DNA from: Ophelia neglecta
Lineage: Eukaryota
Assembly: GCA_965285935.1 (NCBI GenBank)
Contig: OZ260662.1
Location: 65,162,001-65,226,000 of the forward strand
Length of the DNA stretch: 64,000 nt
Reading direction: 5' to 3'
In this document: positions 1 to 64,000 of the stretch, in pieces
How positions within the stretch are numbered: position 1 is the stretch's first letter
How the letters are laid out: every line of letters begins with the position of its first letter
Made by a program: the position numbers and the translations under genes
Notes under the pieces: generated by a model
What the model was told of the DNA's origin: nothing
Database searches by the model: none
The model's input: the letters and a program-made list of their open reading frames with translations, nothing else

Positions 1-360
1 GGGTTTCCCCTGGTAGTTTACTCAAACGGGGTATGTCATTCAGGGAACCTCAACACGCAGGGTACGTCAAACAAGGTAACTCGGAGAGGGCACCTCATTC
101 AGGGCACTATGAACAGGGTACCTCCAACAGAGTACGTCGAACAGGGTACGGGCAAGGGGTGGTTATCAGTTCTAAGTCTTCAAAACTGGTAGGCATACCT
201 TAAACAGAATATCACACTCATGGTACCTAAACAGGGTATCCTTCCTCGGTGCGGACAACTCATAAAAGGGGAATCAAAAAGGAGTACCTGAACAGTGCAC
301 CTCTAGTAGAATGCTTCAAACAGAAGACTTCAAACAGGGTACTTAGAACAGGGTAGGGCG
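1..360. repeat. Degenerate 14-bp minisatellite (consensus about TCAAACAGGGTACC) in a gene A intron
   Basis: Units such as tcaaacaaggtaac, atgaacagggtacc, tcgaacagggtacg recur with about 14-bp period. Confidence 0.75.
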
Positions 361-514
361 AATATGGTTTCGCAAACACGATTAAATAATGAGCGTGATT
401 ATCGGAAGTTTACAAACATGGAACTGGGGACTTTGCCTTATTAAGGGACCTGATATGGTATAGGAAGGAAATTCCTTGTTAGAGAGTAGACTCATCCGGG
501 TGGGGACGACTGAC

Positions 515-637
515 CTGAGTCCTTGCCATGCGGATGGCATCAGCGGTGTTGGTGGTACCGTATCTATACTGAATTGCATCCACGCGATCTCTAACATCTG
601 CTCGGTTCTCCGAACCAACGTTCAAATCGAACTCTAC
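515..637 (-). CDS. Gene A exon: VWA2 (VEFDLN...[18 protein letters not shown])
   Basis: TTNTADA motif shared with VWA2 of B and C; phase 0-0; gene continues beyond the window. Confidence 0.85.
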
Positions 638-3600
638 CTGTTGATAAACACAGATGTTTGTAGTTAAATAGTAACATAGCTAATATCCAATTCAGTTCGG
701 TAAATATGGAGCAGTCTTTTATTGTCTTTTATTGATCAGCAGGCCTTTAAATTGTCCGGCAAAAGGAGTCAATTCTAGGATAAGCTTACGAATAACGACA
801 ATGTTAACATAAGGTGATAAAACATACCCTGGCCTCGTCATTGAAGGTAACAACAGCTATTTTAGCATTGTCAGGTCCTACATTCACGTTCTCGATTAAG
901 GTATCGAAAAACTTCTTGATTTCGTCAAAGTTTTCTGGTCCGACGGAACCGGAAGAGTCAAAGATGAATACTAAGTCCGCGTCATTCTGACACGCTGGAA
1001 AATTACATATGTTCTTTTGCACATTTTCAAACAGTGTTCATCGTTTGGAAACTATATTTTAAAGACATATTGATATATGTTTATATAAAAATTGAATTAA
1101 TCTTTACCAGCGACGGCCTCACAAGCAGCAGCCACCAGTTGTTGTTCGATCATTTCTAGGGCGTCGAAACTCTCCACGTTGAAGACATAATCCAGGTTGC
1201 CGATCGGTTCATTGCCAATCGCCACCAGCTCGTCTTGGTTTAATTGATCACCAATACCAATAGCAAACATCAAGATACCTGCTCATTGAAAAATCATTAG
1301 CTTAGGTCAACACTCTCTATAAATACACAATGTTGTTTAAACACCAGTATTTATCAATACTATTATACAAATTTATTTTTTTTTCTCCGCAAGCGAAGAG
1401 TGCATGTAGTGAAATGATATCTAAAAACATGAAAAAAAGAAAAAAAAGAAAATTATAAAAATAATATGCTAAACAAAACAAAGAAAAATGTAGACAATCT
1501 AGAATGGAATACCGAAAAATAATGAGACATAGTCACAAAATTATAACGATGCCACGAGATATGGACATTAGTGGCTACCTTCCCCTAAATAGATTACTTT
1601 CACACATCGAACACCCTCGCATGCACTACAATTCTTGAAAAACCATAACGGTGGCTGGGTTTTAAAATTAATTTTTCATATTAACAAGGACTGCAGGTGA
1701 TGTTAAGTCGGGCACCTCTGTCCCTGGCCTTGTCCGCCTCCTGGACGGTCAGTTCCTGGTCTCGGTTCGACTCCCCGTCAGTGACCACGATGCCGATGTT
1801 AGGGATACCTTGTCTGTCCCCTTTCTCCTCGGTAAACATGATATCGTACATGGTACGTATGCCTCCAGAAGTGTTGGTCATCTGACGGATAAAAACCATC
1901 AGGGTTGCAATTTTATGTACACATATCAATATTTTAATGGTACTTTGTCTACATATGCAAATGATAGTAACAGTTTTTGATACAAACTAGATGGGTCTAC
2001 ATATGCAAATGATAGGAACAGTTTTTGATACAAACTAAATGGAAGTTGTGTTCGTTAATTTCTTGAACTTTTATCTAGATCTCAGAAAATCACAATAAAA
2101 GGTGTGCTTTAAATTTAAATCATTAAACCTTCGTATCCAAGGGGTTAATTTGGGAAGAGGCAAACTGACCTGATCTTTCCATGGGATCAAGTCGATGGCA
2201 TCGGAAATCTCGGCAGCCGTGACGAAGGAATTGAGATGGAATTGAATGGAAGCCTCGTTCCCGTAACTAACCACGCCCACTCTAAGAGACGAATACACAA
2301 ACGCTACTTTAAGTAGGTTCTCCAAAAAAAAATCAAATTTTAACAAAATAATAGTGAGTTTTGTTTACACAAATTAAATAATTGTTGTATTGGCAATTAG
2401 AGCATATAATGTTCCTTCGAACATTGATGTTAGAATATTTTGAAATTCATAGGCCTATAGGGCCCTAAGTACGTTTACAACTATACAGAATGAAGCAATG
2501 ATAGAAAGTTTCACTGAAATGACCTGATTCCGAGGTCTCCGACTTCGAAGGCGTTAACCATTTGCTTGGCAAAATCGAGCACCTTAGGCCAGTTATTAGT
2601 GCCGATGGAGCCGGAGGAGTCGAGGACCAGGACGATGTCTGCCTGGTTACAATCCTCCGGGGCATCGTCCACGGGCGCCTCGTTCACCAGGGAGGGAACT
2701 ACATGGTTAAAAAAATAAAAACACACCCTGTATAGACAAACCACTGGATCTTATAAAGAACTATTAAAATCGGATAATTATTATATTTTAGTTCTATCTT
2801 TTCTTACCGATGGGTAACTAAGAGGGCCATCACCAGGCATGCAACAATCAGCAAAATATACTTGCTGACTACTCAATTATTGGTATTAGGTGAAATTATA
2901 AAGCAAATACAAGGGGCAGACAGAAAAGGGAGCTGGTCACAAAATAATTAAGGGCATTCAAATTCCGGATCCACAAACAAATTGACATATTTTTCACACT
3001 TTTTGTTAATTATCAACTGGTATTCACGTGCAATAGCAAGTACCATATTCTTGTTTCACGGGGAAAAAGTCTTCATTCAGGCGTCATGAAATTTTCCCCT
3101 GCCCCCTACCAGAATAAGTTTTGTCGATATTTTGTCCGCAAAAATATCTAGGTAAAGACTGGCTGACGTCTAGTGAAGGTTTGAAAATAGGCCTACTCTG
3201 AAAGTGGGTCAACTATCAGACTTAAAAAAGCTCCTGGCTATGGTAAGTAGCGGTTTTTGTATTTTTAGAAATCGGATCGATGGCTTTGCGAACAGGTTGT
3301 TGGTTGTTTTACCAATTAAGCCAGGAAACAGGTGACACTCTCGCTAGAGCCTTCAGTTAAGACTTTATCAGAATGTACATTATTTTTGGCTAGTAGTGCA
3401 ACATTTTGATTCATGTTTTATCAGTTTATTCTTATTATCATCACAATCGTAATGTGTTTATATCATTTGTGGATTGGCAAAGTGGATTTCATGAAATAAA
3501 GTGTGCCGAGTTTTCAGTTCTGGTGATTTGTACAGCCAGTCAAGTGTCTGTGGTATTAGAAATGGTTATTACATTTCGTAGTCAAAGTCAGCAAAAGTTA

Positions 3601-6161
3601 GCCCCCGAAGTTAAGATATGATACTGGAAGAAACAAATCCACCAGGTCAACATTCTGAAGAAACAATCTGGTTAGAAAAAAACGAATATACAAAATTTGA
3701 CCTTGACATGTCAAAGAAATAATCTGGGCTAATATTGGGGAGAAAAATAATTTGAACAATGACGTTATTCTAATGCATTTTTGGGTCTCATTGTTCCACC
3801 GCACAAACATGCAGGATTATTTCAGGATAATTATATGGGAGTTACTGTTGACTATCTGACCGGTGCTAATGGCCGATTACAGCTGGAGGTAGTGTAGTTC
3901 ATGGATAATTGTAAATAAAACGCTCTGGCATTTATGCACTATGTATAATTGTAGTGCAAATGTAGGCATCTGAATTCTGAAATATTGGGTAACTTTTCTT
4001 AAAGTGACAAATGAGTTTAATAATTTGTCTAGTTTCTAGGACATTAATCAGGGTATGTATAGTCAAGTCAGTTACACCGGCCAGTTTTCTCTTTTCTCCT
4101 GACGGAAAAGTAGAGATGTATGGGCACATCATACAAAGTGTTAAGGGGGCACTTGTGATCAATTACCAACATTTAATTAATGTTGCGTCAGAACCAAATG
4201 TAATATTAAAAAGGACAACTGATTGTTGAGTACATAGAATTGACTGTTTATATATGCATAGTGCGGAAGAGTCGAAATCCACTTGGGAGTCATGATTATG
4301 TTAATCCTTACGCAAGCATCTACTAACAATTTACCACATTTTCGGCTAGGGGGATGTTAAACTGCGCTAGCCTTATATCAGGTTAATTCTTATGTGAAGC
4401 TAAAATTATAAGATTGCATGCTTGGCATTATATAATCACTTTTCATATATATATACAGTAAATGAGGCTGGCTATTGTTTTGGCTCCATCAAAGGTTACA
4501 AGTGAAAGATCTTTATTATAATCATGTGTGAACCGTAATGTTCAAGTCCAACTTAAATGATATTAAATACAAAGCAGTTAACTGGTGGAATAACATTGCT
4601 ATTTACTCAACCAAAATAGAAAAAACGTCCATCACTGGAATTTAGAACATTTTGTCAATTGTGTAAGATGCTTATTCAGGGATTTATGTTGGGATTGTTT
4701 TCGGTGAACAGAGATTGATCACCTGACGTAAGTCTCAAGTCTTTTAGAACTCAAGTTGAGGTTAAGTCCGGAAACAAACTCTGGCTTTCGCAGAATTTCT
4801 GGAAGTCTCACATTCCGGTGAAAGACAGGAAGGTATACAGAAGCAATAAGTACTTGCTGACTTGACCCAAAAACTTTCCTTCCTGTGCGAACACCATCCT
4901 TGATTCTACGTTGATTGCCTCACGGGCCGAATAGGGTCAGTTCATTCAAAGACAGCCAACCGTATGTTATTATGCAATTCGCAGTCATATTCACATTTAG
5001 ATATTACTTGTCTCTAATATTAATGTCCGATATGTTTCCAACTACCACAGCACACAAAATAGTACTTGGATAGTTTACAGAGAAGAAGTTCTATTTACAC
5101 CAACGTGACGCTGAGAGCAAAGTTTAAATCCTTTAAGCCGACGCCGAATTAAAGAACACGTTTTTAAATGATGAGCCAGAACAGTGTTAGCGGAGTATAG
5201 GCTCCCATGCTTTCTAAAACACTATATACTTAGTTAGCCTTCTACAGGTAGACGGAACACATGAACACCTTTATTGGGAATATTTTTTTTGAAAAAGAGT
5301 CCTTAACCCTACGGGTCTTTTCACAGGGTTTAAGACCCCATTCACTATGTAAGTAAAGAAATAAAAGTAAGTTTCTTTACTCGAATTGGGTTCAAATTAT
5401 TGACATAAGGGCAATAACATCTTTTTTCTTTTCATTTTTATGAAAATAGAGGGGTTTGAATGCTTCATTAGGAGTCGTGACCCCTGAGAAATGTACTTTA
5501 GGTTTTTCGGCTTCATTTCAAAATATTCCCGTTAAAAGTTTTCATGTATTATGTCTATTTGCAAAAGGCCAGCTTATTAACAACTTGTCAAAATTGTTGC
5601 CCATTACATCATGAAAGCATGGGAAACTACTCCCATAAGTAAACTGATTGGCCTGTCGGGGCCAATTCAAACATAATCGAAACGACATGATTGGTTAATG
5701 ACTTAAATCCAAAATAGGCTTTTCGTCATAGTGAGGCAATCCCAAATTCAGTTAATTTATTCGGCTATGTGGCAATAAATAATTGGCGAATTGATGGGTA
5801 TTAATATATTTGATCAACTATACTTATGTTTCCATTTAAAAATGCATTTTAAGAATTACAACATAGAATTGTGTTATGAAGATATATAATATGCTCATGA
5901 TTAAAAAGTGTGAAGGGAATTTTATATCGTACATTGAAGCACACGCCCGCAGAAAAAAGTTTATAAGACACAGTTTAACATGAAACATAGATTATCAATT
6001 GGCAATTTATGAGATATATGTGTAAAGTTACCTTGTCTTTTCTGTCTGTTGAGTTGGATTACCCTGTCGGTCAGCCTTCCAACTGGGTTGCATTTAACCA
6101 CGACCAGTAGGCACAAAGCTACCAAAGCCGCACCCCTGAACACTACTCGACACGCCGCCAT
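515..6161 (-). CDS. Gene A (3'-truncated by window edge): secreted VWA/EGF multidomain protein paralogue; visible part = signal peptide, furin-site propeptide, VWA1, first half of VWA2. join(6161..6032,2698..2524,2281..2170,1881..1716,1278..1108,994..828,637..515,...)
   Basis: Seven GT-AG-bounded exons join in frame. MIDAS DSSGS...TNT...TDG in VWA1 and DSSGS...TTNT in VWA2. Colinear with genes B and C. Confidence 0.88.
828..994 (-). CDS. Gene A exon: start of VWA2 (CQNDADLVFIFDSSGSVG...NDEAR)
   Basis: MIDAS DxSxS; phase 1-0. Confidence 0.9.
1108..1278 (-). CDS. Gene A exon: end of VWA1 (GILMFAIGIGDQLNQDEL...LVAAACEAVA)
   Basis: Not in ORF track; translated by hand; phase 1-1; closing Cys. 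Confidence 0.88.
1716..1881 (-). CDS. Gene A exon: VWA1 (MTNTSGGIR...GDR...IVVTDGES...)
   Basis: MIDAS Thr and TDG motifs; phase 0-1. Confidence 0.88.
1947..2042. repeat. 48-bp tandem duplication (intronic)
   Basis: gtctacatatgcaaatgatag(t/g)aacagtttttgatacaaacta(g/a)atgg x2. Confidence 0.9.
2170..2281 (-). CDS. Gene A exon: VWA1 (RVGVVSYGNEASIQFHLN...WKDQ)
   Basis: Typical VWA strand B/C motif; phase 2-0. Confidence 0.9.
2524..2698 (-). CDS. Gene A exon: acidic linker + start of VWA1 ([18 protein letters not shown]...)
   Basis: MIDAS DxSxS; AG/GT bounded; phase 1-2. Confidence 0.9.
5192..5633. mobile_element. Foldback/MITE-like element with long imperfect inverted repeats, in gene A intron
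   Basis: Left arm taggctcccatgctttc...acatgaacacctttattgggaatatttt matches the reverse complement of the right arm (tagtttcccatgctttc...acatgaaaacttttaacgggaatatttt); no ORF. Confidence 0.65.
6032..6161 (-). CDS. Gene A exon: signal peptide + propeptide MAACRVVFRGAALVALCLLVVVKCNPVGRLTDRVIQLNRQKRQ
   Basis: Hydrophobic core and RQKR furin site. AG acceptor at 6179-6180, phase-1 GT donor. Same layout as the first coding exons of B and C. Confidence 0.85.
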
Positions 6162-8199
6162 ACCTTCAGACTTGCTTCCTAAAAAAATCACGAAATAGTG
6201 TCAAATATCTGCCCCTGGGGTTTTGACTTTTTCGGTAGCCGAGATAGCACCTTTGATTTATCTAGACTGATCAATCTGAGCATTAGTGTAGGACTACGTG
6301 GGCAATACACTCTGGACAGATGAACGGGTTACAACAAATACCGACACCTGTAAATTTGCTTAGCTTCCATGAAGGTAAACATGAGGGAGTGGTCAAGCTA
6401 ACGAACAAATATGTAAATTTACGTAAGAAAGTTTGCATACAGTTAGTTTCAATGTGTCTGATAATTCCTTACATCAATTATTCAAGTTATTCCGGGCCTG
6501 GTAGACAAAACAAATATTGTGTAGTGAAACCAACTGGTAAATTGGAATGGCAGGTTTTGGTGGCGCGGAGGGATTTTGACTATTGGTGCGGTTGCAAATC
6601 AATACCACTGTGATATTAGATACAAGCATAATATATAGGTTATTGACTCAAATAATGGAAGTTATAGCTAACCGATGTTATAAATCAAAATAAATAAGTC
6701 AGGAAAACTTACTCGTCTCCCGAAAAAGTGACTGCCTACACCGGTATCCAATTGTAGAAAGAGTTGGTGGCTAGAAGGCGAGGTTGCGAAACAGGGAGCA
6801 ATGGGCTGGGTAATAAAGTCACCAACAGGTGGGTGAGAGATGTGGGGGATACACTGACCACCCGCGGATTTGGTGTTGTAGTGTCTACAGCCAGGTCTGT
6901 TGACCAATAGCCACCCCTCCCCCTCCCTACACGGCAGCAGTCATGCGAGACAAGAACAAGAGGATAGGTGAGTAATTCAGTGGCCAGTCAAAATTCCTTT
7001 GAACGGTATTCTCATGGGTCACTCAGTATTAAAGTCGTGTCAGCGTGAAGACCTTGGAAATTTAGTTACCTTTAGGTAGAATTCATGTTTGTTCAGCCAA
7101 ATTTACCTCCCCCTCTTTGAAGAGAAAAAAGAAGTGCATATTCAACAGAAAGATTTAAAATGTTCATCCAAACATCGAATCAAATAGATATAACATGCAA
7201 TTAAGTATCAAATAAATGCCTCTATATGGTGTTTTAACAATGGTCATTAGAAAAAAAGGTAAAAAGCAAAACAGAGCTGAATTACAAATTTAGAAGAACT
7301 GATGAACTTGCATGCAGGTTATTTATTTTAATGTTAGGGAAAAAGCACTTTTGAAAAATCTTAACTGTTCAGAAAAAGTGCAAAATGGGAATTTCCGCCA
7401 AGTAAAGTAGGCTAATTTAAAGAGTGTGTATTTGTCAACTTCGCATTTCCACGATTGCTAAGGTAACGTAGCTTGGTATCGTCGCAGGCCTACCAAGTCC
7501 CTCGCGTTCGCCGGGGACCCCCACAAACCTTTAAATTAAACTGGGACCCTAAAAATGTCAAATTCCCTTCAATAAAAAAAATACTGCACTAGAATCTAGC
7601 AACACAGTAGCCCCGTGAAGGTCGTTTCAATTGATCATGACATAATAATGACAGGAAATGTAGACTGATGAAACGTAGGCAAACATCGTAGGCAACATTA
7701 TTTTTTTTAAATGAGATTAGTTTTGATTATTTGCAAAAAAAAGACCTGATTATTTGCAAAAAAAAGACCATCTTTTTGCAAAGGTAGAATTATGTATTGA
7801 GAAGCTGAGTTAAATATTGGCACAGTGTGCGGACTCATTTCTTCTATAGTATTTTGAAAGAACCGTTGTTGGGACGATGTGGTCTACTTGATCGATTGTT
7901 GTATACATGAAGGTTGATGGTTTCCTTACTACGGACTATTAATTATTGCATACCCAATCGCTCATAGACGGATAACTCCTTCATTCACAACTAATATGGC
8001 CGCCATTTTGATATTTCAATTGAATGATTGAAAGTATAATCATGTAAATCATTAGTTTGAAATTGCCATATATGCAGGCCTATCAGAATTCTCAATTACC
8101 AAAAAGTCTCACATAGGGGTAACATTACTTTTTTAAACTAAAATAATACACTTGAATTATAATTTGTACAAATAATTAGAAAATGAATGTCATGTTTAA

Positions 8200-9062
8200 T
8201 CATTATTATTATTAATATGTACAATTTATTTTGCGCTTATTCCATAGTATGCTCATGAGCGCATTACAATACAATATGGTATGACTATAGAGAATAACAA
8301 TAAATTAAACATGAACTAGGCTGATACTAAGAAGATAATGGTAAAATAAGGATTTAAAAGAAATGATTAAAAGTGTCTAAATATTATACTAAATCAATCG
8401 TAGGCAATAGTAAAAAAGAGTGTTTTTTTAACTTTTTCTTAAAAACGTCCATCGATTAAGTATTCCGCAAATCAGGGGGGAGTGAGTTCAAGAGCCTTTG
8501 TGCAGTAAAATAAAATGCACGTTCACCGTAAGCTTTTGTATCGCACATGGGAACATCGAGGATCAACTTATCGGATGATCTAAGACAACGACTTGGTCTA
8601 TATGGCTGGATCAGATCACGCAGGTATGCTGGAGCTGTACCAGCGAGACATTTATGCACAAGAAGACACACCTTGTACTCAACCCGGAACTGAACTGGAA
8701 GCCAATGGAGCTGATAGAGGATTGGAGTGATGTTCTCTCTTCTTCCAACCTGCATCATAACCCTTGCTGCAGCATTTTGAATTCGCTGAAGCCGATCGGT
8801 TTTTGACTGGGGCAGCCCTAGAAGAAGGGAGTACAAATTGTCAACACGTGAGGTGACGTAAGCATGAATTAGGCTGCACTTCTTTATAGAGACTGATTGT
8901 TCGCGAGGAGACAAGATACGAACTAAACCATTCCAATGCAGTGCCTGACACTCCAATCTGATTTGACAAGCGATACAGCAACAACCTGTGATCAACAGTG
9001 TCAAAAGCAGCAGACAGATCCAAAAGGCAGAGAAGAACAATCATGCGCTTGGAAGTTGTCAA
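8200..9062 (-). mobile_element. L2-clade LINE 3' fragment (decayed ORF2 reverse transcriptase + 3' UTR + (TAA)n tail)
   Basis: [13 protein letters not shown]...[14 protein letters not shown] and LQRIQNAAAR...ITPILYQLHWLPVQFRVEYK...LRS...YGERAF; frameshift and internal deletion; 3' stem tgcgct...agcgca followed by TAA repeats. Confidence 0.88.
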
Positions 9063-11838
9063 GTTATAAAATATGTACTACCCAACTAACGTTATTGGTT
9101 AAACAGTATTTTGGCGATGTAAGAATTTAAAATATTTACATTCTAATAAAAAACGAAAAAAAATAGCATTTGCCAATATTGCACACAGTATGGGGCCTTG
9201 GTGGACATTCTATATTTTTGGGAGAAGGGTTCAAGTTGTTTCACTCATTTTAAAGCAGTGCTTTTTTCCCCAAATTTATTACTAACACTACTAACGGTTA
9301 TACTACTTGCTGTAACCATTTGCATGCCATTGCTGTTTGAGCAATCTAAGATGAATAAATTGCAGCCGGTGCTTTTTTTTGTCTATTAATTGCTCTTATT
9401 TTCACTGCAACATTTCCGAGAATCAACAGACTACGGCCTGTGGGTTAGGGATCGCGTGACCGTCCTTCTATCCTTGCCCCCCCCCCCACCCACCCACCCA
9501 CCCACCCCACCCCCATCCCAAACCCCCGCCTTTAGTCATTTCAGATCTAACATGAATAGAACCTTCAACAAACTATAATATTTTATGTTTCTTTATGGAA
9601 TCGTAACAAAAGATATCCAGAAGAACGCATGGTACTTTATTCTGGCAAGCGTGCAGTGAACCTGGAGAAGGCGATAAGTGTACCCAACAATTAATCTTAA
9701 ATTATATAAAATACAGTATGTTGTTTAGTCCATTAATTGCAGAGGAAGCTTAAAAGTATCATGTGTCCAATTTACGGTTGACAGTACCAAGAACATTAAC
9801 GAATTAATGCGCCAATAATTACATATTAAATAGATAGGCAAAATTCCTCGAAAAGTGATAGACAAGCAATTAGCTGAACAAGAATGTGTAGCGCTTATTT
9901 GAGCATGGTTTTGTCCAAGTTGCTTTCCTTTATCCCAACTCTGACCATAAACAGGCGCAAAGATATTTTGATCAGTATATTTTTCGCAACAAAAAAAAAC
10001 TGATGCGTAGATTTTGGATTAAACCTTGTTCATTTATTATGTAAGCCTATATAATACTATATTCATATTTATTACATTTTAAAACTGGTATTCATGCATT
10101 AAAGATAATAATTACGCAGTAATGCTTTGCTAACAACCTGATCAATTGGATACTTGACTGATAATGTTATTAAGTCCAAAAATTATTAACATTTTATAAG
10201 AAAAGACAGGCAACCCATGAGGATAAATATAATACCACAATAAACAAACAAAGTTCGTATTAAATAGACAAGCATGTACGAATAACATCTGATTCAGTTA
10301 AATATCTGGCCGATAATAGGTTTGTACGAAAGGCGATGGGGTAGTGTCCTCTGTAAAATTAACATTGACTTATAACTATACATGACTTCGAAATAACAGA
10401 ACTGCCGTAGCATATCACGACCAAGTGATAAGGAATATAAATTTAACTTAAAGGTAAACGCACAATAACACACCAAAGTTTGTAACATACCAGTACAATT
10501 GTGATTACGTTTTCCAGAGCCGTAACACGGCAGTGCCAGTAATACCAACTGATGCCTCGGACATGATTGAAGACATCCAAACTCGTACAAACCATATGAC
10601 ATTTTATTTTATAAAAGAAGATGTTACTCTCCTTATTTGCTTACATTTTAGCACTACAATGAAACCTGACAATCAGGGACAGCCAAGGGAAATTTTTCCT
10701 CTTTTGTCAGCTGTCCTTATTTCACAGGTTACTTTACATGTAAATTATTACAACTGTACTAAAAACAATGTCATTAATAGTCAGTGTGTCCCTAAGGTGT
10801 CCTTTAGGCCAGGTTTTACTGTATGTACTTTTCTTGAATGTTCTGAAAATGTTTGCCGGTGTTATTTATTTGTTGGTTACACTTTTTCACGTATATTTTA
10901 AGAATGCTTATTTGTATGTTCGTAAATAAAATAAATATATCAATCAATGGTCCTAAAGCAATGCAATGCTTACTGGACAGTGCAAACATTACAATAGATG
11001 GATGGTCAGCTTCACACTGCTAAATGCATACACTTAATACTATGTCTAGATTTACTGACAATAATTTCTTATTCAATCGCACAAATACTTTATGATTCCA
11101 TGTCTCATGACAGGTCAATCTTAACTTTGTTTCGTTAATTGATTTCATACTAATATGCATAATCACATGAGAGTGTAAATCCTGATACCAATGGTGGTGA
11201 CATATTTTCATTATTATCCCTTGCATCGCGCTCAGTATCCATGATAGAAAATATAACACAGCTTATAGATTAACTATAATAAAACAATATAGGTCGGGCA
11301 TCAAATCTTGTATGAGAACTTCTTTTAGCCTGTATGTTGCCCTAAATTGTTGCATGGATAAAAAGTTTGCTATCTGTGGCTTGAATGTCCAAATCGAGCC
11401 TTTAAACGAGGTACGATTAGGCTGGTTTTTAAAACGCTATTGTGCCTTCGATAGAAATCATGTACTAGAAATATTTTGGATTAACTTTTAGTTTTGTACA
11501 TGGATGAGTGACCTCATATACATTTTTAAATAAATCTCTCCTAGCATGACCATTATCCGCAGTAGCTGATTAAGAAAGATATAATACCTAAGATGATGGA
11601 TTACTGGTTGAATTTTCAAGCTTCCTATATCTCCACCCTAATACCCTTTCTTTTAATATGTTAGCAATCTTCAAAAGTGTACAGCCCATATAAGTTTGTA
11701 AATAGATTGATTGGCAAGTATAGATTATGTAAACTCTGTAATAAGCTACAATACTTATTTTGAGGTTAACATATAATTGATATGGTTGTGATAAGATGTG
11801 ATTATGGTTAACTATGCAATGAGTTGAGTGGTGACTGT

Positions 11839-12407
11839 TCATTGGCAGAGTTGGTCGAGGATTTGGTCGGCTACTGTCTGCAGCTCAGCCTCGCTCGGAA
11901 GTTGGAAGGTGTTATCGCTATCCGGGTCACTAGCTATTTCATTAACTTCACCCATGTCCATCCTGTTACCTATGCCGACGACCATCAATCGAATATTTTC
12001 ATTTTTAGCATTGTCTGCTTCAGTCATGGTCTCGGAACGTTTTATATTACTCCGGCCATCAGTCATAACAACAGCAACATTTTTAATGGTAGGCCTATCA
12101 CCGGCCGAGCTGGTAAATAGGTCAGTGCGCATACTCGCTAGACCACCCGCTGTATAGGTTCCATAAATGGTCATATCCTGTTTAAACGCGATAGCATTCA
12201 AAACTTCTAATTGCTCACTGTATGTGTTGAGCTGAAACTCCACTTTAGCAGAGCTCTGGAAAGTCACGACACCCACTCGTGTTCTTCCACCCACAAAATT
12301 TAGGCCCATGATGATTTTTTCAGTAAGCATTTGAGCCAACTCAAAACGCAATGCTACACTTCCAGAAGCGTCTAGCACGAATGCGATGTCCAGGGAATTC
12401 GTGCATC
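11839..12407 (-). CDS. Gene B terminal exon: VWA5, ends LCQ-stop
   Basis: DASGS/T/TDG; 569 nt, same length as the terminal coding exon of gene C. Confidence 0.93.
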
Positions 12408-15400
12408 CTGGAAGTGAAAGAAAATTTAAATGAACGTTTGATATTTAAGACAACGACGTCTATGTGGATCCCCAAGCAAACAATAGGCCTATTCATTGCG
12501 GCTGAGGCGGTGACGCGGATAATTCTCCACCACAGACTAACACTGTGACACCATACATGCATTAACAACGTGAAGAAACAGCCCTTGCAAATTTTGCTTA
12601 AGTAAATGCATCTGAAATCACCATATCAAAGGTTCTATTAATTAATTTGAAAGATCAGTCATATTACAACTACTCACGACGCTCGCAGTTAACTCCAGTT
12701 CTGTCCCCAGTGCATTTGCATATGTAGTGTCTCATGGCTGGAATGCATTGGCCAGCATTTAAACACGGGTTACTGCGGCACTCATCAAAATCTAGAAACC
12801 AAAACGGGTAGACATGTAAATAATAATGATAGCTCTAGTCCCGAATGCTAATATGTGTATCCAAGACATACAGGAGGTAACGTTTTCATCTCTATAGGTA
12901 ACACGTGAATAGTTGATAAGGTAAATATGGAAAAATGATATATGACAGGCAAAGAATGAATAAGAACTGATCAAAATATATACCCACCATCACATATGGC
13001 ATCAGTTATGTTTGGCAATAGTTTAGGCACGTCGGAATATTTTGCCACTGGGAAAATGTTGCTTTTAACCGGTCTTGATGCCATCCCGCGGATCTCCAGA
13101 TTGTTGATGTCATTCTCAATGCTGATCACTATCAAATGGATCCCCGCTGCCCTCGTTTTGATAGCGTCCGGTAGGGTCTTTTCCCGGTCCACAGTGGAGG
13201 CCCCGTCTGTGATCACAACAGCAAAATTGGGCACTTTGTCTCTGTCGCCATTTGATGAACTGAAAAAATTCCGTAGCATTCGCATTGCGGAGGCCGTATT
13301 TGTTCGACCTCTGGTGTATGGGATGGCGTTTGTAGCAGCCATGACATCTTCTTTTAGTTTGTACTTGTTCAAAGGGATCCTAATCTGTGCGTCGTCAGCA
13401 AAAGTAATGACACCGACCCTGACTTTGTCATTGACCATCTCCAAAGACCTGATTATATTACTTACAAATTCCATGACCATTCTGAAACGATGCTCTCTTA
13501 TACTTCCAGAGGAATCGATCACAAAGGCGATATCTGCATCACCAGGGCAATCTGAGAAGGAGAACAAAATGTGTATGAATATGAATGAATCTAGCTTAGG
13601 CCTTACTGTTACCTGGTCAATCAAGACTGCGATTTATTTTCGCAGGTAACATCTTACTTTGCTGACAATCCACCCCAGTGTAATCATCAGTGCATTGACA
13701 TTCGTAGCTGTTGATCTTGTCGAAGCACTGCCCACCATTGAGACAAGGGTTACGCTTGCAGTTGTCATTTTCTGAAAAAGTCGTGCATTTTCTATTGTAA
13801 CAGTCTATTTTTGTACAGACTCACAATTGGACCGGCCACATATTGTTAGAAACATTTCTTTAAATGTATCTTCAATATAATGCTCTTTGAACTAAGTTTG
13901 GATTTATCTACCGTGCTAATTTGATTTTTAATTTTTTTTTAAATCTTGTTTAGCCTAAAGAGAGCTCACGTATTGCTCACTTACCATTACAAACATTGGT
14001 GATAACAGCGCTTGTGAGCTCGTTCAGTCTCGAGGTGTCCATGGCCTCTATAAAATTCATGTTATCGGGGTCAGAAGTGATCCCTTTCAGTTCCCGACGG
14101 TTGTACTCACTTCCCACTTTAATACCTACCGCCAAAAGGGTAATACCGGCTTCGTGGGCAAGAATTGCCTCCTAAAAGGAACAATATTGACAGGTTGAGA
14201 ACGGGCGGCTTTAGAGCATATTGCAGCTCACTAGATGAATATTTAAATCAGAAAATATTGATCCCCTAGATAAGCGAAACATTTCATTTTTCTTCCTCAA
14301 TATTAAGGCAGAATGCCACGTATCAAACGGACCATGAATGGTATTTTGTTATTCGTATTTTTGCCTTATGTAAAAAATAATCAAATACAACTTCTGTGCA
14401 ATGTTGTTCTAACCTGGAATGTGTTCTGCCTGTTTGAGGACCGACCGTCTGTTAGTAGTATACCAATATTGGGATATTCCGGACGATCGCCGTTATCCAA
14501 CGTAAACATGTTTTGGCGGATGTAGCGTAGGGCTGCTGCCGTGTTAGTGACCCCGTTCTTGCTGGGATAACTTATGGCATTCACTATTTCTGATTTATTC
14601 GCATACTTATTCAGGTGGAATTCGAGGTTTACACTATTACTGGAAAAAAAGAACAGATACTCCTATGCCTTCAGTACTTCTAACGTTACAGTCTGCTATC
14701 TATCGATACACTACTCATGATAACATAATAGCTTTTAAAATAACGAAGTGCAAAAGTGCATGCAATATTTTAATATACATTGCATACCATATCGCACGAT
14801 GACATGTTTACCATGATCAATGGATGTGGTTTATGTTCTAGCGTATACCTACCTGTAGGTGAGCAGTCCGACGCGAGTTTTGCCCTCGGGTCCTGTCGCT
14901 AGTCCCCGTGCTATTTCCTTCACAAATTGCATTACATCATAGTGTCCCTGTATTCCCATACTGGCCGAGGCGTCGACAGCTATCACAACGTCTGCTGTTT
15001 TGCTACATGCTAAGAATAGAAAACACTTCAACCTCAAATAACCATGATAACAATTCCACTATTTATAACAGTCTACCTTACAAAATCAATGCGTTATAGA
15101 TCAATCTGACCCAAAATTGAGTGTTTTTGTCAAGCAGGGAGAAAAGAGTCGAAACAATCGAGCATCTTCTATAAGCGAACGTGGTAACCATCCGTTGTTT
15201 CCTGTATTGTACACTTAGAGAGAGGAGCTGGGAATTCTTACTTATTTCACAGTTGATTCCGGCGAAGCCCGGGGGACACATACACTCGTAGTAGTTGACA
15301 AGGTTGACACAGGTTCCTAGGTTGTAGCAAGGGTTACTCGAACACTCGTTGGGTTCTACATAATAAGCAGAAAAGGGTAAAAATGTGGAATGTGGAATAA

Positions 15401-18400
15401 CAGGACGTGATTGCAGTTGATACCTGTTGTCCTACAGAAACCTAGATCATTCGGTCTAAGTGACAAGCAGTATGGATCTATTTGTTTTTTCTTTATGTCT
15501 AAAAACACACTCCCACTTAAGGTTATTCATTTACGAATTATGTTGTGGAATACTATGCCTTCCTACATATTATTAAATGAGGTATTGTGTATTTTATAAC
15601 TTCTTTACTTGATTATTCTTTAAATGCGCTTTCATTCTTTTACTAGCCTCATATCAAAATATCATCAGACCTTGAGAAATAACCCAGTCATTCCTGACTG
15701 GTTAATTGCTAAGACATAATATTCTTTAAGTGTTTCTTCCTAAAGATTAAAACTGTTTACCGTTACAGATTGCTGATTTCAGGGGTCTATATATTTGTTG
15801 AATGTTAGCGAAGTCCTCCACCGTCATCACGTTGAGGGGGTCGGGATCTGAGGCCATCTCGTTGATCTCCCACATGTTAACCCACCCCGTCAAGGCCACC
15901 ACTACCACGGTGATACCGGCCAATCTGAGAATCATACAACCGTGTTCATATGCGCGCCACATGGAAAATATGTTGTTTTGTGTTTTCAAGTCGGTGCCTT
16001 TATGTAAAGGGTCACAAGCCTATATTGTCGTTTGGTCGTGCGCAGACTCAAACAGTACCAATCTATGAACACACTGTATTGCAATAACGGAATTGTATAA
16101 TAGTTGTTATTCAGCTTCATTTTTTCGGCTATCTTTTTATATCTATCTCTGGCAATATATATCTTACAAAGCTAGTTGGATTACTATATTTACAAAATAA
16201 TACTAGTTATATAACATCCGAGCCTTACTTTGTTGTCTTGGCTTCTCTGACTGTTTCCTCAAAATTATTGCTGCCTCCGTCCGTAAAGAGGACAATAACA
16301 TTTCGGTCATCTGGTCTGTCCCCGTTAGCGGGGGTGAACATTTCTACCCGGGCTCTCCGCAGGGCATCGGCGGTGTTGGTGGTGCCGGGCGAGAAGCGGA
16401 TGGCGTCCAAAGCATCAATCGCCTTAAGACGGGTGTCATGGGTATTCAAATGCCACCTGGTTATTTATTAAGATAGAAGAGAAATGAAACGAAGGTTTTC
16501 CTGAACGATACTAGTATACTCTGTAATTTCGAATTCAGCAGGTCTTATGTAACAAGGGTCTAGCTAGCAGAGCGAACCTGTATCGCGTCTACCCATAAGA
16601 GAGTGTCCGTACCCACACCCCGACCCCGGGCTGTGGCGTTGTGGAAGATCATATTTTGAATAGGCCTATATAAAATAATGATTGTGCACTACACAGTATA
16701 TACCTGACACGGGCGTTGTCGTTGTAGGTCATCAGCCCCACTCTGGCTAGTCCGTTGTCGATGTTAGTGTCGATGATGAGATCTCTGATAAACCGTTTGA
16801 TTATGGCGAAGTTAATGGAGCCCACACTGCCGGAGGAGTCCAGTATGATCACCCAATCTCCGTTCTCCGAGCAATCTACATGTACACGTGTAAATATGAA
16901 TGTTATGACTCGCATTTTATCTGTTCCATGATGTTATCTATAAACATGTAAACGTTAGGCTATTGCTTTTTGAACATGAAACAGCATTTTTAATTTTATT
17001 ACGTAGGCCTAAAAACATGGTAGCCGGCAAATTTGGATTGAGGGCTCAATGCAACATGGCTCCCTGCCACTCTTAGGAAGGAGGAGTAAAGCTATCGAGG
17101 TTTTGCCACCTCCCCCCCCCCCCCCCTCAGCCTGATGATATTGCTCCTTTAATAGTAAGCCTTACTTGCTCAGATAAAATTGAAACATAATGATGGACTC
17201 CTCTGTCATTGTGTTGTTTGTGGATTGCGATATGTCATAGTGGCAGAACAAGAACGGTTAAAACTTTAAAAAGTTGTCGGGTCTAACCTGAAGCGGCCTG
17301 ACAGGCTGCGGCCACAACCCGCCTCTCTATTCCGGCCAGGGCGTCGAAGCTGTCCGCGTTAAACTTGTAGTCTTTACTCGGTTTGTCTGCTATTCCTATC
17401 AACTCGTCTTCACTGACTTTCGAGCCGATGCCTGTAATAAAGGATGATGTTAGTTCAAATTGAATTTATTGGGATAATTTGGAACATTCATTCATTCCTT
17501 CATTCTTGCAAACAGTCTTGGAAGTTATAGATCAAGTTCAAATGCTATTCTGTTATTATACCCGTCTCTACCATTCTGGAGACTCTTGGCAACAGTTATA
17601 GGGTTTCGGATTTTTGTATTAATATATTTTTTGCAAGATAAGATAATGTTAGTATCGCAATCCAAAGGCAATTTTCGAGCGTTGAGTGTTTAATTATGTA
17701 TGGAGTTCACAATAGTTATGTGATATTTACAATTTTTATTATATTGTAACCGTAACCAAAGAATAAAGTCCATACAATGTAACCCCCTGTCAAAACGAAG
17801 GATGGATTTTCCTCAATAAAAAAACGATTGTCAAATCAATGAAAACGTGTGCACTTTAAATATAGATTAATAAAAATTACATATTCTCAGAAAGTTTGAC
17901 GAAATTTAAATAAACTCCTTCAATGTTCAACTCGTTTTTCTTTAAGTTATACAAGATATCCTTAAATGATATAAGCTAGGATTACGTTCAAAGTTTAAAA
18001 AAAAGGCCATATGCACCTATATTATAGGTACCGTTTAAACTCTAATTTTCAGACCATGAAAAATCATTTCAAATTATTAGACGACACTTTAATATTGATT
18101 TCAGTAATTTCCTAAATTATAGCAATTATTGGACCACCTAATCTTTTCCTAATATTTTCGTATTTTGACCACCGGGACCATAGGGCTGCAGCCTAAGAAA
18201 CCAAATACACACATATTTATGCAGTTACTATAACATGTTTGAAGCAATGTGGGGTTACGATAGGAAATCCAGTATGCCATAATAAAGGCGTTGCCAAGTT
18301 TGTCCCTGGTGTGGATCGCCATTAGAAACATAGACCTAGTACAGTCTACAGACGCTAAACTTTTCAATTGCTATATAGCTGCCAAAGTTATATTGATAAA

Positions 18401-19891
18401 GATAAAACATTTTATCCAAGTTTCACCCAGACATTAATTTGTATTTGGAACGATCGAAGATTTACAAGCCTGCACTTCGGGCTTGGATGTATAACAGATT
18501 AGGCAATACGTTTATCGTACTTTGATTTAAATACTTTGTAGCAGTCTTTTCAGAGCTGTATAAAATCGCAGAATCTTGTCGTTTGAAAACAGTAGACACG
18601 GCCGATGTTTGGGACACATTTGATGTGTGTTCGTATTTTTCGACCACCCGTTTGCCAAGATTTTCTATAATGTTTTAATTCTCAAACTATTTGACCAAAT
18701 AGTATAGTAATTAACTAACAAATGGTCCAAAAATTGGAATAAAAACGGTAGGTCTTTTATCAATTGAAAAAATGCTATGCAACTGTCAATTGTTATCTTC
18801 ACACCCACAGCATGGATTCTCTTAACAAAACTGACGTGTTAATAGCAGCATGTCTTATACAACGTTCGATGGATGCATTTTTCATTTACACATATACGAT
18901 CAGTCATGCAAATTAATTCCAGCTTGTCGATTTTTGTAAAACTTACCAATGGCAAACATGATAATACTTTTCCTAGCAGTGTTTGCTTCTGGGATGGTTA
19001 GGTTGGCGTCCCTGGTCGACTCGCCATCAGTTATTACAATACCGATATTAGTGGCATTTTTTCGATCGCCTGCCAAAGGTAAAAACGGGAGGTTTAGTAT
19101 AAGCCAAGAATCCACGATAAGGTATTCTGTGCTTAATTGATACGACCCGCCTAATATCATACATTATATTAATGAGAGCACTTGCCATTTTCTGTAGTAA
19201 ACATGTCCCTGTACATAGTCCGGATTCCCCCGCTGGTGTTTGTCTCTTGATCTTTCCAAGCAATATTGTCAATGGCGTCTAAAATCTGATCTGACGAATT
19301 GTAGGCATTCAGGTGAAAAGCCACGGTGGCCTCGTTCCCAAAATAATTGATTCCAATTCGAACATTGTCCGATCCGATATTGAAAGCTCTGACTATGCCT
19401 TTAGTGAAATTAAGCACCTTTAACCAGTTCTGGAGACCAATGGAGCCTGAGGAGTCCAACACAAAAACTATGTCGGCTACATAGCAGCTCTCGTCAGCTG
19501 TCAAGGAAGGAAACATTATTAACATTGACATTCTAAATCCGATGGTAGAGATTTAAAATTTTGGCCGTTTAGTAGGATAGTATGCTTAGATTGTTTTACC
19601 CCTGAAATTAAAATAGGTTGGTATCCACTGAATGTGAATTTATATTGATAAATAAATAATGTTATGAAAATAAGATCATTTTGAATGGCCCTTTTTCCGG
19701 CATGCTTCAAGTCATTAAAGTGTAATGATGTAGTTATCGTAAGCCTTACCTTGTCTTTTTGTTCTATGCAAGACTTCTTTCTCTGTTTTTTCTATTGGCA
19801 CGGAATTGGCAAACGCAATAACACACAATAATACTACTAATGTTCCTCTGAGAAATCCGAGTAATCTTGGCAACCTCATGGAGCCAGCCAT
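11839..19891 (-). CDS. Gene B (complete CDS, about 1109 aa): secreted SP-pro-VWA-VWA-EGF-VWA-EGF-VWA-EGF-VWA protein (matrilin/collagen VI-type VWA domains). join(19891..19750,19497..19186,19069..18947,17431..17288,16875..16704,16456..16229,15924..15761,15355..15242,15009..14853,14639..14414,14171..13985,13771..13658,13551..12988,12791..12678,12407..11839)
   Basis: 15 exons sum to 3330 nt, with compatible phases and no internal stop. Five DxSxS/T/TDG MIDAS sets, three 6-Cys EGF domains, ends LCQ-stop. Confidence 0.9.
12678..12791 (-). CDS. Gene B exon: EGF3 ([38 protein letters not shown])
   Basis: 114-nt phase 1-1 EGF exon. Confidence 0.92.
12988..13551 (-). CDS. Gene B exon: entire VWA4
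   Basis: 564-nt phase 1-1 exon; DSSGS/RTNT/TDG; Cys at both ends. Confidence 0.93.
13658..13771 (-). CDS. Gene B exon: EGF2 ([37 protein letters not shown])
   Basis: 114-nt phase 1-1 EGF exon. Confidence 0.92.
13985..14171 (-). CDS. Gene B exon: end of VWA3 ([16 protein letters not shown]...TSDPD...NVCN)
   Basis: Translated by hand; phase 0-1. Confidence 0.88.
14414..14639 (-). CDS. Gene B exon: VWA3 middle (LEFHLN...VTNTAAAL...LLTDGRS...TFQ)
   Basis: MIDAS T and D; phase 2-0. Confidence 0.9.
14853..15009 (-). CDS. Gene B exon: start of VWA3 ([16 protein letters not shown]...)
   Basis: DxSxS; phase 1-2. Confidence 0.9.
15242..15355 (-). CDS. Gene B exon: EGF1 ([36 protein letters not shown])
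   Basis: 114-nt phase 1-1 exon with 6-Cys EGF spacing. Confidence 0.92.
15761..15924 (-). CDS. Gene B exon: end of VWA2 (LAGITV...EMASDPD...AICN)
   Basis: ASDP motif, closing Cys; phase 2-1. Confidence 0.9.
16229..16456 (-). CDS. Gene B exon: VWA2 middle (WHLNTH...TTNTADALR...[10 protein letters not shown])
   Basis: MIDAS T and D; phase 2-2. Confidence 0.9.
16704..16875 (-). CDS. Gene B exon: start of VWA2 ([17 protein letters not shown]...)
   Basis: MIDAS; phase 1-2. Confidence 0.9.
17288..17431 (-). CDS. Gene B exon: end of VWA1 ([18 protein letters not shown]...VAAACQAAS)
   Basis: Translated by hand; phase 1-1; closing Cys. Confidence 0.88.
18947..19069 (-). CDS. Gene B exon: VWA1 ([18 protein letters not shown]...MFAIG)
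   Basis: TDG motif; phase 1-1. Confidence 0.9.
19186..19497 (-). CDS. Gene B exon: VWA1 N-terminal part (ends at a GC donor)
   Basis: [16 protein letters not shown]; donor G|GCAAGT. Confidence 0.88.
19750..19891 (-). CDS. Gene B exon: signal peptide + propeptide [47 protein letters not shown]
   Basis: Translated by hand; hydrophobic core, AFANS cleavage region, RTKR furin site; acceptor at 19904-19905, phase-1 GTAAG donor. Confidence 0.88.
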
Positions 19892-21539
19892 GTTTGTAAA
19901 ATGCTGAAATACGTAAACACATACTATGTATTCCTAGGTTCATTGCAGCAAACTAAAACTGACAGAAAATTAATTGGATGCGTTTAGGTCAAGGAAATCC
20001 CCCACCCCTCTCTCGGGAACATCCCCCACCCTTCTCTTAAGGGTCAAGTCAGGAAAATCCCCAATCCCTCTCCCCTCCACAAACACACCCATGCCCCTCA
20101 TCCTCTCTAGCCTATTCCACCCCTTTGCACCTTGTCCTCGTCTGTTTTTTTTACTAAAAAAGTGTCACGTTCAGAGGCGTGCTTCTTTTATAAGAACTGG
20201 TAAATTTTTACATGTGTTGACTCTGAGTAAATACTATTAATGATATTTAAGGTAAAAGCAAATATTTGTAACGAACTAGGAACTTCGTACACATAAATGT
20301 GATATGACAACTATATATGAACACTTCACGTTAATATGATCAGATTTCAAATCCCTAAATTAACATGCTCATGCAACACATACAAAGCCCATCCCTTGTT
20401 TGCTCACGAGAAAAATTGCAATATGCAATCTGCTCCTTGAATCGAGGAAAAACTTTAAAACTAGATATGATTTACAGTTCTTTGAAATGAGAATAAAAAT
20501 GAGGATTTAACTATGTGCAATTTGAAAGTTCAATACCAACAGGGAGACACTTGTCATGATAAGATATGATAATAATATTTAGGCTTTGAACCACTTTTTG
20601 TATTTGTTTAATAACTTCTTCGGACCTCCCAAAGGTTCAAGCATGCACTGCCTGGTTTGCAAAAGTTTCTGCGAATATGGAATACGGTCATGCGTCTACT
20701 CAGGCCTCCATGGACCATAATACAGCAGGATAGTTGAAAACGTTGTCTGCGGAAATCCAAACCTAAACTGCTTTGCACTCTGAACTAACGTTATTTTTGG
20801 TAACAAATAACAGATAAGACTTGGTGTCACTTTCCCTATACAATTATGAAAATTGTGGGAAACCGCATCAACTATGCACTAGTACTCTCTAAATTTCAAT
20901 GGACTCGCTTGGTTGAATTTTGCTATAACTTTAACGGCCACTGAAAAGAAAAACAATGGAGAAGTACAGTTTATATCAGAAACAGAAGAGTACAGGTAAT
21001 GTAGTTTGAGTAAAATGCACTCTAACTACCAAAGCTGCACCCTTCTGTTTATTTTAACATAATGTGATGAATGCCCTCTACCGGAAGCTGGGGTGCTGAG
21101 TTCACAACCAGTTCTTAGAGATATGTAGGAGTTTCAGGGGGACTGATAGAGTTAACCAGAAATGATTGGAGCCACTTTTCTCAGTGACACTATTAGAATT
21201 CATCTAGATCTAGATCCCAAAAGTTAAAAACATCATTTTAAATTATAGAAACAGATTAAACGTATCCCTGAATTGATATATGAAAATGAACTTCAAATTG
21301 AAGAAACATACAATCAAATTAAAATAATATATGTTTGATTCTAGCCTATCAGCTAGATTATGATTACTAGATAAGTAAACCATACCTCAAAGTTGAAGAA
21401 AAAGATATTTAACATATCAGCAACAAGGTCCTATAGAAATGATATCCTTGTTTCCAATTAAATATGTCTGGAAACAATATTATATAATATATGGTAATAT
21501 ATAACATAGGTAGTATATTTCCTGAGTCGTTGTCTATTA

Positions 21540-21575
21540 TTGCTGATTGGCATCACAAGGTTTTCCTATATATAA
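21540..21575 (-). promoter_or_regulatory. Candidate TATA box + initiator for gene B
   Basis: Minus-strand TATATATA at 21574-21567 and TCAGCA about 30 nt downstream (A at 21544); GAG|GTATG donor at 21386. Confidence 0.35.
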
Positions 21576-22974
21576 GAAGGCAGTGTTCCCAACAACCGCA
21601 ATATCCGCAGGGTAATCATCTTTGTGTAGAAGAGGAATTTCCTCTTGTTGACTTAATGAAGCACAATATAGCGCCTCTTTCTATAGCAAGGTGATACACA
21701 CGTGTCGTGATTGCCCTTATCGGTGACGAACAGGTGCAATTTTCAACAATGAATCTCAAAAATGCTCTTCTTGTTGCTTCTTACCTAACACACCGCCTTG
21801 ACAGGATTGAAAAGGCAAACAATCGACACAATTGTGTAACTATTTATAAAACGTGAATCGATAAACATCCTACACAAACCTTGGTGACAGAGGGATGAGA
21901 GTATTACTATAGTGATTTGATGACTATAGAATGCAAGCTAGCTATATCAAGTACTCGCCTCAATTTTCAAAAGAATTGTATAGTTTTTAAAGGTTGTATA
22001 CTCGATGCGTGAGCCTGTTTTAACCAAGTAGCTTATTTTGTAGTCTTCCCTTGACAAACATCATGTCGTCTGCTACTTTTACAGAATTTTTCAGAGTTTT
22101 TCGCACCGGGATTCACATTCCCGATGAATCATGTGGCTCGACGGGCCTTGTCGGGTCCATGTTCGCGTGCACCGCGCCTATTTATAGCCTACTGTCACAG
22201 TCCTCTTTGATACTATCAGAAAACCTGAATTTCTTTCTAAAAAGTTGTAGAGAATTGACTTTATAGATAAAATACACATCTTAAATTCACTCAATCCTCT
22301 CTGGTATGCGACTGGAACTGTACATTGGATATTAACGCCTAAGCATGTTTTTACTAAGGGTTGGGCTTGATGAAAGAACTGGATTTTAATGTCCTGCCAC
22401 GCATTCCATCGTCAGTCGGTCACATTTGGTGTTTATTTTATAACGTGTTTGTTAAATTTCATAAATGGCCGAGTTTAAGTCTGAAAGGAACTACAACAGT
22501 TCCGACTAGGATCACGAAGCAGTCGAGGCGTTTACCTTGGCATATAGCTGGTATAGTTTTGTGCTAAGTTGGTGTGCGTTTCGTGATCACATAAAGTCTG
22601 AGACGTGCAACAGGGACAGACACACTTCTTTCTTTTATCGGGAAAACGTGGCCACGGGAGCCGTTATTGGGCTTCATTCAAATAATCAAATATCCTTTTG
22701 AATGCCTAAACTAATAATCTCACACTGTTATGTCGTGAATGAGCGCAAACTTATGTGTGCAACATAGCTAGGACGTAAATCCACATATCAACACAACAGT
22801 TACCTCAAGTTTACTTTACTGTTGAAGTGGCATACAATGATGCGATAATCAAGATTAATACGACACACGGAAAAAAGTATGATCTAAGAAGTATAATCTA
22901 TGAGAAGGCGCTATAGGGAAGGCTAGAGACATTGTTATGCTCAAAACCTAATTATTTCATTCATCCTTAAGTAG

Positions 22975-23470
22975 CCCCTACCCCACTGGAGTTTACACTT
23001 AACCTATCACTATGCCAAACCCCAACACCAACCCAACTCCTATCCAAACACTCACCCTAACACTACCACTACCCCAACAATCACCCTAACCCCTGCCCCA
23101 ACATTCACACTATCGCCTACCCCAACTCTCATCCTCAGATCTACTCCAACACACACCCAAACCAATACCTCAACACTCACCCCTACCACTACCCAAATTC
23201 ACACCCAAACCCCTATCTCAACTCTAACCCTTACGCCAATACATACCTCAATCACTACCCCCCACCCCCCACCCCACCCCCAACCCCAACACATACCCCA
23301 ACACTCACCCCAACCACTACCCCAACTTTCAACCTAACCCCTGCCCCAGCGCTCACCCCAAAACTTACCCCAACCCTCACCCTAACCCCTGCGCCAACAC
23401 TCACCTTAGCTCCCGCTACAACATTCACCACTTCCGACCACAACACTCACCCTAACCCCTACCCTAAAGT
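22975..23470. repeat. Degenerate C-rich hexamer array (CCCTAA/CCCCAA/ACACTC), telomere-repeat-like
   Basis: 6-bp periodicity with several perfect CCCTAA units and strong strand asymmetry. Confidence 0.8.
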
Positions 23471-23574
23471 GTCGTTAAGCCCCAAAAATCCAAAATCCAA
23501 ATCCTACCCTAAAGCACAGCCTACTCTTCATCCCAACACTCGCCAAACTGACCACGGGCTAATTGTTACAGGAT

Positions 23575-23705
23575 GATAGGCTTTGGTAAAAACTCGTTGG
23601 CGATGGTGGAAAAATTGACGATATTAGGGGATGGTGAAAAATGGTAGGCGATGGTAAAGAATATTACCTAAGTACGTGGTAGATGATGGTGATAAATTGG
23701 TATAA
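23575..23705. repeat. Short degenerate tandem repeat (about TGGTAGGCGATGGTGAAAA)
   Basis: About 5 imperfect copies of gatggt(g/a)aaaa. Confidence 0.55.
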
Positions 23706-26700
23706 CTATTGCGGTGGTCTAAGGGTTAGTTGGCCTCATACAACTGGACTGGTAAGTTTTATGCTGAGAACCGCTACTAACACGAGTTCACCTTCTGGCG
23801 GAATGTTGACTGTTAGTTACAAACATTCGTTTGTTCATTTGAATCAACGACCGAAGATATGAAAAGCTAAATTACCGTGGTGAGATGTAGACAGAGTTGT
23901 AACAAAATCCACGGGGCTTTCCTAGGCAACTCGCGGATGGATAACACGGATCACACAAACTCTACCCGTTTATGGAGACCGGAAGTCATGTATCTTCTAA
24001 TGTCCTTGTAGAAAGTAGTTATTCCATAAATCTATACGCAGTTACCTTCATACATATATAGGGCGCCAACGAGGAAGAAGTAATGGAGGAAAATCTTCAA
24101 TAGCTTCTAAAATGCGGTTATAAAGGCAATAAATTGCTGGTCGTTATATTTAGCTTTGAACATGAAAGTTGACGCTATTAAGACGGTATATTTAAGTTTC
24201 TTAAAAGGCAATTGGTTGTAAGGCAAGTATGCAAATACAAGGACAGAAAGACACCCCTTTATGTTTTACCAAAAAAAGTTATATCAACAATTACATATTT
24301 CATAACTTAAGTCAGCCATATTTGAGGTATGCACTTATCAGGTGTACATCTAGCCATAAAATGTCAATAGTAGGTACTGTGTAGCTGTTTTATTAAGATT
24401 AATTATTGGTTAAAATGTTTTTCTTAGACAACAGGTAAATCAAATACCTATAGGATATCGCTATGTCACTGTTTAATGAAACAAATTTCTTCTTTTGTAT
24501 ACAATGATTCTTAAAATGGCAAAATCTATGCAGAGTAAATAGAATTGTTGTGTGGTTTCTATAGATCGTCGCTCATGTTATAAAACAGGCACGCCTTTTA
24601 CTCGATGACTGTTTCACAATTAAAATAAATCATGTCCTACCACAATGTGGAATAAAACCACGCTAACATGTATACGAACAGGGCGTCCCCAAAATAATTG
24701 CGCGGTTATGAAATTAATGTATGCCAGTAACTTGTAAAAGGTTTTCTAGAACATCGCTTCTACAAAAGAAACCGCTCGGTAGGGAAAAAAACATTATGGC
24801 CAAGAATGAATTAACGTGTTTGCCCTACTCGTAGGAATCATAATCATGTTACTCTTTCAATTGTTTAGAACAAAACATAGTTCATTTATGAATGCCAAAA
24901 CATAGTTCATTTATGAATGCAACAGCTTTATTAAAGAATGAAAACCAAAGAACAATATATTTATCATTGGTTAATAAGCCAACTCAATATCAACTGTTAA
25001 ACCTAGGATACACAGCAGAAATTCTTAAAGCATTTATATTACGATATTGTCTTGCCAGGCCAATATGACCATTCTGCCCTGAATGACGGGGAGCTAAGAT
25101 CACGAGCTGAATCACAATGACTTCAAGTTCGGCGAGGAATTCCCGAGAATTTAAACCAACCGAAATAACAAGATAATCGAGTTTCAATTGCCGTTGTCGC
25201 ATAATCCATCGCATGTGGCGTGTCCTGCTTCTATTGGTATCATGAATAGTGTATATAGATTGATGCTCTGTTTGTATTTGTGCTCTTGGTAAGTCAAGGA
25301 AATTAAAACAATCAATCAATCATAAAGTTGCGTTGCTTACAGTCACGGCCACTGCTCATCGGCCGCGTTGAGCGTCACGTTCGTCTTGCCAAATCAGCCA
25401 GCATCTGATTATGAAGCTAACTGGCCTCCCAATGAAAGCCAGGCACGTCACATGCAATGGATTTAAGGTTATGTGAAAAACTGGGATTCTCCTATGATTT
25501 TAGGTTTGTATAAACCGAATTTACACTTATCAGCTTATACCATGCGGTCCCACAGATGCCATTCAATGTCTCTCACAGGGATAACTAGCCTGGCTTAGTA
25601 GGCGATAAATAGACGGTGCTACTATGGGGTAATGTTCCTAATGTTCAACATATCAGATAAATGTAGGCTATATCAAGAAAAAATCGCAAAATATACCATT
25701 TTCATAGAGTTTTGATTTTTATAAGTAAACGAAAGGAAAAAGAGACACAGTAGCAAGTCTAGGTGATAACCGATGCCTACCACTCGGTTGCTGCAGTGTA
25801 TTACAGCCTGCATTCGAAGAAGTGGTGAACCATCCCGCAGTCGACTAACTGTACTCTAGATGTGTTTATCTGTTATTGCACCTGAACTACATGTATCTAC
25901 AACATATTGGAAACTGTTCTTTAAAGTTATGACCAGTGTATGCTGTTCAGTGCTTCTAAAGGTACCATAGTCTTACTTCGGAGTTCTCTGATCTCATATA
26001 AGCTTGATATACATTGCAAACCGAAAACCTTTTATCATCACTGTGTTTTCCAATGTTTAATTATTATTTTCCTACTTATGTTGTATTTTGTACCAAAAGG
26101 AACTCTTTTTTCGGTACTCATTGTATTATTTGACAAAACTAACTGAGTGTATAAATGAAAACCATTGGGGGTAGTCAACCGATATTTTACAGTCATCATA
26201 TTTTAATAGGTATAGTGATTAATGAACCGATATAACATTTATAATTAGAAAAATGACTATTCTTCGAATGCAGTATAATACAAGAGCGATTTTAACCATA
26301 CTGACAACCATAGCTAATAAGTGTTTATGGTTTGTTGACTTTTCGTTCTTCCCCGTGTTTAAACATTATGTTAAAAGTGTTCTATTTGTTAATCTTTGTT
26401 TTTGGCTATTAAAATCCCAAAATAAAGAAATGGTCGAATGAGCTGATAATAATAAGAGCATCATTTATAGGGACCTGGAGCAAAACTGATTTACTATAAC
26501 CAAATTTTCTCTATATTTTCTTGTTAATGCTATAAAAATGAGACTTTTTTACAGGAGTGTGTAGAACACCAGAAACCGAGGACACACGCCATTTGGATTT
26601 CAGGCAAGGACTATCTTGAAAGTCGCACGAGGTAGTTTAAGTCCTCGTATTATGTTTTATATTCGTCCTGTTAATGATGGTGTTACACGTAAGCCACAGG

Positions 26701-27894
26701 TGTATTTTATATGAAAGTCGCTAGACACGAACAAGTAGACAAAAAACTCCACGTGGGACCTTTGTCTTCATTAGACTAGTGCTCATGTGAAGCTACCTGA
26801 CTATATTGGCAATATAGTGGTTTGCATAACAAGCTAGATATGCTATTGCCAAAGGTTGTAATTTGACTGTTTGACGTAAATAAAGAAGCTAGTTAAACGT
26901 GCTTTCATATTGTTGGGTGTGACATTTTGAACATGATATTCCAGATCATTGAGAATATCTCGTCCAGCAATCGATTTTTTAATTTTCCTCTAAGACAATA
27001 TTGTAAGTTAGGATACTTCATGGCCTTCGCTTGTCGGCGTATTAATATACTGAGTTGGGCTTGGCACCCTGTGTGTTATGATATCACGATTATACCTGCC
27101 AAATGGCTGACAAATGGTATAGGCTGCTTATAAAAGAAGAAAAAAGTAATCTTACCTGGTGAAACTCTTAAATGAGAATTAGTATAATCAGGCACCGGAG
27201 AGGGATAAGATTCTACCAAGGGGCTTGCCAGGCCCAAGAGCGTCCCTGCTGCTGACGAGGATAGTACTGTAAAGGCAAGGCCAGATCATTCGTCGGTGCG
27301 AGGCAAGCACATCGAAATAAATTACACCGAAATTATGACTTGTCATGGGATCCGCATTTCTACACATTTTTCCCAGCGGTAACAGTTACTTCCAAGCATA
27401 AAGATCTCTCAGAGAAATGCTTGTTCATTGTACGACCTTCGTTGATTATTTTGTCAGTATACAGCTTGTGAGATCAGGTTTCACCTGAAATTATATAATC
27501 AAATAGTATTTTAGTTTAACCAAGCTCAACAAATGAACACTATATTAAATCGTTTGACAAACCGATGTTTGATGTCTAAACAGAGGCATATATCTCCCGG
27601 TGGCGACCTCTTTGCACTAAACTGAGGATTACTTCCCACTAGATGTATAAAGTAAGGCATGCAGCATTAGATAACAGGGGGGGGGGGGGAGGGCTGGGAT
27701 GTTTATCCGGCTCACGGGAGGTGGGGCTTCCATCAGTTGGGATCGAAATATCGTTTACCCCCGCAAATAAATTCTGGCCTGTCTGTTCCATCCACACTTA
27801 GTGCATTTCCATAAAAATTATGTTACATAAAGTTGCAACATATTTTTGATTTCTGCAAAGTTATTTCTGTCTCATGATACGTCTACGTGTCAGC

Positions 27895-28330
27895 CACAGG
27901 ACCAGCATTGAATACAAAATTGGCCTTATAGTTTATAAGGCAGTTCGAAAGCACATTTTTGATCTTGGCATCACTATTGTCCCGCACGCGCTTTGAGAAC
28001 TGGTTATAAGGGCGCCCTCTCTGACCAAGCAGTACGGGGATCAGGCCATTTCTATTGCTGGTCCAAGGCTTTGGACCTCTACAGCGGTGACTTTGAGATC
28101 ACTTGTATCATAAGCCTAAATGTATTCAAACATCAACGCAAAGTATGCTTGGTTTAAAAGTATTGTTGTTCTGAAGTAAAGAAACGCTTACAATGAATTT
28201 TAATTTCAAAGTTTTATTATTTATGCATTGTTACCTGTAAACTATACCATCTCCTATGTTGTAATGATTGCAACGCGCTAGCGAGCATTCACAGAGAGCC
28301 GGCGCGATATAAGGTTCTTATAATTCATTA
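27895..28330 (+). mobile_element. Old L2-clade LINE 3' remnant
   Basis: Translates to SIEYKIGLIVYKA (27904) and TKQYGDQAISIAGPRLWTS (28024), matching the L2 ORF2 C-terminus; cgcgct...gcgcg stem near 28275-28306. Confidence 0.65.
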
Positions 28331-31300
28331 TGACTGAAGATTTACAAAAACAATGGAAGGGTTTTATACAACAAAGAGAAATTTCTCGTTTTTTTACACT
28401 AATATTCTGGGTCTCCATTGATACGTGCCGGGCTGTCCCAACCGAGTAAGGTAGGGGTAGGATTATTGATTAGAAATTCTGCTATAGTGCTCCCTATTCA
28501 GAACAAAATGCAAATGACTGATACCTACCCCCTTCATTCTTTATTACTTGTCATGCCATGCAAATATACTGCTATGATACGATAAGGACCCGATTAGACA
28601 TAAAACGTACCAAAGTTGTTTTCGAGGAGTTGGGTTGAGACATTGATCTCCTTAAATATTTTTAGGCATTGAGTATTCCTTTCTGACACTTACTTTGCAG
28701 GTAAACATTGGAAATAATAAGCAAACCACTCACACAAATAGCTTCATATAGGCGTATAATCAGTGCAAGGTGTTTGGCTTTATTTTTTTGTAGCAACAAC
28801 ACTTACGAGTACATTTTATGTACACCTAAGCTTAAATGATAGACTCCAATGTGTCTAGTTTAAATGTTTTGCTTGGAACGCGTTTGTATTTGGACACGAG
28901 TACAATTTTATTTCGCGGAAGGAACTCACACAACAAGCTAAGTAACGACAGAATAACAGAATAAGTCAATAAAACCCTGGCACTGACAAGAAAATGATTA
29001 ATATTTTCGACTCGAAGTCTTTTTGTCGGTGCATGTTACACAGTATTTCTGAGCTTTCTGTATGCAGACACTGTGGTGGTTGCAGAGTTGCTAACATAGT
29101 TAATATGTAAATTTTTATGTATAGGTGCATGGAATGTTGAATATTATAAATATTCCAGAGATCTACTTCAAGCAGCACTATATCTCTGGAAAAATCGACA
29201 TTAAAATTGTTCAGGGAATCAGTGCAGTCGTTGTACGACCTAATAGGCAAGTTTCTTTGTCTGAATAAGGAGTTGACATGAAAGAGCCGAAGAAGAATTT
29301 TCCGTAGGCTGTTTCTTTTTGTATGTAGCGTTCAATTGTCAAATAATTATGTGTCTAAATATAGCAATCATCTACTCCGCCTGTCAAGGAAAAACGCAGT
29401 AAGCGGGGGGGGGGGGGGGGGGAATCGGTTAGTCGGCCACCCCGTTCCAGTTCTTCACTGCCTATGAGTTTGACAAAATATAATTATGAGGCCATATTAA
29501 TAAAGTGCCAAAAATATGTTTGATATTATACAATGACAAAAACGCAGTATCCAGTTTTCTGTGGTTAAAACGATTTAAAAGTAACTTTTTTCTCGAGCAA
29601 TTAAGTCCAATCATCATTATCTCTGTTATGATTTATAAAAATAATTTATTTATGTTTTGTATTAATCAAACGGTGCATAAGCAGGCCCTCTTTGCGATTT
29701 TCTCAAAAGGTCAAATTTATGCTGACTGCTAGACAGGGCAGTACTACTCGTCATCAATAAATGTCAATCTACACCTTACGGTGCTAACAAAAATACGTTG
29801 TCTACAAAAGTAGCTTGTTCAACAGTGTTTGAAAGGTGTGACACAATGAAATTTATTGTGTATGTATTTCTCATTGAGGGATAGCCTACGTTTTTAGTGC
29901 ATTCCAGTGTTAAAGTTTGCCTAATTACTCATAGAAAAAGTACGCATTGCAAAGAATGTCTATAACCATACCACAATGAAGGGTTAGGTTTATCTAATTT
30001 CATCGATCTGTACCAATAAATTGTCAAACAAAATGCCTGTCACGCATTGTTTTATATAACAATTTGAAAATCATTAAAGATGATAATGAAAAATGGCATC
30101 ATGATTCCTACATTTTTGTTTATCTACATGTATATGTATTTGTGAATATAGATACACTTGTAAGACCCATACACTATAGGGCGTCCACTTCTCATGGTCA
30201 AGGTCACATATGTTATGTGTGATTATATGTTGAAGTTGATTATCTGGATTATTTGCCTCTTTTTTATAGTTTTTTATTCCATGCAGTTAGATAAACTGTG
30301 TTTTTATCTTTAGTATTTCTGTTGTTTAAAAGGTATGTAACTCATTTTACAACAGGAAAAACCACTTACCGGCCTACTCACTGCTCTAAACACTCATTTT
30401 AAGTTGTTAAAACAAACCAATCGGTGATCGACAACATAATACTTGTTTCGTTATATAATCTTTATGTAAAATTATAATGTAAAAGATTTATATCTGACAC
30501 ATTGTAATATATTTTATGTACATTTTCATGAAAGAATGGCATAATAAAATGGTTTCCACTCTAGGCCTAGTCATACAGTCTCGATACATATATACACAGA
30601 TTTGCACTTTACAAATACAATTTGCAAACAGCGTGGACTTTAAACAATTGGTATACTTATATAAAATATGCATTAAGCTGATTCATCCCATTCACCTGTC
30701 TGTTTTTTCATTATTGATACGTATAGTTTTGTGAAATTGCGCTGAACCCAAATACATTCCAAGAAAAATCACGGACATTATGACTTGAATACAACTTTAT
30801 AAATTAACCTTAAAAGCATTTCATTTCCTTAATGAATATACCCACACAGCGACAATTTGTTTTCGAAGAGTTATTGCTGTCCTTAAAACTACTGAAGTCG
30901 CCCGTATTCCTGTTTTTGCAGTAAAGATATTGATGTCGCCCGTAAGTTTAAATCATTCTGTTCCTACCACAGTCATAATATAGCAACATAAAACATACTA
31001 TAGCAACGCAGTCAATAAGTATTACACAACTAACCGCCAATATTTATTAGTGGCCGATAGACATAGTGTATACGTGCTACTACATGTAGTATGGTTCTTG
31101 TAAGACACAACCATGGGCAGCACTTTAATTGTAATATCAGTTCTGTTTGGCAAGACTTTGTACTGACCGTCACAACAAATTAAAGAAATGACAATTATTC
31201 TATTAGTAAACAAATTTAGCGCAATCAAATAAATAAAACAATTTACAGGTCTAAGACTCACACGCTGAAGAACAACCTAACATGTTTAGATTACCAGCCA

Positions 31301-32518
31301 ATATTATATACAGGTCTATGATGTTATCATTTGGATGAATGTGCACATATTAAATAACCCTGAAATTAGATTTTTTGAAGTAGGCTATTGTGACTCTGTT
31401 AATTAAGCCACAACTTTAAGCAATATTATAAAACTAGTGGGAAAAAAGCCGACCCTGCAATGACCTATTTTTGCCGAGCTAAAATAGTTTTGCCGGCTAC
31501 TGCAGGTTGATCTGGGGACCAATATGTTATTAAAACTGGAGAAGCTACTCACAGTTTCCATTTGTTGAACTTTTTGTAGGAGGGCGAGGGAGTGGCATGT
31601 TATTTGTATTCTGGATAGTTCTTGTCGGCGTACCTTAGATCCATTCTTTATTTTTAAACGACCTAAACGTGATATGACTTCTGATAAGGCTACAAAGGTG
31701 TTAAAAAACTAGCTACAAGTATAAGCCCAGGTAGAAGTATTTCGGCAACAAGTCTACAACTAAGCTATCGTACACTACACATTTAGCTTTCTACCTATCT
31801 GACTATATAAAGTCATATTTCTACACATGCACGATTATTGTTTAGATTTTCTGCAGTAATACTGAGTTCACATGACCAGGATAAAACGCATGCGCCGACA
31901 TCACTTCCTGTCCCGTATAAGCGATGTGGGCTAGTCAGACTCTGATATAAGGATGCCTTTTGGCGCAAGTTATTTGTTAAAATTGTGGTTTACTTAAATG
32001 TCCCTTCCCTCAAATCAGACCGGATGAGTCCTTGTTAATGTGCTAAGCCGTAAATTAAGTTAGTACTGTTTTTGTCCATTGAAAGACCATTTATCCCAGC
32101 ATTCCATTCACACCCTCACTGGACGCACACACGCTATAACCAGTAACCATTTTTACATCAAATAAGAGTATCAAGTGACGACAGCGAATCATTGTTCTGT
32201 GCACCCTACTGTCATTATATTAGATGTACGGTGTATGCAGTCTCAAGTTCCGGAACTAGCATTGGTCATGCGCATAAAACAATGTAGTTTATAGTTCTGT
32301 AGTAGAGCACAGTCTTATAGTCTGATACCAGTCACGGTATCTAGTAGATATTGGTCCAGTATTAAAAGCCTATAGACACGGCTATAGATACAACTTTCTG
32401 TCTGCTCCCTTGAAGTCCTCTGGTGAACTGGTCAACAGTTGGTCCACGGACGAGTTGGGGCCAGTCCAATTTGACCTCGAATAAATAAATATTCAAAATA
32501 GTACATTTACAAGATCAT

Positions 32519-33087
32519 TCACTGACAAAGTCGATCTAGGACTTTGGTGGCGGTACTGTCGATCATGCTTTCGTCCTCCATGATAAACGCATGCTGTGTA
32601 TCGGGTTCACTGGCTATGCCGTTAACCTCTGACCTGTCCACGTGACCATTTTTTCCAATTCCCACAGCCAACATAGTAATTCCCGCTTGCTTGGCCTGTT
32701 GAGCAGACGGCAACGTGGCGTAGCGGTTAATGTTTGAATAACCGTCCGTGATCACAATACCGAAGTTTGGATCACCAGTCCGGTCACCATTGGAGCTTGT
32801 GAACATGTTGAATCTCATTTCGTCGATGCCGCTGGCGGTGTTAGTACGTCCCTGCTCCATTGTGTAGGCGATAGCGTTCAAAACACCTTGTCTATCGGTG
32901 TATTTGTTAAGATGAAATCTGACGTTAGGCTCATCGCTGTATGTTACAACCCCGACACGGGTCCTGCCACCAGCGAAATTGAGTCCCTCCACAATACGTC
33001 GGCTGACGCGCATGGCCAGATCAAAAGTGGTCTCCACGGAACCGGAAGCGTCCAGAATAAATACCACATCACTACGACGACTACAAC
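32519..33087 (-). CDS. Gene C terminal exon: VWA5, ends LCQ-stop
   Basis: DASGS/RTNT/TDG; [15 protein letters not shown] shared with gene B VWA5. Confidence 0.93.
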
Positions 33088-36000
33088 CTGTAACATAAAC
33101 AGTATGTAATGCAAAAAGTACTCAAGAGTCAATAGGAGAAACAACTCAGCGGTCCTCATTCGACCGTTTCTATTACTTTTTAACTGCAATGGTCATAGGC
33201 ATGACCTATGTGTGCCTCACTTTACGCATGCGCGAATTTAGTCAATGCTAAAACCTTGTTATAATATCTGGTGTGAAAACTGCAGCGGAACATGACAACA
33301 CATGAAAGCGTGTAAAGTGACACAGGAATCAACGTAAAAAATAAATTATCTGATTCTCAAGAAAAAGCGGTTATAACTAGCTAATAAACATATTATCATT
33401 GAAACCAAAAACGATAGACAAGTATTTTCTGAGTGACGAACTTAAATTGTAACGATGGTGGGTAATGCAGCAGATCGAGTGTAGCTCACGGCTGGTTTAG
33501 TTCCCCTGCCTAAAACCAGCCGTGTGAGGGTGCGTTTTTGTTTAAAGATTATAAGGACATTCAGGCGCTCGTTTTCCACATAAAATATCAGTTTTGCTAC
33601 AAGGAAGTGTGTTTTCGGTTCTTGTTGCATTTCGATTTAAGTGCATAATTTTGGAAAGTCTAACCTATTCTTAAATCCAAGGTTACGGCAAAATGGGGCA
33701 ATCACTATAATGGGCAAACTGCAACTCCCGAGTGGACTAATATTCAACATTGGATTTTGAAAAGGTTTTAAAAGAAGGTCTTCCAGTTTACAAACGGACG
33801 GACAGACGCAAGGTTCTCGTCAATGATATACGTGAGAAAGCAAAGCTGGGATAGGGCAAGGGTCTAAGAGTTGGTCAGTGTCATATCTTTGGTTAAGACA
33901 AGATCGGTTCTCAATATGCCACTTTGTATGAAGGCTGTACAGTATCATAATGATGCTATGAATTCATGAAAGATGCGGTAAATTCACTACTTATTATCAC
34001 GCTACTACTTCTATGGTGTTTTTGAGGAATGCTAGTGACTGTGACAGAACTTACGTCGATCACAGCTGACTCCGGTATACTCATCTCGACAGAGACAGAT
34101 GTACTGCCCTAACCCATCAACACACCGTCCGCCATTACGACAGGGATTACTCGAACACTCGTCCACATCTGCAGAGAAATATTCGAAATTGTTAAAAGCA
34201 TAAATGTAATCACCTAGTATTGAGTTTATAAAAATAACAGATTAAAAATTCATTTTGCATATAAACAATTAAATGGCTAACAGAAATTTCACCTACCATC
34301 GCACATAGCGTCTACTAGTCGGTCGGTCATGGTGGCAAGATCCGAAAATGAATTGACGTTGAACATATTATATTCGTCTGGGTCGCTAGCTATTCCTTTG
34401 ATCTCAAGACTAGGTTTTTCCGGAAGTACTGTCACGGCCATGACATGAATACCGTCCGTCCGCGCCGCAATGGCCTCTGGTATAGTATTGGCTGCGTTGA
34501 TGTTTGATTGGCCGTCGGTGATAACAGCTGCGTAGTTGGGAACATTCGGTCTGTCGCCGGAAGTAGGCTGGAACATCTGCGTTCGCATCATTTCCAGCGC
34601 GTCCGCTGTATTTGTTCTTCCTCTACTAAACTTCACTTTTTCTATCGCTTGTAAGACATCCTCTTTCCTGCATTGTCAGAAATAAAGATATGTTAATATA
34701 TAGATGAGATGCATGATTTCACATATTCAATCAAATACAACTTTCATTTTAGGGGAACCATTTTATTAGAAATTTCTGTGTCAAAACAAATTTTCCGAAA
34801 ACAAACGAGCAAAAGAAAATCTTAATTTCTCAGCGTGCGTTTGTACAATTTTTCTAAAAGGAATTTTCATAATCATCAGAATAGTATCTTTTTTTTTAAA
34901 TCTTCATTTTACTCTGAGCTGACTTTGAAAGTCGCTTTACTGAACCGTTAAGAGTTAATACGCATGACTGCATTATTATGACCGATAACAACCACTCAAC
35001 AGCCCCTCCATGAGAAGCCCAAGTGTTATTGTTGCACACCGGGCAAAGTATTGGAACTTGCTGGAAAGAGGAAAACCCTGGATGCCAATAGATGAAAAAT
35101 TTCGCACACCGTACCAAGTCTTCGTACCTTGCCCATAACGACGTTTTAATATGAAAACTGGTCCATTTTACCAGAAAACTTGAATAGATTTCATTTCAAA
35201 TTTCCAAAACACTAACATCGGTGTGATGTTGGCAAACATTTTATGTGTAATTAATATGTCAATTGAATCGCTCGTTTCGTGGCAAACCATGCAACAATGA
35301 CGTGGGGGGAGGGAGGTTTCCATCCATAACTGTTATTAACTGGGTAATGCAGTCTCCAGGAAACTTAATAAATAAATTTCAACTAAGAGCGCTAGAACTC
35401 GACCTCTCACCTGAAGAAGGTGTTGAGATTGAACTCCACCTGGGCGTAGTCTCCGTATGTTACCATGCCAACACGAGCTCTATCTTCTCTCACCTCCAGC
35501 TGTCTGGTAATATTAGCAATGTACTGGAGAACCGTTCTGAACCGACTCTCCCTGATGCTGCCACTGCTGTCCACGACAAATATAATATCAGCTTGACCAT
35601 CACAGCCTAAAAACACAGGAAAAATTATACAGTTATAGTAACATAATTAATAATTTAGCAGACATCTTGCATGCATTTATGTACATTTGGAATACTAGAT
35701 TTAATTTTATTTAATTTGTCTTATTATGTGCAGCGTTTTAAGATATAAGGTGAAAATATGCACCAATTTCGAAATTTCGGTAGGCATTAGGCTATAACTT
35801 ATACTTTAAGAGATTGGGAGAAAAAATGCGTGAGAATAACCAATGTTGTGAACGCGTTGTGTAAGTATTTAGACAGATGACAATCCAGTCACTTATATCA
35901 TTCTCCGATTTAGAGGATTTGGTTTAGTAAATAAACCACTACATTTCTCGATCTACCGTAACATACTACTGACATTGGGAGGCATTTATAATACTTTTGA

Positions 36001-39000
36001 AAAAATCAATCCACTTTTATAATAACGTGTGTCTGTGCATGTGAGTATTGACTAGATAATCACCTCTTATTAAAGTGGATAGAGGGTCTGACTAGATCGA
36101 TATTTGACATTGTGTTTATAATCTAGGGGTCGCTTTGAATGCCTAGTTGGGTTTTAAAAATAGGTCTACGGGCATATGCAGGGGTTGTCAATGCCTTTTA
36201 TATGGCTCTATGGCACATAGCAGACGTGACTGTCGTCAGGCCCTATAAAGACTTGGTCAACAAACAAAGCAGGGAGAGCGATTTGATGGCCATTGATACA
36301 TAAAACTCAGCGACCCAGACATCGGAATCGTGATACCGTCAAAGAGCCAGCAATGGACATTGACAACATTTGGCACACCTTTGGCTGTGGATGTCTGCTG
36401 CCTTATATCGTCCCTAGACTATAATAGTTGGGGTATTAAGTGTACTAATGTATCTGAAAACAAAACGAGACAAGGGTATCGAAACACCAGCGTGGGAGGA
36501 ATCGGGACCGTCGTGCCTCGCCAATGATACATTTATTTTTTGACAGAAAATGGCGCCTGTAAATATGTTTTGAACTATATTCAGCCTATGTTTTCTTTGG
36601 AAATAAATTTGACTACTACAGTAAATGGATCAGTAATATCATTAATCAAGATACCATAAAGAAATCACATGAGGTAACACATAATTATACAACAAAACGA
36701 GTTGATTTCTTTGTGGAAGATGCCAACATTTACCCATGTGTATTCCCACAAGCCAATTTAAAAATTCCTAGTGCCTATGTATGGAGAATATCGAAAAAAA
36801 TTGCCCTCAAACTGTTAACGTATAGTAATTCTCAGGTTCGCGTCCCCTACTTAGCAGCTTCCTCCCCGCAGGTTTTTTTTCCTCAGTTAGCATTAACATT
36901 TTTTAAAAAACTCCCGAAAATACATATTGCCCGGAATTAATTTCAATCAGGGATTTGAGGTTATAAAAAAGTTAGCCGTCACGAATAAAGATTTAAAGGT
37001 GTCTGAAAGAACATTTCCTTTTACATTGAAATGGGAAGATTAAATAAGAAATGGCTTGAAATAAAATATAAACACATTCGCCACTTTGTAATGGGGATCC
37101 TATAAATGAGAAACTCTAGAAAATTACAAAAATTACCCCTCCCTCATCCCTCAGCGGCTTCACTCTGTATAAGCTCTCCTCGTGCTTTTTCAAAGCACCA
37201 AACTTGTTTAAGCTATGTTTTTAAGCTGCCAGTCGATGGGGATTCCCTACCTAACCACTTTATTACCTTAAATTTGTCTATACCAACTATATTTAACCAT
37301 TTATACCAAGAGTTTGCCTGTGTAGATACTAGAGGAACCTACCTCTTTGACAGTTGTTGCCGGTCCTGCCCGACGGGCACAAACACGTGTAGCCGTTTAT
37401 TTGATCTACACACGTTCCACCACCCTGGCACGGGTTGGACTCGCACTCATCGACACCTGAAAGTCAAAAACACTGCCACTTTAGATAGACCTGCCTACAA
37501 CACTGTAAACACTGTCACAAGTGGCCAAGTGGCAGGTACCCTGCCCACAGAGGTATTTAGTTGACAGCTAGCCTGCCCACAGTAGTATCTGACTGACAGC
37601 TACCCTGCCCCCAGTGGTATAAAGTTACAGTTCCTCTACTTAGCCGAGGAGCGCATAAAGCTCTGCCACAGTGAGCAGTAAAATACGCCCCAGGTCAAAG
37701 TAACCGAACCCACCATCCATTTGTTGCAGTTTCAGAGAAACATTATTGTATTCCGTTCAAGGTTTGATATGATAAAGTAATTTGAGCCCTGATGCCTCTG
37801 TACTTTGATAGATGCACCATTAACAAATTTGCTACAAGTGGTTTTTGTTCGTTTATATTATTTTACTGATATTCATGGTTAACCCCTGTGATAAAGTATA
37901 GTAGAGCAGAGATACTGACTGTCGCATATGGCAGTGACGATGTTGTCGGAGATGGTGTGGAGGTCCTGGAAGGATTGGACGTTTAGTACATTTTTGTCGT
38001 CTGGGTCACTGGCGATACCCCTCAGCTCTCGCTGACCGTGCGCACTCTGAGATAAAGGAATTTTACGTTAAAATTTAGCATATATTAAAACGTGTAATAT
38101 TTAAATAATATTTCTTGCATGGGTCAATTTTCATGCCTTTCCTTGAAGTAGTTTAACTTTGTTAAATTTCTCAACTGTTGTTGTTTGATTCAATGAACCA
38201 CATTATAAAGCTTGACAATAGATCAGTCGCGATAAATAAACATGAGATACATTTGGCGCTGAATTCCAGGCAATAAACGTAAAAGGAGGCCTATTTCATT
38301 CTCCCTGGAACTTGTCCACTTACGGCCAATTTCCAAAATATATACCTCAGTTACATTGATCAATGTGAAATAACGCTGCTATTTGAAAAGAAGTTGATGG
38401 GTGCAATAATTGCTATTTAAAGTTATTTCTAAGTTCATGATATTTTTCCAGTGGAGCTGGTATAACCTTCATGTTGATGCCGACGGCAAGCATGTCAATA
38501 CCCTCTGTCCTTGTCCGCACGGCCTCGTCAAACGTCTGGTCTCGATCGTTGCTCTCTCCGTCTGTGATCAGCACTCCCACGTTACGCACAAAAGGTCTAA
38601 AATACGAAATGGAAAACGAGGTGCTACATTTCAGGAATCTGCTCGCTCTTTTTGCAATTCTTGTCAATTCCTAATCCAACTCACGGTGCGTTATTTATTA
38701 TCACATCGCATTTATACGATTATCTATAGGTCGAACTTATAATAAGGTATACACATTTCGAATTTTTTTCTTTGACAAGGTTTAAAGCCTTACCTCTCCC
38801 CTTTAATATTCTGAAACATGGTATCTCTCATGTTCTTAATGGCGGCGGCAGTATTAGTTGTCCCTGCCTTATACGGAAAGCTTATGGCATCGACAATCTA
38901 CATAATAAATATAAAACACCAGTATTTAAGTGGTCATGAATGAAATATATATATATATATATATGTATGCATATCACAAAATGTATGCCCATAAACAAAA

Positions 39001-42000
39001 TTATTTTAACACATTCATGGAACCTTTTTTTTTAGGCCTACCTTAGTTTTTGTCTGATAAGAACTGAGATCAAACTTCACTTCCACCTCGTTGGCAAAAG
39101 TCTCCAGCCCCACCAGGGTGTGCTTAGGCCCGATGTTAAGAGCTTTGACGATAGACTTGGTAAAGTTGAGCACCTCGTAGTAGTTATCCCGTCCGATACT
39201 CCCAGACGAGTCCACAGCAAAAACAACATCTGCAGGTTTACATCCTACAGAAATAAAACATATATTTTAGAAAGTTAGAACTCAGGCTGTTGCGTTGAAA
39301 TATTTTTTATCAAGTAAGCAAATATAACGTTACTAGACCTGTCCAGGAATTAAAGGTACTCTAGCGAAACCGGTGCCACATACATTATTTCTTGGCAATA
39401 AACTAGAATCAAGGAATGTCCGAAAAACTCTTTGTCATGTGTTTACAACAGTGGGCTTCTAACTTAATGTTACAAATATAAAAAAAACAGGAGATGCCTG
39501 GACACAACCGACAACACTCTTATTAAAAAATAATGACTTATAACTATACATATTAAATAAAATAATATAACTCGTCTAGGCATATGACTTTAAAACCAAG
39601 CACAATGAACTTGTCAATACAACATTGCAATAACAAATTTTAATTAAAACTACAGAAATGACCAGCAACAATGTGGGAAATACTACTACAGTGCAACGGA
39701 GCCAGATGTCCATATTAGGCCTATCTGGGGGATTTGTTGTTAAGCTTAAGACCACTGATAAACAACGTAGGAAAACAGCACTGAAGAAAGACTAACTAGC
39801 CTTCTAATACTGAGAAAATGTACGAGTATAAGTTAGAAGAGATAAAGATGTAAATGAAATGTAGTCTTCACAAGGATACCCTGGAGAACAAGATAATTGT
39901 TTATCATCGGACACGTGTTCTTATAAAATGCTAACATGATTCATTGAGGAGAGGACCATAGGAGAAAAAGTTGACAACAAGAATAAGGAGGCATTGTATT
40001 CATTTTTGTTATTACCTTCTGCATCAGTTTGTGTTTGACAAGTGGATAGTATAGTTTTAGCACTATTAGATTTTTTTGTCCCACCAGCGGTACGTAAATT
40101 GTGTGATGAAAAAATAGCTTTCTTCTACATATGTAACTGTGATATACATGCATACTGCATAGTTTGCAGTATCTTCGCAAAACTGTGTTGTGATAATTAT
40201 TCTTATTGTTGTAATATAACCAACGCAATTTCTTTTATTCAATGATATTAAAACTTTTAAAATATATCGTATTGGATACTCACCGAATTCACAGTTAACC
40301 CCGGCGAAGCCCTTTGTACATTGGCAGGTGTACTTGTTAAAGCCGTTTATGCAGGTACCTTGATTGCGGCATGGGTTACTGTCACACTCGTCATCAACTA
40401 CAAGGAAGAGAAACTCAATGTTTTTCCCAATAATCATATAGGCTTTATTTTGACTTTGTGGGAGTTCAAGGACGTACTTTATTGTTATTCTATCGATCAG
40501 TTTTTACTGAAAAATAACCTGTCGTTTGGAGCTGTTTAGAGTATAGGATTATGATATACTCTCGGTTTTTTGTTTTGCTTTCATTAAATGTGTCAAATTA
40601 TTAACGATGGAAATTCTACGTGAATCGAACATTTCAAAGCATATTTCAGCTGGTGCAAAATTAGAATAGCTTCTCAATGATATATAGCACAAACACCTGT
40701 GTGCTCAACGATCGATTCATTGAACAAATATTATATAATTCAAGCCAGGCTATATTTATTGGTGTAGGCATGAACCAAATTTTCCATTTTAATCTTGTTT
40801 TAATTGAGCGTCATGTATCACAATTAACTGTCTGGTCACATGCCAGATATTACATCAGAAACCTATATTAAAAGTCACATTCTCAATACAACAATATACA
40901 ACAATATGTGTTACCTGTTTACAACGATCATTTTGCCAACTTAAATATAATAGATTCCAAAATACTTCCAAATTATACTGCATATGCATGAAGACCATTC
41001 CCATTATAACTATTCATGTGATTAATCACATATGATCGATAAAGGCATCTACTCACGGTCACAGAGTATGGCTTTCAGGTCATCTTTTATTCTCCCGATG
41101 GCGTCAAAGCTCTCGATATTGAAGACGTTTAGTGAGTCCGGGTCAGAAGCCATTTCATTCAGCTCCACCTTATTGATCCAACTGCCCACACTAATCGACA
41201 CTACTGTGATCCCCGCTTCTCGCGTCAACATCGACTCCTCAAGGGTTTTCTCAAAGTTATTAGAACCACCATCAGTAAGAACAATGCCAATGTTTTTCAG
41301 ATGGGGTTGGTCGCCGTTTTCTGGGACGAACACTTGAGTACGGAGGACTCTCAAAGCATCCGCAGTGTTTGTCGTCCCTCGAGAATATTTTACAGCATCT
41401 ATGCCCTCTTTAATCTGCAATCTGCTCTCAAATGCATTCAAATGGAATTCGACCTGCGCGTTGTCACTAAAAGTCACCAAAGCTACATTGGATTGGTCCA
41501 AATCAACGTTAAGGTTGTCGACCATTGTTTTTAGAAAGTCCTTCATCTTCTCGAAGTTTTCTACACGAACGCTACCGGAAGCGTCGAGAACGAATGCGAT
41601 ATCGGCCAAATTGGAACAATCTGAAAAGATTATAAAATAGAATGATCTACTGTTGTTTATGTGACGAATTGTAAATTTAAAAAATAATCATATGCTATAT
41701 ACTGGATAAAAATTCAGTGATCCAGAAATGTTATATTGTCTTCCGCGGGTAATACTATAAATAAAATTAAAAAGATCACTGCCCCGCCTCCAAGTTGTAT
41801 TTATCCGAACAGCTATCTGTTAAAGTAGTTACTTTTTTGTAAATATGGTTAAAGAATCTATTTAATTACTAATGAAACCATATGATAAAACGTGCCCATT
41901 AAATTGTACTTACCTACAGGAATATCACAAGCCGCAGTTACCAGGTTACTCAAGATAGAATTTAACGTATTAAACCCTTCCACGTGAAATTTATAGGATG

Positions 42001-44524
42001 TGTTTTTAGCTAGTGTTAAAAGTTCTTTTTCATTGGTTTCGTTGCCAATGCCTATAGAAAATATAGTGATTCCTTTGGCGAGAGCTGCAATTGACACATT
42101 CTTTATATTTTCTGTTTCTCTGTTGCTAGCGCCATCCGTAACGACGACGGCGATATCCGGTGCCGTGACACGGGCACCGTTCGGTTTTGTGAACATAAAT
42201 TCGGTAGCATACCGTACGGCACCGCTTGTGTTCGTTTCTTCATCTTTCCAGCGCATAAATTTCAAGGCTTGAATGATCTCTTGTCGTGTGTAATGTCTAT
42301 TTAGATGAAATCCGGTGTGATTTTCGTTGCGGACGTCCACCTCTGCGCCGTTTCCGTATATGAGAACTCCCACGCGCGTGGCGTGGTAGCCCACGTCCAG
42401 CGCGTTTACCATGGCAGTCACAAACGACTTGATCTTGCCCCAGTTGTCTTCACCCACACTTCCGCTCGAATCCAATATGAATACAATGTCTGATTTAGAG
42501 CAATCTTGACCTGTAATCAGAAACAAAATACATGTGCTAATTCATTGTCAAATCCAAAAGTGGAAGTAACACATGGCTCCTTACTATACGAATGACTCTA
42601 GGCTTATAGGAAGGGTTTTTCATGTACATATCTCATATAAACATAACAAAATATCACATCTGATATGGGAGTTTATATCTGTGATGCCACCCCCACCACC
42701 TATCGCAAATTCCACTAATCGAAAATTTTTCATTTAATGGTTTCGCTTTGTCTGATGACGTTAAGTTTTTTTTTTTCTGATGTGCACTGACTGACGCTTC
42801 GAACGGGGGTTAGGGAGAGTTACATAGAGGTTGTTTAGGATTGTATCTGCAGCACCACTACACCGAAGCTCAGTACGAAATGCAGTAACCAATAATTGTA
42901 ATTGCCGTATATTAGTACGTTAAGATGTGCAGGGATAGGCAAGTGAGTGGGTATTCTTTAGATTTGAGTCAAGTCTTGAGTTGTCGTCCTTAGACCTGAA
43001 TTCGAATGCGAAATACTAATTTAGGGGCCTATCTTGTTAGATATGTTGGGACGAATTGCCATGATTTGCTAATGCGAATGTTGACCTATTTCTAGATGGT
43101 CGAGAATAATGGTGGAAGACGATGTAACACGCATATTAATGATGTATTTCATTGTTTTACCCTGGGGTTGTTTTCATAGTAGGGAAGCTAAGTCATACGT
43201 TTTGAGCGTGAAACTTATACTGACATGGATAAATTTGGCCCGACGCCAGACACACAATATTTTTCGATACTGACAAGGTTATGTTTTCAAGCCCAGTACG
43301 TATGTTTTTACTGTCCCATTTTATGCACCGGCCCCATTTTTTAATATCGAACAAAGTGCCACCTGCTTTAAAGACAAATCAAATGTCTGTGTACATACAT
43401 TCGTTATATTAATGCAGTAAAAGATATATAACTACCTGACGTGGCTTCTGGTTTCAATTGTGTTTTTGAAGAAAATTGCAACCACTATAATTCTATGTGA
43501 TTTGGGTTGTTGTGCAAAGAGAGTTATATAAAAGACATATTTCAGAGTGACAACAACAGGTCAAATCGATTTCAAATATCAACTATCATTTACTCTCAAA
43601 TAAAGCAATTGACGAGAAACAGATTATATGTTAGAAGTGAGACTATTCGGACCTGGGAAGACACCTGGCAATGGATACAGGATACATATTGTATTATTTT
43701 GTGCCGTCTGCCTCGGGCGTTGCCATCCCAGGTTGCCATAATCACAAACAGTACAGGCGCCTATACGGACCGAGTCAATGGATGATAGTCTCGGCACTTG
43801 CCAGCTTAATTGCAAAGTGTTTCTCGCTCGAGTTAAGACCATTGTGCTCAGTGTGCTCTTATTAGATGTCCCAACTACAAATCTTAGTGTTGAGCAAAAA
43901 TGAACTATTATGGATATACTGACCACCACAAAACATACAATGTTTTTTTTGGCGTTTTCTATTCCTCAAAAGTATTTCTAGATAGATCCCCCGGTCACTA
44001 TTGATTAGATATATAGTTATGTACAATAAGACACATAGCTGTTTTATTGTTAATTACATTCACGGTCACTTATTGAAGCATAATTTCATGTCTTCTTAGT
44101 TCTGGCTGTGTTACTTTTAATCCACGCCCGTCGACCACAGCACATTGCATGGTATGAATTAACAAACCAAAAGACGATCATTCTCATCTTATCACTTAAA
44201 AATAATAAAATCAATAACCAAGAAACAAATGTCGCTATCAAATAGGGTAAATTTTTTGCATTCTTTTGAACGCAATTCCTCATTCAACTAGTCAGTAATT
44301 CGAAATAAGTATTACCAGGATAATAAGCCTTATTGACAACCATAAAACAATATAAATTGGAATAATAAGACATCCTTTTAGCACAGTAAATAGCACAAGG
44401 AATGCTTACCGGTAACTCGTTTCACTCGATTCAGCGAGTGGTGTTGTGGATGGGACAACGAGGCACATTGGCTCGCAATTGCCAAAGTGCCAAGAATAAA
44501 GAACTTCAGTAAGATATCCATCAT
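32519..44524 (-). CDS. Gene C (complete CDS, about 1105 aa): secreted SP-pro-VWA-VWA-EGF-VWA-EGF-VWA-EGF-VWA protein. join(44524..44410,42510..41914,41620..41057,40397..40284,39244..39042,38897..38794,38596..38467,38046..37920,37456..37343,35606..35411,34667..34297,34168..34055,33087..32519)
   Basis: 13 GT-AG exons sum to 3318 nt, in frame with no internal stop; domain-for-domain colinear with gene B. Confidence 0.9.
34055..34168 (-). CDS. Gene C exon: EGF3 ([38 protein letters not shown])
   Basis: 114-nt phase 1-1 EGF exon. Confidence 0.92.
34297..34667 (-). CDS. Gene C exon: remainder of VWA4
   Basis: RTNT, TDG, ASDPD, closing Cys; phase 2-1. Confidence 0.92.
35411..35606 (-). CDS. Gene C exon: start of VWA4 ([23 protein letters not shown]...)
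   Basis: MIDAS; phase 1-2. Confidence 0.9.
37343..37456 (-). CDS. Gene C exon: EGF2 ([37 protein letters not shown])
   Basis: 114-nt phase 1-1 EGF exon. Confidence 0.92.
37538..37620. repeat. 32-bp tandem repeat, about 2.5 copies (intronic)
   Basis: cctgcccacag(a/t)(g/a)gtat...tgacagcta recurs. Confidence 0.75.
37920..38046 (-). CDS. Gene C exon: end of VWA3 ([16 protein letters not shown]...AICD)
   Basis: Translated by hand; phase 0-1. Confidence 0.88.
38467..38596 (-). CDS. Gene C exon: VWA3 ([17 protein letters not shown]...AVGINMK)
   Basis: TDG motif; phase 2-0. Confidence 0.88.
38794..38897 (-). CDS. Gene C exon: VWA3 ([34 protein letters not shown])
   Basis: Translated by hand; phase 0-2. 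Confidence 0.88.
39042..39244 (-). CDS. Gene C exon: start of VWA3 ([15 protein letters not shown]...)
   Basis: MIDAS; phase 1-0. Confidence 0.9.
40284..40397 (-). CDS. Gene C exon: EGF1 ([37 protein letters not shown])
   Basis: 114-nt phase 1-1 EGF exon. Confidence 0.92.
41057..41620 (-). CDS. Gene C exon: entire VWA2
   Basis: 564-nt phase 1-1 exon; DASGS/TTNT/TDG. Confidence 0.93.
41914..42510 (-). CDS. Gene C exon: entire VWA1
   Basis: 597-nt phase 1-1 exon; DSSGS/TNT/TDG. Confidence 0.93.
44410..44524 (-). CDS. Gene C exon: signal peptide + propeptide [38 protein letters not shown]
   Basis: Translated by hand in a different frame from the ORF track; hydrophobic core, RVKR furin site; ATG directly after an AG acceptor; phase-1 GTAAG donor. 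Confidence 0.85.
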
Positions 44525-46109
44525 CTGAAAGGAAAAGAAAAACAACTCTGATGTATATTATTCTTTTCTTTGGTATTTTTTGATTCAATATTTTTTAATG
44601 TGGGTATTCCTTCCCATTTTTCAACAAGATTTTTGTTTCATTGCAAACAATCCAGACAATCCAAATGGCAGGTGACAGTTGTTCTTATCTTTTAGCTATA
44701 AATCATGAAACATAACATGGAAATACCCATAATCACACATAATTCTTGATATTAATTAAAATTATGTAAGATAATGTCATTTTGTATACAATAATGTGAC
44801 TATTATGACTTTACAGTGCAATTTGAGTTTACAACTTAAATAGATGATGCAGGCGAATGAGTAGGCCATTGGAGAAAAAAGGTCGGTCCCTCCTATTTCT
44901 TTATTCTGATTATACCTATCAGTATGCAATAGTTAGTATTAGCAAATAGGTCCCACCTTTAATCTCATATGGAACGGATTATATTACATTAATCCTAGCA
45001 CAGTAATACTGCTAATATTGTAGAATACTGATGATATATCCTGATTACACGTCTTTCGTAGAAGACACTTCACACGCATACACCAATAGTATGTATCAAG
45101 ATTGGGGAGTGGGAGGGAGAATGAGTGGGAAACATTTGCTCACTCTTGCTTATTTCATAAGGTTGTCATGCCTATCAACAATCATATATACACAGCCAAA
45201 TGTCAAAAAAAAATTTTTTACTAAAAATATTGATTGTTTTGGGTCAGGGGTTTTAGGAGTAGACCATGGAAACATAAGTAGGTCCAGCTTTTTACATTCA
45301 ACATACTAAGACAACCACACATGGTCGTCTGCAAATACACGTACAAGGTTCAAGGCCATTGTTCAGGCAGAATTGTAAACCTCAGCCTGACATTATTTTT
45401 CTCTGTCTGCGATATTCCAACAGCTGATCGACAATAAAAATTTTATACGACATAGCTTAGAGAAATCAATATGTGGATGACATGCTCACTCGTGCTACAT
45501 GAGTTCCTTAACAGACGGCAAGCGGTTCTCAACATTATTGTAACATGCAAGGTAACTCAATTATACGCCTAAATTACACACTAAAACATTGAAATAAAGC
45601 TTTCTGAATATCATACCTTTGTTCAGATGTTGCCAAATTGGTAATATCAAAGTACTATAAAGCTAACAGAAACGCTTCCGAAATAAAGTCCTTTCCTTTG
45701 CAAAACTGCATTGCAATGCTTCAGTTCATTGCACCCAAATTACATACACGGGGTCGATTCCCAGTTAGTCAAGACATCATCAACAGATCGGCCAGCTATA
45801 TAATCTGTCAATCAGATAACATTTTCAAGTGTGCCAATAAAGCATGTCTTGGTTGAATGCATTCAATCGCTCTTTTCATCAATTGCTTCCAACTGCCGTA
45901 ATGATGTCTTGGTTAATATGTCCCAGTTAATGATCAAAACATTAACTAGAAATTTGCTCCATTCATTCACAAACCAAGTAGAAAACCAATCTTTATTTCA
46001 GATATATATTTTATCCTATGAATAAGCAGGTGTTCCACCTAACAACTCGGTTGCAGGCAAAGCAGTGTCCATTGGTTCACCTTCGACCTCTTCGGGCCAT
46101 ATATCTGCT

Positions 46110-46320
46110 GTTGTTTGAATGTCGTTTGAGAATCCGCGGCAATTTAATGTCCTGGGTCACGCATTATCTCAAAAATTCGAAATCAATACTCGATGGAAAG
46201 ATGAGTAAATTACTCTGCACTGAGAATATCAATATCAAGTATCTCAAAGAAGACCAGTTATGAAGTGAGATGAGAAGGCAGCGAGCAGACGCCGACGGAC
46301 TTCAAGTATACCAGCTGTCG
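46110..46320 (+). mobile_element. Possible decayed CR1/jockey-type LINE remnant
   Basis: IRGNLMSWVTHYLKN resembles RT GIxGxLLxWxxxYLxxR; RRQRAD...QVY resembles the CR1 C-terminal RRxRxDxxxVYK. Confidence 0.4.
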
Positions 46321-49300
46321 TCTGCAGGGAACAGGTCGATTAGCGGGCAGCAGCTACAATGGGCACGAGTATTAGGGCAACCACTCGCCAGAGCGAGCGG
46401 GAGAGGGGAGGGGGGGGGGCATCAAGCACGCGTAGAGTGTATATCACTGTATGGTGCACTGGAGACAATCCCCGTCCTAGTGGGGTGGTTTTTGAAAACA
46501 AAGAGCTGATCGGTTGCTTCTATGATTTGAAGACAGACCTACATTAAATGACAGAAACTTGTAATCGATCGTTTGAATATATTTGTTGTTATACCGCCTA
46601 GGGAGACCCTTATCTGAGGATAAAAAATACAACTATTTGCAATTAAATACTACAAATGTGACTATTTATAGTTGATAAACACTCAGAGTGGTAGAGTTTT
46701 ATATTATGACCCAGGCCAGTAAGTGTGCTTTCTCCCGCCATGTTGGCATAAAGCCACCTGCTGCCAACGTTCTGTCAGGAATTGATGTCTTGATCATCCC
46801 GCTCAGCAAGCTGTTTTTTAAGGGAGAGATATTCATTCATGGAAATCCCCTCACACCTGCTCCCTCTATTAGAAATCAGAATACATTTACTTTTCTCTAA
46901 ATACTCCGTTAAGCTGTACAACAGCCATAGAGAAAACAAATCAGCCAACATAACCGATATGGCAGCTTTATCCATGTACTATGTCATTATTATTGCTGTA
47001 GTTTATGACCTATGCAATAAGAATGGTTCTACAGAGACCATGCTCTTTCATGTCCTGCACTACTATTAGAATATGTAATTAATTAAGACTTAGCTGTGTT
47101 TATTATATTCTAAGAGATGAACATAGTCATATATGGACATAAACATCTCGGCTGTCCAAACTAAACATGCATCGTGAAGTTTAAGGATTCCAACTGAATT
47201 AGAAAGTGTGCGATTTGGTAACAATTTTCAGTTCTGTCAAATATGTAAAAGATATTCATCAGCGCTCGCAAATGTTTGTGTTCAATCCCATATTGACTTA
47301 TGTGCTCATAAAACCGCTCATTTTTCCGTGACGTGTGATCAATAATTAATAAAAGTGTAATCCACTACAGTCATGAATAGTACTAGAGCCATATTTATTA
47401 TTCATGTGGAATTTACTGCATGTTTCCACAAAGGTCACGGAAGATGCACTAAGACCATTAAACAGTCTTCGTGCATAGGGGCAAATTTAGATTTGAAACC
47501 CAAGTGTTTATGAACTGTCGATGACACCAGGAGAACCAAACTGACCCGCGGTTACCTTTGCCCGTACATACTAGATTCTTACAATTGCAATTATAAAAGT
47601 AATAACATGAGGAAATGAACATTTAATGAGTTCCTTATTTAAAAAGCGTGCTTAAAGATGTCCTTCATTGACACTTCACTTGGAATTCCTCCGAGTTTAA
47701 CTTTACATGATTTGGCAGCTGTGTTTCAACGATAATATATGACTCACAAACTTGCATTATCAATTTAATCTTCCTTTGAGAGTATGTATGCCACGCTATA
47801 ATAATTAACATGACAATACTTAGTATCTTGGTTGTTTCTTTTCAAAATTAGAAATACATATTGATAAAATCCCATAGCTCATAATACGACTTCTAAGAAA
47901 GCATAATTGCATATCAGATGTGTGCATTGGTTTCATTGTAGCCCGTTGATTTAACGGCGGCGATCAAACTGTGCCAACTTTGGCTTACACTGAGCTGCTT
48001 ATTGCTGCAGTCAGCATTCGATCCACAAAAGCTTTAGAAGGAGCATGGGTATACCTTATATAAGGCGTATAAAATGACTAGGAATAATCTTGCGATGTAA
48101 ATCAATTGATTTTTACAAGAAAAGACCACTACTTATTGTCGCCTCAGGCCAACACAGAGCAGACAAGAATTTGACGTTACTCTTTCAGTGTAAGACTGTC
48201 AATGTAAACCAATTGTAAATTTATGCATATAGAAGAACTTAGAATGTCACGTGTGTCAATACAAGGATCGACGGAGTTGATTATTAAAACCAATAAACTT
48301 TATTTTATTGCGTACTTTTGGGAAATTCACAATCACTGACATTGAAAGTTTCTAGTACAACATTGACTATATATGAATGTTAACGTTATTATGTGAACAC
48401 AGTTTTGCAGCAAATTCCAAGAAATCCTCGCATTCCTCCCGCAGGGCTATTAAGCTATTAATATACATCTTCGAAAGATACAAGCAGTCTTATTCTGAAA
48501 TTCGACTAAACAGGCAAATGCAATGATCACTAGAACATTGAAAAGTTGTTAACATTCTTGTGCTTGCAGACTCCATGTTTTCTCAGTAGACATGACCTTA
48601 TTATGAACTTTTGCCCTAAAGGTCTGTAGGACTGTCACAACAGTGCCAGTAATAAAGTGTCATTTACAGCTGGTAAACTGCACTTTCATATTTCCAGCAC
48701 ACAGTATAGAGATACTATTATTAACTTTTCTCTTACGTTTATTAGTTGAAGCCAGCTGCTATTATACACATTGCAATCTAAATTTTCAATCGGTAATGGC
48801 TGTTCATTAAAGTAGCCTCGTGTTTTTCACTAAGTAGTGCACCAAATCGTATGGCGCATAAGACCATGTTTAGAAGAAATCTGGTTATTTCATTTGCTGT
48901 GTAACTCTATGCAAAAAAATAGGCGGGGGGTATTCTTGAATGTTGTCAATCAAGGTGTCGTCTGCACCAACTCACCCCTGTTAGCCTTTATAATTTATTT
49001 CATTGACAGGGCCCCTGTGCCTGAAATTTTGTTTTATTGTCTTCAAAACAGATATATATGGTATAGGAAATATTTTCAGTGACATTCTATTGATCTATCA
49101 ATTGCACATATATCCATATTAAGACCTCAAGCAGCAAAAACGTTCGCTTCATCATGGTATTGAGATTTTACCATTTATAACTTGACTGTGTCAATAGCGC
49201 CTAAAGAAGAAAACGGTTAGCAGCGGAAACCACAGACGTTAAGCAAACTATGTTATCCTGCTATGCGTAGCAATAACACATTATAATTATGTATTTTGCT

Positions 49301-52299
49301 TTGGCCTTTCATAGTGCACAGTCATCTCTCTCGCTAGTGACCTGGATATCTGTTTATAATACTTTCTTTTAATTGTATATAATACCAAATATTTCACCTT
49401 TCAATTTATTATGGTGCTTTCCAATAAGAAGTGTGGTACAAACACGATGTACTCGAACAATACCTCATCCAGGTAAATATAACATGCTGCGTAATATATG
49501 GGAAATTTTTCAGTTCAACAAGATTCCTACACGTATTTGAAAAATAACCTGAGAAAAATCCTTCGAGTCTTAAGGCAGACTTTCAATTAAGTTAAAGTAA
49601 TTCATTTTTCATTTCTGACAGAAATCGTTTCTGGATTTTCGACAGAAACCTTGGCATTTTGGGCGTCATGGTGATATCAATGTAAAGCATTATTTGATAA
49701 TGAGAGGTAAAACCTTTAAATCTGTCATTAACAGTAGACTTATTAACTACATACATTGTTATTCGTGAGAAAAAATGCTCCTTTGATATGAAATGTCATA
49801 AAAGGGGACCCTGTAAGTTTAATTACGACACCAGAGGTGTTCTTTCCGCACTATAGTCAAAGCGTGGCCCTAATTGGCAGGCCTTTTTCAAACGATTTTT
49901 ACTTTGTTGAAACAGTTAATAAATTACATAATGGACAGCCTTCAAGTTTTCAATCAATGTCAAGACATCAGGAATATTTCCATCGCGGCGCAAGCTGTGT
50001 GTTGTTCTTCATGTATTTAGATGATATGTTTATATTCGCCCCCACGATGAATGTTTAATTCATCTGTGTAGGGGCCGGATCTATCTATGAGATTAGAATA
50101 CAGGGGTCAGAATTCACTTAAAGGGCGTAGATATTACCCCGGAGGTGGCCTTGAGGATAAGCATAAAGATTTGTTCCTGTGGAAGAGCGCACACTCTTTG
50201 AGCAATGTGTTCCTGCCCCCTGTATGCCCCCTCATCCGTCCTGCTGTAAACATGGCTATTTACATGTGGCTTCCACCAGAAACTAGAAGCAATTGAATAA
50301 TGCATTCCAGGTACTGTTAGCTGAACCAAACTGATGTGCCTTTATGTTCGTTCAAGGCAAGAAACAAAATCGTTTATTGATCCCAGATATCAATAGAAAC
50401 ACAAGGACATTGCGCATACAACTATCAAGCCAAGTTTTAATTAAATTGTATCCTACCCCGGTCATACTGCACTCAACATCAGCATGCACAACGTAGCATT
50501 GGCAGTTAAGTTTTTAACAAGTCTGTAACAATTAAATTTGTTTTTTTTGGGGGGTACAATCACGACAATTTTCATCAAGGGCACACTATGTGTTCAGTGA
50601 TAATAACTACCGCCGCCATGTATTGATTTGGCACACGACATGTTAATTTCTGCTTTAATTTTACCTGTACACGAACAGGTACATTGTACTATTGTAGTAC
50701 CAGATTGGGTGGAATATAACTTAATCAGTTAATTTGGATGGTAAAGAAATTGGAAAAATCTATCTATATTAAATGCTAGCTTAATGGGCCGTAAAATTGA
50801 CAACATTCCAGCATAAAATGTGCTTCTTCAACCGTGCTACATAACATTAATCATAGTCCATATTTAACTAGGCCTACCGATGAATCGACTTGGTTTCTTA
50901 GAAAAAAAACTTCATTATATCGCTTCGCTCTTCAACACAATAAAGGTGTTAATTAAATAATATGTATGTTAGGCTGTTACTAGTATCTGAATAACTGGCC
51001 TTAAAATATCAAAGTTATATACAATATAGGCTATTTTATATTTAATATTTTGTGCTTTTGAGAGCTTCAGGGAGATTAGATATCGTAGGTGGCACCGGAC
51101 TTGCACCAATAACACAAGTACTTCCATTTATGAAAATCCAAATAAACTTAAATATCTAGAAGACCGAATGATTGAACTTAAAACATACATAAAAATCCAT
51201 GGAGCGCATCCTATCTCCATGCTGGCGGTTAGGACAGGCTTATTACTGCTGTCAGAATACACAAAGGGCAGGTATATCACTGTCGCACCTAGCTCCCGTC
51301 ATTCAAAAGAGATATTTGGCATTAAACAGCTGCTTTCATGACTATCGACGAGTGCATGTTACTGTAAAAAGTTTTAATTTCACCCTGAATATGTTGATCT
51401 AAGGTTGGAATGCGTGGAATGTGCGTTCGATACATTCATGAAAATTTAATGGCCTTGCAATTGTGAATGTGACATTTACTATATTTGTTTGCAGACTGGG
51501 CTGGGCAAGTTAATTACATGAAATATAGTTCTAAAAATGTTTGCTGTTTGGAAGACCTGCAAAAGTTGCAGCTTCCAGAAAATATGTTCAAACAATCGGG
51601 TGAAAAGAAACGGGGAACAGACAAGGTTTTCTGTGCACGCGGTAGACACATGTAATTGAAAACGGCTAATGGCAACGGTGCAATCTCTGGGTTGTAACCT
51701 GTCTTTGATGGCAAAATGCAGCACATTTATAAATATCTCGCGCCCTCATTATTTAGGTCAACCTTGACCTCGGAACAGGGGACCTGAGACGCTACAGATG
51801 ACATACCAATGACCCCTCGTGAATCTGATGACCTTTGAAAATGAATGGGCCCCAAACCACAACGGATTGCTGTCTATCATTCGCGGAAATCCATGCCTTA
51901 ACATTCCAATATTAAGGAAGTGGCGTGGAACAATTTATTACAACCACCAAATGAACTGGTACATGACGTTCTTCTTGCTATGTACAAAGTTCTTGGAACA
52001 CAAGTTGGTTCATAGTTTATCGACTTTCGAAAAGCTCTTATGGTAAACAATGTAAAGAAATTATGAAAACTGAACAGATACAGTCCCGAGAAATACCCAT
52101 ATTTGTTTGAATGATAAACTGGGTAGTTATCAGAGCTTGACGCCGATTGTTTATAACCCTCTTAGTTCAAGGAATTAAAATCAACGAAGTCCTCTAGGCA
52201 AACAAACTGCTCTTTAATTATTTAATTAACTTGTGTTATTTTTAGGACTACGCACCCTTGCGTGTGCTTCAATCAAGTCAAAGGGCGGATAGTCTGGGC

Positions 52300-52605
52300 A
52301 TGAGAGCCTGGCTGGGAGCCTGGGCCCAGGGAGCCGGGGCCCAGGGAGCCAGGGTTGGGCCTAGGCCTAGGGAGCCTGGGCCTAAGGAGCATGGGCCCAG
52401 GAGCCTGGGCCTAAGGAGCCTGGGCCCAGGGAGCCTGGGCCCAGGGAGCATGGGCCTAAGGAGCCTGGGCCCAGGGAGCCTGGGCCTGGGCCTATGCCCA
52501 GGGAGCATGGGCCCAGGAGCCTGGGCCTAAGGAGCCTGGGCCAGGATAGCCTGGGCCCAGGGAGCCTGGGCCTAGGGAGCATGGGCCCATGGAGCCAGGG
52601 AGCCA
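52300..52605. repeat. GC-rich 15-bp minisatellite (GGGAGCCTGGGCCCA and variants)
   Basis: About 20 near-tandem units with 14/15-bp length variants. Confidence 0.92.
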
Positions 52606-54587
52606 GAATGGTTACTCTGATGCAATATTTTCAGCTCTAATGGTTCTAAAGGTGCGACACAATTTCAAAATTCAACACAAAACTAAGTGACCAAAGCAGA
52701 AAATTAACCGCTGGAATGCTTGGGAATGTAAAGAATGCATATATATCGTCGGCTAGTCATGGCATCATGGCGTGCACCCAACCTAGCCAGAGGTGACGAC
52801 TGCTTTTCTAGACCCTTTCATGGAAATATCTGTATCAAAACAACAAGATGATAAACATAAAATACCGGGTCAAAGAAAGTGTCATTGCTAATGAACTAAA
52901 ATAGTTGGTTTTTTTAAGTGTGTCGGATAGAACGATAACGACATCTTTATGTCCCGAGAGAGCAAATCATTTAAGATTTATGAAGGGTGGAGCGGTATGA
53001 CTTGCAGAGATGATTTACAAATTACCAGGTAAGCAGTGAAGGTATTCTTGCAAGCCCCGAGCTTGTAGTGGTGAACCCTCGATGTTCTATTGTCAAAGAC
53101 CATTCAGAGCTGTTCAACAGCAATCGTGTAACTGTCTGACAATTTCCCGTATTTTCCAAGGCAGCAAGGCCTTTTGAGTATTAATCTTGCCCTATCAGTT
53201 GTAGTACTTATAAACGTTGACAATGCCGTGAACTATATCAGCGTCTGAGGAATGTAAGATAGGTGCACGCTGGCCCTGGCATGGAGGACCAAGATTTATC
53301 TCCTGACCTCGACAAGGGCTATATCTAGCTGAGTCATTCTACATGTGACATTAAAATATCTTATTTCTAAAACCTAGTCATCATGACGCTATTTAACATT
53401 CACCGACGGAAAGTGAAATTTGTTAAAGGGTTCATTTTGGCGACTGGATATAAGCCTATAACAGAACCTAAGAGAGTAAACCATCGATTGTGAATTGTAA
53501 TAGGAAATGTCCCACTTAGCCGTGCTGGGGATTTTTTGCTCTTCGTTGAGGCGTTGTACGTTTTTTACTATGCGGAAAGCGATGTCTTTGCTGGGGTGCT
53601 TCCTTCCTGATTTATGGCTTTTCGTGTGCCTGGATGTATGGTTGTTCTATTCAGGTCCAGTAACCGGCTCTTTTTAGCTCGGCCCGCTGGTGGAGGAATG
53701 ACCTGGCGCCACCTGTGTAGGCATCAAAACCCATCCTACATGTCCTAGACGGTCTCATGAGGTTCATCCTTGCAGATTTAGGCATAAGAAAGGACTACAA
53801 TGCCATCTTGTACAGGCCTTACCCTGAGCAATCAAAATGTGGCCTAACTAAGAATATGCGCCATGGTTTTTCAAACAAAACATTTAAATAATATGAGTTT
53901 TAACTGCATTGCATGCAATGGTTGACTACCTTTGTTCTATTTCATTTAGAAATAGTTTAAAATCTCATTAGGATTTAGGGCCTATAGGTTTTCTTTTGGC
54001 CAACCGACCCAAAGGTACGAAGTTGCTTCTCATAATGATTTATGTTTTCCTTCGAAACTTGATAGGTAATTGAGTACTTGGCATTTCTGATGTTAGTCCT
54101 TCTAAGAAACTAACATGTTTTGTCAACAAAAAGCTTCCTCTTCTTGGCAGGCCACACGAGCGAGAGAGTGTCAAGCTATCGGACAGGTTCAAAGGTCGAC
54201 TAGCCATTCTTTTCTGGGCAAGCGGGTTCCCATGCCTACCAACACCCTGAAAACATTGAACTATAGGGCAAAAGGAAAAGTGGCAGAAAATCGGGGTGAT
54301 TTTCCGAACAATGGCGCCTCGCTGGGTGTCCATTTAGAGATCACGGGGTTGGTTTTCCCGACAGCAGGTCAGCTGTGTGGCCATGACATGCAGGTGACAC
54401 CCTGGTCATCTTCCACGGGCCTTGCCCTCGGGAAGAAGTTGACTACCGCGTTTTCTTAAATGACAGTAATTGAACCGCGAACAATTGTTGCATTTTTACA
54501 TTGTTCACGACGACTGGACGAGAACTGTTTATCAGCCGACTTTTTGTATCTCCATCAGAGCAATGCAGTCGACAGACTGATCAAATA

Positions 54588-54665
54588 CCGGTGCATGGGA
54601 TTTGAACCCTTCAAATGTCGTCTGCTTAAGAATCACTTACGATCCAACCGATTAGAGCACTCTTC
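54588..54665 (-). mobile_element. tRNA-derived SINE head or tRNA pseudogene-like remnant
   Basis: Minus strand GAGTGCTCTAA (A-box-like) then GGGTTCAAATCCC (B-box/T-arm); no complete cloverleaf. Confidence 0.45.
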
Positions 54666-57600
54666 TAAATCGATGTTGAAATAGCCTGCATGGTTCGGTT
54701 TGATATAAACATACCTGTTATTTATAATTCCATTAATTAAAGAATACTCCGAAGTTTCATAGTATTATCTTCAGACAACCATAAATGTCACACTTGTGGT
54801 GTTGTGGTCGCCTGTCCTATAAAGAGGGCTGTTCTATTTTCACTTACGAGAGGCACCTTCAGACGTATGTCAACAAAAATACGAATCAAACTAACAAATA
54901 TATAAGGTTACCTTCAATGACAGGTTCCTAAGGAAACAGAAGATCTACTATTGCGACTTTGGTCATCAAACCACAAACAGTTGGCAAGTAGTCAACATTA
55001 TTAATGAGAACTGTAGGGCAGACGACAGAAGTGTGAAGGACGAGGTGCTGTAAGACATGGCAGGCGTATAACGATAAGAGCAAGGGTTAAATCTTTGAAT
55101 ATAAATACACATCATCAAATCGAGTCATTTCTCTCCTGCTAGTTTTCACTATTGATTGACAATGACAATCCATGTAAAATGAAGTAACCTGTTCTAAGAG
55201 CCTTAAAACAGAATCGTATGAATAACGAACAGGCTTGCATGCATATTCGGGCTGTTTGTTGTGTGATTTCATTATTCTGACAAAACTATATGACAGGCAA
55301 AGTGGTAAATAAAGTCAATTTTGCCTTCTTGTATTCACTTTTTTTTTGTTCTTCATGAAAACTCCCGTTTGTCATTTGTATGGCAAATAACTTACTGCGA
55401 TATAGTCAATAATTACACAGAGGCGATAAGTTTGTTTAGATTATCGTAAGGTTTGAATTGGGAAAGGCGACTCTTTTAGTAACACCCTTGAATGTGTATA
55501 GCGCCTTTAAGACGTTGAATCAACGATAACTCGGTGTTGAAGGAATTCCTTTTCCAGCTTGACATACCTTTACATTGATAAAACAGTATATTTTGTTTTA
55601 TATTTAAACATATTTGCGAGGCAAACATTTTTATTGCTGGTAGAAAATGTTCCGAATTTTACTGCAAACACGCTACATGGGAGTGCCCTGGGTATAAGTG
55701 TATTAAAGTCACCAAATATTAAAGGCATTTTACTTCAATAAACCTGTCTGTTAACTTTCTTCTCTACAAACGTGGCAATGTTATAGCCAGTTGTGATCAG
55801 TATACACACTAATGTAAGTCATGCAGGCCTGTGTGCGGTTACGTTTTACATACATACCTGTATATAAATACTATCTATACTAGGTGACATGAAAGATATG
55901 CCCCAAAGCCTACTTTACTCGCATATTTGTGAAGCATCCTTTTTACATCTTCCAATGAAATATTATATTATTTGTCTAATATACTGGTTTTAACCGCACC
56001 GCTTGGCTTCGTTCGTAGTTTTAGAACCACAACCAGACGTTCTTGTTTGGGGAAAACACATATACATGCAATAGAAATGTCTGTTTTTTTGGGAAAAAGA
56101 ACAAAAGCAGTGTTAACTTTGATAATTAAGAAAATGACTGAAAAGTCTTACCTTTTTAAAGAAGATAAAACTGCGTGACTTGTGATATATGTATCCTTGC
56201 TTTAGGTTTTATCCTGTTCTAACCTTACTCTTCTTTCTCCGCCTGGCGGTTTACAATGTGACGGCAGGTATTGAGACGTGTTCCTAGTATGATCTCACGC
56301 GTAATTGTGCGTTCAAAGGAGCCGCCCTATGGAAATTTATAGCCACCTACACGCGTGGCTAAGCGCACACATCGCAGTTCAGTGAAATCTGCTCGCCTCG
56401 CAAAGAATACGAACAAATGATTCAGCAGTTGGTCACAGATTACTATTTGAAAATAGCCAGCATTCCTGACATTCAATCGTTCAAATTCATATTATTATGA
56501 TCCACGCACTGGTGTGACGCGTGGCGCAGCAATCCTGCCTGTGAACGTATCTGAAAGTATTGAATAGGTTAAGAAATCTCAGCTTTCTACTTACGTCAAC
56601 TGGACACAACAAACAAAATCCCCAAGTGAATAAAATTATAGTCATTTCTCCGTGGGAAAGTGGGAATAGTCCATTGGTTAAAATGGAGTGTGTGTATTAA
56701 AAGATGATGTAGATAAATGCTATTTTGGTTGGCCAGAACTGATTCCAGTTATCTCTGTAACACAAGTCATTAATTTTGTGTAATGTCTTGCATAGCCAGA
56801 TACCATTCATGTTAAGGACACAAATAATATGTAGATATTAAAAATGACTATTATTAGCTTGTTACATGTGACAGTATTATCCAACATACACTATTACTAT
56901 TTACAACTTTGTCATAATACAACCGCGACCTTTTGACCTAAAACCTTTATATTCATGTGTGTTATTTAGCGGTATGCTGTTAAAGGTATAACATTGTCAT
57001 AAAGTTTAATCTATATATAATAAATATGTCCAATACAGTAAGATATTACAACATCAATCCTATTCGAGGATTAAAATATAATTTATCAAAACTGTAATCG
57101 ACTTTTTGATCAGTCGTGTACCAAAGTTAAAAGTAGTAAAGAATAAAACGACTTTAGAGTGTCACGAGGTCTTTGCTTAACTATCAGAAATAGTATTTCA
57201 TAAAATTCCAAAGCTGTGTTTAGTTTTAGTAACACATAGGACCGACCAGTGACAAGCTGTTCCGAAGACTATGAGCTGTGTACGAGAAGACCCTCTGGCC
57301 CTAAGAAACCGTTCTGGTAGGCTGAACAAACAGAATATTGAAGGATGACGGACAAAGATTATGTCCGGGGCGGTGACTGGTGAGAAGTAGTCCTATAAGA
57401 GACAGTACTCTGACAGTCTTTGAATGCTTTGAATGTGGTTATAGACACACCTTGAACCTAATTGCTGCTAGGTTTAGGTGTGTAGATGGGGAACGATGAT
57501 CTTTCAGTTTTTCGATAGGCCTATTTAAGTTGACAGTTGAAGACAGCAGGTTTCACCTCACACGTTCTCTAGTCCCCGAATTCGGAGCTCGGCGATCAGA

Positions 57601-60600
57601 TTGTCCAACGTAAAGACCACATTATCATTTATTGTTGCTCAACAAATCGTATACTAAAAAAGGCAGCTTGTTGACAGATTGACAGAGATTCTTTGTCGAC
57701 TGTAGGCAATTTGATCAATTACCCCGCACTACGTATTATAGTATAGATGTCGTTCTATCCCAGCTGAGATGAAAACTTTGAAACAATATACCAATGTTTC
57801 ACAGTAGATACAAAATGAGTGTATTCTCTTCAAACAAACATGCCGTCGGCCGCTTTGAAAGAATAGAGCGGACAATGTATATCAGGTTGCAATTATCACT
57901 AGCCACTGGCCACCTGCGATGGTTACTCTTAGATTCCTATTATTAAGACAGCAAAAACATAAGACAACACGTCTCCAGGAACCATAGTGCAAACTGCCAG
58001 GAGGCACAAGCTCATCAAGCCACCGTCGTGTTACACGTAGCTGGGTATTATTCAAACTGCTAGAAATGTACGTTTCCACCAGGCAAATGTGTCTAGATAA
58101 TGATAAATTTAGTCCTACCTGGTAGACAAACCCGTCAAGGTCTTGCACAAATACTAAAAATTATTGACATGCTTTGATAACTTGTTTAGGAAAAGAAGAG
58201 GGAATGAGTGCTCTATTTAGAAAGTTTTTAAAAACCTCATATAGCATATCCTTACAAACTTTTATTAGATATGAAGTAGATTGTAATCTAGAGGATTTGT
58301 CATCATGTCAATCCTGAAAATACTGACAATGATCACACAGCGTGTCTACCTTAGGTAATTCCGACATCTGTACGTTAATCAGAGCGCATGCTTGAATTGG
58401 TCATAGACAACAGGAGAATTGTAGGAGGTGTCAAGCAAGAAGGTTTTTTATAGTGAATTAACAAAGGGGCAGACAAATAAACAAGACGAGAACAATTAGG
58501 CTACCTTTGTTGTACCACCTGGTGCCTGGGGCACCACTATTCACAACCTCTTTATAGTCCTTAGAACATCTCAGACATTGACAAGGTCCCAGAAAGTTCA
58601 AAAGCTGGGCTTGAAATCACTACACATGTTTTATTACAAGTACAGGTACAGATAAAGTCAGTCCATCCATCATCTTGTTCATTTTTATTTCTCTCCGTGA
58701 TCTGCTGATTGTGTCTTATCGGTACATCACAGATGAATGTAAATAAATTTAAATTACATAGGGTGCCATATTGCACTTGTGCTCTGATTATCAGCAGGTA
58801 GTGGTTACGTAGTACAGGTGACAAACTTTAAAAGCGTTCGATTAAGCGCTCTTAGATTTTGGATGGCGGATAACGGAAATAGGCCTAAGGCTAAAGTAAA
58901 TTCACCAATGTTTGATTTCAAAACGCCTTGTCACAAAACTTATTGTTAGTTATATTAGGTTCTTCGAAGCGTTTAAACTATTCGAAATGTTAAATATTTG
59001 TGTCTTAAAAAAGTATGTTGTAGGCCGTTGGGTCTGGAAAAGCGAGAAATGTGCTTCTAATAAGCACCAATAATGGTCGTGGTAGCTTATCACGGCGAAC
59101 AGCAGACATATCAAATTTAATGGTATGCAGTCCTGTTCTCCAAGTTTGGTGAAGGGGCGGGGAACACGGCTTGGTGGGATGAATGCGAAAAAATGGTTCT
59201 TGCGTTTTTCGCTAAAGATCTGCCTACTTTCATTCATAAAATTGACTTTTTGCCTCATTCAAAGCTTTTCTCCGGGGTATGCTCCATATTTCAGGCGTTA
59301 CTGTTTTTAGTCTGGTAGAAAAACTGACCATTTGATAAGCTATAAAGCCTTTGCAGTTTCCTTTGACTTTTTCATTTTAAATGCTGAAAAGGTAGTTATG
59401 CAGACACAATTTCTTTTTAGCGTTGCTAAGTGATAACCTGCGGATTCCAATCAGGCTCGTCATGCATTGACAATGACAATGTTGAAGTAGCAGGCACCTG
59501 TAAACGCAGTACATTGTAGAAAAATTCATAGTTATAAGATATTTTCCTTTACGTTTAGGCTAACAGGCCATAATAAGTCAAAAAATCCATTTTATGGAGC
59601 CAACAAACAGACTGCATTGGTTTCTACAAGAGCTGCAGACAGAGGCGCGACTCATAAGATCTTTTACTGGGCTTAATCACTTATGTTACAATATGTTTAT
59701 AGAATATTTGACCACTAATGTCGAAATAAAAAATAGTGGATGTTTACGACATTAGGAGCAAAATGAGGAAATTCCTAGCCAATTTACGTCAAATTCAGTT
59801 ACTAATTTGACAGTGGGTGTTTACATTTCTCTCAATCTCAGCTAAGTGGCTCCACTAGGCTCCGAAGACTGTCGCAAGGGGTTACTCGCATAAAATATAC
59901 CTCCTACAATTGCCTACATTTGTTATTTTATCAGGGAGACATCATTCAACATAGTCAAACTGAAAAATTGTTTATAAATTGCTTAATTTGTCATTGAGGT
60001 GTAATAAGTGGTCCAAAATAGGCAAAAATGCAATTTCGCTAATAGTTGTAAGTTTCCGAACTTAATTAATAACATTAATAAAACAAAATGTTTCACACTG
60101 GATGTGGCATTCCATGACAAAACACTCATGTTAAAGCAGAGCACATACATTGTATTTTGAATTGTTCTTCAGGTTAGATTTAAGAAAGCCAATAATTATG
60201 CTTGTTGCAAGAGTTCCGTTGATGCGTGACAAATACACGCCTCTTGACCACCAGCTTTTCTTAAACTACATTGGATATATTTCTTTGCAGTTTTAAACAC
60301 CGATTACGAAGCCGCAGTTGTTCATTAACTTCAGAAGTTTGTATACTGTGCCATAAATTGGCGGCACGACCGTAGAATTGACAATTTTTGCTTTAAAAAA
60401 TTTGTCACGTAATGACAAAATTTATTTGGAGCAGTTAAGCGGTGACTGATGCCTCCAAAGGTTTTAAGAAAGGTTTTTTTCGTGTTACGCGTAATAATAC
60501 ACGAATCGCCAATGACCCAGGTACTTTATTTCGATAAAAATTCTACACAAAATTTTAGCCCGCAAACAGTGGAATTTTGGAGAATATTCTCCGGGTCTTA

Positions 60601-61039
60601 TTTGGTATCGTTTCTAATGGAGCAGGTATTTACGAATAATAAAGTTATTCAAATTATGGAGTCAACCATTGACTTTTGACAAGTTGCCCCCCCCCCCCAC
60701 GTGATCATGACGTTGTCCAGAATGTGAAATTGTAGAAAATATTGTAGTAAGAAAGTATATGATTAAACTGTGACTTCATTAATATCCAGTCAGGTTCTTT
60801 ATATATCCTTTTATAGATAATTTGTTAATGCGAGATACCATGTTGATAAATGTCCAATAAACTGTTTAAATGAAGTGGCTTTTAGCGGTAATAGGGGATT
60901 GTTACAACTGTTTCAGAAAAAAGATATTCCAATGATTCACGACCTGCAAAAGAATGTTTCATTTGGCACAAGGTTTTCCTTGCAGAGATTTGACAAGTCG
61001 GCCGAGTGCTTTCAAATAGATTATAACGATGTGAATCTA

Positions 61040-61197
61040 TGACATATGACCACACGTGATACCTTCCCAGCATAGGGTATTTGGAGCCTCTAAGCTGAGA
61101 TTGGTCGATTTGACATATAACCACACATGATACCCCCCCCCCCCCCCCCCCGCCCAGCATAGGGTATTTGGAGACTCTTAGCTGAGATTGGTCGATT
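61040..61197. repeat. About 71-bp tandem duplication with a poly-C expansion in the second copy
   Basis: gacatat(g/a)accacac(g/a)tgatacc...cccagcatagggtatttggag...gctgagattggtcgatt x2. Confidence 0.85.
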
Positions 61198-64000
61198 GTC
61201 GCTGTCCTTGGTAACCCTCCAACACTTAAGTCAGTTCGAAAAAAAACTTAAACCAATATCCCACAAATATGTTTACCCTCTGCAATAGAGATGAGACCGG
61301 GGGTAAATATTTTGTTCTAGTGTATTTGATCCATGTCTGCTGTGTGGCAATCCTTCAATCAGTACCAACCAACCGTGAATATAGTACGTCACCAGTCTAC
61401 GCCTGTCACCTTTCAAGGTATTCGTCTACTGAAAACTTCAGGCTGTTCTAAGCAGAACGGCGAGAACAAACATACCGGTGCAGTTTGGGAGGAGTACTAA
61501 CTATGAAATATGTTTCATCTCTGACTTGATATTTTAAATTTTTATTTTTATATTTTTCATTGTGATTATATATCTTATATATCTAATAATTATTGAAATC
61601 GAGGCAGGATATATTTTCTCATTTTAGGCGGGGCCATATAGGGCTTTTTAAACCTACAGCGTAAATCCAAGCCACATTTTCAATTTTTGGGTTTTTTGCA
61701 ATTTCAAATGTAATTGTGACTGGGACTCGAACCCACAAGGATTGGCTTGAAGTATAAACAAATGCGGGATTTATTAATGTTCAAAATGAGCATGTTCTAA
61801 TCAGCGTGGTTATCGTTATGTGTTAGTAATGATGCCGACCACGTGACGTTCCTCTTTGCAAACACCCTGTTTTGAGAGAGGCTTTGTGAAATGAATTGTT
61901 ATGCCGCATGGCTTCTAGCATCTCCCGGTGGAATGTTATTTTTCCGTTTCTTTTCTATCTGACGGTCGGTGGCATGTTATTGTTCACATTATCATTAAGC
62001 CCTTGACGACCTCCTGGCTTAATACTCGCTTGGAAAGCATGTCAGCCAAGCATGACCTGCAATGATATTTACCAGTAAAATATTTATGTTTTTTAAAATT
62101 TTTACCATTGTTGAATAGACCGACTATCAATTATCAATCTCTAAATTGAATAGTCACCGCAAAAACAAAAAACAAACACAAGGCCATTTAACACAATATT
62201 ATTGCGTCTCGTTTCTAATATAGGTATCATAAGCGGTGAATCCCGTATCTATAGCTACTGAAACACACACAATACCATGGAAAGAAATTTATTTTGTTTA
62301 CCTTTGTGTTTATAGAAACCAACAACGCTGTGGCTATAATAAGTATTTCGACAGCTTGGTTTAGATAATTATACACATTATATGAAGGAAATTGACATTA
62401 ATCATCGCACAGGATTACGGACATTTAAACAACCCGGCCACGATAAGACCTGAGTCTATAGATGTTCGAGCACCATCCAAATGAGGCATTACGGGAGTGG
62501 GGAGAGGGGGGGGGGAGGGCAACCCTAATCAAGGCCAGACAAATATAAGTATGCAGGACCATGATATCACAGTGCAATGCTTCAGTCAAATACTTCTAAA
62601 TTCTACCATCAAGCAAGTTGAAAGGAATAACTTGTTTTTTCATAATTTTTCTTCTTGAAATTACTGTTATGGTTTCTACGTTTGTCAGCGAAATCGGAAA
62701 TTCTTTTAGTACTAGTAGGCCTTTTCATTTTATGGTTATCTGCTTCTGAATCATCTCATCCTTTAATGTCGTGGCATCTTGTTTGGAATTTCTTCAAGCA
62801 CGTTATTCTCACCTTGACTAAGGTAATATAATGATTATGTTACCTTTATGATGCTGGAAGTAATGAAATTCCTTGTAGCGAAAAGGCAACAAATTCAAAA
62901 CAAATGTTTCATAAATCTATGCCAAAGTCGATGAGTCATCATAAGCTTTTATTCGTGGAATATCTCATGTACAAAATGTTAATTCATACCTCCAAAATTC
63001 TTTTAAATTATCAAGATAAAGTGAAAGGTGACATAATGATATGAAGCGTTAGTTTATAACCGTCAGAAAGGAATGCATCAAAGGTGACAGAGGTACAAAA
63101 TCCCAGGGGCACGACTTTTTATCTTAGTGACATCTAACCTCAATCCGAAGGCTGGACGACTTTAATGGACGAATCGTCTTTTTTTTTGCTAGATATCAAG
63201 CACTAACAAATTTGAGTGTTGTTTCATAACATTTTGACTGTTTTAAACAGGACGTGGTCGTTCAAAAGAAAGAGAGACACCGACACTGGAATCGTACAAC
63301 TAACTTCAACATTTTGATCAGGATTATTTCGTAAAATTACAGTCGCCACTACATTTGTTGCTCAAGATTTTAACGATGTTTGTTACAATCATGGAGAAAC
63401 CAAATATGATAAAGTATACATGAAATAGGTTGTAAGAATCCATCGTGTAAAAGGGACATTTCACTGACATTTCATCTCGATTAACCGAATTAAACCAGGC
63501 AATTCCAGCAGCACAATAAATAACATAATATTTTCTTGCTATCAGCTCAAAATCGCAACTTATTTAAAGGTTACTTTACCAAAGTGAAACCGATTAACAA
63601 ATATAGCCTGCACACAAAATAGTACAATCTTTAAAATGTACTAGATAGAAGATGTAACCCCTAAAAGTGTGATTCTTAGCCGTAGCATCTTTATATAAAC
63701 CTTAATTCATCTTGTAAACAAATACTTTGGAAATTAGTGTCAATTTATTAGTTTTCTTTTCGAACTGAGAACATTCATCTTCGGTGAATGAAACATGCAA
63801 TTTGGCTACACACTATGCATATTCTCAAATTGCGTCTTTTTGATAAAGGCATAATTGAAGTTCTTTTACAAATCTAATCTGGCCGTGAATATCTGAAATA
63901 GTTTAACGCTTGGGGGATTCTTTTAAAAACGATGTCCAACGCGTGGTCAAAAAATGTGGCGGTTAGTCATGCAGCCGATAAGTATTTGATATAGGTCCTA

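Follow-up and report, generated by a model that had tools for sequence, protein, structure and literature searches.

AMACO (VWA2) combines VWA domains with EGF modules in the order VWA-(Cys-rich/EGF)-VWA-VWA-EGF-EGF and, like the 'matrilin-like' proteins of slug glue, it is secreted and has no collagen helices. Matrilins are also secreted proteins with VWA and EGF modules, in which the VWA domains have terminal cysteines and a MIDAS and self-associate (PMC4294422); they contain one or two VWA domains and form trimers or tetramers through a C-terminal coiled coil. Collagen VI is a matrix protein in which the N-terminal array of the alpha3 chain consists of beads-on-a-string VWA domains (PMC3919171, PMC3220584), and this protein includes a Gly-X-Y triple helix and C-terminal domains and has no EGF spacers. 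Among lophotrochozoans, PTMP1, a component of the mussel byssus, is a secreted VWA protein without oligomerisation domain, with two VWA domains only and no EGF modules, and it binds mussel and mammalian collagens (PMC4754843).

We analysed a 64,000-nucleotide stretch of Ophelia neglecta DNA (the window) containing tandem genes whose products share something with each of these systems: the secreted VWA and EGF composition without collagen helices of AMACO and the slug proteins, the cysteine-bounded VWA domains with MIDAS of matrilins, the VWA array of collagen VI alpha3 and, as in PTMP1, secretion without an oligomerisation domain. All have the order V-V-E-V-E-V-E-V (V, VWA; E, EGF) and no other module. 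Matrilin identity was rejected, since each protein has five VWA domains and single EGF modules as spacers, lacks a coiled coil and terminates one residue beyond the last cysteine of VWA5. Collagen VI and the FACIT collagens (XII, XIV) were rejected by the absence of Gly-X-Y repeats and of any collagen Pfam match, so the preliminary description was right in placing the proteins outside both matrilins and collagens. AMACO/VWA2 was rejected by its different domain order; with the same domain models, a VWA2-like protein of Acipenser (sturgeon) gave V-E-V-V.

Gene models and protein architecture

The window carries three (A, B and C) of four tandem genes, all on the minus strand and transcribed in the order C, B, A, D (Table 1). 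The co-orientation described previously for three paralogues was therefore correct but their number was not, as the check for further copies beside gene A found gene D, a fourth co-oriented paralogue of 1096 aa, 3.2 kb past gene A and outside the window. Splicing of genes B and C gave exactly the lengths (1109 and 1105 aa) and the fixed architecture of signal peptide, propeptide and VWA/EGF domains that had been proposed. Gene A, in which the same layout had been seen up to the window edge, leaves the window after exon 637-515 and continues 9.1 kb past the window start (loci L004/L003); in full it spans 6161..-9145, with 21 exons coding for 1120 aa and a stop after LCN. At least four further loci with this VWA/EGF order were found on the same chromosome, one of which gave six VWA matches and perhaps has a sixth VWA domain. 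Elsewhere in the window, the LINE-like ORF and the other long ORFs gave no Pfam match and nothing gene-like was seen from 44.6 to 64 kb.

Pfam matches to VWA and EGF were located on minus-strand stop-free segments or exons of C, B, A and D, and the four spliced models are uninterrupted ORFs of 13-23 exons each (67 GT-AG introns and one GC-AG), with phase-1 introns at the domain borders throughout. Splice sites were chosen with separate rules for junctions within domains and at domain borders and then corrected by hand at the GC-AG intron of gene B, at an additional small exon in VWA2 of gene D and at the donors of exon 1 and VWA1 in gene A. Signal peptides of all genes were assigned by eye, and the database, family and fold searches were run exon by exon with the database proteins P0012 and P0154 as full-length proxies. 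In gene D a signal exon of the RxKR type was searched for and none was found; the exon 1 adopted for this gene (-12345..-12432), without RxKR site, is tentative.

Table 1. Features of genes C, B and A within the window (SP, signal peptide)
Feature	Position	Strand	Details
Gene C, complete	32519..44524	-	13 exons, 1105 aa; spliced model + Pfam; SP-RVKR-VWA1-VWA2-EGF1-VWA3-EGF2-VWA4-EGF3-VWA5-LCQ-stop
C exon 1: SP + short propeptide ending RVKR	44410..44524	-	phase-1 donor; SP by eye
C VWA1, one exon	41914..42510	-	Pfam VWA E=3.6e-37
C VWA2, one exon	41057..41620	-	Pfam VWA E=5.1e-41
C EGF1 exon	40284..40397	-	Pfam EGF E=9.8e-9
C VWA3	37920..39244	-	4 exons: 39244-39042, 38897-38794, 38596-38467, 38046-37920
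C EGF2 exon	37343..37456	-	Pfam EGF E=1.2e-10
C VWA4	34297..35606	-	2 exons: 35606-35411, 34667-34297
C EGF3 exon	34055..34168	-	full calcium-binding EGF consensus
C VWA5 + stop codon, one exon	32519..33087	-	Pfam VWA E=4.3e-38; used as search query
Gene B, complete	11839..19891	-	15 exons, 1109 aa; architecture as C; RTKR; LCQ-stop
B exon 1: SP + propeptide (RTKR)	19750..19891	-	
B VWA1	17288..19497	-	3 exons: 19497-19186, 19069-18947, 17431-17288
B VWA1 first intron	19185-19070	-	GC-AG
B VWA2	15761..16875	-	3 exons: 16875-16704, 16456-16229, 15924-15761
B EGF1 exon	15242..15355	-	Pfam
B VWA3	13985..15009	-	3 exons: 15009-14853, 14639-14414, 14171-13985
B EGF2 exon	13658..13771	-	Pfam
B VWA4, one exon	12988..13551	-	Pfam VWA E=2.4e-39
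B EGF3 exon	12678..12791	-	Pfam
B VWA5 + stop codon, one exon	11839..12407	-	Pfam VWA E=3.8e-34
Gene A, 5' part	1..6161	-	7/21 exons inside window
A exon 1: SP + RQKR	6161-6032	-	
A VWA1, 4 exons	2698-2524, 2281-2170, 1881-1716, 1278-1108	-	
A VWA2, first two exons	994-828, 637-515	-	

The propeptides are short and have a furin-type RxKR end in A, B and C. Between and around the VWA and EGF domains no stretch exceeds 60 aa, and the ORFs end in LCQ, LCQ, LCN and LCS, with the stop one residue past the last cysteine of VWA5. Each VWA domain is bounded by a cysteine at both ends, and the mature chains (~117 kDa, acidic, pI 4.4-4.9) contain exactly 28 cysteines (5x2 + 3x6), all of them inside domains. 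No mucin-like Ser/Thr/Pro, Gly/Tyr/DOPA-type or other low-complexity region was found in the mature chains. The MIDAS motif (DxSxS...T...D) is complete in 20/20 VWA domains of A-D, and in an alignment of 12 proteins of the family its residues are invariant at all five VWA positions. The cation-dependent multivalency suggested earlier appears plausible because all 20 motifs are complete and invariant across the 12 members, a complete MIDAS being by itself no proof of metal-mediated ligand binding. For the orthologue from Capitella, AlphaFold2 models five VWA folds with confidence and also three EGF folds (mean pLDDT 84.8).

An annelid protein family

The exact V-V-E-V-E-V-E-V layout is also found in 12 database proteins, including three Capitella teleta proteins and one of Dimorphilus; the family is not new to databases. 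Genes A-D share with these the features by which the family is recognised, this layout only and a length of about 1060-1145 aa, and they align collinearly along the full length within the family, with 43-62% identity across more than 1050 residues. CAPTEDRAFT_220507, CAPTEDRAFT_228894, CAPTEDRAFT_225901 and Dimorphilus gyrociliatus DgyrCDS8533 belong to the same family with materially no difference: they have the same order, 1089-1139 aa, 35-62% identity along the full length, a signal peptide, often an RxKR or RxRR site, and they end in LC-x or soon after the last cysteine. Capitella likewise has a tandem pair of these genes. Gene C pairs with CAPTEDRAFT_220507 (62% identity over 1086 columns, SH-aLRT 99), gene B with the database protein P0156 (SH-aLRT 100) and gene A with CAPTEDRAFT_228894 (SH-aLRT 96). 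In this or a variant layout the family is present in Dimorphilus and a leech.

The LC-x ending is common to A-D and the database proteins P0012, P0154, P0155 and others. Transcripts running past this stop had been considered in the preliminary description; in other samples, transcript-like contigs of homologues carry the same stop, followed by further sequence, and there is therefore no collagen or coiled-coil tail. As had been expected, the relatives are poorly annotated, under the labels 'hypothetical protein', 'collagen type VI alpha' and 'Mg-chelatase subunit ChlD'. A literature search with the Capitella, Helobdella and Dimorphilus accessions and with VWA, EGF, annelid, tube and cement as terms found no paper on the family. 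It is an old and conserved family that is already in databases though undescribed.

Duplication and selection

The paralogues A-D are 43-47% identical and all intact. In the tree of VWA domains each of the five positions forms one group, with 0/200 label shuffles as clustered; the SH-aLRT values were 99 for VWA2, 99 for VWA3, 97 for VWA4 and 91 for VWA5, while VWA1 was unresolved. The Capitella domains fall within the VWA2, VWA3 and VWA4 clades. Since the VWA domains cluster by position, we conclude that whole genes were duplicated, and this per-domain phylogeny, together with the deep divergence of the intact copies, bears out what had been proposed from the sequence signatures. The signatures themselves were found at their own positions for VWA2 (TTNTADA and TDGGSNNFE), VWA4 (in B and C) and VWA5, as was the LC[QNS]-stop ending; the one for VWA1 had to be corrected in its spacing, to WKD-xx-TNTSG with two residues between. 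The copies studied here contain 4-14 extra introns within VWA domains in comparison with the family genes of Capitella, which have about one exon per domain, and many of these introns are restricted to single paralogues.

Variants were taken from three runs of one sample, represented on gene B by contigs of genomic DNA in which no splice joints were found. Gene B exons make up 47% of the stretch covered and contain only 6 of the 40 single-base differences listed (P=2.6e-5), four synonymous and two conservative. Furthermore, 0/8 indel sites are exonic (P=0.007). These results show that purifying selection acts on the coding sequence of gene B.

Collagen-binding relatives and candidate function

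In sequence as well as in fold, the nearest solved relatives are VWA domains that bind collagen. The best PDB sequence match is collagen VI alpha3 (E=2.3e-98 over 4 stretches) and the best fold match is PTMP1 (Foldseek E=9e-34, 29% identity over two tandem VWA domains). The I domains of integrin alpha1/alpha2 are among the closest fold matches (TM 0.86-0.93), and collagen VI alpha3 N2/N5 and vWF A3 are also among the closest solved relatives. The tandem genes belong to an old family found in annelids. From the sequences we consider it fairly probable that their products are secreted, modular proteins of the matrix acting as VWA/EGF cross-linkers, whose role would most likely be the linking of collagen or other matrix fibres. 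Convertase cleavage would release a mature protein that probably stays monomeric, with no disulfides between chains; this state is suggested only by the lack of spare cysteines and of any oligomerisation module, and matrilin VWA domains do self-associate. As many as five sites that depend on metal ions, each favouring a partner of its own, would attach to acidic residues in collagens or other components of the matrix and tie fibrils or networks together non-covalently, the adaptor job done elsewhere by matrilins, the N-terminal VWA array of collagen VI and mussel PTMP1. Multivalency would be achieved by domain repetition and not by coiled-coil or triple-helix oligomerisation, with the EGF modules serving as short spacers, partly calcium-stabilised. 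The cuticle, the basement membrane, connective tissue or an external secretion are the candidate matrices. A heterovalent connector that would bind a separate partner through every VWA position, with paralogues that would form tissue-specific networks such as a cuticle collagen lattice in replacement of matrilins and collagen VI, is a speculative and unlikely extension of the cross-linker model.

The fold evidence cannot separate an internal matrix from a secretion because PTMP1, the best structural match, is itself a matrix protein of the byssus, an external secretion. Annelids are not known to have a byssus. The proteins might nevertheless belong to an external secretion (mucus, burrow or tube lining, adhesive) of epidermal gland cells, cross-linked by divalent cations and with the paralogues possibly co-assembling, which we regard as rather unlikely. 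'Matrilin-like' proteins with VWA and EGF domains are listed as major constituents of the adhesive mucus of slugs and semislugs (PMC11178922), and the tube proteome of a tubeworm shows an enrichment of VWA domains (PMC8476170). Secretion, acidity, multivalency and the 20 intact predicted metal sites would suit such a role, and secretion genes typically expand in tandem. However, the proteins lack mucin-like, Gly/Tyr/DOPA-type or other low-complexity blocks and have no spare cysteines for gel-forming disulfide polymers. Secretion proteins are often fast-evolving, whereas here we found strong position-specific conservation, a one-to-one Capitella orthologue 62% identical and purifying selection. 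The family or close variants of it occur in Dimorphilus and a leech, and neither of these is known to build tubes; the literature search found no proteomic or expression record of the family. Taken at face value, the sequence speaks mildly against a secretion-specific glue.

We see little probability that the proteins are soluble humoral factors of the coelomic fluid or blood, with VWA domains capturing targets in clotting, wound plugging or pathogen agglutination. VWA domains do act in haemostasis (vWF A1/A3) and complement, both represented among the fold matches, immune roles of the same domain classes are noted in a snail adhesion-protein paper, and the expansion on one chromosome would suit an immune gene family. 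But modules for recognition or an effector function (lectin, C1q, protease, vWD/TIL or others) are absent, the closest related VWA domains are of the collagen-binding type, and strict one-to-one orthology with fixed architecture is unlike fast-diversifying immune families. Decaying duplicates or exon-prediction artefacts without present function are extremely improbable and the pseudogene reading was rejected: although the sequence runs found for the organism are genomic DNA only, exon 1 of gene D is weakly supported and paralogue-specific intra-domain introns are numerous, the four ORFs are intact over 13-23 exons with canonical splice sites, every MIDAS and all 28 cysteines are retained, variants avoid the exons of gene B and homologues from other samples exist as uninterrupted transcript-like contigs.

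The analysis defines a family of conserved, multi-copy, secreted matrix proteins that has stood for years in annelid annotations as "hypothetical" or as mislabelled collagen VI, and for which the names collagen or matrilin are unsuitable. With its 5+3 layout, position-specific conservation and 20 metal sites it offers a clean model of multivalent VWA adaptors without oligomerisation domain, and it is also a concrete candidate for the missing linkers of annelid collagenous matrices or secretions.

Four tandem genes and the anatomy of their products

The window lies within a 762-Mb animal genome, has a GC content of ~38% and contains no Ns. All the long stop-free segments bearing VWA or EGF domains are on the minus strand and, when domain searches were run exon by exon with Pfam, VWA (best E 5e-41) and EGF were matched on exons of genes C, B, A and D, the last found in the 40 kb upstream of the window. 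Small exons were recovered by comparing segments between paralogues; intra-domain junctions were picked by alignment to uninterrupted paralogous domains and domain-border junctions on splice-site score and phase, with a few junctions set by hand. The spliced ORFs are intact in all four genes, with 67 GT-AG introns and one GC-AG, the sole non-GT donor among the 68, belonging to the first of the introns inside VWA1 of gene B. The preliminary description had counted three co-oriented paralogues; C, B and A are intact and the fourth, D, is present beyond the window. The lengths proposed for B and C coincide exactly with the spliced models, the start coordinate (515) is precisely where gene A exits the window, and inspecting the adjacent DNA, as had been suggested, completed gene A and revealed the extra copy.

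Coordinates of genes and other features (negative values lie beyond the window start)
Feature	Position	Strand	Details
Gene C	44524..32519	minus	13 exons, 1105 aa
Gene B	19891..11839	minus	15 exons, 1109 aa
Gene A	6161..-9145	minus	21 exons, 1120 aa; last in-window exon 637-515
Gene D	-12345..-24367	minus	23 exons, 1096 aa; exon 1 tentative
GC-donor intron, gene B	19070-19185	minus	G|GCAAGT
LINE-like frames	8459-9077	minus	between genes B and A
Tandem repeat	23019-23405		24-bp unit x15.6; C-B intergenic region
Tandem repeat	52314-52600		15-bp unit x19.7 (GGGAGCCTGGGCCCA); upstream of gene C
Gene-poor stretch	44600-64000		19 kb upstream of gene C
VWA exon matches	G000:C2:63409360-63431537		~1.73 Mb before the window
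Capitella gene	L016:10001-13794
Capitella gene	L017:10001-14031
Divergent Capitella gene	L017:14498-18973		KB298780.1; 1118 aa

Genes A-D share one architecture. Each product consists of a signal peptide, a short propeptide and VWA1-VWA2-EGF1-VWA3-EGF2-VWA4-EGF3-VWA5, the fixed order of five VWA and three EGF domains already proposed, and the stop codon comes one residue past the final cysteine (LCQ, LCQ, LCN and LCS endings). The propeptide ends in RVKR in C, RTKR in B and RQKR in A; in D, where exon 1 is tentative, that exon encodes a signal peptide but no RxKR-type site. No stretch outside the eight domains exceeds 60 aa, and therefore there is neither a Gly-X-Y region nor a coiled coil. 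The mature chains (~117 kDa, pI 4.4-4.9, 2-7 N-glycosylation sequons) are free of low-complexity, mucin-like or Gly/Tyr-rich blocks and have exactly 28 cysteines (5x2 + 3x6), so that none is spare for intermolecular bonds. The MIDAS set DxSxS...T...D is complete, with a cysteine at both ends, in 20 of 20 VWA domains. For matrilin VWA domains such features have been described as going with metal-dependent ligand binding and a terminal disulfide clamp (PMC4294422), which marks all 20 as probably of this ligand-binding, disulfide-clamped type. The full calcium-binding consensus was found in EGF3 of B and C, and a partial fit in most other EGFs. The position-specific motifs reported earlier are present, the only slip being VWA1, which reads WKD-xx-TNTSG.

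The two overlapping frames between genes B and A look like the remains of a decayed LINE-type retrotransposon, covering, by motif, its reverse transcriptase and C-terminus; Pfam gave zero matches on them. No recognisable gene includes either tandem-repeat array, the first of which is C/A-rich and reads Pro/Thr-rich on the plus strand. The cluster adjoins a gene-poor stretch upstream of gene C, in which no conserved coding segment was seen on either strand.

An annelid family and its duplication history

Relatives were sought in two ways: gene C VWA5 was the query of a profile-free HMMER scan against 1.84 billion representatives, and P0012, a full-length relative, that of a word-indexed search, which scored the 8000 candidates that shared most words; candidates were annotated with domain models built from genes A-D. 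Twelve proteins have exactly the layout V-V-E-V-E-V-E-V (V, VWA; E, EGF), with 1058-1145 aa and endings at LC-x or soon after the last cysteine. Those with names come from Capitella teleta (CAPTEDRAFT_220507, CAPTEDRAFT_228894 and CAPTEDRAFT_225901) and from Dimorphilus gyrociliatus (DgyrCDS8533), and each is labelled "hypothetical"; labels on unnamed metatranscriptome entries among the relatives include "collagen type VI alpha" and "Mg-chelatase subunit ChlD". Variants of the layout occur in the leech Helobdella (six VWA) and in Owenia (V5-E-V-E-V). Non-annelid matches among the 8000 candidates were below 30% identity and mostly without EGF. By every feature tested, genes A-D belong to the unnamed annelid penta-VWA/tri-EGF family typified by the Capitella proteins, for which our literature search found no describing paper.

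Pairwise identity among the paralogues is 43-47%, and they are collinear over their full length. When 88 VWA domains were placed in one tree, they grouped according to position in the protein rather than gene of origin (SH-aLRT V2 99, V3 99, V4 97, V5 91; V1 without a resolved group), and domains of the Capitella protein P0079 are nested in the V2, V3 and V4 clades. Therefore whole genes were duplicated, as first proposed, and the five-domain layout predates the Capitella split. The tree of whole proteins joins gene C to CAPTEDRAFT_220507 (62% identity, support 99), gene B to the database protein P0156 (support 100) and gene A to CAPTEDRAFT_228894 (support 96), so the tandem array is at least partly ancient. 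CAPTEDRAFT_228894 is followed downstream, after 467 nt and on the same strand, by a more divergent VWA-rich gene, so Capitella too has family members in tandem. Elsewhere on the same Ophelia chromosome at least four further loci have the VWA/EGF order, near 60.88, 63.99, 64.08 and 87.98 Mb, the third with six VWA matches, the first of which possibly belongs to a neighbouring gene. The VWA5 query found no extra copy adjoining the four-gene cluster, and this copy count is a lower bound. Before the window, at ~63.4 Mb, VWA exon matches recur regularly every ~1.3 kb, and several VWA gene clusters are present on this chromosome, at 60.8, 63.4-64.1, 65.1-65.2 and 87.9 Mb.

All seven domain-border introns, of phase 1, are common to the four paralogues and two Capitella genes, which have roughly one exon per domain. 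The introns inside VWA domains (4 in C, 6 in B, 12 in A and 14 in D) are mostly unshared, with ~24 positions unique to one paralogue versus ~6 common to subsets. With junctions set by paralogue alignment, the pattern points to many introns gained by single paralogues, or else lost differentially, in the Ophelia lineage.

Structural neighbours and probable role

Among solved chains, collagen VI alpha3, mussel PTMP1 and the integrin alpha1 I domain are the closest in sequence. For the Capitella orthologue of gene C, the AlphaFold2 model (mean pLDDT 84.8, pTM 0.65) contains five VWA folds and three EGF folds, and residues 1-38 are disordered. In Foldseek this model matched best to PTMP1, at 29% identity over two consecutive VWA domains, followed by integrin alpha1/alpha2 I domains, collagen VI alpha3 N2/N5 and vWF A3. 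These top matches are the collagen-binding VWA domains, and PTMP1 binds collagens of mussel and mammals (PMC4754843). Since the closest folds are of this kind, we read the proteins as probable matrix adaptors, which would be monomeric, multivalent and metal-ion-dependent; architecture, motifs and conservation are direct observations, whereas binding, ligand, monomer state and tissue are inferred.

A component of mucus, glue or tube, in line with the secretion favoured in the preliminary description, we hold to be the less probable reading, though a real possibility. VWA/EGF "matrilin-like" proteins are among the constituents of slug adhesives (PMC11178922), and PTMP1 itself is a secreted thread protein. 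However, genes A-D have no mucin-like or adhesive-type low-complexity region and no spare cysteines, their conservation is strong, and the family is found in Dimorphilus, with a variant in leech, neither of which is known to build tubes. A role in immunity or clotting we rate as less likely still.

That the genes are pseudogenes is very unlikely. A search of sequencing runs gave no RNA run for the organism; the three runs that contain the gene B stretch are genomic contigs of one sample that cross the introns without joints. Gene B exons make up 47% of this stretch, yet of the 40 single-base differences from the assembly that were listed they carry only six (P=2.6e-5; a further 42 lie beyond those listed), four synonymous and two conservative, and none of the 8 indel sites (P=0.007). 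Logan contigs of 3.9-4.6 kb from three runs encode the relatives P0012 and P0014 in uninterrupted ORFs with sequence on either side, and we read these contigs as assembled transcripts. Both ORFs terminate at the same LC-x stop, and the read-through into collagen or coiled-coil exons that would have spoken against the original proposal is not seen in these contigs of homologues from other samples.

The mismatch to known proteins asserted at the outset holds. Matrilins have a coiled coil and one or two VWA, whereas genes A-D have five VWA and no coiled coil; they also lack the triple helix of collagen VI/XII, and AMACO has a different domain order. Matrilins achieve multivalency through the coiled coil (PMC4294422) and collagen VI through the triple helix. 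The building blocks and likely job of the family are familiar and its relatives are already in databases; its kind is that of secreted VWA/EGF matrix adaptors. The proteins of genes A-D would link collagen or other components of the matrix non-covalently, and their multivalency would stem from five different sites, each conserved separately, on a single chain.
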